A stretch of 63,730 nucleotides of DNA, filler included, from Reclinomonas americana ATCC 50394 (taxonomy: Eukaryota), in NCBI GenBank assembly GCA_048213135.1. It is 4 parts of one record of this genome, joined end to end, with 100 filler letters (N's around TTAATTAATTAA, not from the genome) between each part and the next. Parts side by side here need not be neighbours in the genome. Positions count along the whole stretch, not along the records: positions 1 to 24,426 come from PS015028.1; 3 more parts are not named here. One strand, given 5' to 3'. Every line of letters starts with the position of its first letter. Within the stretch, counting starts at the first letter, position 1. A program made the position numbers and the translations under genes. Below are positions 1-63,730 of this stretch, in pieces. Under the pieces are notes generated by a model. That model was given only the letters and a program-made list of their open reading frames with translations, was not told the DNA's origin and ran no database searches.

Positions 1-122
1 GGGGGAAGAGCATGGGGGAAGAGCATGGGGGAAGAGCATGGGGGAAGAGCATGGGGGAAGAGCATGGGCGGAAGAGCATGGGGGGAAGACATGGGGGGAG
101 AGCATGGGGGGAGAGCATGGGG
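1..122. repeat. Intronic 13-bp tandem repeat (GGGGGAAGAGCAT)n, followed by (GA)n
   Basis: About 9 degenerate copies are directly visible. The same unit recurs at 3126-3161. Confidence 0.9.
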
Positions 123-174
123 GAGAGAGAGAGAGAAGAGAGAGAGAGAAGAGAGAGAGAGAGAGATACGCAAC

Positions 175-1143
175 AATCAACAACGGCGTCATTCCACCAG
201 ACTCGGTCGACGCCACCGTCTCCGGCTCCGCGCCCAGCTCCAACAACACACGACACGCATGCAGATTGTTACGCGACGCAGCCGCAAACAAACTGTGCCG
301 ATCCACATGATCAACAAGAGAGAAAGCATAATCCCAACAAAGAGAAACAGAACCGAACCTCGTCTGCCCGCGCGCATTCGCCGCATTCACATTCGCGCGT
401 GCGTCACGCACCAGATACTCAATAACACACACCCAACCAGCAATCGCCGCCTGACTCGTAATGAGAAAGAAGAAGAAGAAACGCAACAAATGCAATCAAT
501 CACTCAACCTGCATCAGCGGAAACAATCCATCACTCAATCGCTTGGCATTGGGGTCCGCGCCACCCACACACAACGCCCGCACAGTCGCCAATGCCACCA
601 TCTCACTCTGCCCATCATCATCATCCACACGATTACTGCGCACACGCGCATGCGAGTGTGTGTGAGAAGTCGCTCGCCATGTTGTCCACTTTTTCGCTGC
701 ACTCACCCGCCACCGCGCGCCGCACTCAGCGACGCCTTGCGCGCATTACCCGCGCCTAATGCCACCAAAAGCGGCGTGTTTCCCATGGCCAGCGGCGACA
801 CCACACTCGGCGCATTCCCGCCCACATTCAACCGCGGAACCAACGGAGGTGCACCCGTGGTCGCAAATGAGACCACTGCCGAGGCCGCTGGAGGCGCTCC
901 GTCGCGGTAGTCGGCGTTGGCGCCCTCGCGGATCAGACGCGAGCAGGCCTCGGCGTCGAGTAACCTGCGCGCGTGCGAGTCGAAAGTGTGAGTCGAAAGT
1001 GAGCGTGTGTGTGAAGAGGAGCAGCCATACCTGGCGGCCTCAACGAGTTCCTTGCTGAGTGACTCTTGTCGCACGGTCATGAGCTGCAGGTGTGTGGAGG
1101 CGCGGCGTTGCCGCTCGCGTGGCGACGTACTGAGGTCCGCCAT
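175..1143 (-). CDS. Ankyrin-repeat protein, N-terminal exons (probably same gene as 2492-3020 and 3182-3947)
   Basis: Exons encode MADLSTSPR..., LIREGANADY, GNTPLLVAL, GADPNAKR, NVNAANARGQT and LFAAASRNNLHACRVLLELGA...GMTPLLI, all ankyrin consensus. Confidence 0.8.
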
Positions 1144-2491
1144 TGTGCGCCCCAACACACATGCAACCCGATTTCGATTCCACCGCTCCACTGCGATCAA
1201 CCGGGCAGCGTGTGTATTTTTGGCGCCGCGTCGATGTCGACTCGACTTGATTTCACTTTGATCGTCAATTGCAAGTGAGCGCGGGCTGCTTGCTTTCACG
1301 GCAAAAGTAAATGTTGTTCGACGTGGATGATACGCCGAGCGTGTTTGAGCCGCGACGGGCGGCGGCGCCACCTCCGCCAACACCTGTGAGGACGTGCGTG
1401 AGGGAGAGAGAGAGAAAGAGAAAGACACGCACCTTACACAACACACACACCTGCACACACACGCTGAGCTCGAGAGAGACAACTAATCTTTCGTCTTGTG
1501 TAGAACTCGCGTATCGGCGATTCAAGTGGGTGGCGAGGTGCGCGCTGTGGTGTACAGTGCGTGCGGATCACTGCGGGTGCGTTGTGTTGTNNNNNNNNNN
1601 NNNNNNNNNNNNNNNNNNNNNNNNNNNNNNNNNNNNNNNNNNNNNNNNNNNNNNNNNNNNNNNNNNNNNNNNNNNNNNNNNNNNNNNNNNNNNNNNNNNN
1701 NNNNNNNNNNNNNNNNNNNNNNNNNNNNNNNNNNNNNNNNNNNNNNNNNNNNNNNNNNNNNNNNNNNNNNNNNNNNNNNNNNNNNNNNNNNNNNNNNNNN
1801 NNNNNNNNNNNNNNNNNNNNNNNNNNNNNNNNNNNNNNNNNNNNNNNNNNNNNNNNNNNNNNNNNNNNNNNNNNNNNNNNNNNNNNNNNNNNNNNNNNNN
1901 NNNNNNNNNNNNNNNNNNNNNNNNNNNNNNNNNNNNNNNNNNNNNNNNNNNNNNNNNNNNNNNNNNNNNNNNNNNNNNNNNNNNNNNNNNNNNNNNNNNN
2001 NNNNNNNNNNNNNNNNNNNNNNNNNNNNNNNNNNNNNNNNNNNNNNNNNNNNNNNNNNNNNNNNNNNNNNNNNNNNNNNNNNNNNNNNNNNNNNNNNNNN
2101 NNNNNNNNNNNNNNNNNNNNNNNNNNNNNNNNNNNNNNNNNNNNNNNNNNNNNNNNNNNNNNNNNNNNNNNNNNNNNNNNNNNNNNNNNNNNNNNNNNNN
2201 NNNNNNNNNNNNNNNNNNNNNNNNNNNNNNNNNNNNNNNNNNNNNNNNNNNNNNNNNNNNNNNNNNNNNNNNNNNNNNNNNNNNNNNNNNNNNNNNNNNN
2301 NNNNNNNNNNNNNNNNNNNNNNNNNNNNNNNNNNNNNNNNNNNNNNNNNNNNNNNNNNNNNNNNNNNNNNNNNNNNNNNNNNNNNNNNNNNNNNNNNNNN
2401 NNNNNNNNNNNNNNNNNNNNNNNNNNNNNNNNNNNNNNNNNNNNNNNNNNNNNNNNNNNNNNNNNNNNNNNNNNNNNNNNNNNNNNNNNNN

Positions 2492-3020
2492 CCGGCCATC
2501 ACCATGGAGGAGATGGACGGGGAACGACCGAGTGCTCCACCCAATGTTGTCGTCTGCTTGGGCGTGTACAACACGTTGCGATGGAGCGTCTCGCCCGTGC
2601 CGGCCTGTAACCGCGCCGCCAGCGACAGGTAATTCTTCGAGGCGGCAATCTGCGCCGCCGTCATGCCGCGCTTGTTGGTCATTTTCCAGTCGGCCCCGGC
2701 CTCCAGCAACAATCGACAGACCTACAAAAAAACACCATTGCGGTGAGCGAAGCGACGTGAAGAAGTTGTGTGGCGAAAAGGGGGGAGCGGACCTCGACGA
2801 GATTCTTGCGCGCGGCCGCCATCAGCGGAGTGGTACGATCGTGAGTACGCGCTTGATTGACATTGGCACCGGCCGCAATCAACAGCTGCACTTGATACTC
2901 CAAATTCTGCTCCACCGACCACAACAGCGCAAACTCGCCGCGCGAGTCCATGCGATCCACACCAGCGTTTGGGAGATGAGACAGCACCTCCACCACTTCT
3001 GTGTTGCCAAGCTTGGCGGC
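2492..3020 (-). CDS. Ankyrin-repeat protein, middle exons
   Basis: AAKLGNTEVVEVLS...LLIAAGANVNQARTHDRTTPLMAAARKN...LLEAGADWKMTNKRGMTAAQIAA. This continues GMTPLLI| from the 175 exon in frame. Confidence 0.85.
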
Positions 3021-3181
3021 CTGTGGGTGGAAGGGGATTAGAGGAGAGAAGGGGAGGGAGGAGAAGGGAGAAGGGGAGGGAGGAGAAGGGAGAATGGGGA
3101 AGGAGAAGGGGGAAGGGGAAGGGGAAGGGGGAAGAGCATGGGGGAAGAGGGAAGAGCATGGNNNNNNNNNNNNNNNNNNNN

Positions 3182-3947
3182 CTCGCCGTCCACCACCTCG
3201 TCGGTGACCTCGGCACACTCGCTGATGCCGTCGTCGGCGCCCTCGTCGGCTGCGGTGACGCCGCGTGGCGCGGCGGCGCACACCCCACCGGGAGGCACTC
3301 CTGCGCTGCGTGGACCTCGCGCCGGCGGTGCAGCAGCGGGCTCCACCCCGCCTCCGCCGACGACAGACGTTGTGGCGGCGGCGGCGGCAGCCGATGCAGC
3401 GCGCTCAGGAGGGGAGGGCGGCACCACCACCACCACCTCCACCACCAACACCACGGCAACGAGTGCGGTCGCAAATGGCAGATACTCCACCGCACGTAAT
3501 TCACTCAGTGCTGGCGCAGCGATGGCCACCGCCAATGGCGATGATCAGCACGGCGGCGACCGGGTGGGCATGGTTCTCAAACGCGGCGGCTTTTTCGGGC
3601 GCAGCTGGCAGGAACGGCGGCTGGTGCTGGACTCCAGCGGACGCACCCTGTCGTACTTTAAGAATAAGAAGAAGCAGGCACAGGGCGTCATGTCGCTGGA
3701 GGGCATCAAGGTGCAGGAGGGCGAGGTGGTGTCGAAGAGTCGCGACACTCTCTACACGTGGATCGTACGACCACAAGCTTGTTGCGTCTCGCTTGTCGTG
3801 TTTTTTCTCGCGTGGCGTCCTCTCGCCCACCTCACTTCTTCTCTGCACGCAGCAACAACAAACAAGACGGAATACCTTTTTGCGTGCGCGTCAAGAGAAG
3901 AACGCGCAGAGTGGCTAAGAGCACTTGGCGGCGAGGCACCCACATGA
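3182..3947 (+). CDS. PH-domain C-terminal exons (likely the end of the ankyrin-PH protein)
   Basis: GMVLKRGGFFGRSWQERRLVL...LSYFK...QGVMSL...YLFACASREERAEWLRAL* is a canonical PH domain. Intron at 3781-3852. Confidence 0.85.
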
Positions 3948-3983
3948 TAAATACATAATGACAAGGGTGCATAGTTTTATGTG

Positions 3984-5729
3984 TCATGCATTGGTGCATT
4001 GCATGCGATACGCGGTGAGCCGGCCCTCAGTGTCGCCCACCAGCAACCGGCTGCCGTCGGCGGTTGCGAGGAGAACATTGACCGGCGCCTGCAGTTCCAC
4101 CACTTGCCGTGGCGCGACAGCCGTTCGCACCAGAGGTGGCGATAGAGCGCTACCACTGCCACTGCCACTGCCGCCGCTGTCACCCTCTGCATCCTCGTCG
4201 TCGTCGGCATCGACGGCAGCGGCTCGTGCCGCCGCAGTCAGATCGTTGAAGCGCCACACGCGCATTACATTGTCGGTTCCCGCCGTCACCACATATCTCT
4301 CGCGTGGCACAAACGGCGCGCCCGCTCCCTGTACGCGCATGTCAGCAAGAAGGGAAGGTACATGTATAAGGTATTGACACGAGGTCACCTTGCCCTTTTT
4401 TCCTTTCCCCTTTTTAGGTGGTGGAGCGGCGGCAGCACTCTCTCCCTCTGGCGTCGGTAGCACAACTTGCAGTACGGCTCTGCACTGACGTGTGAGCTCT
4501 CTCAGGGTCATGCCAGTGCGGACAAGTGCACGCAACAGTTGGCCAATCGACTTGCCGACTTTGTGCGCGCCCTCACGCTCAATCACCGGCAAGAATGGAG
4601 GGCGCAGCGGGAGCACATACAACGATCCACTGGCGGCGCCAGCAAGTGCATACCCGCCGTCTGGAGTGGTAATCGTCGAGTGCACCAGTGGTGGGTTGAG
4701 GAATCCGCCGCTGCGCAGCGCGTGAGCCAAGCATACACACTTTCGTTGACTGGCGACGAGGAGCACGCAACTCGCCCGTGGCAGCGTGCTCCATGAGCGA
4801 AAACGAATGCAGCATCCGCGGTCTTGTGAAGTCCCACAAACACACCGAGCCGTCCAGGGAGCCCGTGATCGCTGCGCAGACAGACGCATCAGTGGCCATG
4901 CAGCGCACAAACCCCCAACAAGGTCACACACCTTCCTTTGGTCGTCGCGGTCGAAATACAGCCGCCGTACACATCTGCCCCACATGAGACACACTGTCAC
5001 AAACAGCTGCGCAAGTATGAGCACGCCCACCTGCGAGTGCTGTCGCAATGCAGCGCGTCGCTGAAACCGTCGAGGCTCCAGTACAAACGCTCGTCCGGTA
5101 TCATCGGCCAGCAACACAAATCCCTCCTTTTCATGCACGTCCAGCTGCGCCCGCACCAACAGCTCAGCTCAGCACAACCTTTCCGCACTGGCACGAGAGC
5201 AGCATAGAAGCTCACTGTGTTGATGTCATCCTCAGTCTCGTACACACATCGCGGCTCCTCTCCGCCCGGCATCTCCACTCGCCACAGCTGCCTCGGAACA
5301 TCATCAACACACGAGCATGCACAGACAAGGAAAGAGAGACAATGACCTTGTTCCCGCACGCAGCCACCACCACATTCTCTTGCGCAGTCAGCAGAAACGC
5401 ACAGGCAGCGATCTTGCATGACGACAAGTCAACAATAATGCATTGAGAGGCAGTGAGTGAGTGAGCTTGCACGCGCGCGCAACTGGTGTCGCAGGTGGAT
5501 CTGCAATGACAACACGATGCAGCAGCTCGCCCGTGGCACTCTCCCACACACTCACACTGCCGTCCTCACTGATCGCAACACACATCAGTCACGCCTTCAC
5601 ATAGACACAAAGAGAGGCATACACGCACCATCCAGTCACCCAACGCCGTCCCGACGCCGACTCACTCACACTCCACACTGCATCACTGTGCTGCGCAATG
5701 ACAGGCGCACTCTCATCGCCGCACAGCAT
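3984..5729 (-). CDS. WD40-repeat protein
   Basis: HSDAVWS|VAISEDGSVSVWE, ITGSLDGSVCLWD, TPDGGYALAGAASGSLYV, VVTAGTDNVMRVWR and LLVGDTEG across several short GT-AG introns. Start codon uncertain. Confidence 0.8.
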
Positions 5730-5767
5730 CGCACAAGACAGCAGGACACACTTCACTCCTCTGTCAC

Positions 5768-6522
5768 ATGCTGTTCTGTGCGCGTCGACTGCTGCTCTCC
5801 TCGTCACTGTGCAGACCACTGCTGCGAGCACGATGGGCGTCCACTGAACCCGGTCGCTTCATCAGCGACGATGGACAAGAGGAGAACGTTGATGATGACA
5901 ATGATGAGGAGGAAGACGAGGCAAGAGGAGGTGTGGTCGCCTCTGAGCGCTTCCGTCGACTGGAGCGCTCGACGCAGGCGTATCGGCGACGAGTGAGTCA
6001 GCAGTCGGAGGGCGCACAGGCAGCGTCGGCTGCGCGCACGTTGCGGCAGGCGCGAATGAGCAGTGTGTTGCATCGCGAGGTCAGTCTCTCGCTGTGTGTG
6101 AGAGAGAGTTGATCGCGTGCTTATGTGTGTGGGTAGATTCAAGAGGTGCTGGCGCGAGCGGCGTATCATCAGGGCGGGTCGGCGGCACCGCGCAACGCGG
6201 CGGCGATTCATGTGGTGTCGGTCGCGATTACTCGCGATCTGCGCGATGCCACTGTGTACTGGAGTCCGCGATCGTCGCTGCAGCAGCAGCAGGAGCAGGA
6301 GAAGGAGCAGTCGTTGGTGTCGTCAACGCCGGCGGTGCGCGATGAACGCGAGTATCACGAGTATTTGCGCAAGGCGGCGGGCTATGTGCGGGGCAAGTTG
6401 GCGGAGAGACTGCGGCATGCGTACACGGTGCCGAGGGTGCGTTTCGAGCGGGATCAGGCCTCGGATGGTGTGGCCCGCGTGCATGAGCTGCTCGATCGTG
6501 TGTCGCAGGAGACGGCGGCGGT
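5768..6522 (+). CDS. RBFA: Mitochondrial ribosome-binding factor A (RbfA), 3' end in gap
   Basis: Arg/Leu/Ser-rich presequence (MLFCARRLLLSSSLCRPLLRARWAST), then RQARMSSVLHRE|IQEVL, VVSVAITRDLRDATVYWS and YLRKAAGYVRGKLAERLRHAYTVPRVRFERD, which match RbfA family motifs. Confidence 0.8.
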
Positions 6523-7402
6523 NNNNNNNNNNNNNNNNNNNNNNNNNNNNNNNNNNNNNNNNNNNNNNNNNNNNNNNNNNNNNNNNNNNNNNNNNNNNNN
6601 NNNNNNNNNNNNNNNNNNNNNNNNNNNNNNNNNNNNNNNNNNNNNNNNNNNNNNNNNNNNNNNNNNNNNNNNNNNNNNNNNNNNNNNNNNNNNNNNNNNN
6701 NNNNNNNNNNNNNNNNNNNNNNNNNNNNNNNNNNNNNNNNNNNNNNNNNNNNNNNNNNNNNNNNNNNNNNNNNNNNNNNNNNNNNNNNNNNNNNNNNNNN
6801 NNNNNNNNNNNNNNNNNNNNNNNNNNNNNNNNNNNNNNNNNNNNNNNNNNNNNNNNNNNNNNNNNNNNNNNNNNNNNNNNNNNNNNNNNNNNNNNNNNNN
6901 NNNNNNNNNNNNNNNNNNNNNNNNNNNNNNNNNNNNNNNNNNNNNNNNNNNNNNNNNNNNNNNNNNNNNNNNNNNNNNNNNNNNNNNNNNNNNNNNNNNN
7001 NNNNNNNNNNNNNNNNNNNNNNNNNNNNNNNNNNNNNNNNNNNNNNNNNNNNNNNNNNNNNNNNNNNNNNNNNNNNNNNNNNNNNNNNNNNNNNNNNNNN
7101 NNNNNNNNNNNNNNNNNNNNNNNNNNNNNNNNNNNNNNNNNNNNNNNNNNNNNNNNNNNNNNNNNNNNNNNNNNNNNNNNNNNNNNNNNNNNNNNNNNNN
7201 NNNNNNNNNNNNNNNNNNNGGCGCACGATGCCAGCGATGCAGACACAAGGCACTCAAAATGAACATGGATTCGCTGTTAGAAAGAGACGGATGTAGCTCA
7301 AGAGCGGCACGGTTTCCTCGTACACTTTTAACCCATTACACAAGTCCGCAGAACAAACCCAAGTGTTCCGCAATTCTCTCCCCCTCCTTTTTTCCTCCCT
7401 CG

Positions 7403-9677
7403 TCATGCTGATGGGCACGAGGCGCACGAGCACGCAGCTGCAGCTGCGGCTGCTGCTGCTGATGGCGACGCCGATGCCGACATGGTCGACGGAGACGCCG
7501 ACACACCGCCAGCCGCGGAACCGGAGCCGGCTGCCACCGACTTGGCGCGGCACGGCACCGAAATGGCCAGCGCGTTGAGATCGGGACGCTGATCCCGTCG
7601 CACGCTGGCCACCCCGGCCACCGCGCCAATTCCCATGCCAAACATGTCTCCGTGCTGCGCCGCATCGTGACTGGCAAAGCGCGCCGACACCACTCCAATG
7701 TGGGCATTATCGGTGNNNNNNNNNNNNNNNNNNNNCCCCACACCACAGCGTCGTGTGTCGGCAACAGTGAGTAAATCGGTCGCATCGATGGCCGCGCAAA
7801 TGCATCCAACGCAGGCTCACTGGAAGATGAGGGGTGGGGGGTGGGGGGGAGGAGTGAGCATCATCGATCGACACAGCGCGTTGAGAATGGTAGCGGGAGC
7901 GCAACTTGGCTGTCAGTGACCACCGACTCAACCCGCCCGCCACATCACCGGCAAACGCCACCGTGCCCGACGGCGCAATGCGCACACTCTCCACGGAGAA
8001 CGAGTGCACCTCGTGCCGACCCAGCACACTGCGCGAACAGGGCAGATATCAGTCACTGTTTGCTTCGTGTGCCACGCGCATGTCCACCACCCACTCACCG
8101 ATGCATGAGACGTGCGTCGTAGAACGAGACAAGACCATCGTTGCCGCCGGTGATCAGCGTGTTGTCGTGCGCATCCATGCTGATGACACGCTGCGACATG
8201 GCACGCACGACATTCACAAAGCGACCAGTGCGGTTGTCAAACACGCGAATCTTGCCGTCGAATCTGTGGCCACGATGCAGAAAAGAAAAGTGAGACCACT
8301 GCCATCATCATCATGCATAAAGGTTGCCAATCATCACGCACCCTCCGCACGCCAACCAGCCGTGCTGCTGAATGGCGGCCAACGAGTATAGTGGCTCCTG
8401 GCTGTTTGGTCTGACTACGGACACCGCCTGGCCCGTGGCGGCGTCGAGTGTGACCAGATTGGCGGAGTTGCACGCCAAGTTCAGCCGATGCAGGGTGCCG
8501 TCAAACACAAAATCGTTGATGCCCTCTCTGCACGACAGAATGAAGAGTTCTTCTTTCAGCCTCACACCTCATTGACGTGATACACACGCGCGCGCATGCA
8601 CACGCAACTGGTCAATCATCAGCGATAGTGGCTTCTGACCCAGAGACCACACGCCCAGCGACCCATCCCTCGACGACGACAGCAACCGACCCTTGGTCCA
8701 CCGCATCCGTGTGACACTGGCCGTATGCAGCGCCACCACCGAGTTCACCGGCGTCCCCGACGCCACATGCGCCACCGTGACGCGTCCATCCGAGAAACCG
8801 CACGACGCCAGCATGGTCGCCAGTGGTGACTGATCGCCACTGCCGGCCTCGCACACTGCCGTGCACGCCGCGTCATCGTTCACANNNNNNNNNNNNNNNN
8901 NNNNGAATGTGTCGACAGTCACATACCGTTGTACGCGGTCAATGAGCCCATGCGCTCGCGCATACGTTCTCCTCAACGCCGTGGCACTGGCCCCATCCAA
9001 CAACGCCGCCGATGACAAGCCCATGGAGAGCGTGGGTGCAGCCACATCACGATTCTATGTCCAATGCGGAGATCAGTACAATATACCACTAACCGCACAT
9101 CGACTTGTGCACACCCACACACACAAAGGAACGGTGAAGGTCAGACACACATCATAGAATCTCACAAACGAAACACACACACGGCGACAGGTGTAGCACA
9201 CGCGCAGCAGACGAGTTCAACATATGACGTGCGTGCGACAGGCGAGTGCGAGAAGAAGGGGGTGGGTGGGGGTCGAAAATCGCGCGATGTCGACTGCTAC
9301 ACCATGCCCCACCACAGAACCCACGCACGCTCACTCACCGCAGGCACAAAGTCTCGTCGCAACAAGCGCTTCCACAGTACATGCACGCTGTTGTGCGCAT
9401 GCTGCTGCTGCTGCTGCACGTCCTCGGTTTGGTCAGTGTCGACGACATGGCCGCTGTTGCTCCCACCCGCAGCGTCTTCTTCTTCTTCCACAGGAGGTCT
9501 TGGTCTGCCCACTGCTGCTGCGATCGATGGCATTCCCAGCGCTCGCACTGAGCGGCACGTGCTCAGCATCGCCAGCACATCCGGCAGCGACAGGTAGCAC
9601 AGCACGTCCATGATGGTTTCCCGCGGAAGTGACAAGAAGCCGACCTCTGCGACCCTCCTCTCGTGAGACGACTGCAT
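7403..9677 (-). CDS. F-box/WD40-repeat protein
   Basis: N-terminal F-box (FLSLPRETIMDVLCYLSLPDVLAMLSTCRSVRAL) followed by WD repeats (LASCGFSDGRVTV, LLSSSRDGSLGVWS, FAGDVAGGLSRWS). Small N gaps inside. Confidence 0.8.
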
Positions 9678-9836
9678 GACTCGGTCACTTCTCACACAGT
9701 CAACAAGACGACTCCAATGGGGGCCGGAGTGTGTGGGAGGACAGTGGACATTCGGAGCAAACGGGATTTCCCGCGCCTTTCCACAAAACGGTCAGCGCGC
9801 GCGAGTTTTTCTTTGTGGTGTTTGACGAGAGACGCC

Positions 9837-12800
9837 ATGTCGTCTCCGCGCCGCTCGGGAGGGGGTGGAACACCACCACCATCACCACCACCTCCACTGC
9901 CCCATGCGGTGCCTCCACTGTCGTTGCCGTCGCCGAGTGAGAGCACTGAGCAGCAGGTGAGTGGGCAAAGGCATCATCAATGCACAGCAGTATGTTCAGA
10001 CTTACGCACACTCTCTCTCTCTCACACTCGCACACACGTCCACGCATCAGTCGCCCATCGCACCAGCGCAACGAGTGCTGTCGGCGGGCAACAGTCCACG
10101 CGAGGGCGCGCTCGGTGTGCCTCTGTCGGCTCGTGCACGTCCCAGCGCGCTGCGTAATCCACTGGTGAACAGAGCAGCGACGCCACCGACAACACAACAG
10201 CAGCAGCCGCAGCAGCAGCAGCATGCGTATGGTGCGGAACGAGTGGGCAGCAGTCGGGGTGGTGACAGCACAGCGCTCTTGGTGCCACCACCGCTGCCGC
10301 CACAACCACCACTCGCGTTGGCGCCAAGTTCACTCTTGTCGCCCATGACTGCTGGCGGAAGCGGGCGGTCAGTGTCGTTTCGGCGCAGTGCACGTCACAT
10401 GCCCACCAGTGGCGGGGGCGGCAGCGGCAGCGGCGGCGGCGGGAATGCGCTGCTCACCACCGGTGTGCCCGCCATTGTGCTCCTGCCTGAAGACACTGCG
10501 CCGCATCCGCTCTCGCCGGCCCTCGCCAGCCCCGTCGCAGCGGCGTCTCCTGCCACCGACACACCTGCGGCGTTGCGTCACTTTTCGCAGCCGCCGATGG
10601 ACCGCGTCGCAGTGAGTGCACTGCCCATGTTGGGTGGCTTTATGACGCCAGAGGGAGGAGCGAGAAACCCGATGCAACCGCGCCCCTCCATCACCTCATG
10701 CACCTCTGGCGACGTGTCTATCATCTCTGCTATCGACTCGAGTGAGGTACGCTGGCGTGCGCGATTGTCGGTCGATCTGTGTCACACGTGATTGACGTAG
10801 AACACACGCAGGCCGGCAGCGACGCAGAATTCGCCAGGGCCATGGACTCGCGGGCTCTGGGATGCCTCGGCCCAGAGAACGGCTTGCGTCTGTTCTTGGC
10901 CGACGTCATGCGCAACAAATATCCTTCATTTTTGCTCTTTCGCTTCTGTGTTGATTGGCCTCCTTGTGTGTGTGTCCTTGACTCCTACGTGCTGCTGCCA
11001 TTACGTGGTTCGACAGGACGATCATGATTGTGATTCTGCTCAACTGCGTGTTCCTGGCCATGGACAGCCCCTCAAGCTCTCCCCAAGACACGTCGTCGTT
11101 GCGTCGCAGTGGTCTAGTGCACGTCATTGACTGTTGGTGTGAAAACCAACACTGGTGGATGCAGAGCGATTTCGCGAATCTCGGAGCTCGTATTCAACTC
11201 CATCTTCACTGTGGAGATGCTCATCAAGGTCTCTCTCCCACTCCTTCTCTCTTCCTTTCTGCGTGCTGAGTTTGCGATGATTAGGTGTCGGTTCTCGGAT
11301 TTGTGGCACACCCTGGCGCGTATCTGCGAAACGGGTGGAACATTATGGACTTTTCCATTGTGGCGGTGGGCTGGATTGGCCAGCTGCCGGGCATTGGGTC
11401 GTTCACCGTGTTGCGCACACTTCGTGTACTGCGCCCACTGCGCACCATTACCACCATTCCAGGTGCACGATGATGTGTGCCCACGTTTTTTTGGGGTATC
11501 GTCGCAGTCCTCTCACGCTCTCTTTGTCATTGGCATTGCAGGGCTGAAAGTGATTGTGTCCTCCATCCTGCTATCGCTGCCTCGACTCGTCCACGTGCTT
11601 GGACTTGCGTGCCTGTTCTTCGTCATCTTTGGCACGCTGGCCGTGCAGTTGTGGAAGGGCATGCTGCAGTACCGATGCGTGGATGCGAATGGTGCGTCCC
11701 TGGCGCCTATTCTGGTATTCTCCCTTCCGCGTGGTGGTGCACCACAGCTCACAACGCATGCTCTTTACGCACAGGCAACCTGTTCGGAGTCGATCAACTG
11801 TGCAGCGTGGACGGCACCGGCTACGCGTGTCCCAGTGGCTACTCGTGCATCTCGGTCGGAATCGCACCGAACTCAGGATACACCAATTTCGACAACCTCG
11901 GCTGGGCCGTGCTGACCATCTTCCAGTGCATCACTCTCGAGGGCTGGTCCAACGTGATGTATGACGTTGCGTTGGCAAGCAAAACCGCAGTGGCACATTG
12001 TGTTACGAACTCACGTCGTATCTTAACGGGCGCAGACGCAAGACGCCTGGAATCCATACGCCTGCATCTATTTCATCGTGGTCGTGGTGTTTGGCGCATT
12101 CTTCATCCTCAACTTGGCTCTGGCTGTCATCAACGACAGGTTCCTGCGCAATCAGACGCGAATCGACGAGAAGCAGAAACGGCTGCGGATGAAGTTCGTC
12201 CATACAGATGATACATTAGTTCTTTTTGCACATGTCCCTGCGATGTGCTGACTGGTCTGACTGCGTACCACCACAGCACCCTCTACAATCGGCATCGCAG
12301 TGCGGCGCATTCGCGTTCGCACATGATGGGCTCGCAGCACAGTTTCATGGCCCGGGAGGCCAGCAATGCGAGTCAGATGCACAGCGCGCGCCGAGGGTTC
12401 GTTGTGAGCGCAACTCGTACTCTGGTTGCTTTGTATCGCATCACTTACATTTCACATAGGAGCGAGATGAGCGTGGCGTCGGACGCCACAGGGTGCGGAT
12501 GCATGTCGTTGTTGTCACGCCTTCTGCAACCTGTTAATCATTGATGCGTCGTGCGCAGCATTCCCGGTTTTGTCATTCACAAGATCAGTCTGCGTGATCT
12601 CGACGCCAGCAGGAATAACCTTCTCGGTGACAACGCACAAGGCGACAGCGGGCGCAACAATGGTGGTGCCAGAGGAGAATTTGATCGTGGTCGACGACCC
12701 CGTAACTGTGTTGTGCGCATCTACGACAAGACTGCAGAGTTCATCTCGGCATGCATTGGTCGTGTGCGTACATCCATCCACACCTTGTCGTTCGCCCTTG

Positions 12801-15800
12801 CTTCTTTCAACAGTCTGACTCTCTGTCTTGTCACGATGCTGCGCAGTGTCGCCGACAACGTGACGAGTACGAAGACGACTCCGATGTGGAGGACATGGAT
12901 GTGTGTGAATCGCTCGACGGCGTCGGCGACAAGCTCGAGAGACGTGCGTCGCAGGAGTCGCTGGAGTCGCTGAGCCAGGTTGTAGCCCCACAGAGTGCTG
13001 TGGCTGACGCGGACGAGAGGCCGCGTACTCGCAGCGTGCGTGTGGCGATGACGCCGACCAACTTGGATGACGAGCCGCCCGTTTCTGCTCGGCGACCTGC
13101 GACACCCCTGCAGCAGCCGACCGCCGGTCTACTGCGGCGCTTCTGGACTGCCTCTCGAGCGCTAACTATGCGCTTTGTGGCCAACAAGTGGTTCGGGCGC
13201 ACAGTACTTGCCGTCATTCTCCTCAACACGCTTGCTCTCGCCTTGCAATACTACAATATGCCGAAGATACTCAAGTCCATTCTCGGTGAGTGTGACAGAC
13301 AACAACATGCGGCGTGCTCACGTGTGTACACTGAGCGCTCACTATGCCGACCAGATGCCGGCGACGTGACCTTTACTGTGTTTTTCGTCTGTGAGATGGT
13401 GCTCAAGGTGTACGCCATGGGAGTACGAGACTATCTGAATTACACCTTTAACATCTTTGATGGTACGTCTGCTGCAAGTGCGCTCATTGTCGTTTTTTAA
13501 CCCCTCGTGTTGAATGGCGCAATAGGTGTGGTGGTCATCGTCAGCATTATTGATCTCTCCATCACGTCCCCGGATGGAGGGACATTTGGTTTCTCCGTGT
13601 TGCGCTCACTCCGCGTGCTTCGTATCTTCAAGTTGTTCAAGTTGAGTACTGTTTCCTGATGTACCGCTGTCTAGACCCCCGAGCTGACGCGTGCCGCTGT
13701 ATTATCAATCCGCAGGAGCGCCACTCGTCTGAATGGTGTCATGAAAATCATCACCAAGGCCATTATCAACATTGGCTACCTCAGCTTGGTCATCTTGCTG
13801 TTCTTGTTCGTCATTGCTCTGATCGGTACGTGGCAGCTACTCACAGTCAGTCTATATTGTGGTGATGTGTTAATTGCTGACTCTCTCTGGCATGCACACG
13901 CGCAGGCATGCAGATCTTCGGCACCAGCATGGATCCCAATGTCAGCAGCAACCGGGCCAGCTTCAATGATTTTGTGTGGGCCTCGTTGACGGTGTTCCAG
14001 CTCATTACCAGCGAGAACTGGAACGACGTTCTCACCAAGGGCATGAATGCAGCCGGCGTCGTCTCGTCCATTTTCTTTGTGTCGGTGGTGGTCTTTGGCA
14101 ACTGTATCCTTTTTTTTGATTGCTGCCTGTTGTTGTCGATTTGCTGTGCTGGTCTGACCTCCTTAACTTGCTCCGGCTCATCACAGTCATTCTTCTCAAC
14201 CTGTTCCTCGCCATTCTCATCCGAAGCTTTGACGAACGCCAGAAGAAGAAGGAGAAGAGGGTTCGCTGTGCAGTCGCACGTGCTGAGCACGCAAGCTTCG
14301 ACTCACTTGCCTGCGCGTCATGTGCAGGAGGAGGCTCGGAAGGGCAAGGGCGAAAACGACAACGGCGAGCAAGACAGCACCGATTCATCGTGCAGTTCTG
14401 AGGATTCGCTGATTTTCCTCCAAGCTCCACAGCTGCGCTTCTCTTTTATCTCGCATGCAAACGGTGCGGATCGTTGTCAAACATACTTTCTCTGTCTTTC
14501 CCCCCTTGTCGTTAAACTATCCAGCACAGACTCCCAGATCGATGCCACCAAAGAGAATCAGGATGCCGAGGCTGAGGTGCGTCCACTGCTGCTGCTGCCC
14601 ACCGAACAAAAAACAGACAGCACAATGAGCTCATCATCGCCTTTACCCGTGACTGCAGAAACCGCCTCCAGAAGTCACTGTGGAGGGCAAGAGCACTCCA
14701 GAAGTCACTGCCACCCCCGGTGTAGTGCCACATCTGCAGACAAGTTACGTCGATTGCGCGCACATGCAGCAATCAATCATCAATCCAACCATTACCAATT
14801 GTGCAGTGAGCGGTGATAGCATCCACCCGGCCGCACTGCTGTTTCGCATGCGAAAGCAATCGGTGCTCGGCAAGAAGGGCTTTTCGATCAAGCCGCACAA
14901 GAAGCGGCGGCGTTCGCCAGCTGTGGCACCCAGTACCGACAACTCGCTGTCGACAGGTCTATAATAGATCTATCGCGAGGGGGAGTCTGCTGCAAAATAC
15001 TCACACGCCACCTGTGTTGCAGTATCGGCCGGTGCACCTCTACGCAGCCTCTCGCGTCAGCGACTGTTGGCAGCAGCTGGCGAGGTGGAAGAAGTGTTGC
15101 ACAACTCCAGCTGGCGAAGTCAGCGTGGCCTGACGAGCGATCTGCCTCGCGGACGCAGCATGCGATTTGCTCAGGCCGCATCGGCTCATTCTGGTGCGTA
15201 CATGTGCATCACAAGATCTCTCACACTCGACTTTTCTCACAATATGCAGATGCCGATGCCCGTTCACACCTCTCCGATGAGATGTCCTCCGAGGGCTCTG
15301 CCGGTGCCCTCTTTGATGAGTCAGAGGTACGCACGCAAGCTTCTTCATTTTGTGCTCACAAACTCACCACTCGAGTGCAATGCAGTCTTCAGACGACTCG
15401 ACCGAGTCGCCAGCCGATGAGTTCGACCCGGTTCTCGGCTACCTCAAGGTCCAAGAAGCACAACAGCACGCCAGACCGCGGTGGTGTGGGTGTGTAGCTT
15501 TGGTACATCTTTCAGTTTCCCAACATGCTTTTATTCACTGGCATCCACGCAGTTGTTTGTGCGCGTGCACTCACAAACGACATGGAGATCAGGACGACAA
15601 CGAAGAGAAGAGCGCGGGCAGTGACGAATCCGACACCGTCGGCTGGTCCGACGACGAAGACGATGCTGGCGAGGGGGAGGGCCGCCAGCATACCGGCGGC
15701 ATACGGTCCATGTTTGTGCAAGACAACGATCCTGCGAACAAGTCCACAGAGTGGATTCAGCAGCAGCTCAGCAAATTGCGATCACCAGGCACGCGAAAGG

Positions 15801-18800
15801 CCAGCAAGAGTTGCGTCTGTCTCTCCACCCATAGTTTTCGTCACCGCGATCCGTCCCTGATGCGCCTGTGACAGGCAAGCCATCCGGCAAAGACAGCGAA
15901 GCAGGCAACAGTGCTGCAGATCGATCTCCGCACTCTCGACTGTCACAAGATGCGGGCTCATCAGCCTCCAGTGGTGCTCGCAAGAGCCCGCCGCCGCCGC
16001 CACCGCCGCCGGTCGATCGTCGCAGCAGTCGCAGCAGTTCTGTTGCCTTGTCAACGACGCCGTCAGAATCGGCCGTCGTCAATGTGCGGGCCATCTCGCA
16101 ACAATTGCAGCACGAGGGCAGCTTGCCGAGCGACCTCAAGCAGAAGGTCGACGGCCTCCTCATTCGTGGACCGAGCGTGGATGCCCTGCGCTCCAAGTAT
16201 GTGCAGTTGTGGCACGCGATGTATCGTTCGTTGTAGCTAACTCACGGATGAGATTGCAGTCGTCGATGTGTGGACACATTCTGTTGCTTGGAGGTGGGCG
16301 AGAACGGCTCACGAGCGTTGCGTCGGCCGCATGAAGCAAGTTGCTCCAGTGACGTTTGTTGAAACTTACACCCACGATGGTTATATCGCAGGCCGAAAGA
16401 GTTCTCCAACTTGGAAGGTCACTCTCTTCACACAATGTCTATGCTGGGAAGAGAAAAGCATTGTGAAACTCACACTACGCTCTTTCTCCGGTCGCAGAAT
16501 TGTCGCTGGGCTTCTTGAGCAAGGACAACTTGATTCGCATCCTTGCTGGCCGATTGACATTCTCGAAACTGTTCGAGTTCATTGTGGTCATGGCGATTCT
16601 GGTCAGCAGCGCCAGTCTCGCCATCGACCATCCGAATCTGTCCATTACCTCCACTGTTACGTGCAACGGTGGTGTGCAGCTGGATGGCATGCATTCTGAA
16701 TGTTGTTTGCCACAGCGGTACGTAGTTCTGCAGATACTCAACGAAGTGACGCTTGTCATTTTTGCTGTGGAGGCTGTGGCGAAGATCATCACCCTCGGCT
16801 TCGTGTCCGGCAAGGTTCCTTGACCACACAATCTCTACATGCGAAGATGTGGTGAACTGTTTGCTAACAGGCCACACACAACAGACGACATATCTACGCC
16901 AACCGTGGAATGTGCTTGATTTTTTCATCCTCATCGTGTCGGTAATTACGGAGGTGGCCAGCACATCGGCCATCAGTTCTCTGAAGTCGGTACGAAGAAA
17001 TTGTTGTCGTCGCACCATTGCTTCATACTGATGTTACTGGTCCATGACCAGCTACGTCTATTCCAAGTCATTCGACCTCTGCGTGTGCTGTCACGATCCA
17101 AGGGTCTTCGCATCGTGGTGGTTTCGCTTCTCGGTGCAATCCCGTACATTGGGCATGTCGTGATCGTGGCCGGTATTATCTACCTGCTGTTTGGCATTGT
17201 GGGCGTGCAGTTCTTCGCCGGCACCTTTTACCAGTGCACCGATCCCGACATCACGACCTTGAATGTGCGTGTGGTGCCGTACATCGCAACCAGTGCCGGT
17301 AGATGTTACTGACAATGATACTCCCCTCACAGGCGTGCGTGGGAACTTTTGTCGACAGCGACGGGCTGGTAGCCACACGACAGTGGGTGTCCGACAACGG
17401 CAACTTTGACAACATTCTCAACGCTATCCTCGGTGCGCCGCAACGTGCTAACTCGTCTCTTGCGCCACTCACTCACTGACTTTGCGTGGCACAGTGCTGT
17501 TTGAGTTGTCGACGCTGGAGGGCTGGCCTCTGCACATGTACCGCGGCATTGATTCAGTCGGTGAGTCTTGCTGGCAGATACCGTTTGAGTGACGTTCATG
17601 CTGCTCATGCGTGTGCTTACAGGCGTCGGCGTGGCTCCACAACTCAACAATCGACCGTACATGGGACTGTACTACGTGGGCTTCATTGTCGTTGGTGCCT
17701 TCTTTGTCATGAATCTGCTGGTCGGAGTCATCATCCGGAACTTCAACCGCGTCAAAGCCGATTTAGATGGCTTGCTCTTCTTGACAGCGGTTCGGCCACG
17801 CAGGCACGCAGTTTGCTGCGCCACTCCCCTCTCTTATTTTGTGCATGTGTGTCTGTCTGTGCACAGGCCCAGCAAGAGTGGCAGGAAACAGAGCGAGTGT
17901 TGATGCACTTCAAGCCGATCTTCCGACCACAGCCGCCGAAAAACCCCATCCGCCTCTTCTGTTATCGCATCGTCAGCTCGGTCGTGTTCGAAGCCATCGT
18001 TGAGTAAGCAAGTGCGCCACGCATCACCTACTGCTACCGCTGCGGCATGCTTATTTTCCCTTGTCGTTCAGGTCACGGTCTTGCTGGTACTGAACATCAT
18101 CGCCATGATGACCGAGCACTATCCGTCTCCCGACTCGTACGACAAGGCACTGGAAATGGTGAATCTCATCTTTACCGGCATCTTCACCGTCGAAGCGGCG
18201 CTCAAGATGATTGGCAACTCGCCGCGTGGGTGCGTTTCCTGCACACCTGCACCGACTTTACATGTGTGTGCCGCCTCTCACTCACCCCTCGACAGGTACT
18301 TCCGCGACCCGTGGAACACGTTTGATTTCATCATTCTGGCCTTGTCGTGGTTCGGCCTGTTGGCCGAGATGCTCACCACAGCAGCACTGCAGCCGTCGAT
18401 TCTGCGAGTGTTCCGCAGTTTCCGCCTTGTGCGCATCTTGCGTCTCCTCAAGAGCGCCAAGAGTGTGCGGCTGTTGTTGCAGGTGCGTAAAGGAGATCTT
18501 CTGTGCGCGACTGCTGACCGACCATTCATTCTCTCAATGTGTTGTGCCTCACTGCCAGACCATCTACTACGCCATTCCGTCCCTGTTCAACGTCGGCACC
18601 TTCCTTTTCCTCTTGTTCTTCATGTACGCCGTACTGTGCGTGAACCTGTTCTGGAACGTGAAGGATGGCGCTGCACTCAGTGAGCACGCTAATTTCTCAG
18701 TTGCGTCTGCGAAGCTGTCGGTGCATGTGTCATACGCCGTCTCACCGTACGCACCTCTGCAGACCTTTGGAGTGGCCATGCTTACGCTGCTGCGCATGAG

Positions 18801-20168
18801 TACTGGTGAAAACTGGAACGGCATCATGCGTGACTGCATGGTGGAGCCACCGACGTGCAGCGATGATTTGGTTTCGTTGTCGTTGCTGTCATCCCATCAA
18901 TGCAAGCACTTGCATTCTCACCATTGCGGTGTGTGCAGGGCAACTGCGGAACCTCGTGGGCCTGGCTCATTTTCGTCACATTCATGTTGATCGGCTCGTT
19001 TGTGATGACCAATCTGTTCATTGCTGTCATTCTCGACGAGTTCTACAACACCATGCGCATCGAGGAGAGCCCTCTGAAATCCGACGACTTGTTCCGGTGC
19101 GTCCCACCCCCCGTTAATGCACCAGTTTTCACATTCACTGCTCCCCTTCTCGTGTACTTATGTACTGCACTCGCGTCGTCATCAGATTCATCGAGGTGTG
19201 GGCCAAGTTTGATCCTGGAGCCACCCACTTGATTCCCACGGTACGTGTAACAGCAGCTTCGCGACCTATTTCCGTCTGTATCGCAGTGCACTAATTGAGT
19301 TCCGATCTTCAGTGCCAACTGAAAGCACTGTTGGCGGAACTCGGCGAGCCACTGGGTCTGGAGAAGGATGTCGGCCGCGCACTTGTCATTCGAAAGATGG
19401 TGTCGCTCGACATTCCCGACCGCGGCGGCGTCATCCACTTTGTAGAGACGCTGATTCCACTGGCCCGCAAGGTCTTCAAGATCATTCTGCCGGAGAGGAC
19501 GCGGCGACATCACGAGCGCATCTGGAAACGCGCCTTCCCCTCACTTCAGAATCTGCCGAGTCCGCGATACTTTTGTGGCGAGTACTTTGCCGCCACATAC
19601 ATTCAGGCCGCATACAAGGGCCGCAAGACACGGCAAGCCATTCGGTCAACTTTCTTCCACGTGCCAGCCAAGCACGCAGCGATAGCCGACTCCACGCAGC
19701 AGCTGCCGCACAGTGCGTCCTGCCATTTTTGCCATTTGTACAACCCCCCTTTCCCTCTCTCATTTCTCACCTGCTCACAGCCGACGACCAACCGTGCCTC
19801 ACGAACGACGAAATGCTCCGACTGCGGGCCACTGGCCAGCAGGCCTTTGTGTACTTCCGCACGCAGTCCACTGGCGAGCTGGTGCGGGTGGCCTTTACGC
19901 GCGACGAGAAGAAGCGAGGGCGCGTGCACAACTTCCTCGAGGTACGTACGAAGAGCACGTACAGCACAGCGAGGCACCGACTTTTTGTTTCTCATTCTTC
20001 GTTCCCTTTCCGCGGCAGCTCTCGACGGCCACGAGAACCGAGCTCATCACCTTCCCGCGTGCCTCTGAAGAAAACATTATCGTGACTCCGTCGGACGATG
20101 CGAGCACAAGTGTGAGCTCTCGTTCGCGCACGCATCGCCGGCGACGCCACAGGTCACCTAGAACATAA
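9837..20168 (+). CDS. Four-domain voltage-gated Ca2+ channel alpha-1 subunit (about 40 introns)
   Basis: Four S4 segments ([55 protein letters not shown]). Pore loops TLEGW/TSENW/TLEGW/TGENW give an EEEE filter. EF-hand-like [10 protein letters not shown] and IQ motif [13 protein letters not shown] in the C-tail. Confidence 0.95.
10919..11004 (+). other. U12-type (minor spliceosome) AT-AC intron
   Basis: Donor ATATCCTTC, branch TCCTTGAC at 10975-10982, acceptor TAC. Removal restores [18 protein letters not shown] (IS1). Confidence 0.92.
14104..14186 (+). other. U12-type GT-AG intron
   Basis: Donor GTATCCTTT, perfect branch TCCTTAAC at 14160-14167, acceptor CAG. Removal restores [15 protein letters not shown] (IIS6). 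Confidence 0.93.
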
Positions 20169-20191
20169 TTAATGATATTGTAAATTGACTA

Positions 20192-23097
20192 CTATCTCGC
20201 ATATGGGTAGCCGCTATCTAGTGCTGGCGGCGGCGGCGGCGGCGGTGGCGGTGGTGGAGGTGGTGGCGGCGGAGGTGGTGGCGGCGGCGGAGGTGGTGGA
20301 GGTGGTGGTGGAGGGAGAGCTGCTGGCAGGCTGGGCGACGCAACAGCAATAGTGGGAGCTGTTGCTGCATTATTGCTCTGCACAACGCGCTTGTAGTCTG
20401 CACCACGACCCAGCAGTGTCATTCCTTTCGTGAACTCGATCGCATGGCATCAACGAGAAGAACGCAACGCTCATTCCACGATGCAAGCGCCTCCAGGTAG
20501 GCGCGCAGTTGTGCTGCATTGTCAGCTGCTGTGACGAACGGTGAGACACCCACACAACACAGACGTGCTCCACATCAAGCACACACACACGCACACACAC
20601 CTGCCGGCGTCTGCGATTGCAGCGGCTGTGTTGATGACATGGGTGGGGCCATGGCACCACTGGCGGTAGACTGGCGCGCAGCCACAGATGCCGCCGCGGC
20701 CGCAGCAGCAATGGAGGGTCCGAGCAGTGCAAGTGCATTTGGTGGCACTGACGGCTGCGTGAAGGTGGCGGCAGTCGTCGTCGTCGTCGTCGTCGTCGTG
20801 CTCGCCAAGGAATTCCGAGCCGCCGACATGACGGCGGCCGCAGCGGCCGCCGCTGCAGCAGCTGGCAGTGACGCACTGCCACCATTGTGTTGCGGCAATG
20901 AAGCCAAGAGTTGCGTGAGCATGAACCCGCCGGTCATGGGAAGGCCTGTATTCAACCGACATGAGCATCACAGCGCACGCTGTCTTTGGAACAGGCAAAC
21001 GACTACCGAACCTGCAACGGCAGCCACCGCACTGGTGAGTCCCGGAGATGCCTGCTGTTTGACTGCATCATCACAGGGAAAAATGAGTGTCATTGTTCCA
21101 TGCCACCATTATCCACAAAGCGATAACTCACCAACAGGCGCTCCGGTGGACGACAGCGCCGTCTGCGACTTGCGGCTTGCGGACATCAACCCGAATCGCT
21201 CCAGCACCATGTCGGCAAGCTCACGCGGATCACCTGCACACGCAATGGTGGGTGAGAGAAAGTACTGGCTGGACACGGAGGGGGGAAGAATGGACGCACG
21301 CAGATACTGCTCCTGAAAGCAGTAGCTAAACCCCGGTTTCCTTCCGTCACCGTCAATGTGCGTCTTCTGAATGATCACGACCGCGCACAGCACATTGGCA
21401 ATATCGTAGAGACGGCGGATCTTGCTGGCGGCTGTGGCACACGGGTGAGTGCCTGTCGTGAACAGACATGCACAAGGTACACCGCAACATTGCTTCTCCT
21501 GGGTCGTGGGATTGACGGGTGTGCCCAGCAGCTTCTGTGCGATGACGTCGAGCGAGAGCGGCCGCCTCTGAAGCACGACAATTATGAGCACAGGCGGTGG
21601 AATAGATTACGCATTCAAGCACGCACGCACGCACCCTCGCCGGCGGCATGGTCAAGAACAACTGAATGAAGCGACGGCTGAGCAAACCCAGCGACTTTTC
21701 CCGTCCACCCTGTCGACCATCTCCATCATCGCCGATCGCAGACTGCACGTCAAAATCGTGCTCCTCTTCGCTCGCCGCAGCCATGCTCGCCGCCGCGACC
21801 AGTGGTGCAAACGGTGACGCAGATGACGCAGATGACGAGGATGACGACGCCATGAGCACCGTGATCGAGGGCCCTGAAGCAGCAGAAGCACCTCCAGCGA
21901 CCGCCGGTGACATGAACATCTGCACAGGCGTGCACACAGGTCAGTGTCCAGCATCACACGTGTGATGATGGTGGAAGTGAATGAGCGGAACTGGTTGCGG
22001 CTCGGCTGTCGACAACGTGGCATTGGTCCCATCTGTACCCTCACTGTGGCCGCCCCCTCCATCAGTTTAGCAATGTGGAGGCGACATGACGTGTGTATAC
22101 CACGCAACTTGCCGCCTGGCTTGCCACACACCGCGGCCTTGGAGTCCATGTCGCGCGCACGTGTGCTGCTCGTGCCAGCCACCAAGAAATCCGCATCCGT
22201 CATGCCTTGCGCCTCATCCTGCACGGCATTGTGCACAATGGGTATTTTGTGGAATGCAGTGCATCAAAGAGCACCACACACCTCCATTCGCCGAAGCACA
22301 CCAGCAACGCCACTCAAGCCCTTCCATCGGTAGCTGTTCTTCGCGATCCGTACCACCACTTCGATACTCTCGAGCACGTTCACAATGTCGTAGATTCGAC
22401 GCCGCTCAACACCTATGCAGTCAGTGAGCAGACTGAACAAGATACGGATACAACTGCGGGAGAACCACCCACCAAGAATCGTGGCTGCGCGATCAATGCA
22501 AATGTCGTGGTCCAACATGGGCCCATAGTGTCCGATAAACCTGGAGAACAGAAAAAAAAACAGGGAGCGTGTGAGCAACGACAGGAGTGGCACGCCACCC
22601 AGGCGGCCGTCTCACCGTGCACACAAAGTGCCGAGGCTCTTGTCCTTGCGCGAGTAGTACATTTTCGAACTGGGATCGCCAGCCACTCCACGCGGCTGCA
22701 CCATTGTGTACTTGCTCGGCGCGGTGTCGTCATACAAAAACTGCGGCCGACGCGCTGCTAAGGCAGCAAGCCTGGCCGCATCCTCTGCTGCCGACGACGG
22801 CGACGACGACGAAGGAGGCGGTGGTGGTGGTGGCGGCGGTGGTGGCCGTGGCGGTGCCACGTAACGCGACGACTGGGCGGCAAGCGACGAGGGCTTCGAG
22901 GCGCCACGAGCAGACGTGCCCTTGGCTGGCGACTCGGACGAGAGTACCAGTGCTCGTGATCGCTTCGCCGCAGCCGTGGCCGCCGCGGTGACCGCTGCCG
23001 CGGCCGCCACCGAGGGTGACGTGGGCGACGTGGGCGACAGTACCGACTTTCCCGCTGCCTTGGTGGGGGTCGTGCGTGGCGAGCTGGCCGGCGCGTG
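20192..23097 (-). CDS. Atypical E2F (E2F7/8-DEL type, two DNA-binding domains), 5' part in or beyond the gap
   Basis: DBD1: YSRKDKSLGTLCAR...VERRRIYDIVNVLES...KNSYRWKG. DBD2: REKSLGLLSRRFIQLFL...KIRRLYDIANVL...RKPGF. Poly-Pro tail. Confidence 0.9.
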
Positions 23098-24025
23098 CTG
23101 CAAAGAAAATAATGTCTCTCAGTTTAGAAAAGAAGAACCCTGGCCAAACCGANNNNNNNNNNNNNNNNNNNNNNNNNNNNNNNNNNNNNNNNNNNNNNNN
23201 NNNNNNNNNNNNNNNNNNNNNNNNNNNNNNNNNNNNNNNNNNNNNNNNNNNNNNNNNNNNNNNNNNNNNNNNNNNNNNNNNNNNNNNNNNNNNNNNNNNN
23301 NNNNNNNNNNNNNNNNNNNNNNNNNNNNNNNNNNNNNNNNNNNNNNNNNNNNNNNNNNNNNNNNNNNNNNNNNNNNNNNNNNNNNNNNNNNNNNNNNNNN
23401 NNNNNNNNNNNNNNNNNNNNNNNNNNNNNNNNNNNNNNNNNNNNNNNNNNNNNNNNNNNNNNNNNNNNNNNNNNNNNNNNNNNNNNNNNNNNNNNNNNNN
23501 NNNNNNNNNNNNNNNNNNNNNNNNNNNNNNNNNNNNNNNNNNNNNNNNNNNNNNNNNNNNNNNNNNNNNNNNNNNNNNNNNNNNNNNNNNNNNNNNNNNN
23601 NNNNNNNNNNNNNNNNNNNNNNNNNNNNNNNNNNNNNNNNNNNNNNNNNNNNNNNNNNNNNNNNNNNNNNNNNNNNNNNNNNNNNNNNNNNNNNNNNNNN
23701 NNNNNNNNNNNNNNNNNNNNNNNNNNNNNNNNNNNNNNNNNNNNNNNNNNNNNNNNNNNNNNNNNNNNNNNNNNNNNNNNNNNNNNNNNNNNNNNNNNNN
23801 NNNNNNNNNNNNNNNNNNNNNNNNNNNNNNNNNNNNNNNNNNNNNNNNNNNNNNNNNNNNNNNNNNNNNNNNNNNNNNNNNNNNNNNNNNNNNNNNNNNN
23901 NNNNNNNNNNNNNNNNNNNNNNNNNNNNNNNNNNNNNNNNNNNNNNNNNNNNNNNNNNNNNNNNNNNNNNNNNNNNNNNNNNNNNNNNNNNNNNNNNNNN
24001 NNNNNNNNNNNNNNNNNNNNNNNNN

Positions 24026-24411
24026 CCGAGCCGCAGAAGAGGAAGACCACGAGCAAGGCCGCAGCAGCGTCAACTCAGCGGCCTGTCGTCGGCAAGTCAA
24101 AAGCAGCGGCAGCGACGCCATTTGTGCCGCTTGTGCGCCCTCGAGTGGGCGACGACGGCTATCCGGTGTTTGACTCGCTGCTCGACGATGAGGACGACAG
24201 TGAGAATATGCAGTCGTCGCAGGAGTCGCGATCAGTGCCGTCGACGCATGCGGACATCTCCATCAGTTACTCGCCGCGCGCCACCTCAATCACCCTCGCC
24301 GATCTGAGTGGCGCTGACCGGAAGCGCCGGCGTGCTGCTGGCGAGAGCGCCGATATCGAGTCAACCATGTCGCCGCCTCGCAAGCGCCACGAGTCGGACG
24401 CGAGCCGCAAG
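24026..24411 (+). CDS. Exon fragment of a low-complexity nuclear protein, possibly a flipped 5' exon of the E2F gene
   Basis: Open frame with basic NLS-like DRKRRR and SPPRKRH, ending at an AAG|GTGTGT donor. The contig is isolated between gaps. Confidence 0.4.
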
Positions 24412-24470
24412 GTGTGTCGTGTATGCNNNNNNNNNNNNNNNNNNNNNNNNNNNNNNNNNNNNNNNNNNNN

Positions 24471-24482
24471 TTAATTAATTAA
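24471..24482. other. Artificial six-frame-stop scaffold linker
   Basis: TTAATTAATTAA flanked by about 44 N on each side. Confidence 0.97.
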
Positions 24483-24526
24483 NNNNNNNNNNNNNNNNNN
24501 NNNNNNNNNNNNNNNNNNNNNNNNNN

Positions 24527-26451
24527 TCTTGGCCGTGTTTTTCGACGACTGCGACTTGTCCGGCGGCGAGCTGACCGCAGCAGCGCGCACGGCCTTGCTA
24601 ATGTCGCCATTGTGCGCTGTTGTGGTCGCGGACGTTGTCGTGGACTTGCTGGGCCGGCCACGAGGTCGCGTTTTTCCCCGTGGCGGCTCCAAGGACGGGA
24701 TCGACACTCGGGCCTGCGTGGAGCCCTTCTTTCCTCGCTTGCCACCACCACCAGCGCCACCGGTGGCGGCGGCACCAGCAGCAGCAGCAGTGGCGGCTAC
24801 CGCCTTTCCACGCGGCGTCGTTCGCTTCTTCGTGTGCCGTCTGCCTCCGCGGTAATCCGAGTCGTCATCGTCATCCTCGTCGCCGTCGTCGACAATATCG
24901 TCGTCGTCATCCGCTTTCATCCCCCGCTCATCCTCATCGTCGTCGTCGTCGTCGTCGTCGTCAGAATCCCCCTCGCTGTACCCGGAGTCATCGTCGTCGT
25001 CGTCGTCATCGTCATCCTCGACAAGCAGAGCACCTCGTCCTCCGTGCCGGCCAGCAGGTGCGCCGCCACGACCGGCCTTGGCCGAGGGCCGCTGTTTCTG
25101 TGCGGCGACAGCCACCGTGGCCAACCGGTCCAGGAGACTGCCGCTGCTGCTGCTCTTGCCACCGCCACCCCTGCCACCCACTACCGCCACTGCTGCTGAC
25201 GACGACGACGACGAAGCGGACATGGTGGGAAAAACGGGTGCTGCGGTCGGCGCGAACGGATTGGGAAAGGTGAAACCGGCTTGCGGTGTCAGCGGGTTCA
25301 CCGACGAGCCCACCACGCCGTGAGCCACATCAGGCTGACTTGCCGAAGCACCCGCAGCCGGCGTGGTGGCGGTGGTCATGCCGGCGCCAGAGGACGCCGA
25401 CAGCGAGGAAGCCGTTCGGCGATGGTACCTCATCTCAGGAATGTGATCGAAATACTCGCCAAGCGACCCGAGCCCCGCCACTGAGCCCAAGCAGAAGGTT
25501 GGCGAGTGGCGATTATCGAATGCGCCCGCCCCCGCTTCATGCATCATCGTGTCATGGTCACCGCCACCGCCCTTGGGGCCGTTGTCGTCATCATCGTCAT
25601 CATCCTCATCGTCATCGTCGTCGTCGCCAATGTCGACATCGACCATGAATCCGGAAGAGTACTGATTCTGGTTCTGCAACGCCTGCGAGGGAGTGAGGAG
25701 AATGTAGGAAACGAGATGAGCTGCTCGAAAAACGCAACAGAGGCGGCCAAGGAGTCGAGAGTGAACGACATGCGATGGCGTGCGTTGCCGCGCGTCGTCT
25801 TGTGCCTGCCCTGCGCTCCGGAGCGGAGAACGCCCTCTCCATCACTCGCCCCGTCGTCCTCTTCCTCGGACGAGTACACTGGAATGGTCGGCGCGTACGA
25901 CAGTGCCTGCCGAGCTGCACTCTCCCGCTTGTGTGACGCCATCGGCTGGGAGCTCTGGCTACTCGTGCGCGCCAGCATCTCGTAGGCTCGCCGCATGGCG
26001 GGATCGTGTTTCCCCTCATCAATGTCGTCACCGACGTCGTCGTCGTCGTGGTGGTGGCCATCGTCGTCATCCAAGTGCGCAGCTGGTGACAGGCGCGCCG
26101 GTGCTGCGGCTGGTGGTGGAGGTGGCGGCGGTGGTGACGCCGACCCCATCAGCATCGACGAGGAAGAGGGTGGCGAGTCACTCAGCAGGTCCACTCCGTC
26201 AATGTGCATGCGGGTCACCGGTCGCTTGCCGCTGAGAAACGAACCCATGGACGACAAGCTCACTTGACTCAACTCCCTGCTCCTCCCACTGTCAGTGAGA
26301 ATCGGCGAGAGTGGCACAAAAGTGTGTGAAGGCAAGGACGCAACTGCAGGTCGCCACTGCCACCACCGCCGCCGCCGCCTCCGGAGGAGCGCGGAGAGGA
26401 CAGCGGTGAGGGACCATCGAGCTCACTCAGCCGCTGCTGCTGAGCGGTCAT
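24527..26451 (-). CDS. Acidic low-complexity protein with an AT-hook, 3' end truncated by the scaffold end
   Basis: Three exons joined in frame by introns 26289-26344 and 25683-25738. Poly-Asp tracts and a TRPRGRPSK AT-hook core. Confidence 0.65.
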
Positions 26452-26867
26452 CTCTCCTGTGTGCGCACACACGTGTGAGAGAGGCGGAGAGGCGGAGAAA
26501 GAGAGAAAAGAGAAAAGAGAGAGAAAGAGAGAGTCTCTCTCGGATGCATGACATGCGATGACGTTATTCCCGCGCCACACGAGAGGAAAGTGCACAACAT
26601 GCACACACAAAAACATTTCACATGCGCGTGTGTGTGTGCACAACAGCATGCGAGAAAGGGAGAGCGCGCGCAAGTGTGTGTGTGTGTGCGTGAGGAGCAA
26701 TTGAAGCATACCTTTGGCGGTGCAAACGCGAAAGTAAAGTGTGTTTTTTGCGGGAGCGCTCGCGCGCCATTTGTCACGGACAAACGAGTGTGTGTGATCT
26801 ATTCGAGAGTGCGATTCGTGAAGAGCAAGAGCAACAAGAGAAAGTGAGTGCGACACAGCGACGACAG

Positions 26868-28111
26868 ATGTTCAGCTTGATTCCCCGTGATGATGACGAG
26901 GGCGTGATGTGCGGCGGTGATGTCGCCATCAGCGCGAAAGCGACCACCACCACCACAATGACGACGACGCGAGACTGCCTGGGCGAGAGCATCATGCTCA
27001 TTGAGGAGGACGACGCGAGCGGCAACAAGTCGTCGGCGGTGATGATGGATGTGGATGGGGAGGCGGATGAGTCGCCTGTGCGACTCTTGATCCCCATGCC
27101 GCTGGCACTGGGTGGCGTCGTGAGTCCCCCATGTCAGTGCACGGATGGCGTGATGCGTTTGGTGGCGCCGGCGCCGTCGCGCAACATGGAGAAGCTCATT
27201 GCTGAGCTCCATCAGGAGGTGAGTGCGGGTGTGTGTGTGTATTAGTGGAGGAAAGAGCGTTACATCAAATCCATGTGTGTGTGTGCGAGTGGAGAGCTGA
27301 TTTGGGGTGTTGCTCATGGCACCACGACTGACGCGCTCTCTTCTTCTCCTCTGCTTCTCCCTCTTCGCGTGTGTGGGAATAGTTTGCGGCGGCACGAGGG
27401 GGCCCAGTGAATGCGGAGCGCGTGCGCCACCTGATGGCGCGCACGGACATTACAGAGGAAGACCAACGCAAGTACCTCAAGTTTGATCCGTCCAGGTACA
27501 CGCGCAACTTGGTGTACAAGACCGACGAGTTTGCGCTGCTGTTCCTCTGCTGGCACTCGGGAGTCGAGAGGTGCGCTCTGTGCAACGTCACTTCGTGACA
27601 TTCGTTTCGCATATGCCGCATCTCGGAATCCTCACTCGTGCAACGCGACGCACGTACACGCAGCTCCATCCACGCGCATGGAGGCTCGCAGTGCTGGATG
27701 CGCCACGTGCAGGGCGAGTTGGTGGAGACGAGATACGCGTACCCCACTGACGAGGATGAGCGCATGAGCCGCCCGATGGTGGCGATGGAGACCACCAGCA
27801 TGACGTTCTCGCCGCAAGTCGACCAGCGATGTGTCTACATTGAGGGTGCGTGGCATCTGTGAGGGGGGGAGAGGAGGGTATATCCAATTTGAGATTCTGT
27901 ATTCGATGTTCACGTGTCTCACACGCGTATCGCGCATGTTGCAGATGAACTCGGCGTGCACAAGGTCAGCAACACGGGAGCGGTGCCGGCGGTGACTCTT
28001 CACTTGTATGCGCCGCCGATTGAGGAGGCATTGTGCTTTGATGCGGCCACATCACGCGCTCGGCGGTGTCGCGTCACGTACGACTCGGAGCTGGGTGTGT
28101 TCTCCACGTGA
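26868..28111 (+). CDS. CDO1: Cysteine dioxygenase
   Basis: YTRNLV, FALLFLCW, SIHAHGGSQCW (His, His and Cys93 equivalents), LGVHKVSN and AVTLHLYAPP (His155/Tyr157 equivalents). Start codon uncertain. Confidence 0.92.
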
Positions 28112-29142
28112 GCAGCTCCAGTCGGTGGTGACCTGTGGGTCGAGGAAGGTGTCGTGAGCGGAGCGGGGGAGGGAAGCAAGTGGAAAGAGGAGGAATATGC
28201 GAGTTATTATGTGTTTGCTGCAGTTCCTCTTGCCTTGCCCCTCGCCTCCCCTCCTCCTCTTGCTCGCCGTGTCCTTGTCTCTCCCCATTCTCTGTTTCTT
28301 CATCCCATTTCTTGTTCGCTGGGCGACGGTGTATGGTGAGGGGGTCTGTGGAGCGTGTTCAGCACCTCTCATCTATGCCTTCCACCATTCGCCGTCGCAA
28401 TTTCCTCATGTCACAACGCTTTGATGACCTCTGCTCTCTCTCTCTCTCTCTCATCTATCCNNNNNNNNNNNNNNNNNNNNNNNNNNNNNNNNNNNNNNNN
28501 NNNNNNNNNNNNNNNNNNNNNNNNNNNNNNNNNNNNNNNGCTCGACCAACATCTTCACCACCATTGCTGCTGCCTCCTCCTGCCGCCAAAGCCGCTGCTG
28601 CTGCGGCGGCTGCACGCTGTGCCTGCACTCGCTTCCAGTGAAACATCGACCGTCGCGCTCTCTTCTGTTGTCTCTCTCCACTACGACGTAAAAGTGCCCG
28701 ATCGAGGGAATTCACTTGAAGTTGGGTGGAATTCAATCGATCATGCGAGCGGTTTCATTGTTGTGCTCTCGCGATCTCGGAAAACGGTGATATGTACACC
28801 TTTTAACACACGAACAAACTTAAAAGAGATGGAAGGACGGGGGGAAGGCAGGNNNNNNNNNNNNNNNNNNNNNNNNNNNNNNNNNNNNNNNNNNNNNNNN
28901 NNNNNNNNNNNNNNNNNNNNNNNNNNNNNNNNNNNNNNNNNNNNNNNNNNNNNNNNNNNNNNNNNNNNNNNNNNNNNNNNNNNNNNNNNNNNNNNNNNNN
29001 NNNNNNNNNNNNNNNNNNNNNNNNNNNNNNNNNNNNNNNNNNNNNNNNNNNNNNNNAGCAGCAGGGTAAGTGAGGAAGAGAGAGAGAGAGAGAGAGAGAG
29101 GAGGGAGCACAGTGTCGCTCTGTGTATGTGTGTGTGTGTGTG

Positions 29143-32100
29143 ACACTGCTGGTGGCCTTGTCGCAGCCGATACACAACGCGCTCTTTGGTGGCGGCATCT
29201 GCGATCGACAAGCCGACGATGGTGGTGGTGGTGCGTGGCTGTATCTTTGTGTGTTTGTGTCGCCCTGGATGCCGTCAATGGGTAGTGACAAACACACGCA
29301 TGCACATAGAAGTCTTGCGCTGGAGGACAAGGAGGAGGAGGTGCAGAAGGAGAGGCAGAGGTTGCTGAATGCGCGCTGGATGATGGTGCGTGCACTTTGA
29401 TCACACTCGCCTGTTCGATTTTCCTGCTGACTGTGGTGTTGCGAATGGCGCGTGTGTGTGTGCGCCTCGTAGTTGGTGGTGGTGATCGCACGACGGGTTG
29501 TGAAGCAGAGTTGCGTGCTCATCGTCCATGTGTTTGTTTCGGGGGGTTTGCATGTCGCCAATGTGTCGACAGGCGGGCGATCGGCAAGGATCATTCGTGC
29601 ACTGTCGCGCCATCCGCGGCCGCCGTGGATGGTGATCAGGCGGATACTGTCCCCGTGTGTGGCGCGCCAGAGATCGAGTCGCCACTGGCTGAGGCGACAT
29701 CGCGCCTGGCGGAACATGTGAGTCGAAAGTGCCTTTTTCGGACCAGAATACCGACCAATCCCGTCCGGTTTCATGCGTGTTCGTAGTTTGTTCGACACCA
29801 TCCACAGGGTGCCCTGAAGCGACTGTTCTCCAGCGTTGCCGACGGCAGTGCGACGGAAGCTGCAGGCCACCCTTCCGTCCTCGACCTCGGGGACGAATTT
29901 CAGCCGGCGGTCAAGCGGCAGAACAACAACAACAACAACAGCAGGGCAGAAGTGTTGCGTCAGCGTGTGGGAAGTGATGTTCTTGTGGTGTGCTCACATC
30001 ACTCGCAGCAGTCGCCCGCGCTCCTGCTTCTTCCATACGGGCAGTGGCGTCGGAGGAGACGCGGCATTTGGCGAGGAAGACCATGGGGAGGAGCAGGGGG
30101 AGGAATCGAGTGGCCGGCTCTCCATCGACAGCGGTCGCGCAGATGATGGGTTGATCCACGACGAAGACTTTCACGGTGGCAGCGCACGCGACGAATGTGA
30201 CGAAGATGATCGAGATGACGTCGTCGGTGACCGTGCAAGCTCGAGTGTCGGCGACCGCACCTTCAATGCCGCAGTGGCAGCCACTGCGTTGGCGGCGGCA
30301 ACGGTGGCGGCGGCGGCGGCAACGACGGCAGCAGCAGGGGGTGAAGGAGGAGGAGGAGGAGGATCCGGAGGAGGAGTGCGGTACTCGACGACTGACATGC
30401 CATCACCTGCTGCCTCCACACCTCCACTCTTTCGATTCAAAAGCGGTGAGCAACGAGCGCACGCACGCTCTCTTTGGTGAAACAGCGAGTGATTCATCTA
30501 TGCTCCTGCCTGCAGGTCAGGGTCAAGTGTGGTCGCCGGGAGCCAACAGTGCCGGTGCAAACACAATGGACTCGCTCGTGCTGGTGCTCTCGCGTGATAC
30601 CTCGTTCGAGTTTGTGTATCGCGACTTGTCGACAACAGCCGTCTCGTCGCCGCGCACTGCAACGTCGCAGTTTGTGGTGTACTCGCCACCCGTCAGCCAT
30701 GCACACCCCGATCGCGAGTTGCTGGCACCCCCGTCGTCGTTCGAGTTCGGCATGGATATCCATGCACCGCCACCGGCCAGCGTAGGCCTTCTCTCTGGCC
30801 GACGACCGGAGCGACGCCCAACTCTACCCGCCGCCGCCACCGCCACCGCCACCGCCACCGCCACCGCCACCGCCACCGCCACCGCCACCGCCACCGCCAC
30901 CGCGTCCACAGCTGTAACAACTACTACCCCCACCACTGCCCCTGCCACTGCCGCCACCAACACCAACGCCGATGGCGTCGCGCACGCAGCCGCAGCCACC
31001 CCGACTGCTGTCGTGCCAACACCGACTCTGACGCCCTCGGAAACCACTGTGTTTGCTTCGCCGCAACTGCCGGTATCTCGCGGTCGTGCTACTGCACAGG
31101 TGCAGCGCTTGCACTTGCATCTCGACGCGAGGGATCTGGACGAACCACAGAAGCCACTGGAGCAGGATGCAGACGCTCTCAAAACCAGTGCGTTCATGCA
31201 GAGCGGCATCTTTGTTCTCTCAGTGTGCTGACCACGCCGTACCCCGCACAGGAGAAGAGCAGTGGCATCCGATCATAATTGTGCCGGAGGCGCGACACAT
31301 GAATCAGAACACACGACGCTTGCCACCGGCCGTGTTGCTGGTCAACCGCAACACATCGCTGGTGTGGCGCATCGGCAGCGACAATCTGGTGCAGGCAACA
31401 ACCCTCGCTTTGGTTGGTGATTGAGAAGCTTGTGCCATCAAGACTGTCGTCTGTTGACTGCTGTGATGCATACAGGAACGGGCGTGGCTCCTCAACAAGC
31501 TGATCACCAATTTGCGTCGAAGCCGCTTCATGTCCACCGTGTTCAGTTTCGTTGGTGCCCTCGATTCTCTCTGCTGTCCCAAGAACGATGCCAACAACTG
31601 ACTGCATGTGCAGGTACGACAATATTGCACTGGGCCTTTGGCATCAGTCTGGCAGATCCGGATAACCTGCGTCGAGTGCGTGTGCATGATGTTGCAGTGG
31701 CGGTGAACCTCGCTGTCTGCTGCTCATTGTGTGCCATGCGCAGGCCTCGACATTTGTGCTGCGCAACTTTTACAAGTTGCTGACTTTCGGCAAGGTGATC
31801 CCGACGCTCATCGAGGCACACGCCGCCGACGATATCGCTCTGGGGAAGCTGGCTCGCGATATGTCGACTCGAGCGGAACGCGAGAGCGGCCAAGCGTATG
31901 CTGCAACGCTGCAACAATTTCACGAGCAAAACTACCGCGCGTTGCGTTTATGTATCGTGACAGCACACCCCCTCTTGCCCATGTACACGTTGTCACCGCA
32001 CCCCGATCCACTCGCAGCTTCTGGAACAGCTCCAGTTTCACCTTCACCTGCCACGAGAGCCAGCACGCGCGGCGCATTCCGCTCTACGTCGAATGCCTGC

Positions 32101-32270
32101 GTTCCGTCCTCGATGCACACGAGGCGCCGGGCCAGTGTCCGCGCATCCTGAGCAAGACTCGCCTATACGAGCTGGTGATTGTGATTGGCGATTGCTTTCC
32201 TGCCGACCTGCTGCGCACACTGCACGTCACGCTGGCGCTCTCCGCATTCGAGCGGGACGCTTCGCGAATG
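29143..32270 (+). CDS. Hypothetical multi-exon protein (Cys-rich N-region, low-complexity middle, globular C-region), both ends uncertain
   Basis: Consecutive open exons separated by GT-AG introns (e.g. 31941-32017). No family recognised. Confidence 0.55.
30834..30903 (+). repeat. (GCCACC)n coding hexamer repeat encoding (Ala-Thr)n
   Basis: About 11 perfect copies. Confidence 0.9.
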
Positions 32271-32743
32271 GTGAGCTCGCGTGACGAGTGCACTCATCCA
32301 CGGACTTTNNNNNNNNNNNNNNNNNNNNNNNNNNNNNNNNNNNNNNNNNNNNNNNNNNNNNNNNNNNNNNNNNNNNNNNNNNNNNNNNNNNNNNNNNNNN
32401 NNNNNNNNNNNNNNNNNNNNNNNNNNNNNNNNNNNNNNNNNNNNNNNNNNNNNNNNNNNNNNNNNNNNNNNNNNNNNNNNNNNNNNNNNNNNNNNNNNNN
32501 NNNNNNNNNNNNNNNNNNNNNNNNNNNNNNNNNNNNNNNNNNNNNNNNNNNNNNNNNNNNNNNNNNNNNNNNNNNNNNNNNNNNNNNNNNNNNNNNNNNN
32601 NNNNNNNNNNNNNNNNNNNNNNNNNNNNNNNNNNNNNNNNNNNNNNNNNNNNNNNNNNNNNNNNNNNNNNNNNNNNNNNNNNNNNNNNNNNNNNNNNNNN
32701 NNNNNNNNNNNNNNNNNNNNNNNNNNNNNNNNNNNNNNNNNNN

Positions 32744-35449
32744 AGTGAGAACTTGGCGCGCGTAGCGTAGCGGTCCACCTGCCGAATCTTCTCCTTGAGG
32801 GTCTCCACCAGATCGTCGCCGTCGGCCTCGATGTCGTGCTCCAGTCCTGCCGTGAGGAGGTAAAATGTGAGGAGGCTGTTCTTCACGTGTATGTGTGTAT
32901 GCATGCATGCAAGTGTGTGGTTGTGCATACAGCGAACCATGCCACAAGCACTTGATGTGATACGTGTGCCTGCCGCGGAACTGAGGTGCCAGGAAAAACT
33001 GCAGACCGAGGAATACGCGGGCCCCATTCTGCACAATCGGAACCGTGCGTTAGACATGAAGCACATTGCTTTTCTTTCTTTGCCTCCACACTGGCACGCA
33101 CCACAATGCCCACTTGAGGCAGCGAGTCGTCATCGTTCTGAAAACGAGAGATCACAGATGAGATCATGCAAGAAAAACAAGTGAGTGCAATGAGTGAGTG
33201 CGCGCACCAGCTCCTGCGACGGGTGCGGGTAGAACAGTCGCTGTTGCGAGTGATGAATGGTCCTCATGCCGTACTTGCCGTCCACGGGGGTTTGGCTCGG
33301 ATCGAGGAAGGCCAAGTGAATGGCGCGCTTCAGCGCAGCCACCGATGCGTTGTCGCGAATGATGAGCGAGACGGGTGCCAGAGTGTTGCCTGCGCGTGCA
33401 CATCAACATGTGAGGCGAAACATACACACAGAGAAAAAAAAAAGAGAGCCTTTCTTTGTCGGCAAACGCACCAACGAGCTCCTCCAGAGGCTGGACATAA
33501 ATGCGGAATTCTCCGGCATACGGTGGCTGCTCCACCACTCCCTTCTCCACCACCAACGGCGCATACACTCCCGGCGACGAGAACACCAGTTCTCGGCTCT
33601 CCCAGTCGACCACCTAAACACACGCAGTGGGGTGAGAATGAAGAAGACGAGTGGAGAGAGAGAGAACAGAGAGAGCTCACCGTTTTGGCCGACAGCGTGT
33701 GGCTCTCGTGGGAGGAGTATGAGTCGCTGTCTTCCTCACGTCCACGTCCGGCTGCTGCCGCCGCGGACTGCAACAGGATATGAGACAGGGCACAGGGCGG
33801 AAGCATGGAGTCGTTGTAATTATCACGCACCACATCAGACGAGTACATGTGAGAGGCCGATGGTGACAGCTGGACAGAAGGGTGAGCAGTCGCCACACAG
33901 GCACACNNNNNNNNNNNNNNNNNNNNNNNNNNNNNNNNNNNNNNNNNNNNNNNNNNNNNNNNNNNNNNNNNNNNNNNNNNNNNNNNNNNNNNNNNNNNNN
34001 NNNNNNNNNNNNNNNNNNNNNNNNNNNNNNNNNNNNNNNNNNNNNNNNNNNNNNNNNNNNNNNNNNNNNNNNNNNNNNNNNNNNNNNNNNNNNNNNNNNN
34101 NNNNNNNNNNNNNNNNNNNNNNNNNNNNNNNNNNNNNNNNNNNNNNNNNNNNNNNNNNNNNNNNNNNNNNNNNNNNNNNNNNNNNNNNNNNNNNNNNNNN
34201 NNNNNNNNNNNNNNNNNNNNNNNNNNNNNNNNNNNNNNNNNNNNNNNNNNNNNNNNNNNNNNNNNNNNNNNNNNNNNNNNNNNNNNNNNNNNNNNNNNNN
34301 NNNNNNNNNNNNNNNNNNNNNNNNNNNNNNNNNNNNNNNNNNNNNNNNNNNNNNNNNNNNNNNNNNNNNNNNNNNNNNNNNNNNNNNNNNNNNNNNNNNN
34401 NNNNNNNNNNNNNNNNNNNNNNNNNNNNNNNNNNNNNNNNNNNNNNNNNNNNNNNNNNNNNNNNNNNNNNNNNNNNNNNNNNNNNNNNNNNNNNNNNNNN
34501 NNNNNNNNNNNNNNNNNNNNNNNNNNNNNNNNNNNNNNNNNNNNNNNNNNNNNNNNNNNNNNNNNNNNNNNNNNNNNNNNNNNNNNNNNNNNNNNNNNNN
34601 NNNNNNNNNNNNNNNNNNNAATTCACCACTCCCCGACTCACCTCATTCTGTGACTGCTCTGCCAGACGACGCTCGTGAATGCGACGAGCCGCCTCCTCCT
34701 GCACGAGGCTCACGGTGCGAAGGGCAGCCTCCTGCACGCCAGAGTCAGTCGTGCGAATTCAGCAACAAAACTCCCCTTTCACAAGTCACCAGTGCCGGGC
34801 CCGAATCCTCCGCGTCCAACGCCTGCTCCGCCGCCGTCGGCCCGTCCAAATCCACCTCGCGCAGCGCCTGCGACGACGGCGACGAGGCCGACGAGGTCGG
34901 CGAGCCGCCCGGCGATCTTGACGAGCGCACCGGCTGCGCCTCATCATCACCATCATCCCCATACATGTTGCCGTTGCCGTGCACACCAGTAGACGCCACA
35001 CGCGCCTGATCTTGCATATCCTTCAAAAACATGCGCTCCGCCAGCGTGGTGCTGGCGCGCGCCTCCGACTTGGCCTGCACCTCCAAAATCGCCAAGCTCT
35101 CAATCGACAGCTGCGACAGCGTAAACGTGTCGAACTCCGAGTGCAACACAATGCCGCCATACACCAGCTCCTCCGTATCCGGGTCAAAAATGTCCTTTTT
35201 GTGTGAGTTGNNNNNNNNNNNNNNNNNNNNTGCAAGAGTGAGACCACCAATGGTGGCGATGATGATACCGAGAGTGATTGTGGGTGAAATTACCTTCAAG
35301 GACACGCGCTCCTTGAGCGAGGCCAGCGTATCAGACTCGCTGATACGCACACTGAGCGTCTGCGAGGACGCTTGCGGTCGCAAGTACACCAGCATCCCTG
35401 CGTGCGAGAGAGAGAGAGAAGAAAGGGCACCGCTTCTCACTTGAGTCAT
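32744..35449 (-). CDS. Protein with multiple ubiquitin-like domains, 3' end in gap
   Basis: MLVYLRPQ...TLSVRISESDTLASLKERV...EELVYGGIVL; SVAALKRAI...QQRLFY...DDDSLPQVGIV; EHDIEADGDDLVETLKEKI. These are three beta-grasp-like units. Confidence 0.6.
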
Positions 35450-36359
35450 CGGAGAAAACAAGCGTGCGCGTGAGAGTGACAGAGAGAGCGAGAGGAGAGC
35501 AAGCGGTGGGCACACGAGACAGACTCGCTGAGAGGCACAGAGAGAGAGTTGAGTGTGTCTACAAAGAGAGTGGAGCCGCGCGCGAGATGCCATGGCCCGC
35601 TCAGCAGAACACACTCGCAGACACGCAGACAGAGCGCCAACTCTTCCCCCGCTCTCTCTCATGCGCACAGACACAGACACAGAGACACATCTACAAAGAG
35701 AGAGAGATGGAAGAAGAGGAGCCACACACGCCCGCTCACTTGCCTCTCGTGTAATACAGAAGATTAATGGATTAACCGGACCGTGGATTGCTGTGCATCG
35801 CAATGTCTCAATACCTGTTCACGCGCGAGGTTGCCTCCTCTGAGGACCAGCAGCTGCCCGACGCACACACCACGCATGGCATTCACCAGCACATGCGCGT
35901 GAACGGTTTGCAATGGAAAAAACCATCATCTGCATGCATGTTTTTTTGCTCACTCACTCNNNNNNNNNNNNNNNNNNNNNNNNNNNNNNNNNNNNNNNNN
36001 NNNNNNNNNNNNNNNNNNNNNNNNNNNNNNNNNNNNNNNNNNNNNNNNNNNNNNNNNNNNNNNNNNNNNNNNNNNNNNNNNNNNNNNNNNNNNNNNNNNN
36101 NNNNNNNNNNNNNNNNNNNNNNNNNNNNNNNNNNNNNNNNNNNNNNNNNNNNNNNNNNNNNNNNNNNNNNNNNNNNNNNNNNNNNNNNNNNNNNNNNNNN
36201 NNNNNNNNNNNNNNNNNNNNNNNNNNNNNNNNNNNNNNNNNNNNNNNNNNNNNNNNNNNNNNNNNNNNNNNNNNNNNNNNNNNNNNNNNCCGCTGTGTGC
36301 GCGTGACAGTGAGCGACCTCACATGCGTGAGAGAAGAGTCAAGGTTGATTGCATCGCAC

Positions 36360-36639
36360 CAATGACTTCCTCTGGTGGACCCTCGTCCCTCCAGCCTCCA
36401 CCACCGCCACCATAGCCGCCGCCACCACCATAGCCGCCACCACCACCACGACCTGCTCAACGCGCACAGTGAGTACACACACACACGCGACATGGCCGAA
36501 ACATGCACATCGCACCGCCTCCACGTCCACCCCCAAAGCCGCCACCACCGCGTCCACCGCCAAAGCCTCCACCGCGTCCGCCACCACCAAAGCCACCTCG
36601 TCCACCGCCACCGCCAAAGCCACCTCCACGACCGCGCAT
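36360..36639 (-). CDS. GAR1: H/ACA snoRNP protein GAR1, N-terminal exons only
   Basis: RGG/FGG repeats followed by WRDEGPPEEVI, the start of the GAR1 core. The remainder lies in the gap. Confidence 0.8.
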
Positions 36640-36699
36640 TGTGTGTGAGAGATGAAAGTGACTTTTGATCCATTGGCATTCCACTCACACGCACTTCAA

Positions 36700-37272
36700 A
36701 TGGCGACGGCGACGGCACCGGCTCAGGCGCAAGAGGTCACCGCAGAGGATCAGCGCAACATCAACACGTTTGGTCGGTTGACCACGCGGTTGAAGCAGCT
36801 GGATGGAGAGATCAATGCGCTGAAGGTCACACATACACGCGCTCTTGCACACACTCACGCGCGCGTTCCTCACACTCTCTTGCGTTGCAGGCTGAGATCA
36901 CCAAGATCGACAATGCAGTGGACGAGGCCATGCTGTGCGACGATGTGAGGTACGCACATGTGTGTGAGAGAGACAACATGGGTGTTGCTCACACACACAC
37001 TGTCACACAAGGATCGCCATGGGCGACGGCTTTGTCAAGGTGACCTCGGACCAGGCAGAGAGCATGCTCACCGAGTTGGGCGCCTCACTAAAGGAGGACG
37101 TTGCGTGTGTTTGTGTGTGCGCGCTTGTCACCCACACCTCAACGCTCATTGTGTGTTGTCTCAGTTGACGAGAAAGGAGGCTGAGGTGGAGACCATTAGC
37201 GCCACCACCACGCGACTCAAGGCCGTCCTGTATGGCAAGTTCGGCTCCTCCATCAATCTCGACGAGAAGTAG
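36700..37272 (+). CDS. PFDN4: Prefoldin subunit 4
   Basis: EVTAEDQRNINTFGRL...IAMGDGFV...LKAVLYGKFGSSINLDEK*; 3 introns. Confidence 0.93.
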
Positions 37273-37420
37273 TCTCTGTGTGTGCGGGCGTGCAGGCGCA
37301 ATGAGTGGTGCTGCAAGGACGACGATCATTGTATGCACTCGTGGGACGTATAAGGGAAAGGAGCGCTTGCAGGTGAACGTGTCAGGGTGCGATCCATGTG
37401 TGCTGCTCGGAGGGAGAGTG

Positions 37421-37990
37421 TCATTGCCAGGCTGCATTCCTTCCGTTGTATGCAAGCGCCAGGCTGCAACTCGTGCTGCGTTGGCAACGCAATCTGTGTA
37501 CGTGCACGTGGAAGGGAACAGAGCGTTATACCAGGCTACTGTCCACATGCGCAGTTTGAGTGAGTAAGTCATTGTCTGGCTGCATTCCTCCCCTGCATCT
37601 ACATTAGCACTCGTGCCAGGCTGCAACCTCTGTGTGTGTGCACGTGGACGGGAGAGGAGCATGTGCAAGCGCTCGTGCAAGACAGCAATCCACGCGTGCA
37701 CTTAGCTGCACGAAAATAGTGCGTCAAAGCCGGGCTGCATTCATCCCACTCCTTTCCCTGCATGCATTCGTGCCAGGCTGCAACTCGAGCTGCACTGGCA
37801 ACACAAACGCATGTACACCTGCAAAGGAAAGAAGCGTGCAAGTGCTCGTGCAAGACTGCCATTGTCAAAGCCGGGCTGCAGCCATCCCACTCCTTTCCCT
37901 GCATGCATTCGTGCCAGGCTGCATTCCCGTGCTGCATTCACAAGACAACCTGTGTGTACGCGCGCGCACGCAAAGAAAGGTCAGGCTGCA
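37421..37990. repeat. Degenerate tandem repeat, about 4 copies of a 140-150 bp unit
   Basis: Recurrent GCCAGGCTGCA(TTCC/ACTC). The block GTCAAAGCCGGGCTGCA..CATCCCACTCCTTTCCCTGCATGCATTCGTGCCAGGCTGCA is near-identical at about 37723 and 37864. Confidence 0.75.
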
Positions 37991-38349
37991 CAATCCACAC
38001 TGCGTTCTGCATGCCAGTTCCCGTGTCTACACTCCACATTCATGTCACCCTCTCCTCCCCTCTCTCCCTCCCTCTCTCTCACCTATATTCTCTCTGTTCT
38101 CGCACCTCTCCCCTCTCTCGCACACACAAGTCAACGCCTACGGTGTGTGTTGTTTCTCTGCCCGCAGGCAGGGTAGGCATGCATGCATGTCGAGAGAGAG
38201 AGAGAGAGAAGCACAAGAAAAAGAGATCCAAAGCAAGAAGAGAACAGCGAGAGAGAACAGACAGAAGAGACGGAAACGAATGCAGTGCACAGTCTGGGCA
38301 CAAATCGCACGAAGCCGCACGCTGAGGAAAGTGGGGGCGGGAGTCCTCC

Positions 38350-38918
38350 TCACTTGGAGGCCGAGTTGGCGGAGACGTACTTGATGGCATCGGCGACCGA
38401 CTGAATCCGTTCCGCGTCAGCGTCAGGAATCTCAATCGCGAACTCGTCCTCAAACGCCATCACGACCTGCGCCGGCGAGTGAGCGAGCGGAAGAGACAGT
38501 GCCAGAGAGCACAAGAGCCGTCAATACCTCCACAGCATCGAGTGAATCCAGACCGAGATCATTCGCAAAGTGGCTTGTCGGTGTCACCTTTGCGGGGTCG
38601 ACCTTGTCAAACTTGCGAACCACCTGCGCAATAACACAAGTAATGAGTGTCAACACGCGCGTGAGAGTGTGCAAGTCGCACACGCACCTCAATCACTCGC
38701 TCCTGCACCTCCTTCGGGTCCAGCCCCGACGCGCCTGCTGGTGCCGCTGCTGATGCAGCACCACCACTGCCAAACGCACGCTGCTGCATCACTCGAGGCA
38801 GTGCCACCGAGGCCATGCCCGTCGCGCCATGCGACGCCGACGACACCATCAGCGTCACTCGCGCAGAGTTGCTCATTGTCAGGCCAGACGAGGCCGCCAA
38901 GCGGTACAGGAAAGACAT
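38350..38918 (-). CDS. NDUFAB1: Mitochondrial acyl carrier protein
   Basis: Presequence plus [62 protein letters not shown], with the DSL phosphopantetheine site. Confidence 0.96.
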
Positions 38919-39043
38919 TCTTTTGCGTGTGGGTGCACGGAGTCTCGCAGGCAGGCGCGGAGTGTGTGATGTGATGTGGGACAGTGGACAGTGCGAGTAA
39001 TGTCCCCGTGCGTTTGCTTGCTTGTTTGCTTGTCGAGAGTGTC

Positions 39044-41419
39044 ATGGCGTTCACGACGCGCTCTGAGCGGTTCAATGCGCAGCAGGTGCACGCGCCTGGT
39101 CCGGGCGCCTATGAGATGCCCAAGGATCATCAAGTGAAGCATGCGTTGCGTCTCACTCCTTCACTCTCTCTGTTAGTGAGAAGACGCAAGAGCAGGAGGA
39201 GCACGAGCAGAAGCAAGACAAGCAGCAGCAACACGAGAAGAAGAAGAAGCGAAAGAACAGAAAGAAGGAAAGGAGAAATCAATCTTCTACTCACTCTCTC
39301 TCTCTCAGTCAGGCACCGTTCACGAGCACCACGCGACGTGGGTTTATGGAGGGCAGCACGTTTACTCCGGGGCCGGGCGCGTACACTCGCGATTTGACGA
39401 TTGACGCGAGTGGGAAGAAGGGCGGAAGTGGCAGTGGTCTGCAGACCTCGGCGGTGTTCTCCTCGGCGGTGCCGCGCGATGTGATCAAGCCGTCGCGGAC
39501 ACCGGGTGCGTGGAGAGAGAGAGAAGTGTGTGAGAGAAAGAGTGGAAGAAGGAGGCTCATGGTTGTTGTGCAGGACCGGGATCGTATGACTTGTCGCAGC
39601 CGTGGGTCGACCCGAAGAAGCCGCACTCGGCGCCGACGGCAAGTGCACAAGGCGGGAGAGCAGGGAGACCAGGCGGTGCAGCGATCAACTGGGTGCAAGG
39701 TCAGCCGCTTGCTCAAGCCATGTCGATCCACACGTGCTCACGTGGCATGCGCGCACAGTGGCCACGGCACCGTCGATTCCTGCACGATCGCAATCGTATG
39801 GCTACGAGGAGGGTGTGGGTGGTGAGCTGGTGATGCAGAAGCCGCCGACGGTGGGGCATGCGGGGCGTGGTGTGGACACGGTGGGACCCGGCGAGTATGA
39901 TACGGCGCACGCGGTGAATGCGGTGAAGCATGCGCGAACGGCGCCTGATTTTTCCAAGACCACCACACGGCCGGATCTGATCAAGACGGCGGGTGTGGCG
40001 ACGCATACACCGGGCCCTGGTGAATACGATCCCAGTAAGGATTTGCGGAAAAACATTTCCGTCAACTATCGTCCGCATGCGGCGTTTGCATCCGGCTCCA
40101 AGCGCACCGACTGGGTGGGACAGAAGAATGCGGTGCGTCTGTGTGATGGCTGGCTGCCTTGCACCTCTCTCTCTCTCGTTGTATCCCTCTCACCACGTCG
40201 CCATGATGATGCTTGCAGCTGCCGGGTCCAGGTGACTACGACTATCAGTCGTCCATTCGCCGCTCGTTTGTGCCGCAACCGTTCCAGAACTTTGGCAGCA
40301 ACTCGGAACGCCTGCCGGGTGCCAGCTCACAAGTGCGCGACATTCCCGGCCCGGGTGCGTACGACCTGCCGACCACCATCAAGATGCCCAAGGACATGGC
40401 GCCTTACGCCGACCTCATTCCGGGCCTGTCGCCACCAAGGGTCAGTCCCCGTCCACATCACCATCTTCGTCGCCCCCACCGCCGTCGCTCAATGTCATTC
40501 TTCTGTTGTCACAGAATCGCCCCGGCTTCGACACTGCTGCGCAGCGTTTTGTTTATCGCCCCAGCGATGCTCCCGGACCTGGACAGTACACGGATGGCAT
40601 GGCGGTTTGTTGCTGTCGGTGTCTCTCGCTGTCTCCTTCCATCCTGCGCTCACCCTTGGCGTGTGCTTGCTGCAGCCTCGCATGTCAATGAGTGCACCGC
40701 GACAGGCGGTGGGTCGCTTTGGCGTGTTCGGGTCGACCACAGCGCGCTTCCGAGGACCTGCAGCTGAGGTGGTGACACAACCGGGACCGGCCTCGTATGA
40801 CCCACCTGTCAAGATCGATCCAGTCACACGGCGACGAAGCGACAAGCGCTCTGCTGTATTCGCGTCACGCTCTCATCGCGACCCGGTTGCCGCCAAGCCA
40901 GATGGTTTGTGTGTTTGTCTCGAGTGCTGAGTTGTCCGGCGCTGTGTGCTGACGCGCGGTGATCGCACAGCGGCCCCACCACCGGGAGCCTACGATCTGC
41001 CGGGCACGTTTGACACCAAGCCGCGCAGGGAACTCACACACAATCACGCATTCGCGGCCTCGGCACCTCGTTTCTCCAAGGACTCGGCAAAGGGTACGCC
41101 GCGACACGACATTTGTCTCCGTCTCGCAGCCATTCTCACTCCCGTGCAGCTGCTGTACCCGGACCGGGCGCATACGAGCCACAACCCATACCCAAGGTCT
41201 CCTCCACCAAGCCCAACACCTTCCTCTCAACAGTTGCGTCCTCCCAGCTGATGTTTCATTGCAACTTGCCTCGCCTAATCGCGTGTCAAAAAAACACAGG
41301 AGGACCGCTTCGCACCACGAGAACGAGAGATGCGCAACCGAGCACCAGTGGCACCCGGCGACTACACACCCGATCGCTCCCTCGTCAAGCGCAGCTTCAA
41401 CGTCACCTTCGAGGCATGA
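39044..41419 (+). CDS. SHIPPO / sperm-tail PG-rich repeat protein (STPG2/ODF3-like)
   Basis: About 12 PGPG(A/E/D)Y repeats alternating with F-S...RF motifs, from MAFTTRSERF to LVKRSFNVTFEA*. Confidence 0.88.
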
Positions 41420-41517
41420 GAGCACACACAGGACATTGTTGTTTAGTTGTCCATCGTCAGCTCGTTGTCATTAAAGCGAGCCAAGAGCGCGCGCGACAGT
41501 GTGTTTCACGCACAAAG

Positions 41518-42677
41518 ATGGACCACCGACGACGCAGGTGGACATGCCCAGACACACACACACTCACTCTGCTTGCACTCACTTGTCCGCCTTCTCTCAC
41601 ACATGCAGCTCTCCTGCTCGCCATCATCACCGCCACGAGTCACGTGCTCTCTCGCCACCTCTCCCGCCTCCTCTCCCGCGCAGTCACGCACACGGGCCCA
41701 GCACACCCGATTTCGACCGTAGACAGCGGCGGTATCCGCATCGTCATCCGCGCTCGCCTTCTCCACCGCGTCACCAGTGCGTTTCCACATAGAGAGCAAG
41801 GGGTCTACATAGTGTCAAACACTCGTCTGTGTGTGTGTGTGTGTGTGCACAGAGGGCGTCCGCGATCGTCGTCGTTGCCCGACGAGTACCGTCATCGACG
41901 CAGTGATGGTCGCTCGTCGACAACACGCAAGTCGCCTTCTGTGAGTGTGTGTGTGCATAGACAGGCAAAGTGCCTGCTTGTTGACTGCACGTGAGCAGGT
42001 CGACGAGGAGATTGCGGAGCGCGTGGCCATGGGCGCGTCGCAAAAGGAGATATTTGCGCTGGTTCGTTGTGTGCTGCTGGTCGAGTGAGTGAGTGAGAGC
42101 TGACGTGTATGCATGCAGCAAATGGAGCGCGAGGGTGCTCGGCGTGAGCAGCGACGGTACCCTGGCGATGGGGCAATGGCGTCGCGAGGCGGTCGGCAAT
42201 ACGGTGGAGGTTCGAAAACAATGCACACACCAGCGACCAAGTGAATGTGTGTTCTTATGCTGCTGCAGAGCGCTTGTCGGGTGGGCGGTTCGACCCGTAC
42301 CGCGGCAGCGCAGAGGGCTCCTCACGTGCGCGATCCGATGCCACCGCCGGCCGCTGGAAACACGACTTGTTCTCGCCCGAGCCGGCGAATGGCGACGGGA
42401 AGTGGCATCGAGGCGGAGGCTTTGGATCGTCGCGTCAGCACCATCGGTCGTCGACAGGCAGTGGCAATGGCCGTCCTGTGCGAGTTGCGTGCTCTTTGTC
42501 GTCGCTCCACTTCCCCTACACACTCAACTTGTCGTGCAGCCGCTGTATCGTTCAATGCTGGGCGGCGATGCGCAGGAACCCGCCGCGGCTCCCGCGGTAA
42601 TCGAAAAAGAGGAAGTAGAAGCAGAGGAAGGAGAAGAGGAAGACATGCAAGCCGAGCTGCTTGGTGACGATGAATGA
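41518..42677 (+). CDS. Hypothetical Arg/Ser-rich protein with an acidic tail
   Basis: Short exons (RSPSPPR, GRWKHDLF, EKEEVEAEEGEEED) bounded by GT-AG introns. The exon chain is only partly resolved. Confidence 0.5.
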
Positions 42678-42737
42678 ATGAAACAGTTGTCGCGAAGTGC
42701 TGCCGGAAACCGCCGGGATTCGCAATTACTTTTACAC

Positions 42738-45700
42738 ATGGTGCGCACGCACATGGAGGCTTTGTCGACAGAGGATTCCTCTGACTGACTCTTCCCCTCT
42801 CTCTTTGCTCACAGTCTGCTGACGACTTCAAAGCACGCGGCAACGAGGCCTTCTCTGCGAAACAGTACGCAGAGGCCGCCGAGCTCTTCTCCAAGGCCAT
42901 TGAGCTCGACAACAGCAACCACGTGTTCTACTCCAATCGCGCTGCCTCGTACCTCAACCTGCACAAGTTGCGTGCTCACAAAAAAAGGGAGTGACGCGTG
43001 TGTGCGTGTTTGCGCATGCACACACGCACGCACACACACTCTTGCACGCACACAGAGAGAGAGGCATCACTCGTGTACTGCACACGCGCATGTAGAGAGT
43101 GTGTGTGAGCAGAGCGCGTGGAGAAGAGAGGCCGGACGATAAGTGATGTCACTCTCTGACGCAATCATCATCATTCAGGTATGAGGAGGCACTTGTGGAT
43201 GCTGATCATGTGACCTCGGTGAAGCCGGATTGGGCGCGCGGATGGCATCGTAAGGCCGATGCGCTGTATGGACTCGGGCGCATTGCGGACGCAAAGGAGG
43301 CGTATGAGCGCGGACTGCAATTGGACCCGGACAACGCTGCGATGCAGACGGGTCTGCGTGACTCACTGGCGCGTCTGTCGAACGGACCGGGACCGGCTGG
43401 CAATCCACTGGCGGAGCTGTCGTCGATCTTCTCCGATCCGAATCTCAAGCAGAGGATTGCGTCAAATCCGCGTCTGGCGCATCTCATGGCGCAGCCGGAC
43501 TTTGTGCGCAAGCTGGAGGACGTGCAGCGCGATCCCTCCAACCTCAAGCAGCACATGTCAGATCAGCGTATTCTGCAGGCGGTGCTCACGTTGATGGCTG
43601 GCGACCAGTTTATGTTTGCCGATGAGCCGCCAATGCCGAATGGTGGCGGTGCGTCGTCGTCGTCGTCCTCGTCGTCCAGTGCTCCTCCCAAGGTTCGTGA
43701 AGTGCACGTTCCTCTGTCGTGCGTTTTGATGCTGAAACGACTGTTGATTAACAGAAGGAGGCGGCCAAGGCGCCGGAACCAGAGCCGGAACCAGAGGACT
43801 TGTCACCCGAGGAATTGGAGAAGCGCGATCGCCGACAGGTGTGTCTCTTGCTCTTATTCTCTCTTCCATTGCTTGGGCTAACCTGGTACTTGTGACGTGC
43901 CAGCGTGCGGAAAGGCTCAAGGAGGACGGCAACGAGCTGTACAAGCAAAAGAGCTTCGAGGCGGCGCTGGCACTCTACCGTGAGGCCGCGGACCTCGACC
44001 CGGAGAATGTCGTGTACCGTCTGAATGCGGCGTCGGCGTACTTTGGCATGGAGGACTACGAGAAATGCATTCTGGAGTGCGAGGAGGCGGTGCAGAAGGG
44101 CCGAAGTGTGCTCGCCGACTTTAAGCTCATTGCCAAGTTGCGCTTATGCTGTTTTTGCAGAGCCTATCGTCATCAGCTCATGGCTTTTCTTTTCCCGCGG
44201 CAGGGCCTACTTCCGCATGGGCAACGCGCTGGCCAAGCTCGGACGCGACGAGGACGCCGTCAAGGCCTACGAGCAGAGTCTGATTGAGCACCGCGATCGC
44301 GAAGTGCTCAACCGCAAGACCGCTGTTGCGTACGCTCATTCTGTTTTGTGCCGGTGTGAGTGGGTGAAGCTCATTTGTATGGAGGTGTGCAGTTGGAGCG
44401 CGACATGCGAAAGAGAAAGGAGGAGGCGTACCAGAACCCGGCATTGAGCATGGAGCACCGCACCAAGGGCAACCAGTTCTTCCAGGAGCAAAAGTACCCC
44501 GAGGTATGCATGCTTCGTTTCATTCATGATCACCCTTGCGAGTGTGGCTCACTTTNNNNNNNNNNNNNNNNNNNNNNNNNNNNNNNNNNNNNNNNNNNNN
44601 NNNNNNNNNNNNNNNNNNNNNNNNNNNNNNNNNNNNNNNNNNNNNNNNNNNNNNNNNNNNNNNNNNNNNNNNNNNNNNNNNNNNNNNNNNNNNNNNNNNN
44701 NNNNNNNNNNNNNNNNNNNNNNNNNNNNNNNNNNNNNNNNNNNNNNNNNNNNNNNNNNNNNNNNNNNNNNNNNNNNNNNNNNNNNNNNNNNNNNNNNNNN
44801 NNNNNNNNNNNNNNNNNNNNNNNNNNNNNNNNNNNNNNNNNNNNNNNNNNNNNNNNNNNNNNNNNNNNNNNNNNNNNNNNNNNNNNNNNNNNNNNNNNNN
44901 NNNNNNNNNNNNNNNNNNNNNNNNNNNNNNNNNNNNNNNNNNNNNNNNNNNNNNNNNNNNNNNNNNNNNNNNNNNNNNNNNNNNNNNNNNNNNNNNNNNN
45001 NNNNNNNNNNNNNNNNNNNNNNNNNNNNNNNNNNNNNNNNNNNNNNNNNNNNNNNNNNNNNNNNNNNNNNNNNNNNNNNNNNNNNNNNNNNNNNNNNNNN
45101 NNNNNNNNNNNNNNNNNNNNNNNNNNNNNNNNNNNNNNNNNNNNNNNNNNNNNNNNNNNNNNNNNNNNNNNNNNNNNNNNNNNNNNNNNNNNNNNNNNNN
45201 NNNNNNNNNNNNNNNNNNNNNNNNNNNNNNNNNNNNNNNNNNNNNNNNNNNNNNNNNNNNNNNNNNNNNNNNNNNNNNNNNNNNNNNNNNNNNNNNNNNN
45301 NNNNNNNNNNNNNNNNNNNNNNNNNNNNNNNNNNNNNNNNNNNNTCCAGTGCCAGCGCAGTCTGGTAGCAGTCCACCGCCTTGTGCCACTCCTTCAGCAG
45401 GAAATGCGCCTGCGCCTTGCGCACGTGCGCGCGGACTGCACAGCGCAGTGAGTACACAACAGAGTACATCTGAGCGGGACCACGCACACACACGAGGGAC
45501 TCACCAAAGTCGGGCTTGAGTTCCAGCGCCTTCTCGCAGTCCTTCAGTGCTCCCGGCAACTCGCCGAGCTTGATCAGGCACGCCGCACGATTGCTGTAGG
45601 GCACATGGTCCGTCGGGTTGCGCTTGATGGCCTCGTTGTACTCGACAATGGCCTGAGCACGGCACCACNNNNNNNNNNNNNNNNNNNNNNNNNNNNNNNN

Positions 45701-46241
45701 NNNNNNNNNNNNNNNNNNNNNNNNNNNNNNNNNNNNNNNNNNNNNNNNNNNNNNNNNNNNNNNNNNNNNNNNNNNNNNNNNNNNNNNNNNNNNNNNNNNN
45801 NNNNNNNNNNNNNNNNNNNNNNNNNNNNNNNNNNNNNNNNNNNNNNNNNNNNNNNNNNNNNNNNNNNNNNNNNNNNNNNNNNNNNNNNNNNNNNNNNNNN
45901 NNGCCTGAAAATGCCGAAGCTCAGGAGGGCTTGGCGCGTGTCTCGACGGCCATTTCGATGAACCAGGGCAAGCCAGATCCCGAGCGCGTGAGGTGTGTGT
46001 ACTTCTTTCCATGTGGGTGTGCGTGGCCGTGTTTGCTGACAAATGTACTCGCAGACGAGCACAGGAGGATCCGGAGATCCAAAACATCCTGACCGACCCC
46101 GCGATGAAGCAGGTGCTGGATCAGATCCAGACCGACCCACAGGCCGCACGCACGCATCTGTCAAACCCCGTGGTCCAGGGACGGTTGCAGAAGCTCATTG
46201 CTGCCGGTGTGCTGAGCATTGGCGGTGGTGGGCGCGAGTGA
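42738..46241 (+). CDS. STI1: Hsp70/Hsp90 organising protein STI1/HOP (TPR1-DP1-TPR2A-TPR2B-DP2); contig 45345-45668 is flipped
   Basis: M|SADDFKARGNEAFSAKQY, NHVFYSNRAA, KPDWARGWHRK, LKEDGNELYKQKSF, RTKGNQFFQEQKYPE, EYNEAIKRNP (on the minus strand), AQEDPEIQNILTDPAMKQVL...LQKLIAAGVL. Confidence 0.96.
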
Positions 46242-46355
46242 GCGGTCTCCCTTTTCCCCCCGTTCTCGCGTTCTCCTTCGTGTGGCTTGTTTTTTCTTCT
46301 CAAGTGTAGATGCAAAAAGAAAGAAAGTATGACGAGACGGAGAGTCCCTCGATTT

Positions 46356-47812
46356 TCAATGTGCATACTTGCTGGCAAACGGCGAGTTGGGTTTCCGCCG
46401 CAGCCGTCGAATCGCCTCGCGAATGTGTGCCGGTTCCAGGGGGCCGACAGCATTCCACCGGCCCTGCACCGCCAGTGCTGCACACGCACACACACACACA
46501 CACACACAAGTGTTGAGCGGCACGATCAAGGACCCACAACGCAGCAAGCACACCGCACCTTCCTCAATCAGCTCGCCCACCAACACCTTAGAGCAGCCGC
46601 CGATAATGGCTAGCACGGTGTTGCTGAGCTTGGACTTGGTGTTCAACGACCCCTGAATCAGCTGCCGCACCGTGCCACGGTCGAACTTGGACTGATAGAA
46701 GCTCTCGTATCGATCCTGCTGCTCCGCGTCCATTAGCGACAACAGACGACTGCGTTCGGTCACCGCCGCCTTGCGCGCCGCCTCGGCCGCCACTCGACTG
46801 GCATCTCCCACTCGCGACGCCTCCTTTCTCATTCGCCGACGACGCACACGCTCTCGCCGCTTCTCCTCCTCGTCCTCGGAGCCGGAGCCAGAGTCCGACC
46901 CTCCCCCACCAGCACCACTGAGCAGCACAGCACAGCACANNNNNNNNNNNNNNNNNNNNNNNNNNNNNNNNNNNNNNNNNNNNNNNNNNNNNNNNNNNNN
47001 NNNNNNNNNNNNNNNNNNNNNNNNNNNNNNNNNNNNNNNNNNNNNNNNNNNNNNNNNNNNNNNNNNNNNNNNNNNNNNNNNNNNNNNNNNNNNNNNNNNN
47101 NNNNNNNNNNNNNNNNNNNNNNNNNNNNNNNNNNNNNNNNNNNNNNNNNNNNNNNNNNNNNNNNNNNNNNNNNNNNNNNNNNNNNNNNNNNNNNNNNNNN
47201 NNNNNNNNNNNNNNNNNNNNNNNNNNNNNNNNNNNNNNNNNNNNNNNNNNNNNNNNNNNNNNNNNNNNNNNNNNNNNNNNNNNNNNNNNNNNNNNNNNNN
47301 NNNNNNNNNNNNNNNNNNNNNNNNNNNNNNNNNNNNNNNNNNNNNNNNNNNNNNNNNNNNNNNNGCAATCAGTCACCTGCAGTGACTGCAATGTGAGTGT
47401 TCACTGACCTTGCGCCTCCTCCTCCTCCTGCGGCTGCTGTTGAGTCGCTCGCCGAGGCCTGTGACGAGCGCGACGGACCAAGCGCACTCGGGAGGAAGTC
47501 GTCCTCTTCATCATCGACACCTCCCGCACCACGACCCTGCGCGCGCGCACACACACACACAGTGGTTCAACAAATGCACGCCCTCTCTCACATATGGAGC
47601 AGGCAAAGCACCTCTTCCTCATCCTCATCCTCATCATCCGCCATCTCATCCTCCTCGTCATCGTAGTCCTCCTCACGAGCAGTGCGCTGTCTCTTGGTCG
47701 CTGGCTCACGCTATATAGAGAGAGTGAGCAGACAATGCACGCACGCGCATGCACAGAGACACACCTCATCGTCTTCGAGCTCAAGCAGGTCGAGTGCACT
47801 GCGCCCGGCCAT
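46356..47812 (-). CDS. TAF11: TFIID subunit TAF11
   Basis: EQQDRYESFYQSKF...IIGGCSKVLVGELIEE-A...GPLEPAHIREAIRRL histone fold. Acidic N-terminal exons lie across the gap. Confidence 0.9.
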
Positions 47813-47859
47813 TTCAAAGACGAAGTGTGACTGCAGGACAGCCTCTCTGTTGTCTCTCA

Positions 47860-50800
47860 ATGAACGCCGATCACACCTTCACGCTTGCCTCTGGTGCTCG
47901 CATGCCGGGCATTGGCTACGGTGCCTTTTGCCTTGCGCACGCACGCACTGTGCACGTTCTCACAATGCGTGCATTGTTGTTGCATTGCAGGCACATGGAA
48001 ATCGCAGACTGGTGGAGAGACAGAGAGTGCAGTGCGGTGTGCACTGGAGAGCGGGTATCGCCACATTGACTGTGTTGCGTGACGAGGAGGCGGAGAAGAG
48101 CGCAATGCAGAAGCGAATCTTTAACAACAGGATCTGCAGGCGCAAATCTACTGCAACGAGCAGGAGGTGGGAGTGGCACTGGAGGAGTTCCTTGGTGGTG
48201 AGAAGGACGGCAAGGTGACTCGTGAACAGGTGTGGATCACTACGAAGCTGTGGAGCACTGTGCGGCGACCGGAGCATGTGCGCGAGGCGGTGTTGGGGTC
48301 GCTCGAGCGCCTGCGTGTCGACTATGTGGATCTGCTGCTCGTGCACTTGTATCCGGCGTTCAGGTGTGTCTCTCTTTCTGTCTCTTGTGGCTGATCTTGC
48401 TCGGCTGCTGACTCTTGACGGGTTGGCAAGATTGCCGACGGGCACCGACCTGGCGCACTGGCCGACTGTCAGCGACATTCACAACCCGGTGCTGTTTCCC
48501 ATGCGGGAGGTGCAGCAAATGTCGACTGCGTCGCGCACATAGCCATCGCGATTCGTTCTCACGTCGAGTGCGTATGCGCAGGATGGCAAGGGCATCGATG
48601 TGGATNNNNNNNNNNNNNNNNNNNNNNNNNNNNNNNNNNNNNNNNNNNNNNNNNNNNNNNNNNNNNNNNNNNNNNNNNNNNNNNNNNNNNNNNNNNNNNN
48701 NNNNNNNNNNNNNNNNNNNNNNNNNNNNNNNNNNNNNNNNNNNNNNNNNNNNNNNNNNNNNNNNNNNNNNNNNNNNNNNNNNNNNNNNNNNNNNNNNNNN
48801 NNNNNNNNNNNNNNNNNNNNNNNNNNNNNNNNNNNNNNNNNNNNNNNNNNNNNNNNNNNNNNNNNNNNNNNNNNNNNNNNNNNNNNNNNNNNNNNNNNNN
48901 NNNNNNNNNNNNNNNNNNNNNNNNNNNNNNNNNNNNNNNNNNNNNNNNNNNNNNNNNNNNNNNNNNNNNNNNNNNNNNNNNNNNNNNNNNNNNNNNNNNN
49001 NNNNNNNNNNNNNNNNNNNNNNNNNNNNNNNNNNNNNNNNNNNNNNNNNNNNNNNNNNNNNNNNNNNNNNNNNNNNNNNNNNNNNNNNNNNNNNNNNNNN
49101 NNNNNNNNNNNNNNNNNNNNNNNNNNNNNNNNNNNNNNNNNNNNNNNNNNNNNNNNNNNNNNNNNNNNNNNNNNNNNNNNNNNNNNNNNNNNNNNNNNNN
49201 NNNNNNNNNNNNNNNNNNNNNNNNNNNNNNNNNNNNNNNNNNNNNNNNNNNNNNNNNNNNNNNNNNNNNNNNNNNNNNNNNNNNNNNNNNNNNNNNNNNN
49301 NNNNNNNNNNNNNNNNNNNNNNNNNNNNNNNNNNNNNNNNNNNNNNNNNNNNNNNNNNNNNNNNNTGCGCGCGTGAGTGACTGCAACAGGAGACAACTGC
49401 GCACAAGCAGTGCACGAACCAGTGGACAGTATGCTGTCACGTGCACGCTGCGCTTCCAGCACTCGTGCAGCAGCTCGTCTTGTCGCCACATGGGATGCAC
49501 CTCAATCTGTGACCATCACCTGATCAGCGTACCGGGCATCATCCATCTCAACAGACGTCGATCGTCGCACCTGGTTGACACACGGGCGCACATTGGCAAA
49601 CGCCAGCACTTCGTCGATGCGCGCAGCATTAAAGTTGCTCACACCCAGGTGCTTGATGCGACCCTCCTCGACCAGCGCTACCCCACAGCAGCAGGTGAGT
49701 CTCAGCAACAAGAACGCACCGCACACAGCCGCCACTCAACTCTCCAGCACGCTCCATGTGTCGCGCAGCGGCACGTCNNNNNNNNNNNNNNNNNNNNNNN
49801 NNNNNNNNNNNNNNNNNNNNNNNNNNNNNNNNNNNNNNNNNNNNNNNNNNNNNNNNNNNNNNNNNNNNNNNNNNNNNNNNNNNNNNNNNNNNNNNNNNNN
49901 NNNNNNNNNNNNNNNNNNNNNNNNNNNNNNNNNNNNNNNNNNNNNNNNNNNNNNNNNNNNNNNNNNNNNNNNNNNNNNNNNNNNNNNNNNNNNNNNNNNN
50001 NNNNNNNNNNNNNNNNNNNNNNNNNNNNNNNNNNNNNNNNNNNNNNNNNNNNNNNNNNNNNNNNNNNNNNNNNNNNNNNNNNNNNNNNNNNNNNNNNNNN
50101 NNNNNNNNNNNNNNNNNNNNNNNNNNNNNNNNNNNNNNNNNNNNNNNNNNNNNNNNNNNNNNNNNNNNNNNNNNNNNNNNNNNNNNNNNNNNNNNNNNNN
50201 NNNNNNNNNNNNNNNNNNNNNNNNNNNNNNNNNNNNNNNNNNNNNNNNNNNNNNNNNNNNNNNNNNNNNNNNNNNNNNNNNNNNNNNNNNNNNNNNNNNN
50301 NNNNNNNNNNNNNNNNNNNNNNNNNNNNNNNNNNNCGGAACAGGGTGGCAGTCCTGACATGAAGTCACGTGTGATGACGCGCTGTTCATGAATTCGCTCA
50401 CCGCTTTGCTAATCGCCACCCGCGCAGACCCAAGGTGGCTCCGAGTCACGTCCTCGACGACTCCATCCTGCTGGAGCTCGCCAAAAAGTACGACACTGGT
50501 CCGGCACAAATTGCTCTGGTGCGTATGTGCCTCCTTTCTTGACATGAGCACGCCACCTGATAATCACACGCATGCATAACAGGCGTGGGGACTGAAGCGT
50601 GGCACCAGCGTGCTTCCCAAGGTGTGTGCATTTCCGCATCTCCGCAAGCTGCCCTGCAGTTCCGTGCCACTCATCGTTGGTGCTCTCGCAGTCGGTGGTA
50701 CCAGGACGTATCGACGCCAATCTGCACGGCACCCTGCAGATCCTCGACAAGGTCACCGACGAAGACATGGACAAGGTGTCGGGGTGTGTTCGGCAACTAC

Positions 50801-50914
50801 CATTGCACGTCCTCTTTTAGTGTGTCGCGTTAACAACTCGTCCGCCTCAGCATCGAGTTCCAGATGCGTCTCAACGACCCGTCGCAGTGGTGGAAGCTGC
50901 CTGACTTGTACTAA
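47860..50914 (+). CDS. Aldo-keto reductase; contig 49366-49777 is flipped
   Basis: MPGIGYGTW, GYRHIDC|AQIY, VWITTKLW, LRVDYVDLLLVH, GRIKHLGVSNF, VNQ|IEVHP, WGLKRGTSVLPK|S. Confidence 0.93.
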
Positions 50915-51161
50915 GGTTGCGTGTCAAGCATGGATGGCTTCGGAAAAATGCCGACGACAATGAAACACAGTGTGCAAGTGTCACAGTGCACTCATGAACG
51001 ATGCCACATCACATGTTGATCGCTGCGCAGCGGATGCAACAAACCATTCGCCACCTACAACCTGTGCACTGAGTGCGAGCCACGGAGAGACAACATCAGT
51101 GAATGTTGGCGTTTGTCCTGCTCTTCCCTACTCTCTTGCTCTCTGTGTGAGTGTGACGAGC

Positions 51162-52005
51162 ATGGTGAAGAACGGCCCATGGGAGGACCACGGCAGTGGC
51201 GGCTCCAACTACTCGTCGCCAGAGGCCTACAACGGCCTCCTGCCCAATGGCCGCGCAGCAGATGGTCATCATGCACGATCGCAGCCACCAGTGGCTGTGC
51301 CATCGTCGCCGCCGCCCCCACCCCCCAAGCCACACGCGCAGTACGACTACGAGTACGCCGAAGGTGAGCACACGAGCACACACACACTCACGTGTGTGTG
51401 ACGTGTCATCTCACACACTGATTCACACAGATGCACCATTGCGTGCGCCTCCAGAACGCGCACCGAGGCAGCCTGCATGCCCCGACTGTGACTGCGACTG
51501 CGACTTTCAGGGCGCCTGCTCGGGTCCACAGTTCCGAGTGACCACCAGCTGGCTGAGCCTGGTGGTCGGATTTGTGTTGTGTGTGGGCGGCTTTACTGCT
51601 GCGACGATGGCGTGTGCATCGTGGGTGACCACCGGCAGTGGCTGGATCTACGACACAGTGTGCGCCGGCTCTGCCACTGTCAGCATTGCAGGCGTGGCCA
51701 CGCTCGCTGTCGGCAACGGGGTGCTGGCTGTCGCACTCGTGCTGTGGTCGTGCATGAACGTCTGCAACACCGCCAGTCGCTACGATAACTCTGAACCGAG
51801 GTTTCGACGCCGCGGTCTCTTTATGCTTCTCGTCACTGCCGAGTGCATTTGCTGCATTGTGTTTTGGGTGGTGACCAGCAAGTTGACACCGCGCGGTGAC
51901 GACAGCGGACGCGACATTATCTCGTCGCTGTTCATCGGCTACTCTTCGGTGCTGGCCGGGATGTGTGTTATGTTTGTCGTCATGTTTTGCTGCACTTCCA
52001 AGTGA
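51162..52005 (+). CDS. Hypothetical four-transmembrane, Cys-rich membrane protein (may extend to 52245 via a further intron)
   Basis: Pro-rich first exon, an intron at about 51364-51430, then four hydrophobic segments. Confidence 0.6.
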
Positions 52006-52282
52006 ATTCGCTTCGTTGCGCCACCCTCCGTTGGTGGCATGGTCAGCAAGTGCTGCGCCGACGCGTCGACACGCAAGCCACGCAGCGTCGCGCCACAAGG
52101 GATCCAGGTCGCGATCGATATATCCCCGGCCGGCGCCGGTGACCGCTGTGAATCAGAGCCGGAGTCACACACACAATTCAATCATTGGCTGGATGGATTG
52201 GGCGAGTCAGCAGTCGACCTCGTCGCGCCGCACTGGCGAAAATGAGAAAATCGAAAGTCAAGCAAAATTGAAATCAATGCAC

Positions 52283-52883
52283 TTATGTCCGCTTTTGGGA
52301 AGTATCGATTTCCAATTGTGCGCTCGGAGTTACACTTCCTATTCTCTTCCTTCTGCCACTCACCACGTCCTCAGCATCGCCACTGTGTGCGTTGGTGAGG
52401 CACATGAAGAAGGTGTCGTCGCCGCGCGACATCATAAACGTTCGCAGAACCATATTTGCCACACCCGGTGTGTCGCCGGTGAAGTAATTCCGAGACACTG
52501 ATACCAACACCGCCGCCGTCATCGTGGCCACAGTCACTGGTGACTACACACTCGCAGTCACGTGCACGGCTTTCCAGTAAAATGAGAGCGCGTTCGAGTT
52601 GGCCGGTTTGTTCATAACTGCACGTGCATGCGCACAACACGCTGCTTGAATGAAGAAAGCATATGCACTGCCATGAGTCTCCGGATTCCCCGTGCGCACA
52701 TTCACACGCGACCAGTGTCTGCAAATGCGTGACCCCGGCCACAAAAAGAATGTGGGAGTTCATTTGCGCGGATCGCGATCGACATCATCCACAAACTCGC
52801 CATCCTCGCCCCCAGTGTAGGCAAGCATTGTGCAGGTGGTGGCCGAGAATGGCAGGTATCGAAGCTCCGTGAGTGCGCCGCGG
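52283..52883 (-). CDS. Possible 3' fragment of an unknown multi-exon gene
   Basis: Short open frames separated by plausible introns. No family recognised; truncated at the scaffold end. Confidence 0.3.
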
Positions 52884-52927
52884 NNNNNNNNNNNNNNNNN
52901 NNNNNNNNNNNNNNNNNNNNNNNNNNN

Positions 52928-52939
52928 TTAATTAATTAA
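52928..52939. other. Artificial six-frame-stop scaffold linker
   Basis: TTAATTAATTAA within N run. Confidence 0.97.
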
Positions 52940-52982
52940 NNNNNNNNNNNNNNNNNNNNNNNNNNNNNNNNNNNNNNNNNNN

Positions 52983-55828
52983 NGTGCGCGGCCACGCTCT
53001 CTCGGCGCGATGTGCACCAGTGGTCGGAGGCGCTGGAGGCGGCTCAACAGGTGTGAGACTTGCGCGGTTGCTCGGCAGTGTGTCCACCTGAATCGCGTTT
53101 GTAGGCCGGAAACCTGTCAATCCAAGCGCACTGTGCCGACAGGATTGCGCGCCTACGCAAACAAGACGAACACCTGTGGCTCCAAGCCGCCATGCTACAC
53201 GAGCAGAACGGCAAACCGGCATTGGCACAAAAGGTGTGTGCGTCTTTATTCTCTCTCGTGCACGCTCCCGCCCGTCTCCATGTCGCTGAGTCGCCTGCAG
53301 GTCCTTCGTGCCGGCTTCCGCCACATGCCCATGTCGCCCACTTTGGTGATGCAACTCGCCGACACACTGTACCGAGCAAAGAACGTGGATGACATGATCG
53401 AAGTCTTGAAGGAGCATCTCAGCCTAGTGTGTCGCAATGCACGCGCTGCTCGTTACATCTCGCTCCCCGCGCGCGCAAGTTACCGAGTGGGTGACAGCGT
53501 GCTGACATTGCGTGCTGTTGTCGGGTGCAGGTCAACAGCCGGTGGCCATCATTCCCGACGTGGTCAGTGCGAACACCATGGTCAACACGCTGTCGCGTTT
53601 GCTGGTGGAACGACAGCAATACATGGCGGCACGAGAGGCCATCCGCGAAGTGTGGGATGCCTTTGCGACGCCCGTTCCCGCTCGGCATCGCGACTTGCGG
53701 ATTCTCGACGCCATCTGTCAAGCGCGACTGGGTGAGCTGTCAGTGGTGAGTGCCGAGTACAGTCGTCATCATTCGGCGGTGATCGTGTGTTCTCACGCGC
53801 GCACATTTCTCGCAGGCGGCGCCAACGTTGGCTCTGGTGAAGCAGCAACCGATTGTGGAGTACCACGACATGTACTTTCGAGTGGGCGAGTCGTTGCGTT
53901 GTCGGCAAGGCGTCGCCGTCACCGTCTGTGTGGCACGTTGTCATTCACAATCGTCGCGTCGACAGCTTTCACCTGCTCGGACATCACGAAGAGGCTCTGC
54001 AATATTATGCCGCCCTGGAACCGTACGCTGAAACCGAGTACCGCCAGCTGTCGTATCACATGGCCAATTGCAAGAGAGCACTTGGTCGCGTGTTGGAAGC
54101 CTTGGAGGATTATCGGCGCTGTTGCGTACACGCATCGTCGCTGGCCTTTTTGATATCGAACTCTCACCGCTGTATCGACTCGTGCTTCTCTCCAGCCATT
54201 CGCCTCATCAATGATCACCAGAGCAAGGTGGAGTTGTGTGAGCTGTACAGGCAATTAGGACGGAGTGCTGATGCGGACGCATTGTCGGCTGAGCTCGATG
54301 GTGAACGTTGTGTGCACGAGCAATCTCTCTCTCCTCGCTGACGTGCGCACACATGCACACACAGACGAACAGAATCCGCTCGACACGTGGAAGGCCGCCC
54401 TCATGCATCACCGAACCGGCGACTGGGAAAAATTCTTGTCGCTCGCCAAGCGCATTATCGAGCGGGGCTTTGTGCGCGAGGAGGTGAGTCAATCGTCGCG
54501 TTCTTCGCGCATAATTCCTGCCTGAGCACCGTGCGATTTTGTGACAGCGCGGTGCCGCCAAGGCCAGTCGACTGCGTGAGGAGCATGCCGGAGCCGTTGC
54601 AGTAGGTGGGTGCTGTAGAGCGGGAGAGAAGGATGAACAGCGTCGTGGCGCTCACCGTCTATTGGGCAATTAGAGGGCGCCCACCGGTCAGCGTGGGGAG
54701 ATCTGCGCAAAGTGATTTCCGCTGCCGATGTGGACGATCTCGTGCGCAAGGTGCGAAGCGCGACTGCCACCGTTGATTGATTTTGCTAGGCTGACACTTT
54801 GACTGGGCTGGCAGGCGGTGCGCGTGCTGGCGCAAAAGGGCCGCCTCTCCGAAGCATTTGCCATGCTCGAGCTTGTGGAGGGTCGTTACAAGGCCCGAGA
54901 AATGGCGCAGTTTCGCGACGGCATCATGTTTCTGAGGATCGGTGCGTGTGTGTGCACATACACTCGTATTTTATCACGCAAACGCCAACTGTGTGTGCAC
55001 TCGCAGGAGTGTGGGCCGTGGCTGGTCAGACAAAGAAAGCGCTGGAGAAGCTCACGTGGGCCATGAATCTCAAGTCGGACTCGCTGCGACTGTGGCAGTT
55101 TTACAACAGCCTCCTGCCGTGTTCCTCGTCCTTTACCTCACAGAAGCGCATCGTTGTTTCGTTCTGTTGTGTTCAGTGTGCCGCTGAACGCTGTCGCTGA
55201 ACATGCTCCCTCGCAGCTACGCCTCAAGCGGACTCACAAGGACAGTCCACCGTGTCTGCTGATGGTGGCCCATAACTTCCTCGCCAGCAAGTCATACTCG
55301 CTGGCAATCGCTTTTTATCAGCAGGTGTACCGCATGCGACCGCGCGATCCACTGGTGCACCTGTGTCTCGGTACGTTACTCTTCTCCCCCACCCCCCCCT
55401 TCCCCCCTCCTCCTCCTCCTCCGGTATTTACGGGGGTCACGAAAAAAACACAGGCGTGGCGCACTTGCTGTCGGCATCGTCGCGAACCGCGCGGCGGCAG
55501 CCGTACATTGTGGCGCAGGCATTCGCCTGGTTGCTGCACTACCTGCACCACCGCTACAGCGGCACACACTTGCAAGAGGTTTGAGTGGCCACACTCACAA
55601 GAGAGAGAGAGCGAGGCGCTGATTCCTCGCTTGCAGGCACTCTACAATTTGGCGCGCGCATTACAGGGAATCGACTTGTGCCACCTTGCCACTCCACTCT
55701 ACGAACGTGCCCTGTCGTGCCCCGGCCCGCTGCAGCCGGAAATCGCCTTCAACCTGTCGCTGATCTACCGCACCTCGGGCAATCATGCGCTGGCGCGCCA
55801 GCTGCTGCACCGGTACATTGTCGCCTGA
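52983..55828 (+). CDS. GTF3C3: TFIIIC TPR subunit (TFIIIC102/Tfc4), 5'-truncated
   Basis: TPRs plus a characteristic C-terminus: AIAFYQQVYRMRPRDPLVHLCLG...AQAFAWL...QE|ALYNLARALQGIDLCHLATPLYERAL...EIAFNLSLIYRTSGNHALARQLL. Confidence 0.9.
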
Positions 55829-57519
55829 GAATGAGGAGAGCAGAAGAACCCACACTCTGCGCGTGTGCCCACTCTCTGCCGCCGATGCCACCGAGCGAGA
55901 GAGAGACAGAAGAGTGCGAGAGTGCGTGAGAGAATCGACTGTTTGTCGGACACAAGACAAGAGAGAGATATCGAAATTCTGTCTACACATTCGCACGCAC
56001 GAGGACGGAGAGTGAATCGAGTCCCCTCGGTCCTTGTTGCATTTCGCGTGCCATGCAGCTGGAGCCACGTGGTGTGGGAGCTGGCACACACACCTCACAC
56101 AGCGCCATTTACTCCGCAATGCCACGACGCACACGCGTTTTTCCGTGTCGACCGTTAGTGCGTCAGTCGTTTACATCATCGCCATTGACACACGCGTGCC
56201 GGTCACATGCACACTCGCATTCATATGTGCGCGGGGGTCCAACCACTTCGGCACCTATTCTCTCCTCACCCCGTGCGTGCGTGATACTCCAATAATCTCT
56301 ATGAGATCGACGATGGGTGGCGCGCGTTCGAGATTCCCATATCCGTAAAGTCGTGTGGCGACGTGCGGGAGAGGGAGAGAGAGTNNNNNNNNNNNNNNNN
56401 NNNNNNNNNNNNNNNNNNNNNNNNNNNNNNNNNNNNNNNNNNNNNNNNNNNNNNNNNNNNNNNNNNNNNNNNNNNNNNNNNNNNNNNNNNNNNNNNNNNN
56501 NNNNNNNNNNNNNNNNNNNNNNNNNNNNNNNNNNNNNNNNNNNNNNNNNNNNNNNNNNNNNNNNNNNNNNNNNNNNNNNNNNNNNNNNNNNNNNNNNNNN
56601 NNNNNNNNNNNNNNNNNNNNNNNNNNNNNNNNNNNNNNNNNNNNNNNNNNNNNNNNNNNNNNNNNNNNNNNNNNNNNNNNNNNNNNNNNNNNNNNNNNNN
56701 NNNNNNNNNNNNNNNNNNNNNNNNNNNNNNNNNNNNNNNNNNNNNNNNNNNNNNNNNNNNNNNNNNNNNNNNNNNNNNNNNNNNNNNNNNNNNNNNNNNN
56801 NNNNNNNNNNNNNNNNNNNNNNNNNNNNNNNNNNNNNNNNNNNNNNNNNNNNNNNNNNNNNNNNNNNNNNNNNNNNNNNNNNNNNNNNNNNNNNNNNNNN
56901 NNNNNNNNNNNNNNNNNNNNNNNNNNNNNNNNNNNNNNNNNNNNNNNNNNNNNNNNNNNNNNNNNNNNNNNNNNNNNNNNNNGTGTGTGAGAGCACACAC
57001 GTGTGCATCACCACGGAACATTGCTCTGTCTCGCATCCTCGCATATTCGTTCATGCAAGCTCACTGAGGCAGAGAGAGAGGCGGCGACGGCCGCATTCCG
57101 ATAATTTGCGGTTGTCAATGGACGATTCCACATTTGGCATTGAACACGTCCAACAATCGTTTTTTCCTCACTCACACCTCAACGAGCGAGAGCGAGCCAC
57201 AGCGCACCTCTCTCACACTCGCCCCCACACATTCCATCTCGCACGTGTGCGTGTGTACTCAGTGGAGGAGAGGGAGAGCGACAAGGGGAACTGCTTGACA
57301 GGTAACTGCCGGAATCCGCGCGCCCGCCAAATATCTTTCGAGGTGACGTGTGAGACAAGCGGAAGGCCCGCGCTTTTTTGTTCTCGCTCCCATCACAGTG
57401 CGACAGTTGAGCATAGGTGATCTTGTTGTCTGTGTTGTTCTCTGATTGGGAAAAGAACACGCTACTCACTGCGGTCTGTGTGTGTGATCATCGGTGCCGA
57501 TTCAAGATCATCAACGAAG

Positions 57520-58576
57520 ATGAAGCGAGGACGCGATGAGGAGGATCACAAGACAGTGACGGACTCCGCCATGGCTCCGTCGCCCACAAGTGCGTACGAG
57601 TGCGACAACACACGCTGTGTGCTACGAAACAAGTGCTGATTCTCGTCGCGCAGGTGCCGGCCTCGCGTATCGCAAGCCACCGATGCGAATATCGTCGCCA
57701 CCAATGACCACCGCGACCTCCAGCAATCCGATCTCTGTGTACGCGACTGCAGGTGGTGGTGGTGGAGGAGGAGGAGGAGGTGGTGGTGGTAGTGGTGGAG
57801 GTGTGCCAGTGGCGCTGCAGCAGCCGCAGCCGCAGTACCGTCTCGGATCGTCGCCTTCGCAGCAAGAGCGATCGTCGGAAGTGCACTATCAGTTGGGCTC
57901 AATTGTCGGTTCTGCCGCAGCCGGTGGCGACTCGTGGGCGCAGCAGCAGCAGCAGCACCAACAGTCGGCGTCGCCTTGGCAGCAGCAGTCGGCGTCGGCA
58001 CCAGTGGCGATTGTGGCGGCGGTCGGCAAGGAGGCGTCAGTTGCATCGTCGGCCAGCTCATCGGCGCACACCACGGCGCCGCACACGCCGGTGCAGTACG
58101 ACTCGCCACCACAGTCGGTCATGAAGATGGAGGCGATGCCCATGACGATGCCGTCGCGCCACGACTTCTTCTCGCCAGCAGTTGCGCTCTTTGGTGCCAA
58201 CTCCTCCTCCTCGTCATCGACGACGACCGCCACCGCTGCAGCCGCTGCAGCGTCCGCGGCCACAGCGACGTCGACAGGCTTTGCATCGCAACGGCATGCC
58301 GGAGGCCCTTCGTTCCAGGACTCGTTCGACGAGGTGGGCGGCGACGACGATGACGACGACGGCGACGAGGATGTGAAAATGACGGCGCACCGACAGCACC
58401 AACAGCAGCAGCAGCAGCAGCAGCAGCATCAGCACCAGTTGCTCCAGGCTGGACTTTATCACCAGCAGCAGCAGCAGCAGCAGCGACACCGCGAAGAGGA
58501 GATGCTGGAGGCGAGGCGATCAGTTGGCGCGCCGACTTATGGACAGCTGCCCCATGACGCGTACCACTACCACGGT
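57520..58576 (+). CDS. Gln/Ser/Gly-rich low-complexity protein, N-terminal part
   Basis: MKRGRDEEDHK... exon, a GTGCGT..CAG intron, then a long open exon with poly-Q/G/D tracts. Truncated at the linker. Confidence 0.55.
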
Positions 58577-58620
58577 NNNNNNNNNNNNNNNNNNNNNNNN
58601 NNNNNNNNNNNNNNNNNNNN

Positions 58621-58632
58621 TTAATTAATTAA
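58621..58632. other. Artificial six-frame-stop scaffold linker
   Basis: TTAATTAATTAA within N run. Confidence 0.97.
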
Positions 58633-58676
58633 NNNNNNNNNNNNNNNNNNNNNNNNNNNNNNNNNNNNNNNNNNNN

Positions 58677-61600
58677 CACATCCACGTTCACCATCAGCGA
58701 AGGTTTGTATCGCTCCTTATCTGTTAAAAGTCGCGTGGCTGACTTAGTGTCTGGGGTGCGCAGCAAATGTGCCTCCGTCTGCTCCGACGATTTCGTCGAC
58801 TGCGTACAACCCACCGCTGGCCCTCAACGACGTTATCGGCGTCTTGTCCTCGACAGACGCAAACACTGGACAGGTTTTGACGTTCAGCATTGTGGGTGGT
58901 GCGGATCAAGCCTCGTTCAATATTAGTGGGTCCAATCTTCGTTGCAATGTTGCCGGCCTCTCCGGCTCCAACTTGGTGGTCATTGTGCAAGTTAGTGACG
59001 GTGCTGGTGGCACAAACACCACAACATTTACGATCGGCAGCTGTTGCGTTGCATTCCACTCTCTCTTGAATCGCCTGGTTGTTGCGCCTGCCTGACTTTG
59101 CTCCGTGAAACACAGCGAACTTGCCGCCGTCTGTGCCCACGTTGTCGACTGTGCTTTACGTTCCACCTCTGGCGCTCAACGGCGTCATTGGCGCGTTGTC
59201 GGCCACCGACCCGAACGTCGGCCAGACGCTGACATTCAGCATTCTGGGAGGAGCCAACTCGGCGCTCTTCAACATCAGTGGCTCAGACTTGCGATCCAAT
59301 GTGGCTGGTCTCGTCGGCAACAACTTGGAGGTAATTGTCGAAGTCAGCGATGGATTCGGCGGACTGACAAATGCCAGATTCTTGATCAGCGAAGGTTGGT
59401 GGCACGCCGCGGCTCTCGTGTCTTGCACAAGTCGTGCATGCTGTTGCTCATTCTTCTCCCGCACACAGTCAACGTGCCACCCACTGCACCCATCCTCTCG
59501 TCCTCGTCGTACATTCCCCCACTGGCCGCCAATGGAGTCATTGGCATCCTGTCATCCACCGACGTCAACAGCGGGCAGTCGTTGACGTTTACGATCACTG
59601 GTGGTGCGCATCAGGCACTGTTCAACATCAGTGGTTCCAGCCTCCGAAGCAGTGGTGCCGGACTCACCGGCAACAATCTGTCGGTGGAGGTCACTGTGTC
59701 GGATGGCGCCGGTGGCACTAACGTCAGCACATTCGTCATTGGCGAAGGTCTGATGCACCTGCTGTCTGACGTCCCATTTTTGTTTGCTGATTTGATTGTC
59801 TGTCGCGACCGCACAGCCAACGTGAATCCCACTGCGCCGGTGCTGTCTGCGCTCTCATTCACACCGCCGCTTCCGTTCAACGGCGTCATCGGCGCCCTGT
59901 CCTCCACAGACCCCAATACGGGTCAAGCGTTGACGTTCACCATTACCGGAGGCGTCAACGCAAGCTCGTTTGCCATTGTCGCCTCGGACCTGCGCTCCAA
60001 TGTGGTGGGACTGAGTGGAATCAATTTGCAAGTGGTGGTGACCGTCAGTGATGGTGCAGGTGGCACCGCCAGCAGCACATTTACCATCACTGAAGGTACG
60101 GTTTCGTGTTTCCAGAATTCATTCACGCTGGTACTCATGAGGTGCTGCTGTACATAGTCAATGTGCCACCATCTGCTCCATCCCTGTCACCCTCGACGTA
60201 CGCGCCGCCTCTGGCACTCAACGGTGTCATTGGCACCCTCTCGTCGTCGGATCCGAATACGGGACAGACGCTCTCGTATTCCATCATCGGCGGCGGCAAT
60301 CAGGCATCGTTCAGCATCAGCGACACAAGTCTGCTGTCGAATGTTGCCGGCTTGACAGGAAACAGTCTGCAGGTGACTGTGCAAGTCAGTGATGGCGCCG
60401 GAGGTATCAACAGTACGACGTTCTCGATCAGCGAGAGTTGCGTGATTGAAGTCTGTGGCAAGACGCGATGTCACTGTCGCTGAATGCTTGTTCCTTGATT
60501 GCAGGCAATGTGCCCCCGAGTGCACCAACACTCTCGACCACTCTGTATGCGCCACCACTGGCCTTGGGCGGCACAATCGGCACACTGGCCGCCACTGATG
60601 CGAATTCTGCGCAGACACTTGTTTACGCAGTCACCGGTGGCACAGATCAGTCCGACTTTTACGTTGTTGGCAACAGCTTGCTCTCCCATGTCAATGGACT
60701 CAGCGGCAACGGTCTTCAAGTGGAGGTCACTGTGTCGGACGGAGCCGGNNNNNNNNNNNNNNNNNNNNNNNNNNNNNNNNNNNNNNNNNNNNNNNNNNNN
60801 NNNNNNNNNNNNNNNNNNNNNNNNNNNNNNNNNNNNNNNNNNNNNNNNNNNNNNNNNNNNNNNNNNNNNNNNNNNNNNNNNNNNNNNNNNNNNNNNNNNN
60901 NNNNNNNNNNNNNNNNNNNNNNNNNNNNNNNNNNNNNNNNNNNNNNNNNNNNNNNNNNNNNNNNNNNNNNNNNNNNNNNNNNNNNNNNNNNNNNNNNNNN
61001 NNNNNNNNNNNNNNNNNNNNNNNNNNNNNNNNNNNNNNNNNNNNNNNNNNNNNNNNNNNNNNNNNNNNNNNNNNNNNNNNNNNNNNNNNNNNNNNNNNNN
61101 NNNNNNNNNNNNNNNNNNNNNNNNNNNNNNNNNNNNNNNNNNNNNNNNNNNNNNNNNNNNNNNNNNNNNNNNNNNNNNNNNNNNNNNNNNNNNNNNNNNN
61201 NNNNNNNNNNNNNNNNNNNNNNNNNNNNNNNNNNNNNNNNNNNNNNNNNNNNNNNNNNNNNNNNNNNNNNNNNNNNNNNNNNNNNNNNNNNNNNNNNNNN
61301 NNNNNNNNNNNNNNNNNNNNNNNNNNNNNNNNNNNNNNNNNNNNNNNNNNNNNNNNNNNNNNNNNNNNNNNNNNNNNNNNNNNNNNNNNNNNNNNNNNNN
61401 NNNNNNNNNNNNNNNNNNNNNNNNNNNNNNNNNNNNNNNNNNNNNNNNNNNNNNNNNNNNNNNNNNNNNNNNNNNNNNNNNNNNNNNNNNNNNNNNNNNN
61501 NNNNNNNNNNNNNNNNNNNNNNNNNNNNNNNNNNNNNNNNNNNNNNNNNNNNNNNNNNNNNNNNNNNNNNNNNNNNNNNNNNNNNNNNNNNNNNNNNGAA

Positions 61601-63730
61601 AGACAAGTTGTGCGAGCGTATGTGTGTGTGAATGCACACCTTCGCTAATTACAAATGAACTTGTGGCTGAGCCACCGGCGCCGTCGCTGACCGTCACTGT
61701 CACTTGCAGGCCGTTGCCAGTGAGACCGGCCACATTGGCACGGAGACTGTTGCCGCTAATGTTGAACATGGACTGATTGGCGCCTCCAGTGACAGCGTAC
61801 GTCAGCGTCTGGCCCGTGTTCACGTCGCTTGACGAGAGCAGGCCAATGACACCGTTGAGTGCCAGCGGAGGAATGTAGGTGTTGGTCGAGAGGGTGGGAT
61901 CAGTTGGAGACACATTGGCTGCGATTCACGTGAGTATGGCAAACATGATACGCACGATGGTAATGCGAATCACCTTCGTTGATGAGGAAAGTACTCGAAT
62001 TGCTGCCTCCTGCGCCGTCGGAGACAGTGACCGTGACTTGCAGGCCGCTGCCGGTGAGGCCTGCGACAGCGGAGACAAGATCGGAGCCGACAAGCGAGAA
62101 GGAGGCCTGTGCGGTACCGCCGGTGATGGTGAACGACAGCGTCTGCCCAGTGTTCACATCGGTGGCGGCGAGTNNNNNNNNNNNNNNNNNNNNNNNNNNN
62201 NNNNNNNNNNNNNNNNNNNNNNNNNNNNNNNNNNNNNNNNNNNNNNNNNNNNNNNNNNNNNNNNNNNNNNNNNNNNNNNNNNNNNNNNNNNNNNNNNNNN
62301 NNNNNNNNNNNNNNNNNNNNNNNNNNNNNNNNNNNNNNNNNNNNNNNNNNNNNNNNNNNNNNNNNNNNNNNNNNNNNNNNNNNNNNNNNNNNNNNNNNNN
62401 NNNNNNNNNNNNNNNNNNNNNNNNNNNNNNNNNNNNNNNNNNNNNNNNNNNNNNNNNNNNNNNNNNNNNNNNNNNNNNNNNNNNNNNNNNNNNNNNNNNN
62501 NNNNNNNNNNNNNNNNNNNNNNNNNNNNNNNNNNNNNNNNNNNNNNNNNNNNNNNNNNNNNNNNNNNNNNNNNNNNNNNNNNNNNNNNNNNNNNNNNNNN
62601 NNNNNNNNNNNNNNNNNNNNNNNNNNNNNNNNNNNNNNNNNNNNNNNNNNNNNNNNNNNNNNNNNNNNNNNNNNNNNNNNNNNNNNNNNNNNNNNNNNNN
62701 NNNNNNNNNNNNNNNNNNNNNNNNNNNNNNNNNNNNNNNNNNNNNNNNNNNNNNNNNNNNNNNNNNNNNNNNNNNNNNNNNNNNNNNNNNNNNNNNNNNN
62801 NNNNNNNNNNNNNNNNNNNNNNNNNNNNNNNNNNNNNNNNNNNNNNNNNNNNNNNNNNNNNNNNNNNNNNNNNNNNNNNNNNNNNNNNNNNNNNNNNNNN
62901 NNNNNNNNNNNNNNNNNNNNNNNNNNNNNNNNNNNNNNNNNNNNNNNNNNNNNNNNNNNNNNNNNNNNNNNNNNNNNNNNNNNNNNNNNNNNNNNNNNNN
63001 NNNNNNNNNNNNNNNNNNNNNNNNNNNNNNNNNNNNNNNNNNNNNNNNNNNNNNNNNNNNTTGAGTTACTCACGCCGTCTGTGTGCAGCCAATGTGTCGC
63101 CGTCGTCGCCGGTGCTGTCGACCCTGGTGTACCAGCCACCTCTCGCTCTCCATGGAACTATTGGCACGCTGTCGGCGACCGACGTGAACACGGGCCAGAC
63201 ACTGTCGTTCTCCATCACTGGCGGTGCCGATCAGGCGTCGTTTGAGATCAATGGAACCACTCTGCGCTCCAGTGTCGCGGGTCTGGTGGGCTNNNNNNNN
63301 NNNNNNNNNNNNNNNNNNNNNNNNNNNNNNNNNNNNNNNNNNNNNNNNNNNNNNNNNNNNNNNNNNNNNNNNNNNNNNNNNNNNNNNNNNNNNNNNNNNN
63401 NNNNNNNNNNNNNNNNNNNNNNNNNNNNNNNNNNNNNNNNNNNNNNNNNNNNNNNNNNNNNNNNNNNNNNNNNNNNNNNNNNNNNNNNNNNNNNNNNNNN
63501 NNNNNNNNNNNNNNNNNNNNNNNNNNNNNNNNNNNNNNNNNNNNNNNNNNNNNNNNNNNNNNNNNNNNNNNNNNAGAGCCATGTCCACGGGGCCAACTGC
63601 GGAGTGTGAGAAATCAGCAAAGAGAAAGCTCAAACCATGGAGAAAGACAACGCACTTGATGTGATAGTGAATGTGGCCTGTGACGATCCACCGGCACCGT
63701 CGCTTACCGTCACGACGACTTGCAGACTCG
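58677..63730 (+). CDS. Large tandem-repeat protein with cadherin-like beta-sandwich repeats, one 93-aa repeat per exon; contigs 61598-62173 and 63575-63730 are flipped
   Basis: At least 10 copies of xNVPPSAPTLS...PPLALNGVIGxLSSTDxNTGQTLTFSIxGGAxQAxFxISGxxLRSNVAGLxGxxLxVxVxVSDGAGG...FxISE. Confidence 0.8.

Follow-up and report, generated by a model that had tools for sequence, protein, structure and literature searches.

To our knowledge, humans provide the only known cases of 5' splice-site pairing in a shifted or bulged register, where it acts as a rare rescue mechanism. Shifted-register 5' splice sites were reportedly described by Roca and Krainer in 2009, and a bulge +2/+3 register on U1 is said to have been described by Roca et al. 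in 2012. U12-type introns are marked by the donor RTATCCTT and the branch motif TCCTTAAC. One source presents the shifted U1 register as a mechanism shown experimentally in human cells, gives ACA/GUCAAGUAUA, with a non-G exon end, as its model oligonucleotide, and puts all validated noncanonical registers together at 1.5% of human 5' splice sites, with 68 human sites predicted for the bulge +2/+3 register (PMC4856993).

The DNA analysed here (the window) is a single stretch of 63,730 nt, filler included, comprised of four joined parts from Reclinomonas americana ATCC 50394. A slash marks the exon-intron boundary, and in the intron labels the lower-case triplet ahead of the sequence is the end of the upstream exon.

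A second donor motif and the last base of the exon

On both strands of the window GTTGCGT occurs 33 times against 11.4 expected under an order-3 Markov model, and it is the top over-represented 7-mer once low-complexity 7-mers are excluded. For GTTGMGT, 46 copies were found against 22.3 expected, a count reached by 0 of 100 shuffles, which bears out inside the window an enrichment of GTTG[CA]GT over expectation. Intron starts were called at 25 of the 33 GTTGCGT copies, compared with 6 of 70 for H-GTGCGT, and with respect to predicted genes 24 copies lie on the sense strand and one on the antisense strand. GTTGAGT (4 of 13 called) and GTTGCGC (2 of 19) are mostly non-donors and lack a strand bias; about 107 of the 7209 GT sites in the window are GTTG[CA]G. 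G precedes GTTGCGT in one of 33 copies, against a local background that is already low (69 of 475 for other GTTG), and the significance of this depletion, taken alone against that background, is only marginal.

Our curated donor set (n = 117) contains 32 GTTG[CA]G donors (variant), 50 GT[GA][CA]G donors (canonical) and 35 others. Variant sites are therefore about 27% of window donors, consistent with the abundant second donor class proposed by the sequence-only reading. An exon-terminal G is found at 1/32 variant but 43/50 canonical donors of the curated set (Fisher p = 9e-15), counts that are partly circular as the parser's donor model takes in position -1; in a donor-model-free parse, -1 G is present in 0/10 variant and 8/14 canonical donors (p = 0.006). 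This parse, given only GT..AG, chose the motif for 10 of 68 donors, and a two-component mixture model subsequently separated the donors, unprompted, into G/GTGCGT and H/GTTGCGT. The dependence of the -1 base on the donor motif is also evident in the reverse direction, with 30 of the 48 window donors lacking -1 G being variant compared to 1 of the 67 that have it, and exons ending in a base other than G are followed by GTTGCGT at 30 donors and by GTGCGT-like motifs at seven. The exclusion of G from the last exon base, as previously suggested, thus holds with a single exception, CAG/GTTGAGT at 508 (-), which had been flagged as a possible one and is the only variant intron with G at -1.

A 7-base element, G-K-U-G-C-G-U, is common to both donor classes. 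With G as K, cleavage follows the first G (G/GUGCGU); with U as K, the sole usable GU begins at the first G, the cut lies one base upstream (/GUUGCGU), and the variant +1 G occupies the slot of the exon -1 G in canonical sites. Variant donors have U at +3, G at +4 and C (28) or A (4) at +5, while canonical donors have C (40) or A (10) at +4. T is found at variant +7 in 29/32 and at canonical +6 in 35/50, and A at variant -1 in 14/32 and at canonical -2 in 15/50, profiles that fit a one-base offset between the classes and agree with the proposal that substituting T for the second base of the canonical 7-mer G-GTGCGT, and cutting one base further upstream, gives the variant. A is the most frequent base at variant -1. 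The match between the offset profiles is incomplete, as G is present at canonical -2 in 9/50 yet at variant -1 in 1/32.

Variant introns across the window

The sequence-only reading had placed 27 intron starts of this type (21 on the plus strand, five on the minus strand, and 508). The motif is present at every one of these coordinates, and 24 of the starts are supported, 11 of the 27 by homology or Pfam profile continuity. Two, 16317 and 42484, are unsupported; the STI1 coding sequence begins at ATG 42738 and has an intron of its own at 42741-42814. The remaining one, attGTTGCGTA at 1..174 (-), starts after an ankyrin exon and has its 3' end beyond the window.

Junction tests with an HMM of HOP homologs back three plus-strand introns of the STI1/HOP gene, caaGTTGCGTG (42967..43178, phase 2), caaGTTGCGCT (44137..44203, phase 2) and gctGTTGCGTA (44325..44392, phase 0), for which the called pair ranks first among 15 GT/GC-AG, 32 and 114 candidates, respectively; the spliced STI1 protein aligns with HOP homologs over 399 residues. 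Pfam coordinates back a further eight. In the channel gene (plus strand), gtcGTTGCGTC in domain I (11098..11164, phase 2) interrupts the Ion_trans profile at about 32/33-34, and gacGTTGCGTT in pore loop I (11966..12035, phase 0) interrupts it at 196/197, in line with the parse. The exon upstream of caaGTTGAGTA, located after S4 of domain II (13641..13715, phase 2), ends at Ion_trans 109. Downstream of atcGTTGAGTA in S1 of domain IV (17999..18071, phase 0), exon residue 2 is Ion_trans 9, and downstream of tcaGTTGCGTC in pore loop IV (18700..18762, phase 0), exon residue 1 is Ion_trans 173. This last intron is 63 nt long and in frame, and the gene parser read through it. In a PH-domain gene, cttGTTGCGTC (3781..3852, +, phase 1) has profile positions of about 76/77 across the junction and is also parsed; in an aldo-keto reductase, tgtGTTGCGTG (48074..48139, +, phase 0) splits GYRHIDC/AQIYCNE, with downstream exon residue 1 at Aldo_ket_red 39; and in the ankyrin gene, the intron cagGTTGAGTG..TCAG then gc (451..508, -) is followed by an exon whose residue 1 is Ank profile position 9.

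At the other 13 sites, support is from the gene parse only. On the plus strand these are agaGTTGCGTC in a channel linker (15810..15874, phase 1), cgcGTTGCGTT (31941..32017, phase 2), where the acceptor choice is weak, gacGTTGCGTG (37100..37164, phase 0), tgcGTTGCGTC (39145..39308, phase 2) and acaGTTGCGTC (41233..41299, phase 0) in a SHIPPO-repeat gene, gtcGTTGCGTT (53893..53965, phase 2) and gctGTTGCGTA (54121..54195, phase 1) in a TPR gene, and, in a cadherin-like repeat protein, gctGTTGCGTT at a repeat-unit boundary (59043..59115, phase 1) and agaGTTGCGTG at the same repeat-unit position (60437..60504, phase 1). On the minus strand they are cgaGTTGCGTG (4711..4771, phase 2), ccaGTTGCGTG in a WD40 gene (8528..8608, phase 2), tctGTTGCGTT in the YL1 gene (25683..25738, phase 0) and gcaGTTGCGTC (26277..26344, phase 2).

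Seven donors of variant type add to those proposed earlier. Parse-only calls among them are agaGTTGCGTG (29510..29572, phase 2) and agtGTTGCGTC (29954..30008, phase 2) on the plus strand and, on the minus strand, actGTTGCGTG (4480..4536, phase 2), caaGTTGCGCT (7820..7905, phase 2), caaGTTGCGTG (22044..22108, phase 2) and the variant-like aatGTTGCGGT of an E2F/DP gene (21432..21488, phase 1). The seventh, agaGTTGAGTG (49678..49740, -, phase 1), lies within an inverted piece of the scaffold, in an exon of an aldo-keto reductase.

Every one of the 31 complete variant introns starts with GT and ends with AG, and in 30 the acceptor is CAG, which is common to variant and canonical introns. Median length is 67 nt for variant and 70 for canonical introns; the branch motif CT[CG]A[CT] is found in 24/31 and 40/50, at a median distance to the 3' end of 18 and 20 nt, respectively. 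Removing the variant introns restores reading frames. Judged from sequence, the variant introns are U2-type GT-AG introns, as indicated by frame restoration, protein continuity and the similar branch motif. The classes differ in phase, with 15/31 variant introns in phase 2 compared to 10/84 other introns. An origin as an introner or transposon-derived family was rejected, as the variant introns lack common sequence beyond their splice signals: all-against-all blastn of 115 introns gave five rows overall, with variant introns in none and 0 matches between variant introns.

Six introns of paralogous repeats show the same coupling: T or A at -1 accompanies GTTGCGT (2/2) and -1 G accompanies other donors (4/4). 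All six occupy the identical phase-1 position regardless of donor type. The suggestion that the variant offers a one-substitution route to 1-nt intron sliding is unsupported; moving the donor alone by 1 nt would break the reading frame.

Recognition of the variant donor

The reading that we favor, with a probability of roughly 0.55, is that these are ordinary U2-type GT-AG introns with a second sharp 5' consensus, H/GUUGCGU, that U1 reads with its register displaced by one base. The anatomy of the motif fits such a register. The element would pair with the U1 5' arm, and later with U6, one base shifted relative to the cut, and the catalytic core would then pick the first GU. As the variant +1 G fills the slot of the exon -1 G, the exon need not end in G, and the class is used almost exclusively at non-G exon ends, many of them in phase 2, for which a G would alter the amino acid.

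Pairing energies provide a more equivocal picture. Computed with the textbook U1 arm, which may differ from this organism's own U1, H/GUUGCGU in the forced shifted register gives +2.1 kcal/mol (+0.4 with -1A:U10), compared with +2.6 in the canonical and +2.5 in the bulged register and -1.6 kcal/mol for H/GUGCGU. The mean best duplex energy with this arm is -1.9 for variant and -6.4 for canonical donors, and in 14/32 variant sites the best duplex has its 3' block in the +1 register. As every forced register of H/GUUGCGU is at +0.4 kcal/mol or worse, against -1.6 for H/GUGCGU, shifted pairing with a standard U1 alone does not explain the preference for GTTGCGT at non-G sites. Shifted-register recognition as originally proposed is partly supported: the one-base offset of the motif fits it, and textbook U1 energies leave the preference unexplained.

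These energies lend weight to a dedicated variant U1, perhaps with a change in U6, whose arm is complementary to GUUGCGU, e.g. through an altered U1 position 8, such that two major-type donor systems run in parallel. We consider this unlikely, albeit worth serious attention: the standard arm predicts a stable duplex in no register and leaves the 30 to seven split at non-G sites unexplained, conservation is no weaker in the variant heptamer than in the canonical one (+7 T 29/32, +6 T 35/50), and the favoring of C over A at variant +5 and canonical +4 hints at a non-textbook arm. Against this, all features downstream of the donor are identical in both classes, and a search for U1 and U6 genes within the window found none. 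The U1 5' arm is, moreover, nearly invariant across eukaryotes, and we know of no eukaryote in which a second U1 serves a quarter of introns.

A bulged register, in which +1 G and +2 U pair normally, one U (+2 or +3) bulges and GCGU pairs canonically, appears less plausible still. Such a +3 (or +2) bulge register is experimentally supported in human (PMC4856993), and three called GTTTCGT donors, one with -1 G, resemble GTTCGT plus an extra U; but pairing between U1 C9 and a -1 G would be retained here and the G should be favored, whereas it is seen in 1/32, and the forced bulged register is, with textbook U1, not better than the shifted one. An artefact, whether a compositional or repeat-derived motif (e.g. 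mobile introner ends) or misplaced gene-model boundaries, is very improbable even though 13 of the 24 supported sites depend on the parse and G before GTTG is generally low, given the lack of mutual similarity, the strand bias, the homology tests that choose exactly these GT-AG pairs with concurring profile continuity, and the emergence of the motif in a parse without a donor model.

If roughly one in four introns of this lineage starts with a consensus displaced by one base, gene finders with a single donor matrix would misplace many exon ends, as happened in the window with a gene parser whose donor model was not class-aware. The strict coupling to the last exon base and the phase-2 excess would in that case represent a direct example of protein-coding constraint shaping splice signals, and the failure of textbook U1 to explain the preference predicts unusual U1, U6 or protein partners here. 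Were a second U1 responsible, about a quarter of introns, especially those in phase 2, would be freed from an exon-terminal G.

Comparison with known donor classes

The variant introns are like U12-type introns in that genes with the major donor consensus also contain a second, sharply conserved one. They are unlike them in lacking both U12-type hallmarks and in carrying major-class branch and acceptor signals. U12-type identity was rejected on their GTTGCGT donors and CTCAC, CTCAT or CTGAC branches, which differ from those of a true U12 intron in the channel gene, actGTATCCTTT...CCTCCTTAAC...CACAG (14104..14186, +; parse), that lies outside the variant class.

Like the NN//GURAG class (Parker et al.), the window donors show an anti-correlation between exon-side -1 G and intronic match (30/48 vs 1/67), with a strong intronic motif at sites without -1 G. 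NN//GURAG is a normal-register GURAG with +5 G, however, whereas the motif here is GU-U-GCGU, displaced by one base, and canonical sites here mostly combine -1 G with the intronic match (43/50).

Bulge +2/+3 sites (PMC4856993) likewise have an extra U between the initial GU and an otherwise normal consensus block; that register predicts a kept -1 G preference, and with -1 G in 1/32 variant sites we did not assign them to this class.

In anatomy the variant donors resemble the human shifted-register sites summarised in PMC4856993, with which they have in common a GU start, a putatively U1-complementary block one base deeper, a +1 G replacing the -1 G and a non-G exon end. Unlike those exceptional sites, variant donors make up about 27% of window donors (32/117), have their own near-invariant heptamer, GUUGCGU, and predominate where the exon does not end in G.

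GTTGCGT as a recurrent donor word

Introns are dense in the window, a eukaryotic scaffold of 63,730 bases that include 9,958 N across 27 gaps. What follows on its variant donors, introns beginning GTTGCGT or, more broadly, GTTG[CA]G, draws on this single window's sequence, protein homology and published papers. Pfam on long open frames places ankyrin, WD40, F-box, E2F/DP, YL1 and TAFII28 genes on the minus strand, and PH-domain, RBFA, SHIPPO-repeat, STI1/HOP, aldo-keto reductase, TPR and cadherin-like repeat genes on the plus strand, together with a four-domain Ion_trans channel gene (about 10.9-19.3 kb, +). Rfam detected no snRNA genes in the window, with 0 matches at gathering score and 3 weak miRNA/sRNA matches at E <= 1. 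The closest STI1 homologs share ~40% identity and belong to lineages unrelated to one another (named as oomycete, ichthyosporean and heterolobosean); a metagenome scan with an STI1 exon recovered 2 distant loci at 33-40% identity, unusable as relatives. Two pieces flanked by N gaps, 45345-45668 and 49366-49777, are inverted relative to their genes, one carrying minus-strand TPR exons of the plus-strand STI1/HOP gene and the other minus-strand aldo-keto reductase exons within the plus-strand gene for that enzyme, and are probably scaffolding errors.

GTTGMGT matches the window 46 times against 22.3 expected, a count reached by none of 100 dinucleotide-preserving shuffles. GTTGCGT itself (33 copies vs 11.4 expected; order-3 Markov, both strands pooled) is the most over-represented 7-mer barring simple repeats, with GGTGCGT behind it (29 vs 16.6); the most over-represented 7-mers of all belong to (TG)n and (CT)n runs. 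Within predicted genes, 24 copies of GTTGCGT lie in sense and 1 in antisense orientation, while neither GTTGAGT (4 sense, 4 antisense) nor GTTGCGC (6 and 7) has a strand bias. The variant class is essentially GTTGCGT plus a few relatives.

Genes were parsed by dynamic programming with codon log-odds, exact handling of split codons and introns that needed only GT..AG. Without any donor model, this parser took GTTG[CA]G[TC] as the donor in 10 of its 68 introns, a word family that makes up about 107 of the window's 7,209 GT sites. Fitting a two-component position-weight mixture to the donors of these 68 introns gave, unprompted, the classes a.G|GTGCGTg (68%) and cc.|GTTGCGTtt (32%). Early passes that lacked branch and length terms swallowed small exons into long false introns; with the mixture, a branch and acceptor model (learned CT[CG]A[CT], YAG), a length prior and intron composition added, the parse converged on 110 introns with a 72% / 28% class split. 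Its errors were corrected by hand from homology: the in-frame introns at 18700 and 59748 had been read through, 13599 had been taken instead of 13641, and the intron at 17999 had been absorbed into a longer false intron from 17790, with the rows for 13599 and 17790 dropped or replaced in the counts of intron anatomy, donor and phase. The curated set holds 117 donors, comprising 32 GTTG[CA]G, 50 canonical GT[GA][CA]G (typically G|GTGCGT) and 35 others. Motif enrichment, parse and homology thus confirm, at the level of predicted introns, the abundant second donor class that the sequence-only reading had described. A limited literature search returned no account of a GTTGCGT donor class, only primers and unrelated genes, and some genome paper may have one.

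The last exon base and individual junctions

The two classes differ sharply in the last exon base (-1), which is G in 1 of 32 variant and 43 of 50 canonical donors (Fisher p = 9e-15, curated set). As the mixture model itself includes -1, the count was repeated on the donor-model-free parse, which gave 0/10 against 8/14 (p = 0.006). Viewed from the exon side, the 48 donors that follow a non-G end are 30 variant, 7 canonical-type and 11 other, and only 1 of the 67 following a G is variant. It is this contrast between classes that bears out the earlier observation of a non-G at -1: G precedes 1 of 33 GTTGCGT copies and 69 of 475 other GTTG words, a depletion that is modest relative to local composition. 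The sole variant donor with G at -1 is cag|GTTGAGT at 508 (-). The motif recurs as t|GTTGCGT 21 nt deeper in the same intron, at 487 (both copies within 481-508, -); an intron from 487 would be just 37 nt long, and the shortest seen is 55. Five variant donors share the exon end caa|.

The cadherin-like repeat protein (58681-60746, +) supplies a natural replicate of the link between -1 and donor class. Its six tandem units of ~115 aa each carry a phase-1 intron at the identical codon position, and the donors read, in order, g|GTTTGT, t|GTTGCGT, g|GTTGGT, g|GTCTGA, g|GTACGG and a|GTTGCGT, so that T or A at -1 goes with GTTGCGT (2) and G with GTTTGT, GTTGGT, GTCTGA or GTACGG (4). The intron position never moves by one base across the six, which argues against the suggestion that 1-nt intron sliding links the donor classes.

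Junctions in STI1/HOP were examined with an HMM built on homologs of 520-620 aa among 150 returned, scoring every in-frame GT/GC-AG combination at each junction. The variant introns 42967/43178, 44137/44203 and 44325/44392 scored highest among 15, 32 and 114 candidates, respectively, and the spliced product of 406 aa aligns collinearly with HOP homologs across 399 residues. Pfam coordinates of separate exons run continuously across 11966 (Ion_trans 196|197), 11098 (Ion_trans about 32|33-34) and 3781 (PH about 76|77), and the downstream exon begins exactly at the start of the Pfam alignment at 18700 (profile 173), 48074 (Aldo_ket_red 39), 49740(-) (profile 127) and 508(-) (Ank 9). The channel junctions are backed by Pfam coordinates only, and a homolog search with one channel exon, set to longer proteins, gave no match.

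Among the 27 variant donors proposed earlier, homology or profiles support 11 and the parser alone 13, while 16317 and 42484 found no support and 174(-) has no acceptor within the window; seven further donors of variant type were found. The intron that starts at 174 is filled (1-173, -) by tandem copies of a CCCCCATGCTCTT-like unit and by a (CT)n run. Because the STI1 reading frame opens at ATG 42738 and carries a first intron of its own, the copy at 42484 (a|GTTGCGT), upstream of that start codon, may at most begin an untranslated-region intron. A plausible branch and acceptor follow it 63 nt on (ACTCAAC...GTGCAG; 42484-42546, +).

Intron anatomy and phase

Beyond the donor, variant and canonical introns are much alike, with median lengths of 67 and 70 nt, equal composition, common use of the branch motifs CTCAC, CTCAT, CTGAC and CTGAT, and median branch-to-acceptor distances of 18 and 20 nt; C stands at acceptor -3 in 30/31 variant and 41/50 canonical introns. 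All-against-all blastn of 115 introns yielded no match between variant introns, which hence do not represent mobile-element copies. Intron ends shifted by one base on both sides (TT..AGN) would give an identical mRNA wherever the following exon begins with G. We reject this alternative because the CAG| acceptor consensus is unchanged from that of canonical introns, and because such ends are not known from any spliceosome.

Variant introns lie in phase 2 more often than all others (15/31 vs 10/84, p = 7.5e-5). The base that ends the exon is a second codon position in phase 2, where a G would alter the residue, and a first codon position in phase 1, at which G is frequent. The phase-2 excess fits the notion of a variant donor used where the protein disallows an exon-terminal G.

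The channel gene also contains a textbook U12-type intron quite unlike the variant introns, at 14104-14186 (+), reading act|GTATCCTTT...CCTCCTTAAC...CACAG (donor and branch in the form act|GTATCCTTTTTT ... CCTCCTTAAC, then 19 nt up to CACAG|tc), and the organism therefore also has a minor spliceosome. Other donor words with T at +3 occur at 12194, 12397, 14261, 16226 and 43693 (+) and at 18871, 31546 and 55156 (+); in the normal register they read GTTCGT or GTTCGC, and they also include GTTTCGT, a form with the look of that word plus one T. At 55579, agag|GTTTGAGTG resembles GTGAGT displaced by two bases.

One heptamer and two predicted cut positions

Aligned in a single register, both donor classes are one heptamer, G-K-U-G-C-G-U, in which the cut would fall after the first G when K is G and before it when K is U. 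Position profiles agree with a one-base offset between the classes: the block's terminal T is found at variant +7 (29/32) and canonical +6 (35/50), its internal C or A at variant +5 (C 28, A 4) and canonical +4 (C 40, A 10), and the base ahead of the G is A at variant -1 (14/32) and canonical -2 (15/50).

Nearest-neighbour energies were computed with the textbook U1 arm. On this arm, the shifted register of H|GUUGCGU costs +2.1 kcal/mol, falling to +0.4 if -1A pairs with U10, and its canonical register costs +2.6, compared with -1.6 for H|GUGCGU and -9.2 kcal/mol for G|GUGCGU; the best duplexes average -1.9 for variant donors and -6.4 for canonical ones. Standard U1 thus fails to explain why GTTGCGT is favoured above GTGCGT at non-G exon ends. 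Either this organism's U1 snRNP gives special weight to the pairing of C9 with a G, or a non-textbook arm is carried by U1, by a second U1 or by U6. For the same reason we keep the idea that a dedicated snRNA recognizes the variant class, although we consider it unlikely. Under a bulged-U register (+2.5 kcal/mol on the textbook arm), G at -1 would remain favourable, which is not observed. What the sequence-only reading had proposed, shifted-register recognition or a variant snRNA together with a route to intron sliding, finds partial support: its anatomy is borne out, the sliding is not supported, and an snRNA-based mechanism is what we infer from there.

The variant donor most likely works by a one-base offset in recognition, its geometry being that of the shifted U1 register demonstrated in human cells, where the validated noncanonical registers, all combined, account for 1.5% of 5' splice sites (summarised in PMC4856993). 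Known 5' splice sites divide into AG//GUNNN and NN//GURAG classes (PMC11732430); relative to that split, the unusual feature here is an intron-side class whose block is displaced from register by one base.

Follow-up and report, generated by a model that had tools for sequence, protein, structure and literature searches.

The pre-IS1 U12-type intron is a classic marker of the common origin of the animal sodium and calcium channel genes, and the minor intron found just before S1 of domain I in animal Cav and Nav genes has reportedly been described, by Wu and Krainer, since 1999. The locus considered here raises the question of whether a segment of 86 nt at the corresponding place in another four-domain channel gene is an intron of the same kind, and whether it goes back to the same ancestor. 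On the basis of the signals, reading frame and alignments described below, we consider it probable, with a likelihood of about 0.8, that the segment at 10919-11004 is a genuine U12-type AT-AC intron and an orthologue of the D1S1 intron of the animal Nav1, Nav2, Cav1, Cav2 and Cav3 genes. As U12 introns are known to hold their positions to an unusual degree and this site has been in the literature for so long, the finding is unsurprising in kind; animal Cav and Nav genes were already known to carry the D1S1 U12 intron, and the present intron adds another example. All coordinates refer to the window, i.e. the whole stretch of 63,730 nucleotides (filler included) that was analysed, and a slash within a motif marks a splice junction.

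The host gene

10410..19958 (ends approximate), + strand: four-domain voltage-gated cation channel gene with about 40 short introns

The gene encodes four Ion_trans repeats with S4 segments and pore loops: Pfam PF00520 (Ion_trans) matches seven ORF pieces that span the four repeats, and the PDB matches are to Cav3, Cav2, Cav1 and Nav. The pore motifs, TLEGW/TSENW/TLEGW/TGENW, correspond to E/E/E/E, and the C-terminal region contains an IQ motif. Domain II, however, carries TSENW, with N instead of D following the pore Glu, and no G-Y-x-x-W-I-like AID motif was seen after IS6, in a check that was made by eye and is weak because the linker exons are poorly modelled. The AID is borne only by the HVA clade (PMC5824947). 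Given the missing AID motif and the TSENW of domain II, the gene was not placed in Cav1/2, and we provisionally regard it as an E/E/E/E, IQ-bearing four-domain channel. The dynamic-programming gene model is crude (several exons are wrong, among them the GC-donor exons, the start at 10747 and the TWQLLTVS extension), and its use was confined to intron statistics and the wider gene context. The genome has a high GC content and a high density of introns, and is apparently protist-like.

The probable AT-AC intron before domain I S1

10919..11004, + strand: probable U12-type AT-AC intron, 86 nt, phase 2, directly before domain I S1
10919..10927, + strand: 5' splice site ATATCCTTC, in full agreement with the U12 consensus
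10975..10982, + strand: branch-point sequence TCCTTGAC, presumed branch A at 10981, 23 nt from the 3' end
11003..11004, + strand: 3' terminal AC, read directly from the sequence; the intron ends ...CATTAC
10812..10918, + strand: exon 5' of this intron, ending with MRN and the AA of a split Lys codon
11005..11066, + strand: exon 3' of this intron, the G of the Lys codon followed by domain I S1, with PDB matches

The earlier note had read an AT-AC U12 intron of 86 nt and phase 2 at this place, and this reading proved correct. The 5' splice site agrees with the U12 consensus /ATATCCTT, given as ATATCCTTT in the legend to figure 6 of PMC6259924, and the branch site agrees with TCCTTRAC near the 3' end. 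The distance of 23 nt from the branch A to the 3' end lies inside the 40-nt search window of Olthof 2019 but beyond the optimum of 11-13 nt that is given there for the minor introns of mammals. The dinucleotide at 11003-11004 is the first AC or AG past one that lies only 7 nt beyond the branch A.

As the exon that ends at 10918 closes with AA, two bases of a codon, the intron is in phase 2; the Lys codon is split AA/G at 10918/11005, and its reconstruction as AAG gives ...NKWFDR... in an open frame without a gap relative to the homologues. Retention of the intron leads to an in-frame stop at 11025. Among 32 frame-keeping GT-AG, GC-AG or AT-AC options near the site, only 10919-11004 yields ...NKWFDR.... 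The outer boundaries of the flanking exons are less sharply defined: the upstream exon begins either at 10812, if a GTACGC...CAG intron is read at 10747-10811, or at 10747, as in the crude gene model, while the downstream exon ends between 11066 and about 11100. The latter exon matches S1 of Cav3, Nav and Cav1 in the PDB, and the upstream exon alone had 0 matches there.

Position and phase relative to the animal introns

The spliced junction peptide aligns without gaps to full-length homologues, for instance HKWFDR of P0104, HKWFE of P0009 and SKWFER of P0099. The F that is the second residue past the junction aligns with F133 of full-length human Nav1.5 (8vyj_A, 2016 aa), which makes the split codon equivalent to residue 131. 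PMC13602164 places the donor of SCN5A minor intron 3 at c.392+, and since c.392 is base 2 of codon 131, this intron is also in phase 2; hence both position and phase are the same, with a split after base 2 in either gene, in the codon that lies two residues ahead of the conserved F of IS1. SCN5A intron 3, like its counterparts in all SCNxA genes, is likewise U12-type and of the AT-AC subtype, and the Olthof 2019 supplement lists its 5' splice site as CTC/ATATCCTTT and its branch site as TTTCCTTGACC. The differences concern length (7.8 kb in SCN5A versus 86 nt here), the split codon (Ser versus Lys), the host (a DEKA sodium channel versus an E/E/E/E channel) and the 23 nt between branch site and 3' end in the present intron. 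All 10 SCNxA rows, and the Cav genes as well, have published 5' splice-site strings that are compatible with this way of splitting the codon.

For the calcium channels the alignment runs in a chain, from K-W-F-D here to K-W-F-E of P0099 and E-W-K-P-F-E of Cav1.2, so that R-N-K/W-F-D corresponds to E-W-K/P-F-E of Cav1.2; W-F-D-R also aligns from its first residue with W-F-E-R of Cav3. The animal Cav D1S1 minor intron also lies between the disordered N-terminus and IS1, and a split Lys codon AA/N fits the string GAA/GTATCC of mouse Cacna1s and Cacna1f, the other strings being GCC/ATATCC in mouse Cacna1a and CCC/ATATCC in Cav3. The subtype is AT-AC in CACNA1G/H/I and mouse Cacna1a, and GT-AG in mouse Cacna1s and Cacna1f; the Cav1 copies thus differ from the AT-AC intron found here. 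The proposal that an alignment would reveal a common position and phase therefore held for Nav on both counts, whereas for Cav the position, just before domain I S1, agrees and phase 2 is consistent with the data, the Cav phase being deduced from three exon bases and the protein alignment, with GAA and CCC also permitting phase 0. According to Fux 2018, the D1S1 minor intron is common to Cav1, Cav2, Cav3, Nav1 and Nav2. Our literature search found no description of a pre-IS1 minor intron outside animals and the S. rosetta alignment of Fux 2018; in PMC5824947 the word "intron" occurs 0 times.

A probable second minor intron in IIS6

14104..14186, + strand: probable U12-type intron, GT-AG subtype, 83 nt, phase 1, inside IIS6, at G-N/F
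14104-14112, + strand: U12-type 5' splice site GTATCCTTT
14160-14167, + strand: perfect branch site TCCTTAAC
14184-14186, + strand: 3' CAG, 20 nt from the branch site to the 3' end
13906..14103, + strand: exon before this intron, with domain II S5, pore and early S6, ending VVVFGN + T
14187..14260, + strand: exon after this intron, completing the Phe codon T/TC and encoding the rest of IIS6

This second U12 intron, absent from the earlier note, strengthens the case. The exon before it matches domain II of Cav3.1 with an E-value of 4e-20, in an alignment that stops at FGN, and among the splice options examined at this site only 14104-14186 restores the IIS6 peptide. The junction, like the pre-IS1 one, aligns without gaps to full-length homologues, and G-N-F corresponds to G-N-Y in IIS6 of P0099 and Cav1.2. 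In the PDB the short tail of IIS6 matches S6 of all four repeats and so yields no usable residue numbers, and a search for longer homologous proteins with the IIS5-S6 exon gave no match.

The animal counterpart would be the second minor intron of the HVA Cav genes, which has the 5' splice site ACT/GTATCCTT in CACNA1A/B/C/D/E/F/S and is of the GT-AG subtype, as here; in rat Cacna1c the minor introns are numbers 2 and 13. The sequence at 14101-14112, ACT/GTATCCTTT, is identical from -3 to +9 to a minor 5' splice site of human CACNA1C, and from -3 to +8 to the rows of seven HVA genes. Phase 1 after the Asn codon fits AAC T/, and the variant ATT/ of mouse Cacna1c alters only the wobble base of Asn. 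The location of the human ACT/GTATCC intron in IIS6 is, however, deduced rather than taken from an exon table. The human branch sites of this second Cav intron are weak (TTTTCTTTAAGA scores 72), in contrast to the perfect TCCTTAAC of the present gene.

Chance expectation

The window contains 3 occurrences of the motif RTATCCTT, where 0.41 would be expected. The paired signature, defined as [AG]TATCCTT followed by TCCTT[AG]AC within 20-200 nt, occurs twice; in 1000 sequences simulated with a first-order Markov model its mean count was 0.003, and 3 of them contained it at least once. Both pairs are on the strand that encodes the channel, at places where a change of reading frame is required. Among 30 GT-AG introns of the rough gene model none resembles /TATCCTT, and a single one has A at +3. 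A third ATATCCTT, at 35016, was considered as a possible U12 intron and rejected: the nearest 400 nt contain no branch site, and the match is probably due to chance. No U12-like 5' site was seen in the E2F gene, and a scan of the window at the Rfam gathering thresholds found no family.

The same site in protist and metagenome homologues

Of 24 protist channel loci examined, 13 have no intron at the pre-IS1 site, so that retention is far from universal, and in two further loci (L045 and L030) introns lie a few codons away; the presence of introns in this region is therefore patchy. A scan of 72 metagenome loci for the U12 signature revealed no convincing U12 intron, its only output being 11 long-range pairs attributed to chance. 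The metagenome contig L015 has an intron (671-786) that splits an AA/G Lys codon before W-F-E-R of S1 (TEWK/WFERWVLF) and matches 10919-11004 in position and phase. It is of the U2 type (GTAAGT...TACTAAT...TAG) and resides on an AT-rich contig (40% GC), whereas the intron discussed here is U12-type; such an intron is what conversion from U12 to U2, or else an ancestral state of the U2 type, would be expected to leave.

These observations bear on the possibility that a U12-type intron was gained independently at this site, by parallel insertion, rather than inherited from an ancestor common to it and the animal channel genes. The intronless loci and the shifted introns of L045 and L030 speak for such a gain, but we regard it as quite unlikely, since the position and phase are identical to those of SCN5A intron 3, the AT-AC subtype is that of the Nav, Cav3 and mouse Cacna1a rows, the second U12 intron coincides with the second minor intron of the HVA Cav genes and even shares an identical 12-mer with it, and the U2-type intron of L015 fits an old site. 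Minor introns make up less than 0.5% of introns according to PMC6865273, which renders two such coincidences in one gene very unlikely.

In an animal-like metagenome contig, L033, the string TTCCTTGAC-N9-AC ends 3 nt before a Pro codon and is 2 nt off the present position, with the 5' exon outside the locus examined. The offset may speak against the orthology proposed here.

Proposed splicing of the two introns

Another scenario, which we consider still less likely than independent gain, is that the U12-like motifs are relics in a lineage that has lost or is losing its minor spliceosome, and that the major spliceosome excises the segment, or that a GT-AG or GC-AG pair close by is used instead. 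Frame-keeping alternatives of this sort do exist (10892-11016, 10970-11016 and 10934-11016), and U2-dependent AT-AC introns occur in sodium-channel genes (PMC2831892). Yet every alternative deletes or replaces the conserved W-F-D-R; those U2-type AT-AC introns have G at +5, where 10919-11004 has C; and both introns keep a perfect 5' consensus of 8-9 nt and a branch site of 8 nt, signals that would erode in the absence of selection. Finally, 27 runs of N interrupt the scaffold, a gapped draft, but it is barely credible that the 86 nt were inserted, arose as an assembly artefact or belong to a decaying pseudogene. The remaining gene has open exons in each of the four domains, with matches in Pfam and the PDB; the segment bears exactly the three minor-intron signals, at a site where animals have a minor intron, and its removal restores both frame and motif.

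Under the orthology reading, and following the established knowledge of minor splicing from which the individual steps are taken, the U11 snRNP would pair with the ATATCCTT 5' splice site and the U12 snRNP with TCCTTGAC, bulging the branch A. U4atac/U6atac.U5 would join next, U11 would give way to U6atac at the 5' splice site, and the nearest usable downstream AC (11003-4) would be chosen as the 3' site, rebuilding the AAG Lys codon and the conserved K-W-F-D-R opening of S1. In IIS6 the same gene would retain a second ancestral minor intron, of the GT-AG subtype, where the animal HVA Cav genes have their second one. Production of the channel would then need both spliceosomes, and a failure of minor splicing would lead to truncation, with the stop at 11025, or to a frameshift.

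Possible age of the introns and consequences for annotation

The two introns predict a working minor spliceosome in the host, and their origin would be pushed back to, or before, the ancestor of the host lineage and animals. The channel does not seem to resemble animal Cav1/2, as neither an AID nor the Asp "beacon" was seen in it. It is tempting, at odds that we would put slightly below even, to go further and propose that the host is a flagellate which is neither an animal nor a choanoflagellate, that its channel is of an ancestral type (E/E/E/E, with pre-IQ/IQ, without AID, and with a hydrophobic III-IV linker motif resembling that of Nav), and that both introns were U12-type before the split of Cav and Nav and have been kept for more than 1 billion years in separate lineages. 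If this were true, the dependence of excitability channels on the minor spliceosome would be a selected, ancient layer of control and not a frozen animal accident.

Gene models of this locus that allow only GT-AG introns go wrong in domain I S1, where W-F-D-R is lost or replaced. The earlier note had warned that such predictors would mis-model this exon, and so it turned out: the crude model turns WFDR into YPSFL.

An AT-AC intron immediately before S1 of domain I

The gene for a four-domain voltage-gated channel (approximately 10410-19958, + strand) contains two introns of the minor (U12) class, with branch sites read from the sequence:

10919-11004, +: first minor intron, AT-AC, 86 nt, starts ATATCCTTC, last bases CATTAC
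10975-10982, +: branch site of the first intron, TCCTTGAC
14104-14186, +: second minor intron, GT-AG, 83 nt, starts GTATCCTTT, terminal CAG
14160-14167, +: branch site of the second intron, TCCTTAAC

The first of these had been proposed in an earlier note, and it is confirmed. The upstream exon ends in AA at 10918 and the G at 11005 completes an AAG Lys codon; if 10919-11004 is retained, the upstream frame meets a stop at 11025. Among the 32 GT-AG, GC-AG and AT-AC pairs that keep the frame open around the intron, all of which were enumerated, only 10919-11004 yields ...NKWFDR..., and the exon that follows aligns from its first residue onward with W-F-E-R in S1 of human Cav3.1, Cav3.2 and Cav3.3. 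The GT-AG and GC-AG alternatives (10892-11016, 10970-11016, 10934-11016 and others) use an AG within the W-F-D-R codons, and the motif is lost or replaced. The script-spliced peptide aligns without gaps across the junction with the full-length homologous proteins P0104 (...HKWFDR...), P0009 (...HKWFE...) and P0099 (...SKWFER...). A crude gene model limited to GT/GC-AG introns chooses 10934-11016 and replaces WFDR with YPSFL; the expectation of the earlier note that standard GT-AG predictors would mis-model this exon is therefore reasonable.

For the string RTATCCTT, 0.41 copies would be expected in the 63.7-kb window, which contains three. The paired signature, in which this 5' site is followed 20-200 nt downstream by TCCTT[AG]AC, has two instances. 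Among 1000 sequences simulated with a first-order Markov model the mean number was 0.003, and 3 of these sequences contained at least one. Both pairs lie in the channel gene, on the coding strand, at sites that need a change of frame. The third ATATCCTT (35016-35023, +) has no branch-site motif within 400 nt and is probably a chance occurrence. The channel gene has roughly 40 short introns, and the 30 GT-AG introns of our rough gene model (median 74 nt) have 5' sites loosely of the form GT[GCT][CG][AG][TG], with A at +3 in only one; the two /TATCCTT sites are unlike all of these.

Relationship to the minor introns of animal Nav and Cav genes

The U12-type intron just before domain I S1 (the D1S1 site) of animal channel genes has been on record since 1999, with a review in 2018. 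Fux et al. 2018 describe it as retained by nearly every animal Cav and Nav gene and missing from NALCN, and PMC3634016 makes the same statement for L-type channels. The proposal that our first intron is homologous to it is supported in position, phase and class. The second residue downstream of the junction, F, is matched in the alignment to F133 of human Nav1.5 (8vyj_A, full length, 2016 residues), so that W and the split Lys take the places of residues 132 and 131, respectively. PMC13602164 puts the 5' splice site of SCN5A minor intron 3 at c.392+, i.e. after base 2 of codon 131, and position and phase are therefore identical in the two introns. In the supplement of Olthof 2019, whose 5'-site strings cover -3 to +9, the SCN5A row gives CTC|ATATCCTTT; 5' sites of the AT-AC kind are listed in each of the ten SCNxA rows. 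For the Cav genes the link is provided by P0099, in which ...D-S-K-W-F-E-R... aligns both with ...V-E-W-K-P-F-E... of Cav1.2 (K124) and with ...R-N-K-W-F-D-R... of our channel. The corresponding strings in the same supplement, GAA|GTATCC (mouse Cacna1s, Cacna1f), GCC|ATATCC (mouse Cacna1a) and CCC|ATATCC (CACNA1G, CACNA1H, CACNA1I), are as a phase-2 split of this Lys-position codon would leave them, with GAA and CCC fitting phase 0 as well.

Searching metagenomes with the IS3-S4 exon as query retrieved 72 four-domain channel loci; the D1S1 site was examined in the 24 with S1 just upstream of the match, and in 13 of them the frame continues uninterrupted, with no intron at this site. Two loci have relevant features:

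L015, 671-786: U2-type intron, GTAAGT...TACTAAT...TAG, on a contig of 40% GC
L033, approximately 1215-1255: perfect U12 branch site TTCCTTGAC, with AC 9 nt on, on an animal-like Cav1 contig

The L015 intron splits AA|G Lys directly before W-F-E-R of S1, at the position and in the phase of our first intron. The AC in L033 directly precedes R-P-F-E-Y-L-I-L, at face value 2 nt from the first-intron position, with the 5' exon outside the locus. None of the 72 loci has a complete convincing U12 signature, unlike the window.

A second minor intron in IIS6

The second intron, which the earlier note did not mention, lies in phase 1 inside IIS6, where ...VVVFGN is joined to a Phe codon (T|TC). Only 14104-14186 restores the S6 motif among the frame-keeping options, and of 36 homologues with long alignments, the majority match the junction peptide without gaps over the G-[DN]-[FY] stretch. 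From -3 to +9 the intron boundary reads ACT|GTATCCTTT, exactly as in the human CACNA1C row of the Olthof supplement, and it shares the ACT|GTATCCT core with the CACNA1A, B, C, D, E, F and S rows; mouse Cacna1c has ATT|, differing at the would-be Asn wobble base. The rat gene has two minor introns, numbers 2 and 13, according to PMC8767276. Since G-N-Y of Cav1.2 aligns with G-N-Y of P0099 and G-N-F of our channel, we infer that the human CACNA1C minor intron interrupts G-N|Y of IIS6.

The host channel

Pfam Ion_trans matches seven stop-free pieces (approximately 11100-19000) covering four repeats, the pore loops read TLEGW, TSENW, TLEGW and TGENW in order, and an IQ-type motif lies in the C-terminal exon, 3' of the pore-loop exons. 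PDB sequence matches include T-type, N/P/Q/R-type and L-type Ca2+ channels and Na+ channels. By eye, IS6 is followed by no AID-like motif, and the residue next to the pore Glu of domain II is Asn, not Asp; because of these two features we would class the gene among four-domain channels with an E/E/E/E pore and an IQ motif, and not as a Cav1/2 orthologue. The "ancestral" feature set given in PMC5824947 offers a comparison. The III-IV linker (17700-18000, +) reads ...DLDGLLFLT..., followed by an intron and further linker residues; by eye it resembles the region of a Nav-type inactivation gate, here together with an E/E/E/E pore. A long GC-rich simple repeat lies directly 3' of the gene (20211-20393 in the + frame, 20192-20449 on the - strand), which translates to poly-Gly on one strand and to poly-Pro on the opposite strand.

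What is added to the known animal intron is the probable retention, alongside it, of the second Cav minor intron, in a channel apparently without hallmarks of animal Cav1/2.

Proposed splicing

In the accepted view of minor splicing, the 5' site pairs with U11 and later with U6atac, and the branch site pairs with U12. In the first intron, ATATCCTT would be paired by U11 and then U6atac, and TCCTTGAC by U12, with the 3' site being the first usable AC or AG past the branch. The nearest AC downstream of the branch A in the first intron is only 7 nt away, and its use would break the frame; the one after it lies at 11003-4. For the second intron, 14185-6 is the first AG past the branch site. The branch-to-3'-end spacings are 23 and 20 nt, against a mammalian optimum of 11-13 nt (Olthof 2019), and since both introns have long spacing, this may be a trait of the lineage and not an error. 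A functional minor spliceosome is predicted for the host lineage, which may be a protist.

Other features of the window

Animal E2F genes are a family rich in minor introns. An E2F-family gene (21112-22400, -) has two winged-helix DNA-binding segments, ...RIYDIVNVLESI... and ...RRLYDIANVL..., by which it would be E2F7/8-like or DEL-like; Pfam E2F_TDP matches one piece, and no U12-like 5' site was seen within 21112-22400. The 27 runs of N indicate that the scaffold is draft or masked; among these runs, three identical blocks of 44 N/12 bases/44 N (24427-24526, 52884-52983, 58577-58676) are the filler joins. A SHIPPO (sperm-tail PG-rich) repeat gene and an STI1/HOP co-chaperone gene lie at 39590-40927 (+) and 43147-44444 (+), respectively, and the SHIPPO repeats suggest a flagellated organism.

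Follow-up and report, generated by a model that had tools for sequence, protein, structure and literature searches.

The four-domain voltage-gated channel gene on the + strand of the window (the whole stretch of DNA analyzed here, 63,730 nt) contains an 83-nt, phase 1 GT-AG intron of the U12 type at 14104..14186 (+), within segment IIS6. The codon, the phase, and the GT-AG subtype are all the same as those of the IIS6 minor intron of animal Cav1 and Cav2 genes. From the observed splice signals, the match in position, and the placement of the protein in phylogenetic trees, we hold with good confidence that the intron would have been inherited from an ancestor shared with animal Cav1 and Cav2 and that the host, a discobid and probably a jakobid, keeps a minor spliceosome. 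Somewhat more guardedly, the host is likely to be a jakobid with a working minor spliceosome and with both of the animal Cav minor introns at the animal positions.

Splice Signals and Reading Frame

The 5′ splice site GTATCCTTT is found at 14104..14112 (+), the branch site TCCTTAAC at 14160..14167 (+), and the 3′ splice site CAG at 14184..14186 (+). The donor was assessed by a word count and by comparison among introns, and the acceptor by a frame check. The donor has the RTATCCTT form and the branch site the TCCTTRAC form near the 3′ end that define U12-type introns. The spacing from the branch site to the end of the intron is 19 nt, inside the range of 9–22 nt (median 13) for the animal loci.

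When 14104–14186 is spliced out, a phenylalanine codon split in phase 1 is joined and the S6 frame is restored. GT or GC donors in 14061–14130 were paired with AG or AC acceptors in 14161–14215, and the sole GT-AG pair that opens the frame into NLFLAI is 14104–14186. Three GC-AG pairs likewise open into NLFLAI, but S6 residues are then deleted or inserted. The upstream exon (13906..14103, +) encodes the pore loop of domain II and the first half of S6 and ends in FGN; in an alignment with human Cav3.1 and Cav2.2 it matches domain II and stops at their GN. The downstream exon (14187..14260, +) encodes the remainder of IIS6. The sequence-only reading had described a U12 GT-AG intron in phase 1 with its branch site 19 nt before the end, and with signals and frame in agreement 14104–14186 is confirmed at the sequence level as a real U12-type intron.

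Scarcity of U12-Type Signals in the Window

The word RTATCCTT occurs three times in the window against 0.41 expected, at the two donors of the channel gene and at 35016. Both strands were also scanned for donor, branch site, and acceptor together using a weight matrix trained on animal U12 sites; the scan covers the readable part of the window, 9,958 of the 63,730 bases being N. Two matches of 27.8 and 26.8 bits were obtained, both in the channel gene, and none of 30 shuffled sequences reached 24 bits. The scan of the readable window thus finds the same two minor introns, in one gene and with no others, that had been noticed from the sequence. Thirteen weaker donor-like sites were inspected: 11 are not donors with a branch site, one runs into N, and the last, 35016, lacks a branch site and has a probable exon opposite it.

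The second of these introns is an 86-nt AT-AC intron of the U12 type in phase 2 at 10919..11004 (+), at the start of IS1 (RN-K|WFD), with the branch site TCCTTGAC at 10975–10982. The first AC in this intron is 6 nt past the branch site (10987–10988) and out of frame, and the in-frame AC sits 22 nt past the branch site; the AC at 10987–10988 is a possible site of mis-splicing.

Altogether 34 introns of 56–94 nt were modelled in the gene, with most of the II–III linker outside the model and the boundary at 11098 uncertain. RTATCCTT and TCCTTRAC are both present without mismatch in 2 of the 34, and the other 32 have 2–6 donor mismatches. Since the two introns with a perfect donor and branch site are both at animal Cav sites, this distribution counts for inheritance.

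A shifted donor form, GTTNNG, is present at 7 of the 34 donors (11098, whose boundary is uncertain, 11966, 18700, 13641, 16656, 17999, and 18871). Six of the seven are preceded by an exon base other than G, and the exact form GTTGCGT is present at 3 of the 34 donors. Elsewhere in the window, an E2F/DP-family gene at 20400–23100 (−) apparently encodes two DNA-binding domains and is one that we take to be E2F7/8-like. Animal E2F genes are rich in minor introns; no U12 signal was detected in 20400–23100 by the weight-matrix scan. Tandem repeats of about 100 amino acids, cadherin/Ig-like (Big_9, weak), are found on both strands at 58790–63291.

Match with the IIS6 Minor Intron of Animals

A search pattern was composed of the U12 branch word, the acceptor, and a back-translated S6 motif in phase 1. 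A stricter form of the pattern has one match in the window. At least 116 loci were matched in metagenome contigs, and 93 of the 116 listed loci continue as [I/T/V]LLNVF[L/I]AIAVDNL, which is animal-type Cav1 or Cav2; the other 23 look like chance matches. The acceptor is an AG at the same codon and in the same phase in all 93, in agreement with the position at GN|YxLLNVFLAI given for the animal Cav1/Cav2 minor intron in the sequence-only reading. Compared on the DNA, the position of the window intron coincides with that in animal Cav genes. In 39 of the 93 listed loci, GN and one further base are followed at once by a GTATC[C/T]T donor; in the remaining animal-type loci such a donor was not found within the DNA examined, many of these being short. 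The metagenome loci are redundant and reduce to 33 distinct donor–exon pairs. Two of the exons were compared with solved structures, and one is Cav1-like, starting at human Cav1.2 residue 743, and the other is Cav2-like.

Because the pattern selects U12 branch sites, these matches demonstrate the presence of the minor intron and not its frequency. No Cav3 locus is among the 116 listed, though the pattern could match Cav3; Nav genes, including invertebrate Nav2, are unable to match it. As a control, 596 Gb of prokaryotic genomes were scanned with a slightly stricter pattern; no channel exon is among the 4 matches. In viral contigs, a donor-side pattern matched 26 times without any tblastn similarity to channels, a branch-anchored pattern gave 0 matches, and related-locus scans with the channel proteins P0068 and P0061 gave no match. 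An acceptor-only pattern gave 7 matches and no channel. No second non-animal gene with the IIS6 minor intron is among the matches listed, and the link to animals is therefore carried by one protist gene.

Minor introns in Cav1 and Cav2 have been noted at the level of the family (PMC2831892), and in rat two are reported in Cacna1c and one in Scn5a in the available text of PMC8767276. For the CACNA1F variant c.2239+5C>G, the normal transcript was wholly lost where about 35% had been predicted, and U12 is unmentioned in the accessible portion of that report (PMC11395040). The variant name implies a phase 1 donor of exon 16 with C at +5. This site, with the +5 C in the donor, looks like what we presume to be the Cav1.4 copy of the IIS6 minor intron. 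Among papers listed in a search on splice variants of human CACNA1 genes at the predicted positions, none was clearly relevant.

Ordinary Introns at Shared Positions

Exon junctions were rebuilt in 14 longer animal loci and mapped onto the window protein. The comparison covers domains I–III, and domain I is reached by one animal locus, the Cav2 locus L093. The IIS6 junction coincides in 13 of the 14 loci; L093 failed the automatic step but has a donor after GN. Four U2 introns of the window gene are also at animal positions: a phase 1 intron after IS4 (11463..11541, +) and a phase 0 intron within domain I's pore loop (11966..12035, +), both shared with L093, a phase 1 intron between IIS1 and IIS2 (13286..13354, +; 8 of 14 Cav1/Cav2 loci), and a phase 2 intron after IIS4 (13641..13715, +; 11 of 14 Cav1/Cav2 loci). 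Three of the five window introns in domain II coincide with animal sites, of which eight were seen; the chance of this is about 1e-5 under uniform placement. In domain III, for which three loci are available, 0 of 7 window introns coincide, in line with chance, and this counts against inheritance. The four further U2 positions in domains I and II bear out the deep conservation that had been proposed from the two minor introns, and the IIS6 position suggests that this intron is very old.

These shared positions bear on a parallel gain, in which the same codon would have acquired a U12 intron independently, aided by U12-like words in the S6 coding sequence. Such words exist: Y-I-L can read ATATCCT, L-L-N can read CCTTAAC, and animal exons often begin with A[C/T]ATCCT. 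Both U12 introns, however, are at animal sites, as are the four U2 introns, and a simple tandem duplication would be expected to leave a branch word beside the donor and no terminal AG. A parallel gain is accordingly judged highly improbable.

Phylogenetic Placement of the Channel Protein

The channel gene spans 9837..20168 (+), with a predicted start and stop and with the II–III linker (14577–16497) partly modelled. The selectivity filter is E/E/E/E, as in Cav1 and Cav2 channels, with the E codons at 11939, 14013, 17518, and 18808, and an IQ-like motif is present at the C-terminus. Nav filters are of the DEKA/DEEA type; the window channel, with its EEEE filter and its position outside the Nav clade, is not a member of Nav. 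The domain II filter of the window channel is TSENW, with N where Cav1 and Cav2 have D, and the animal loci have TGEDW or TSEDW. A TRDDW filter motif is found in many euglenozoan members of the clade described below. No Cav-beta AID motif, an element of the I–II linker, was detected in three frames of 12001–13200, and Cav1 and Cav2 controls were positive. The choanoflagellate protein P0019 is also without an AID motif. The aspartate after the domain II filter E is a Cav1/Cav2 feature, and its lack, together with no AID, is described as typical of protist channels in the consulted part of PMC6259924.

Four trees with 72, 42, 31, and 25 rows were constructed from about 190 retrieved channels selected by score, length, and name; 30 proteins were named by look-up, besides others already named. 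In all four trees the window protein joins proteins of Percolomonas, Entosiphon, Apiculatamorpha, and diplonemids. This Discoba clade has 100/99 support under LG+G4 with bootstraps, and a mixture model gives 99. Every member of the clade with an organism name is heterolobosean or euglenozoan, and several rows are nameless. A separate clade with 100/100 support unites Cav1, Cav2, and the choanoflagellate protein. When the window protein is forced into the Cav1/Cav2 clade, lnL is 29.8 lower and the AU test gives p = 0.051, which is short of formal rejection. The backbone of the tree is without resolution, and the Andalucia and Stygiella proteins that were retrieved sit in another clade; these points, with the AU result and the nameless rows, count against the Discoba reading. 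By its place in these trees the window channel is probably not a Cav1/2 and groups with Discoba channels.

The identity of the window protein to its nearest proteins is just 38–43%, compared with 32–34% to animal Cav and Nav, and a tree must place every row somewhere. A scaffold that is not discobid, being either a contaminant or from an unsampled lineage, would place the intron in a group from which minor introns have been reported before. Searches with a second marker, STI1/HOP, were uninformative on the lineage: one gave 19 mostly unrelated TPR matches, and in another the best 120 of 436 are dominated by animals. Strong Discoba support across the four trees, in which the window row drew no long-branch warning, argues against a foreign scaffold, which is considered improbable. 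The STI1/HOP gene is on the + strand at 42815–46240, and a TPR2B-like piece at 45350–45660 is on the − strand between N gaps; this piece is probably a mis-oriented contig within the scaffold.

Comparison with Nav Genes

The GN asparagine corresponds to residue 927 in human Nav1.5, and the equivalent of the Cav site in SCN5A is therefore c.2782. Exon 16 of SCN5A starts at c.2437 in the available text of PMC5505308, and the variant name c.2788-6 marks the next acceptor in that of PMC5753651, which places intron 16 after codon 929 in phase 0. The SCN5A intron in IIS6 (c.2787/2788) is thus 5 nt downstream of the Cav-equivalent site in this comparison with one vertebrate Nav gene, whose boundaries are taken from variant names. 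The gene structure of the window channel had been allied with Cav on the basis of its minor introns. The exact Cav codon and phase sustain this alliance, but with the Nav1.5 intron 5 nt away it is weaker than had been claimed, and the protein itself is in the Discoba clade.

The sequence-only reading had also placed the second Nav minor intron in the pore region of domain III. The documented second AT-type Nav donor is at c.4437+1 (bioRxiv 2022.03.14.484344, in the text available), which falls at the end of IIIS6, following K1479, and not in the pore loop. The second AT-AC introns of sodium channels are described as U2-type. At the K1479 site the window gene is intronless.

The IIS6 intron site may predate the split of Cav and Nav, and the SCN5A and Cav1/Cav2 introns are candidates for the sliding of one intron accompanied by U12-to-U2 conversion. 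The vertebrate Nav intron would then be a slid, U2-converted descendant of an intron older than the split. The short distance from the phase 0 site at c.2788 to c.2782 is consistent with such descent, as are the domain I sites common to Nav and Cav in the accessible part of PMC6259924 and the absence of resolution in the backbone of the channel tree. The window intron, however, is at the exact Cav site and not at the Nav site, and the SCN5A boundaries c.2262 and c.2436 are in phase 0, compared with phases 1 and 2 for the two other shared introns of domain II. An intron older than the split is possible but on balance unlikely; it is compatible with inheritance from an ancestor shared with animal Cav1 and Cav2 and would remove only the alliance with Cav.

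Proposed Minor Splicing in Discoba

Within the portions of text available, the minor spliceosome is inferred to have been lost completely 23 times, with Discoba as one case (PMC9887622), no minor introns were found in Discoba using a species set with Andalucia godoyi and three Naegleria (PMC10639083), six excavate genomes gave no strong evidence of minor introns (PMC11347168), and diplonemids are without U12-type snRNAs (PMC10161547, PMC12621601). The parts of PMC8280824 and PMC2846911 that were searched contain nothing on Discoba. In the literature searched, which was free text exclusive of subscription papers and of figures such as the protist intron sites on Figure 7 of PMC6259924, no report was found of the IIS6 minor intron outside animals or of minor introns in a jakobid. 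The animal intron was known already, and its occurrence outside animals appears not to be described in that literature.

If the host is a discobid, the intron contradicts the published lineage-wide loss of minor splicing. A motif match by itself could more easily be set aside as a false positive than a discobid intron at a position conserved in animals. If the proposed inheritance is true, the IIS6 minor intron goes back to the ancestor that animals and Discoba share. Under most proposed roots of the eukaryotic tree, this ancestor is the last eukaryotic common ancestor.

The signals might instead be relics in a lineage that lost the minor spliceosome, with the intron removed by a modified major spliceosome. 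The loss in Discoba inferred in the part of PMC9887622 consulted would agree with relic signals, and the 63,730-nt window has no Rfam match and no U11, U12, U4atac, or U6atac gene was detected in it. Against this, two introns, of which one is AT-AC, have both a perfect donor and a perfect branch site, the remaining 32 bear no resemblance to them, and U12 signals not under selection would be expected to decay. Relic signals are regarded as quite improbable.

With a minor spliceosome retained in the host, the splicing of 14104–14186 can be proposed from the established roles of U11, U12, and U6atac in the minor pathway. U11 would pair with the ATCCTT of the donor, and U12 with TCCTTAAC, leaving the branch A bulged. 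U6atac would then take over at the donor, with the CAG that lies 19 nt past the branch site serving as the acceptor. Retention of the 83 nt shifts the frame and leads to a stop about 80 codons on, after two of the four domains. Since a retained intron breaks the frame, production of the channel would depend on two minor-splicing events, and minor splicing is a possible regulator of the level of the window channel. In rat cardiomyocytes, knockdown of U6atac lowers Nav1.5 and Cav1.2 in the text available from PMC8767276; much of minor-intron evolution is argued to be neutral in the consulted part of PMC10639083.

Comparison with Known Systems

The closest proteins to the window channel are the EEEE channels of Percolomonas, Entosiphon, Apiculatamorpha, Sulcionema, Lacrimia, and Namystynia, which are in the same clade. 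In the channels of Heterolobosea and Euglenozoa, at 38–43% identity, IIS6 mostly has GD[F/Y], whereas the window channel has GNF. GD[F/Y] is the usual form in P0087, P0061, P0140, P0001, and their relatives, and nearly all other channels have GN. Diplonema is reported to be without U12 introns and snRNAs.

Intron 16 of SCN5A is likewise inside IIS6, but it differs from the window intron in being 5 nt downstream and in phase 0. SCN5A intron 25 (c.4437, AT donor) is the second AT-type intron of that gene, at the end of IIIS6, and is absent from the window gene. The D1S1 AT-AC site is documented for Nav1, Nav2, Cav1, Cav2, and Cav3 in the accessible part of PMC6259924, where it is described from alignments of animals and a choanoflagellate. 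The AT-AC U12 intron of the window gene likewise lies where IS1 begins; its match to D1S1 is by description and not by codon.

The known intron most like that at 14104–14186 is the second minor intron of animal Cav1 and Cav2 genes, a phase 1 GT-AG intron that falls at the same codon, following the GN of IIS6 (Y742 in human Cav1.2). The animal introns have the same GTATCCTT donor and a CCTTRAC branch site at a similar distance from the 3′ end. They differ in length, 127–2273 nt in 39 animal loci compared with 83 nt in the window. The split codon encodes F in the window channel, which is outside the Cav1/Cav2 clade, and Y in animal Cav1 and Cav2.
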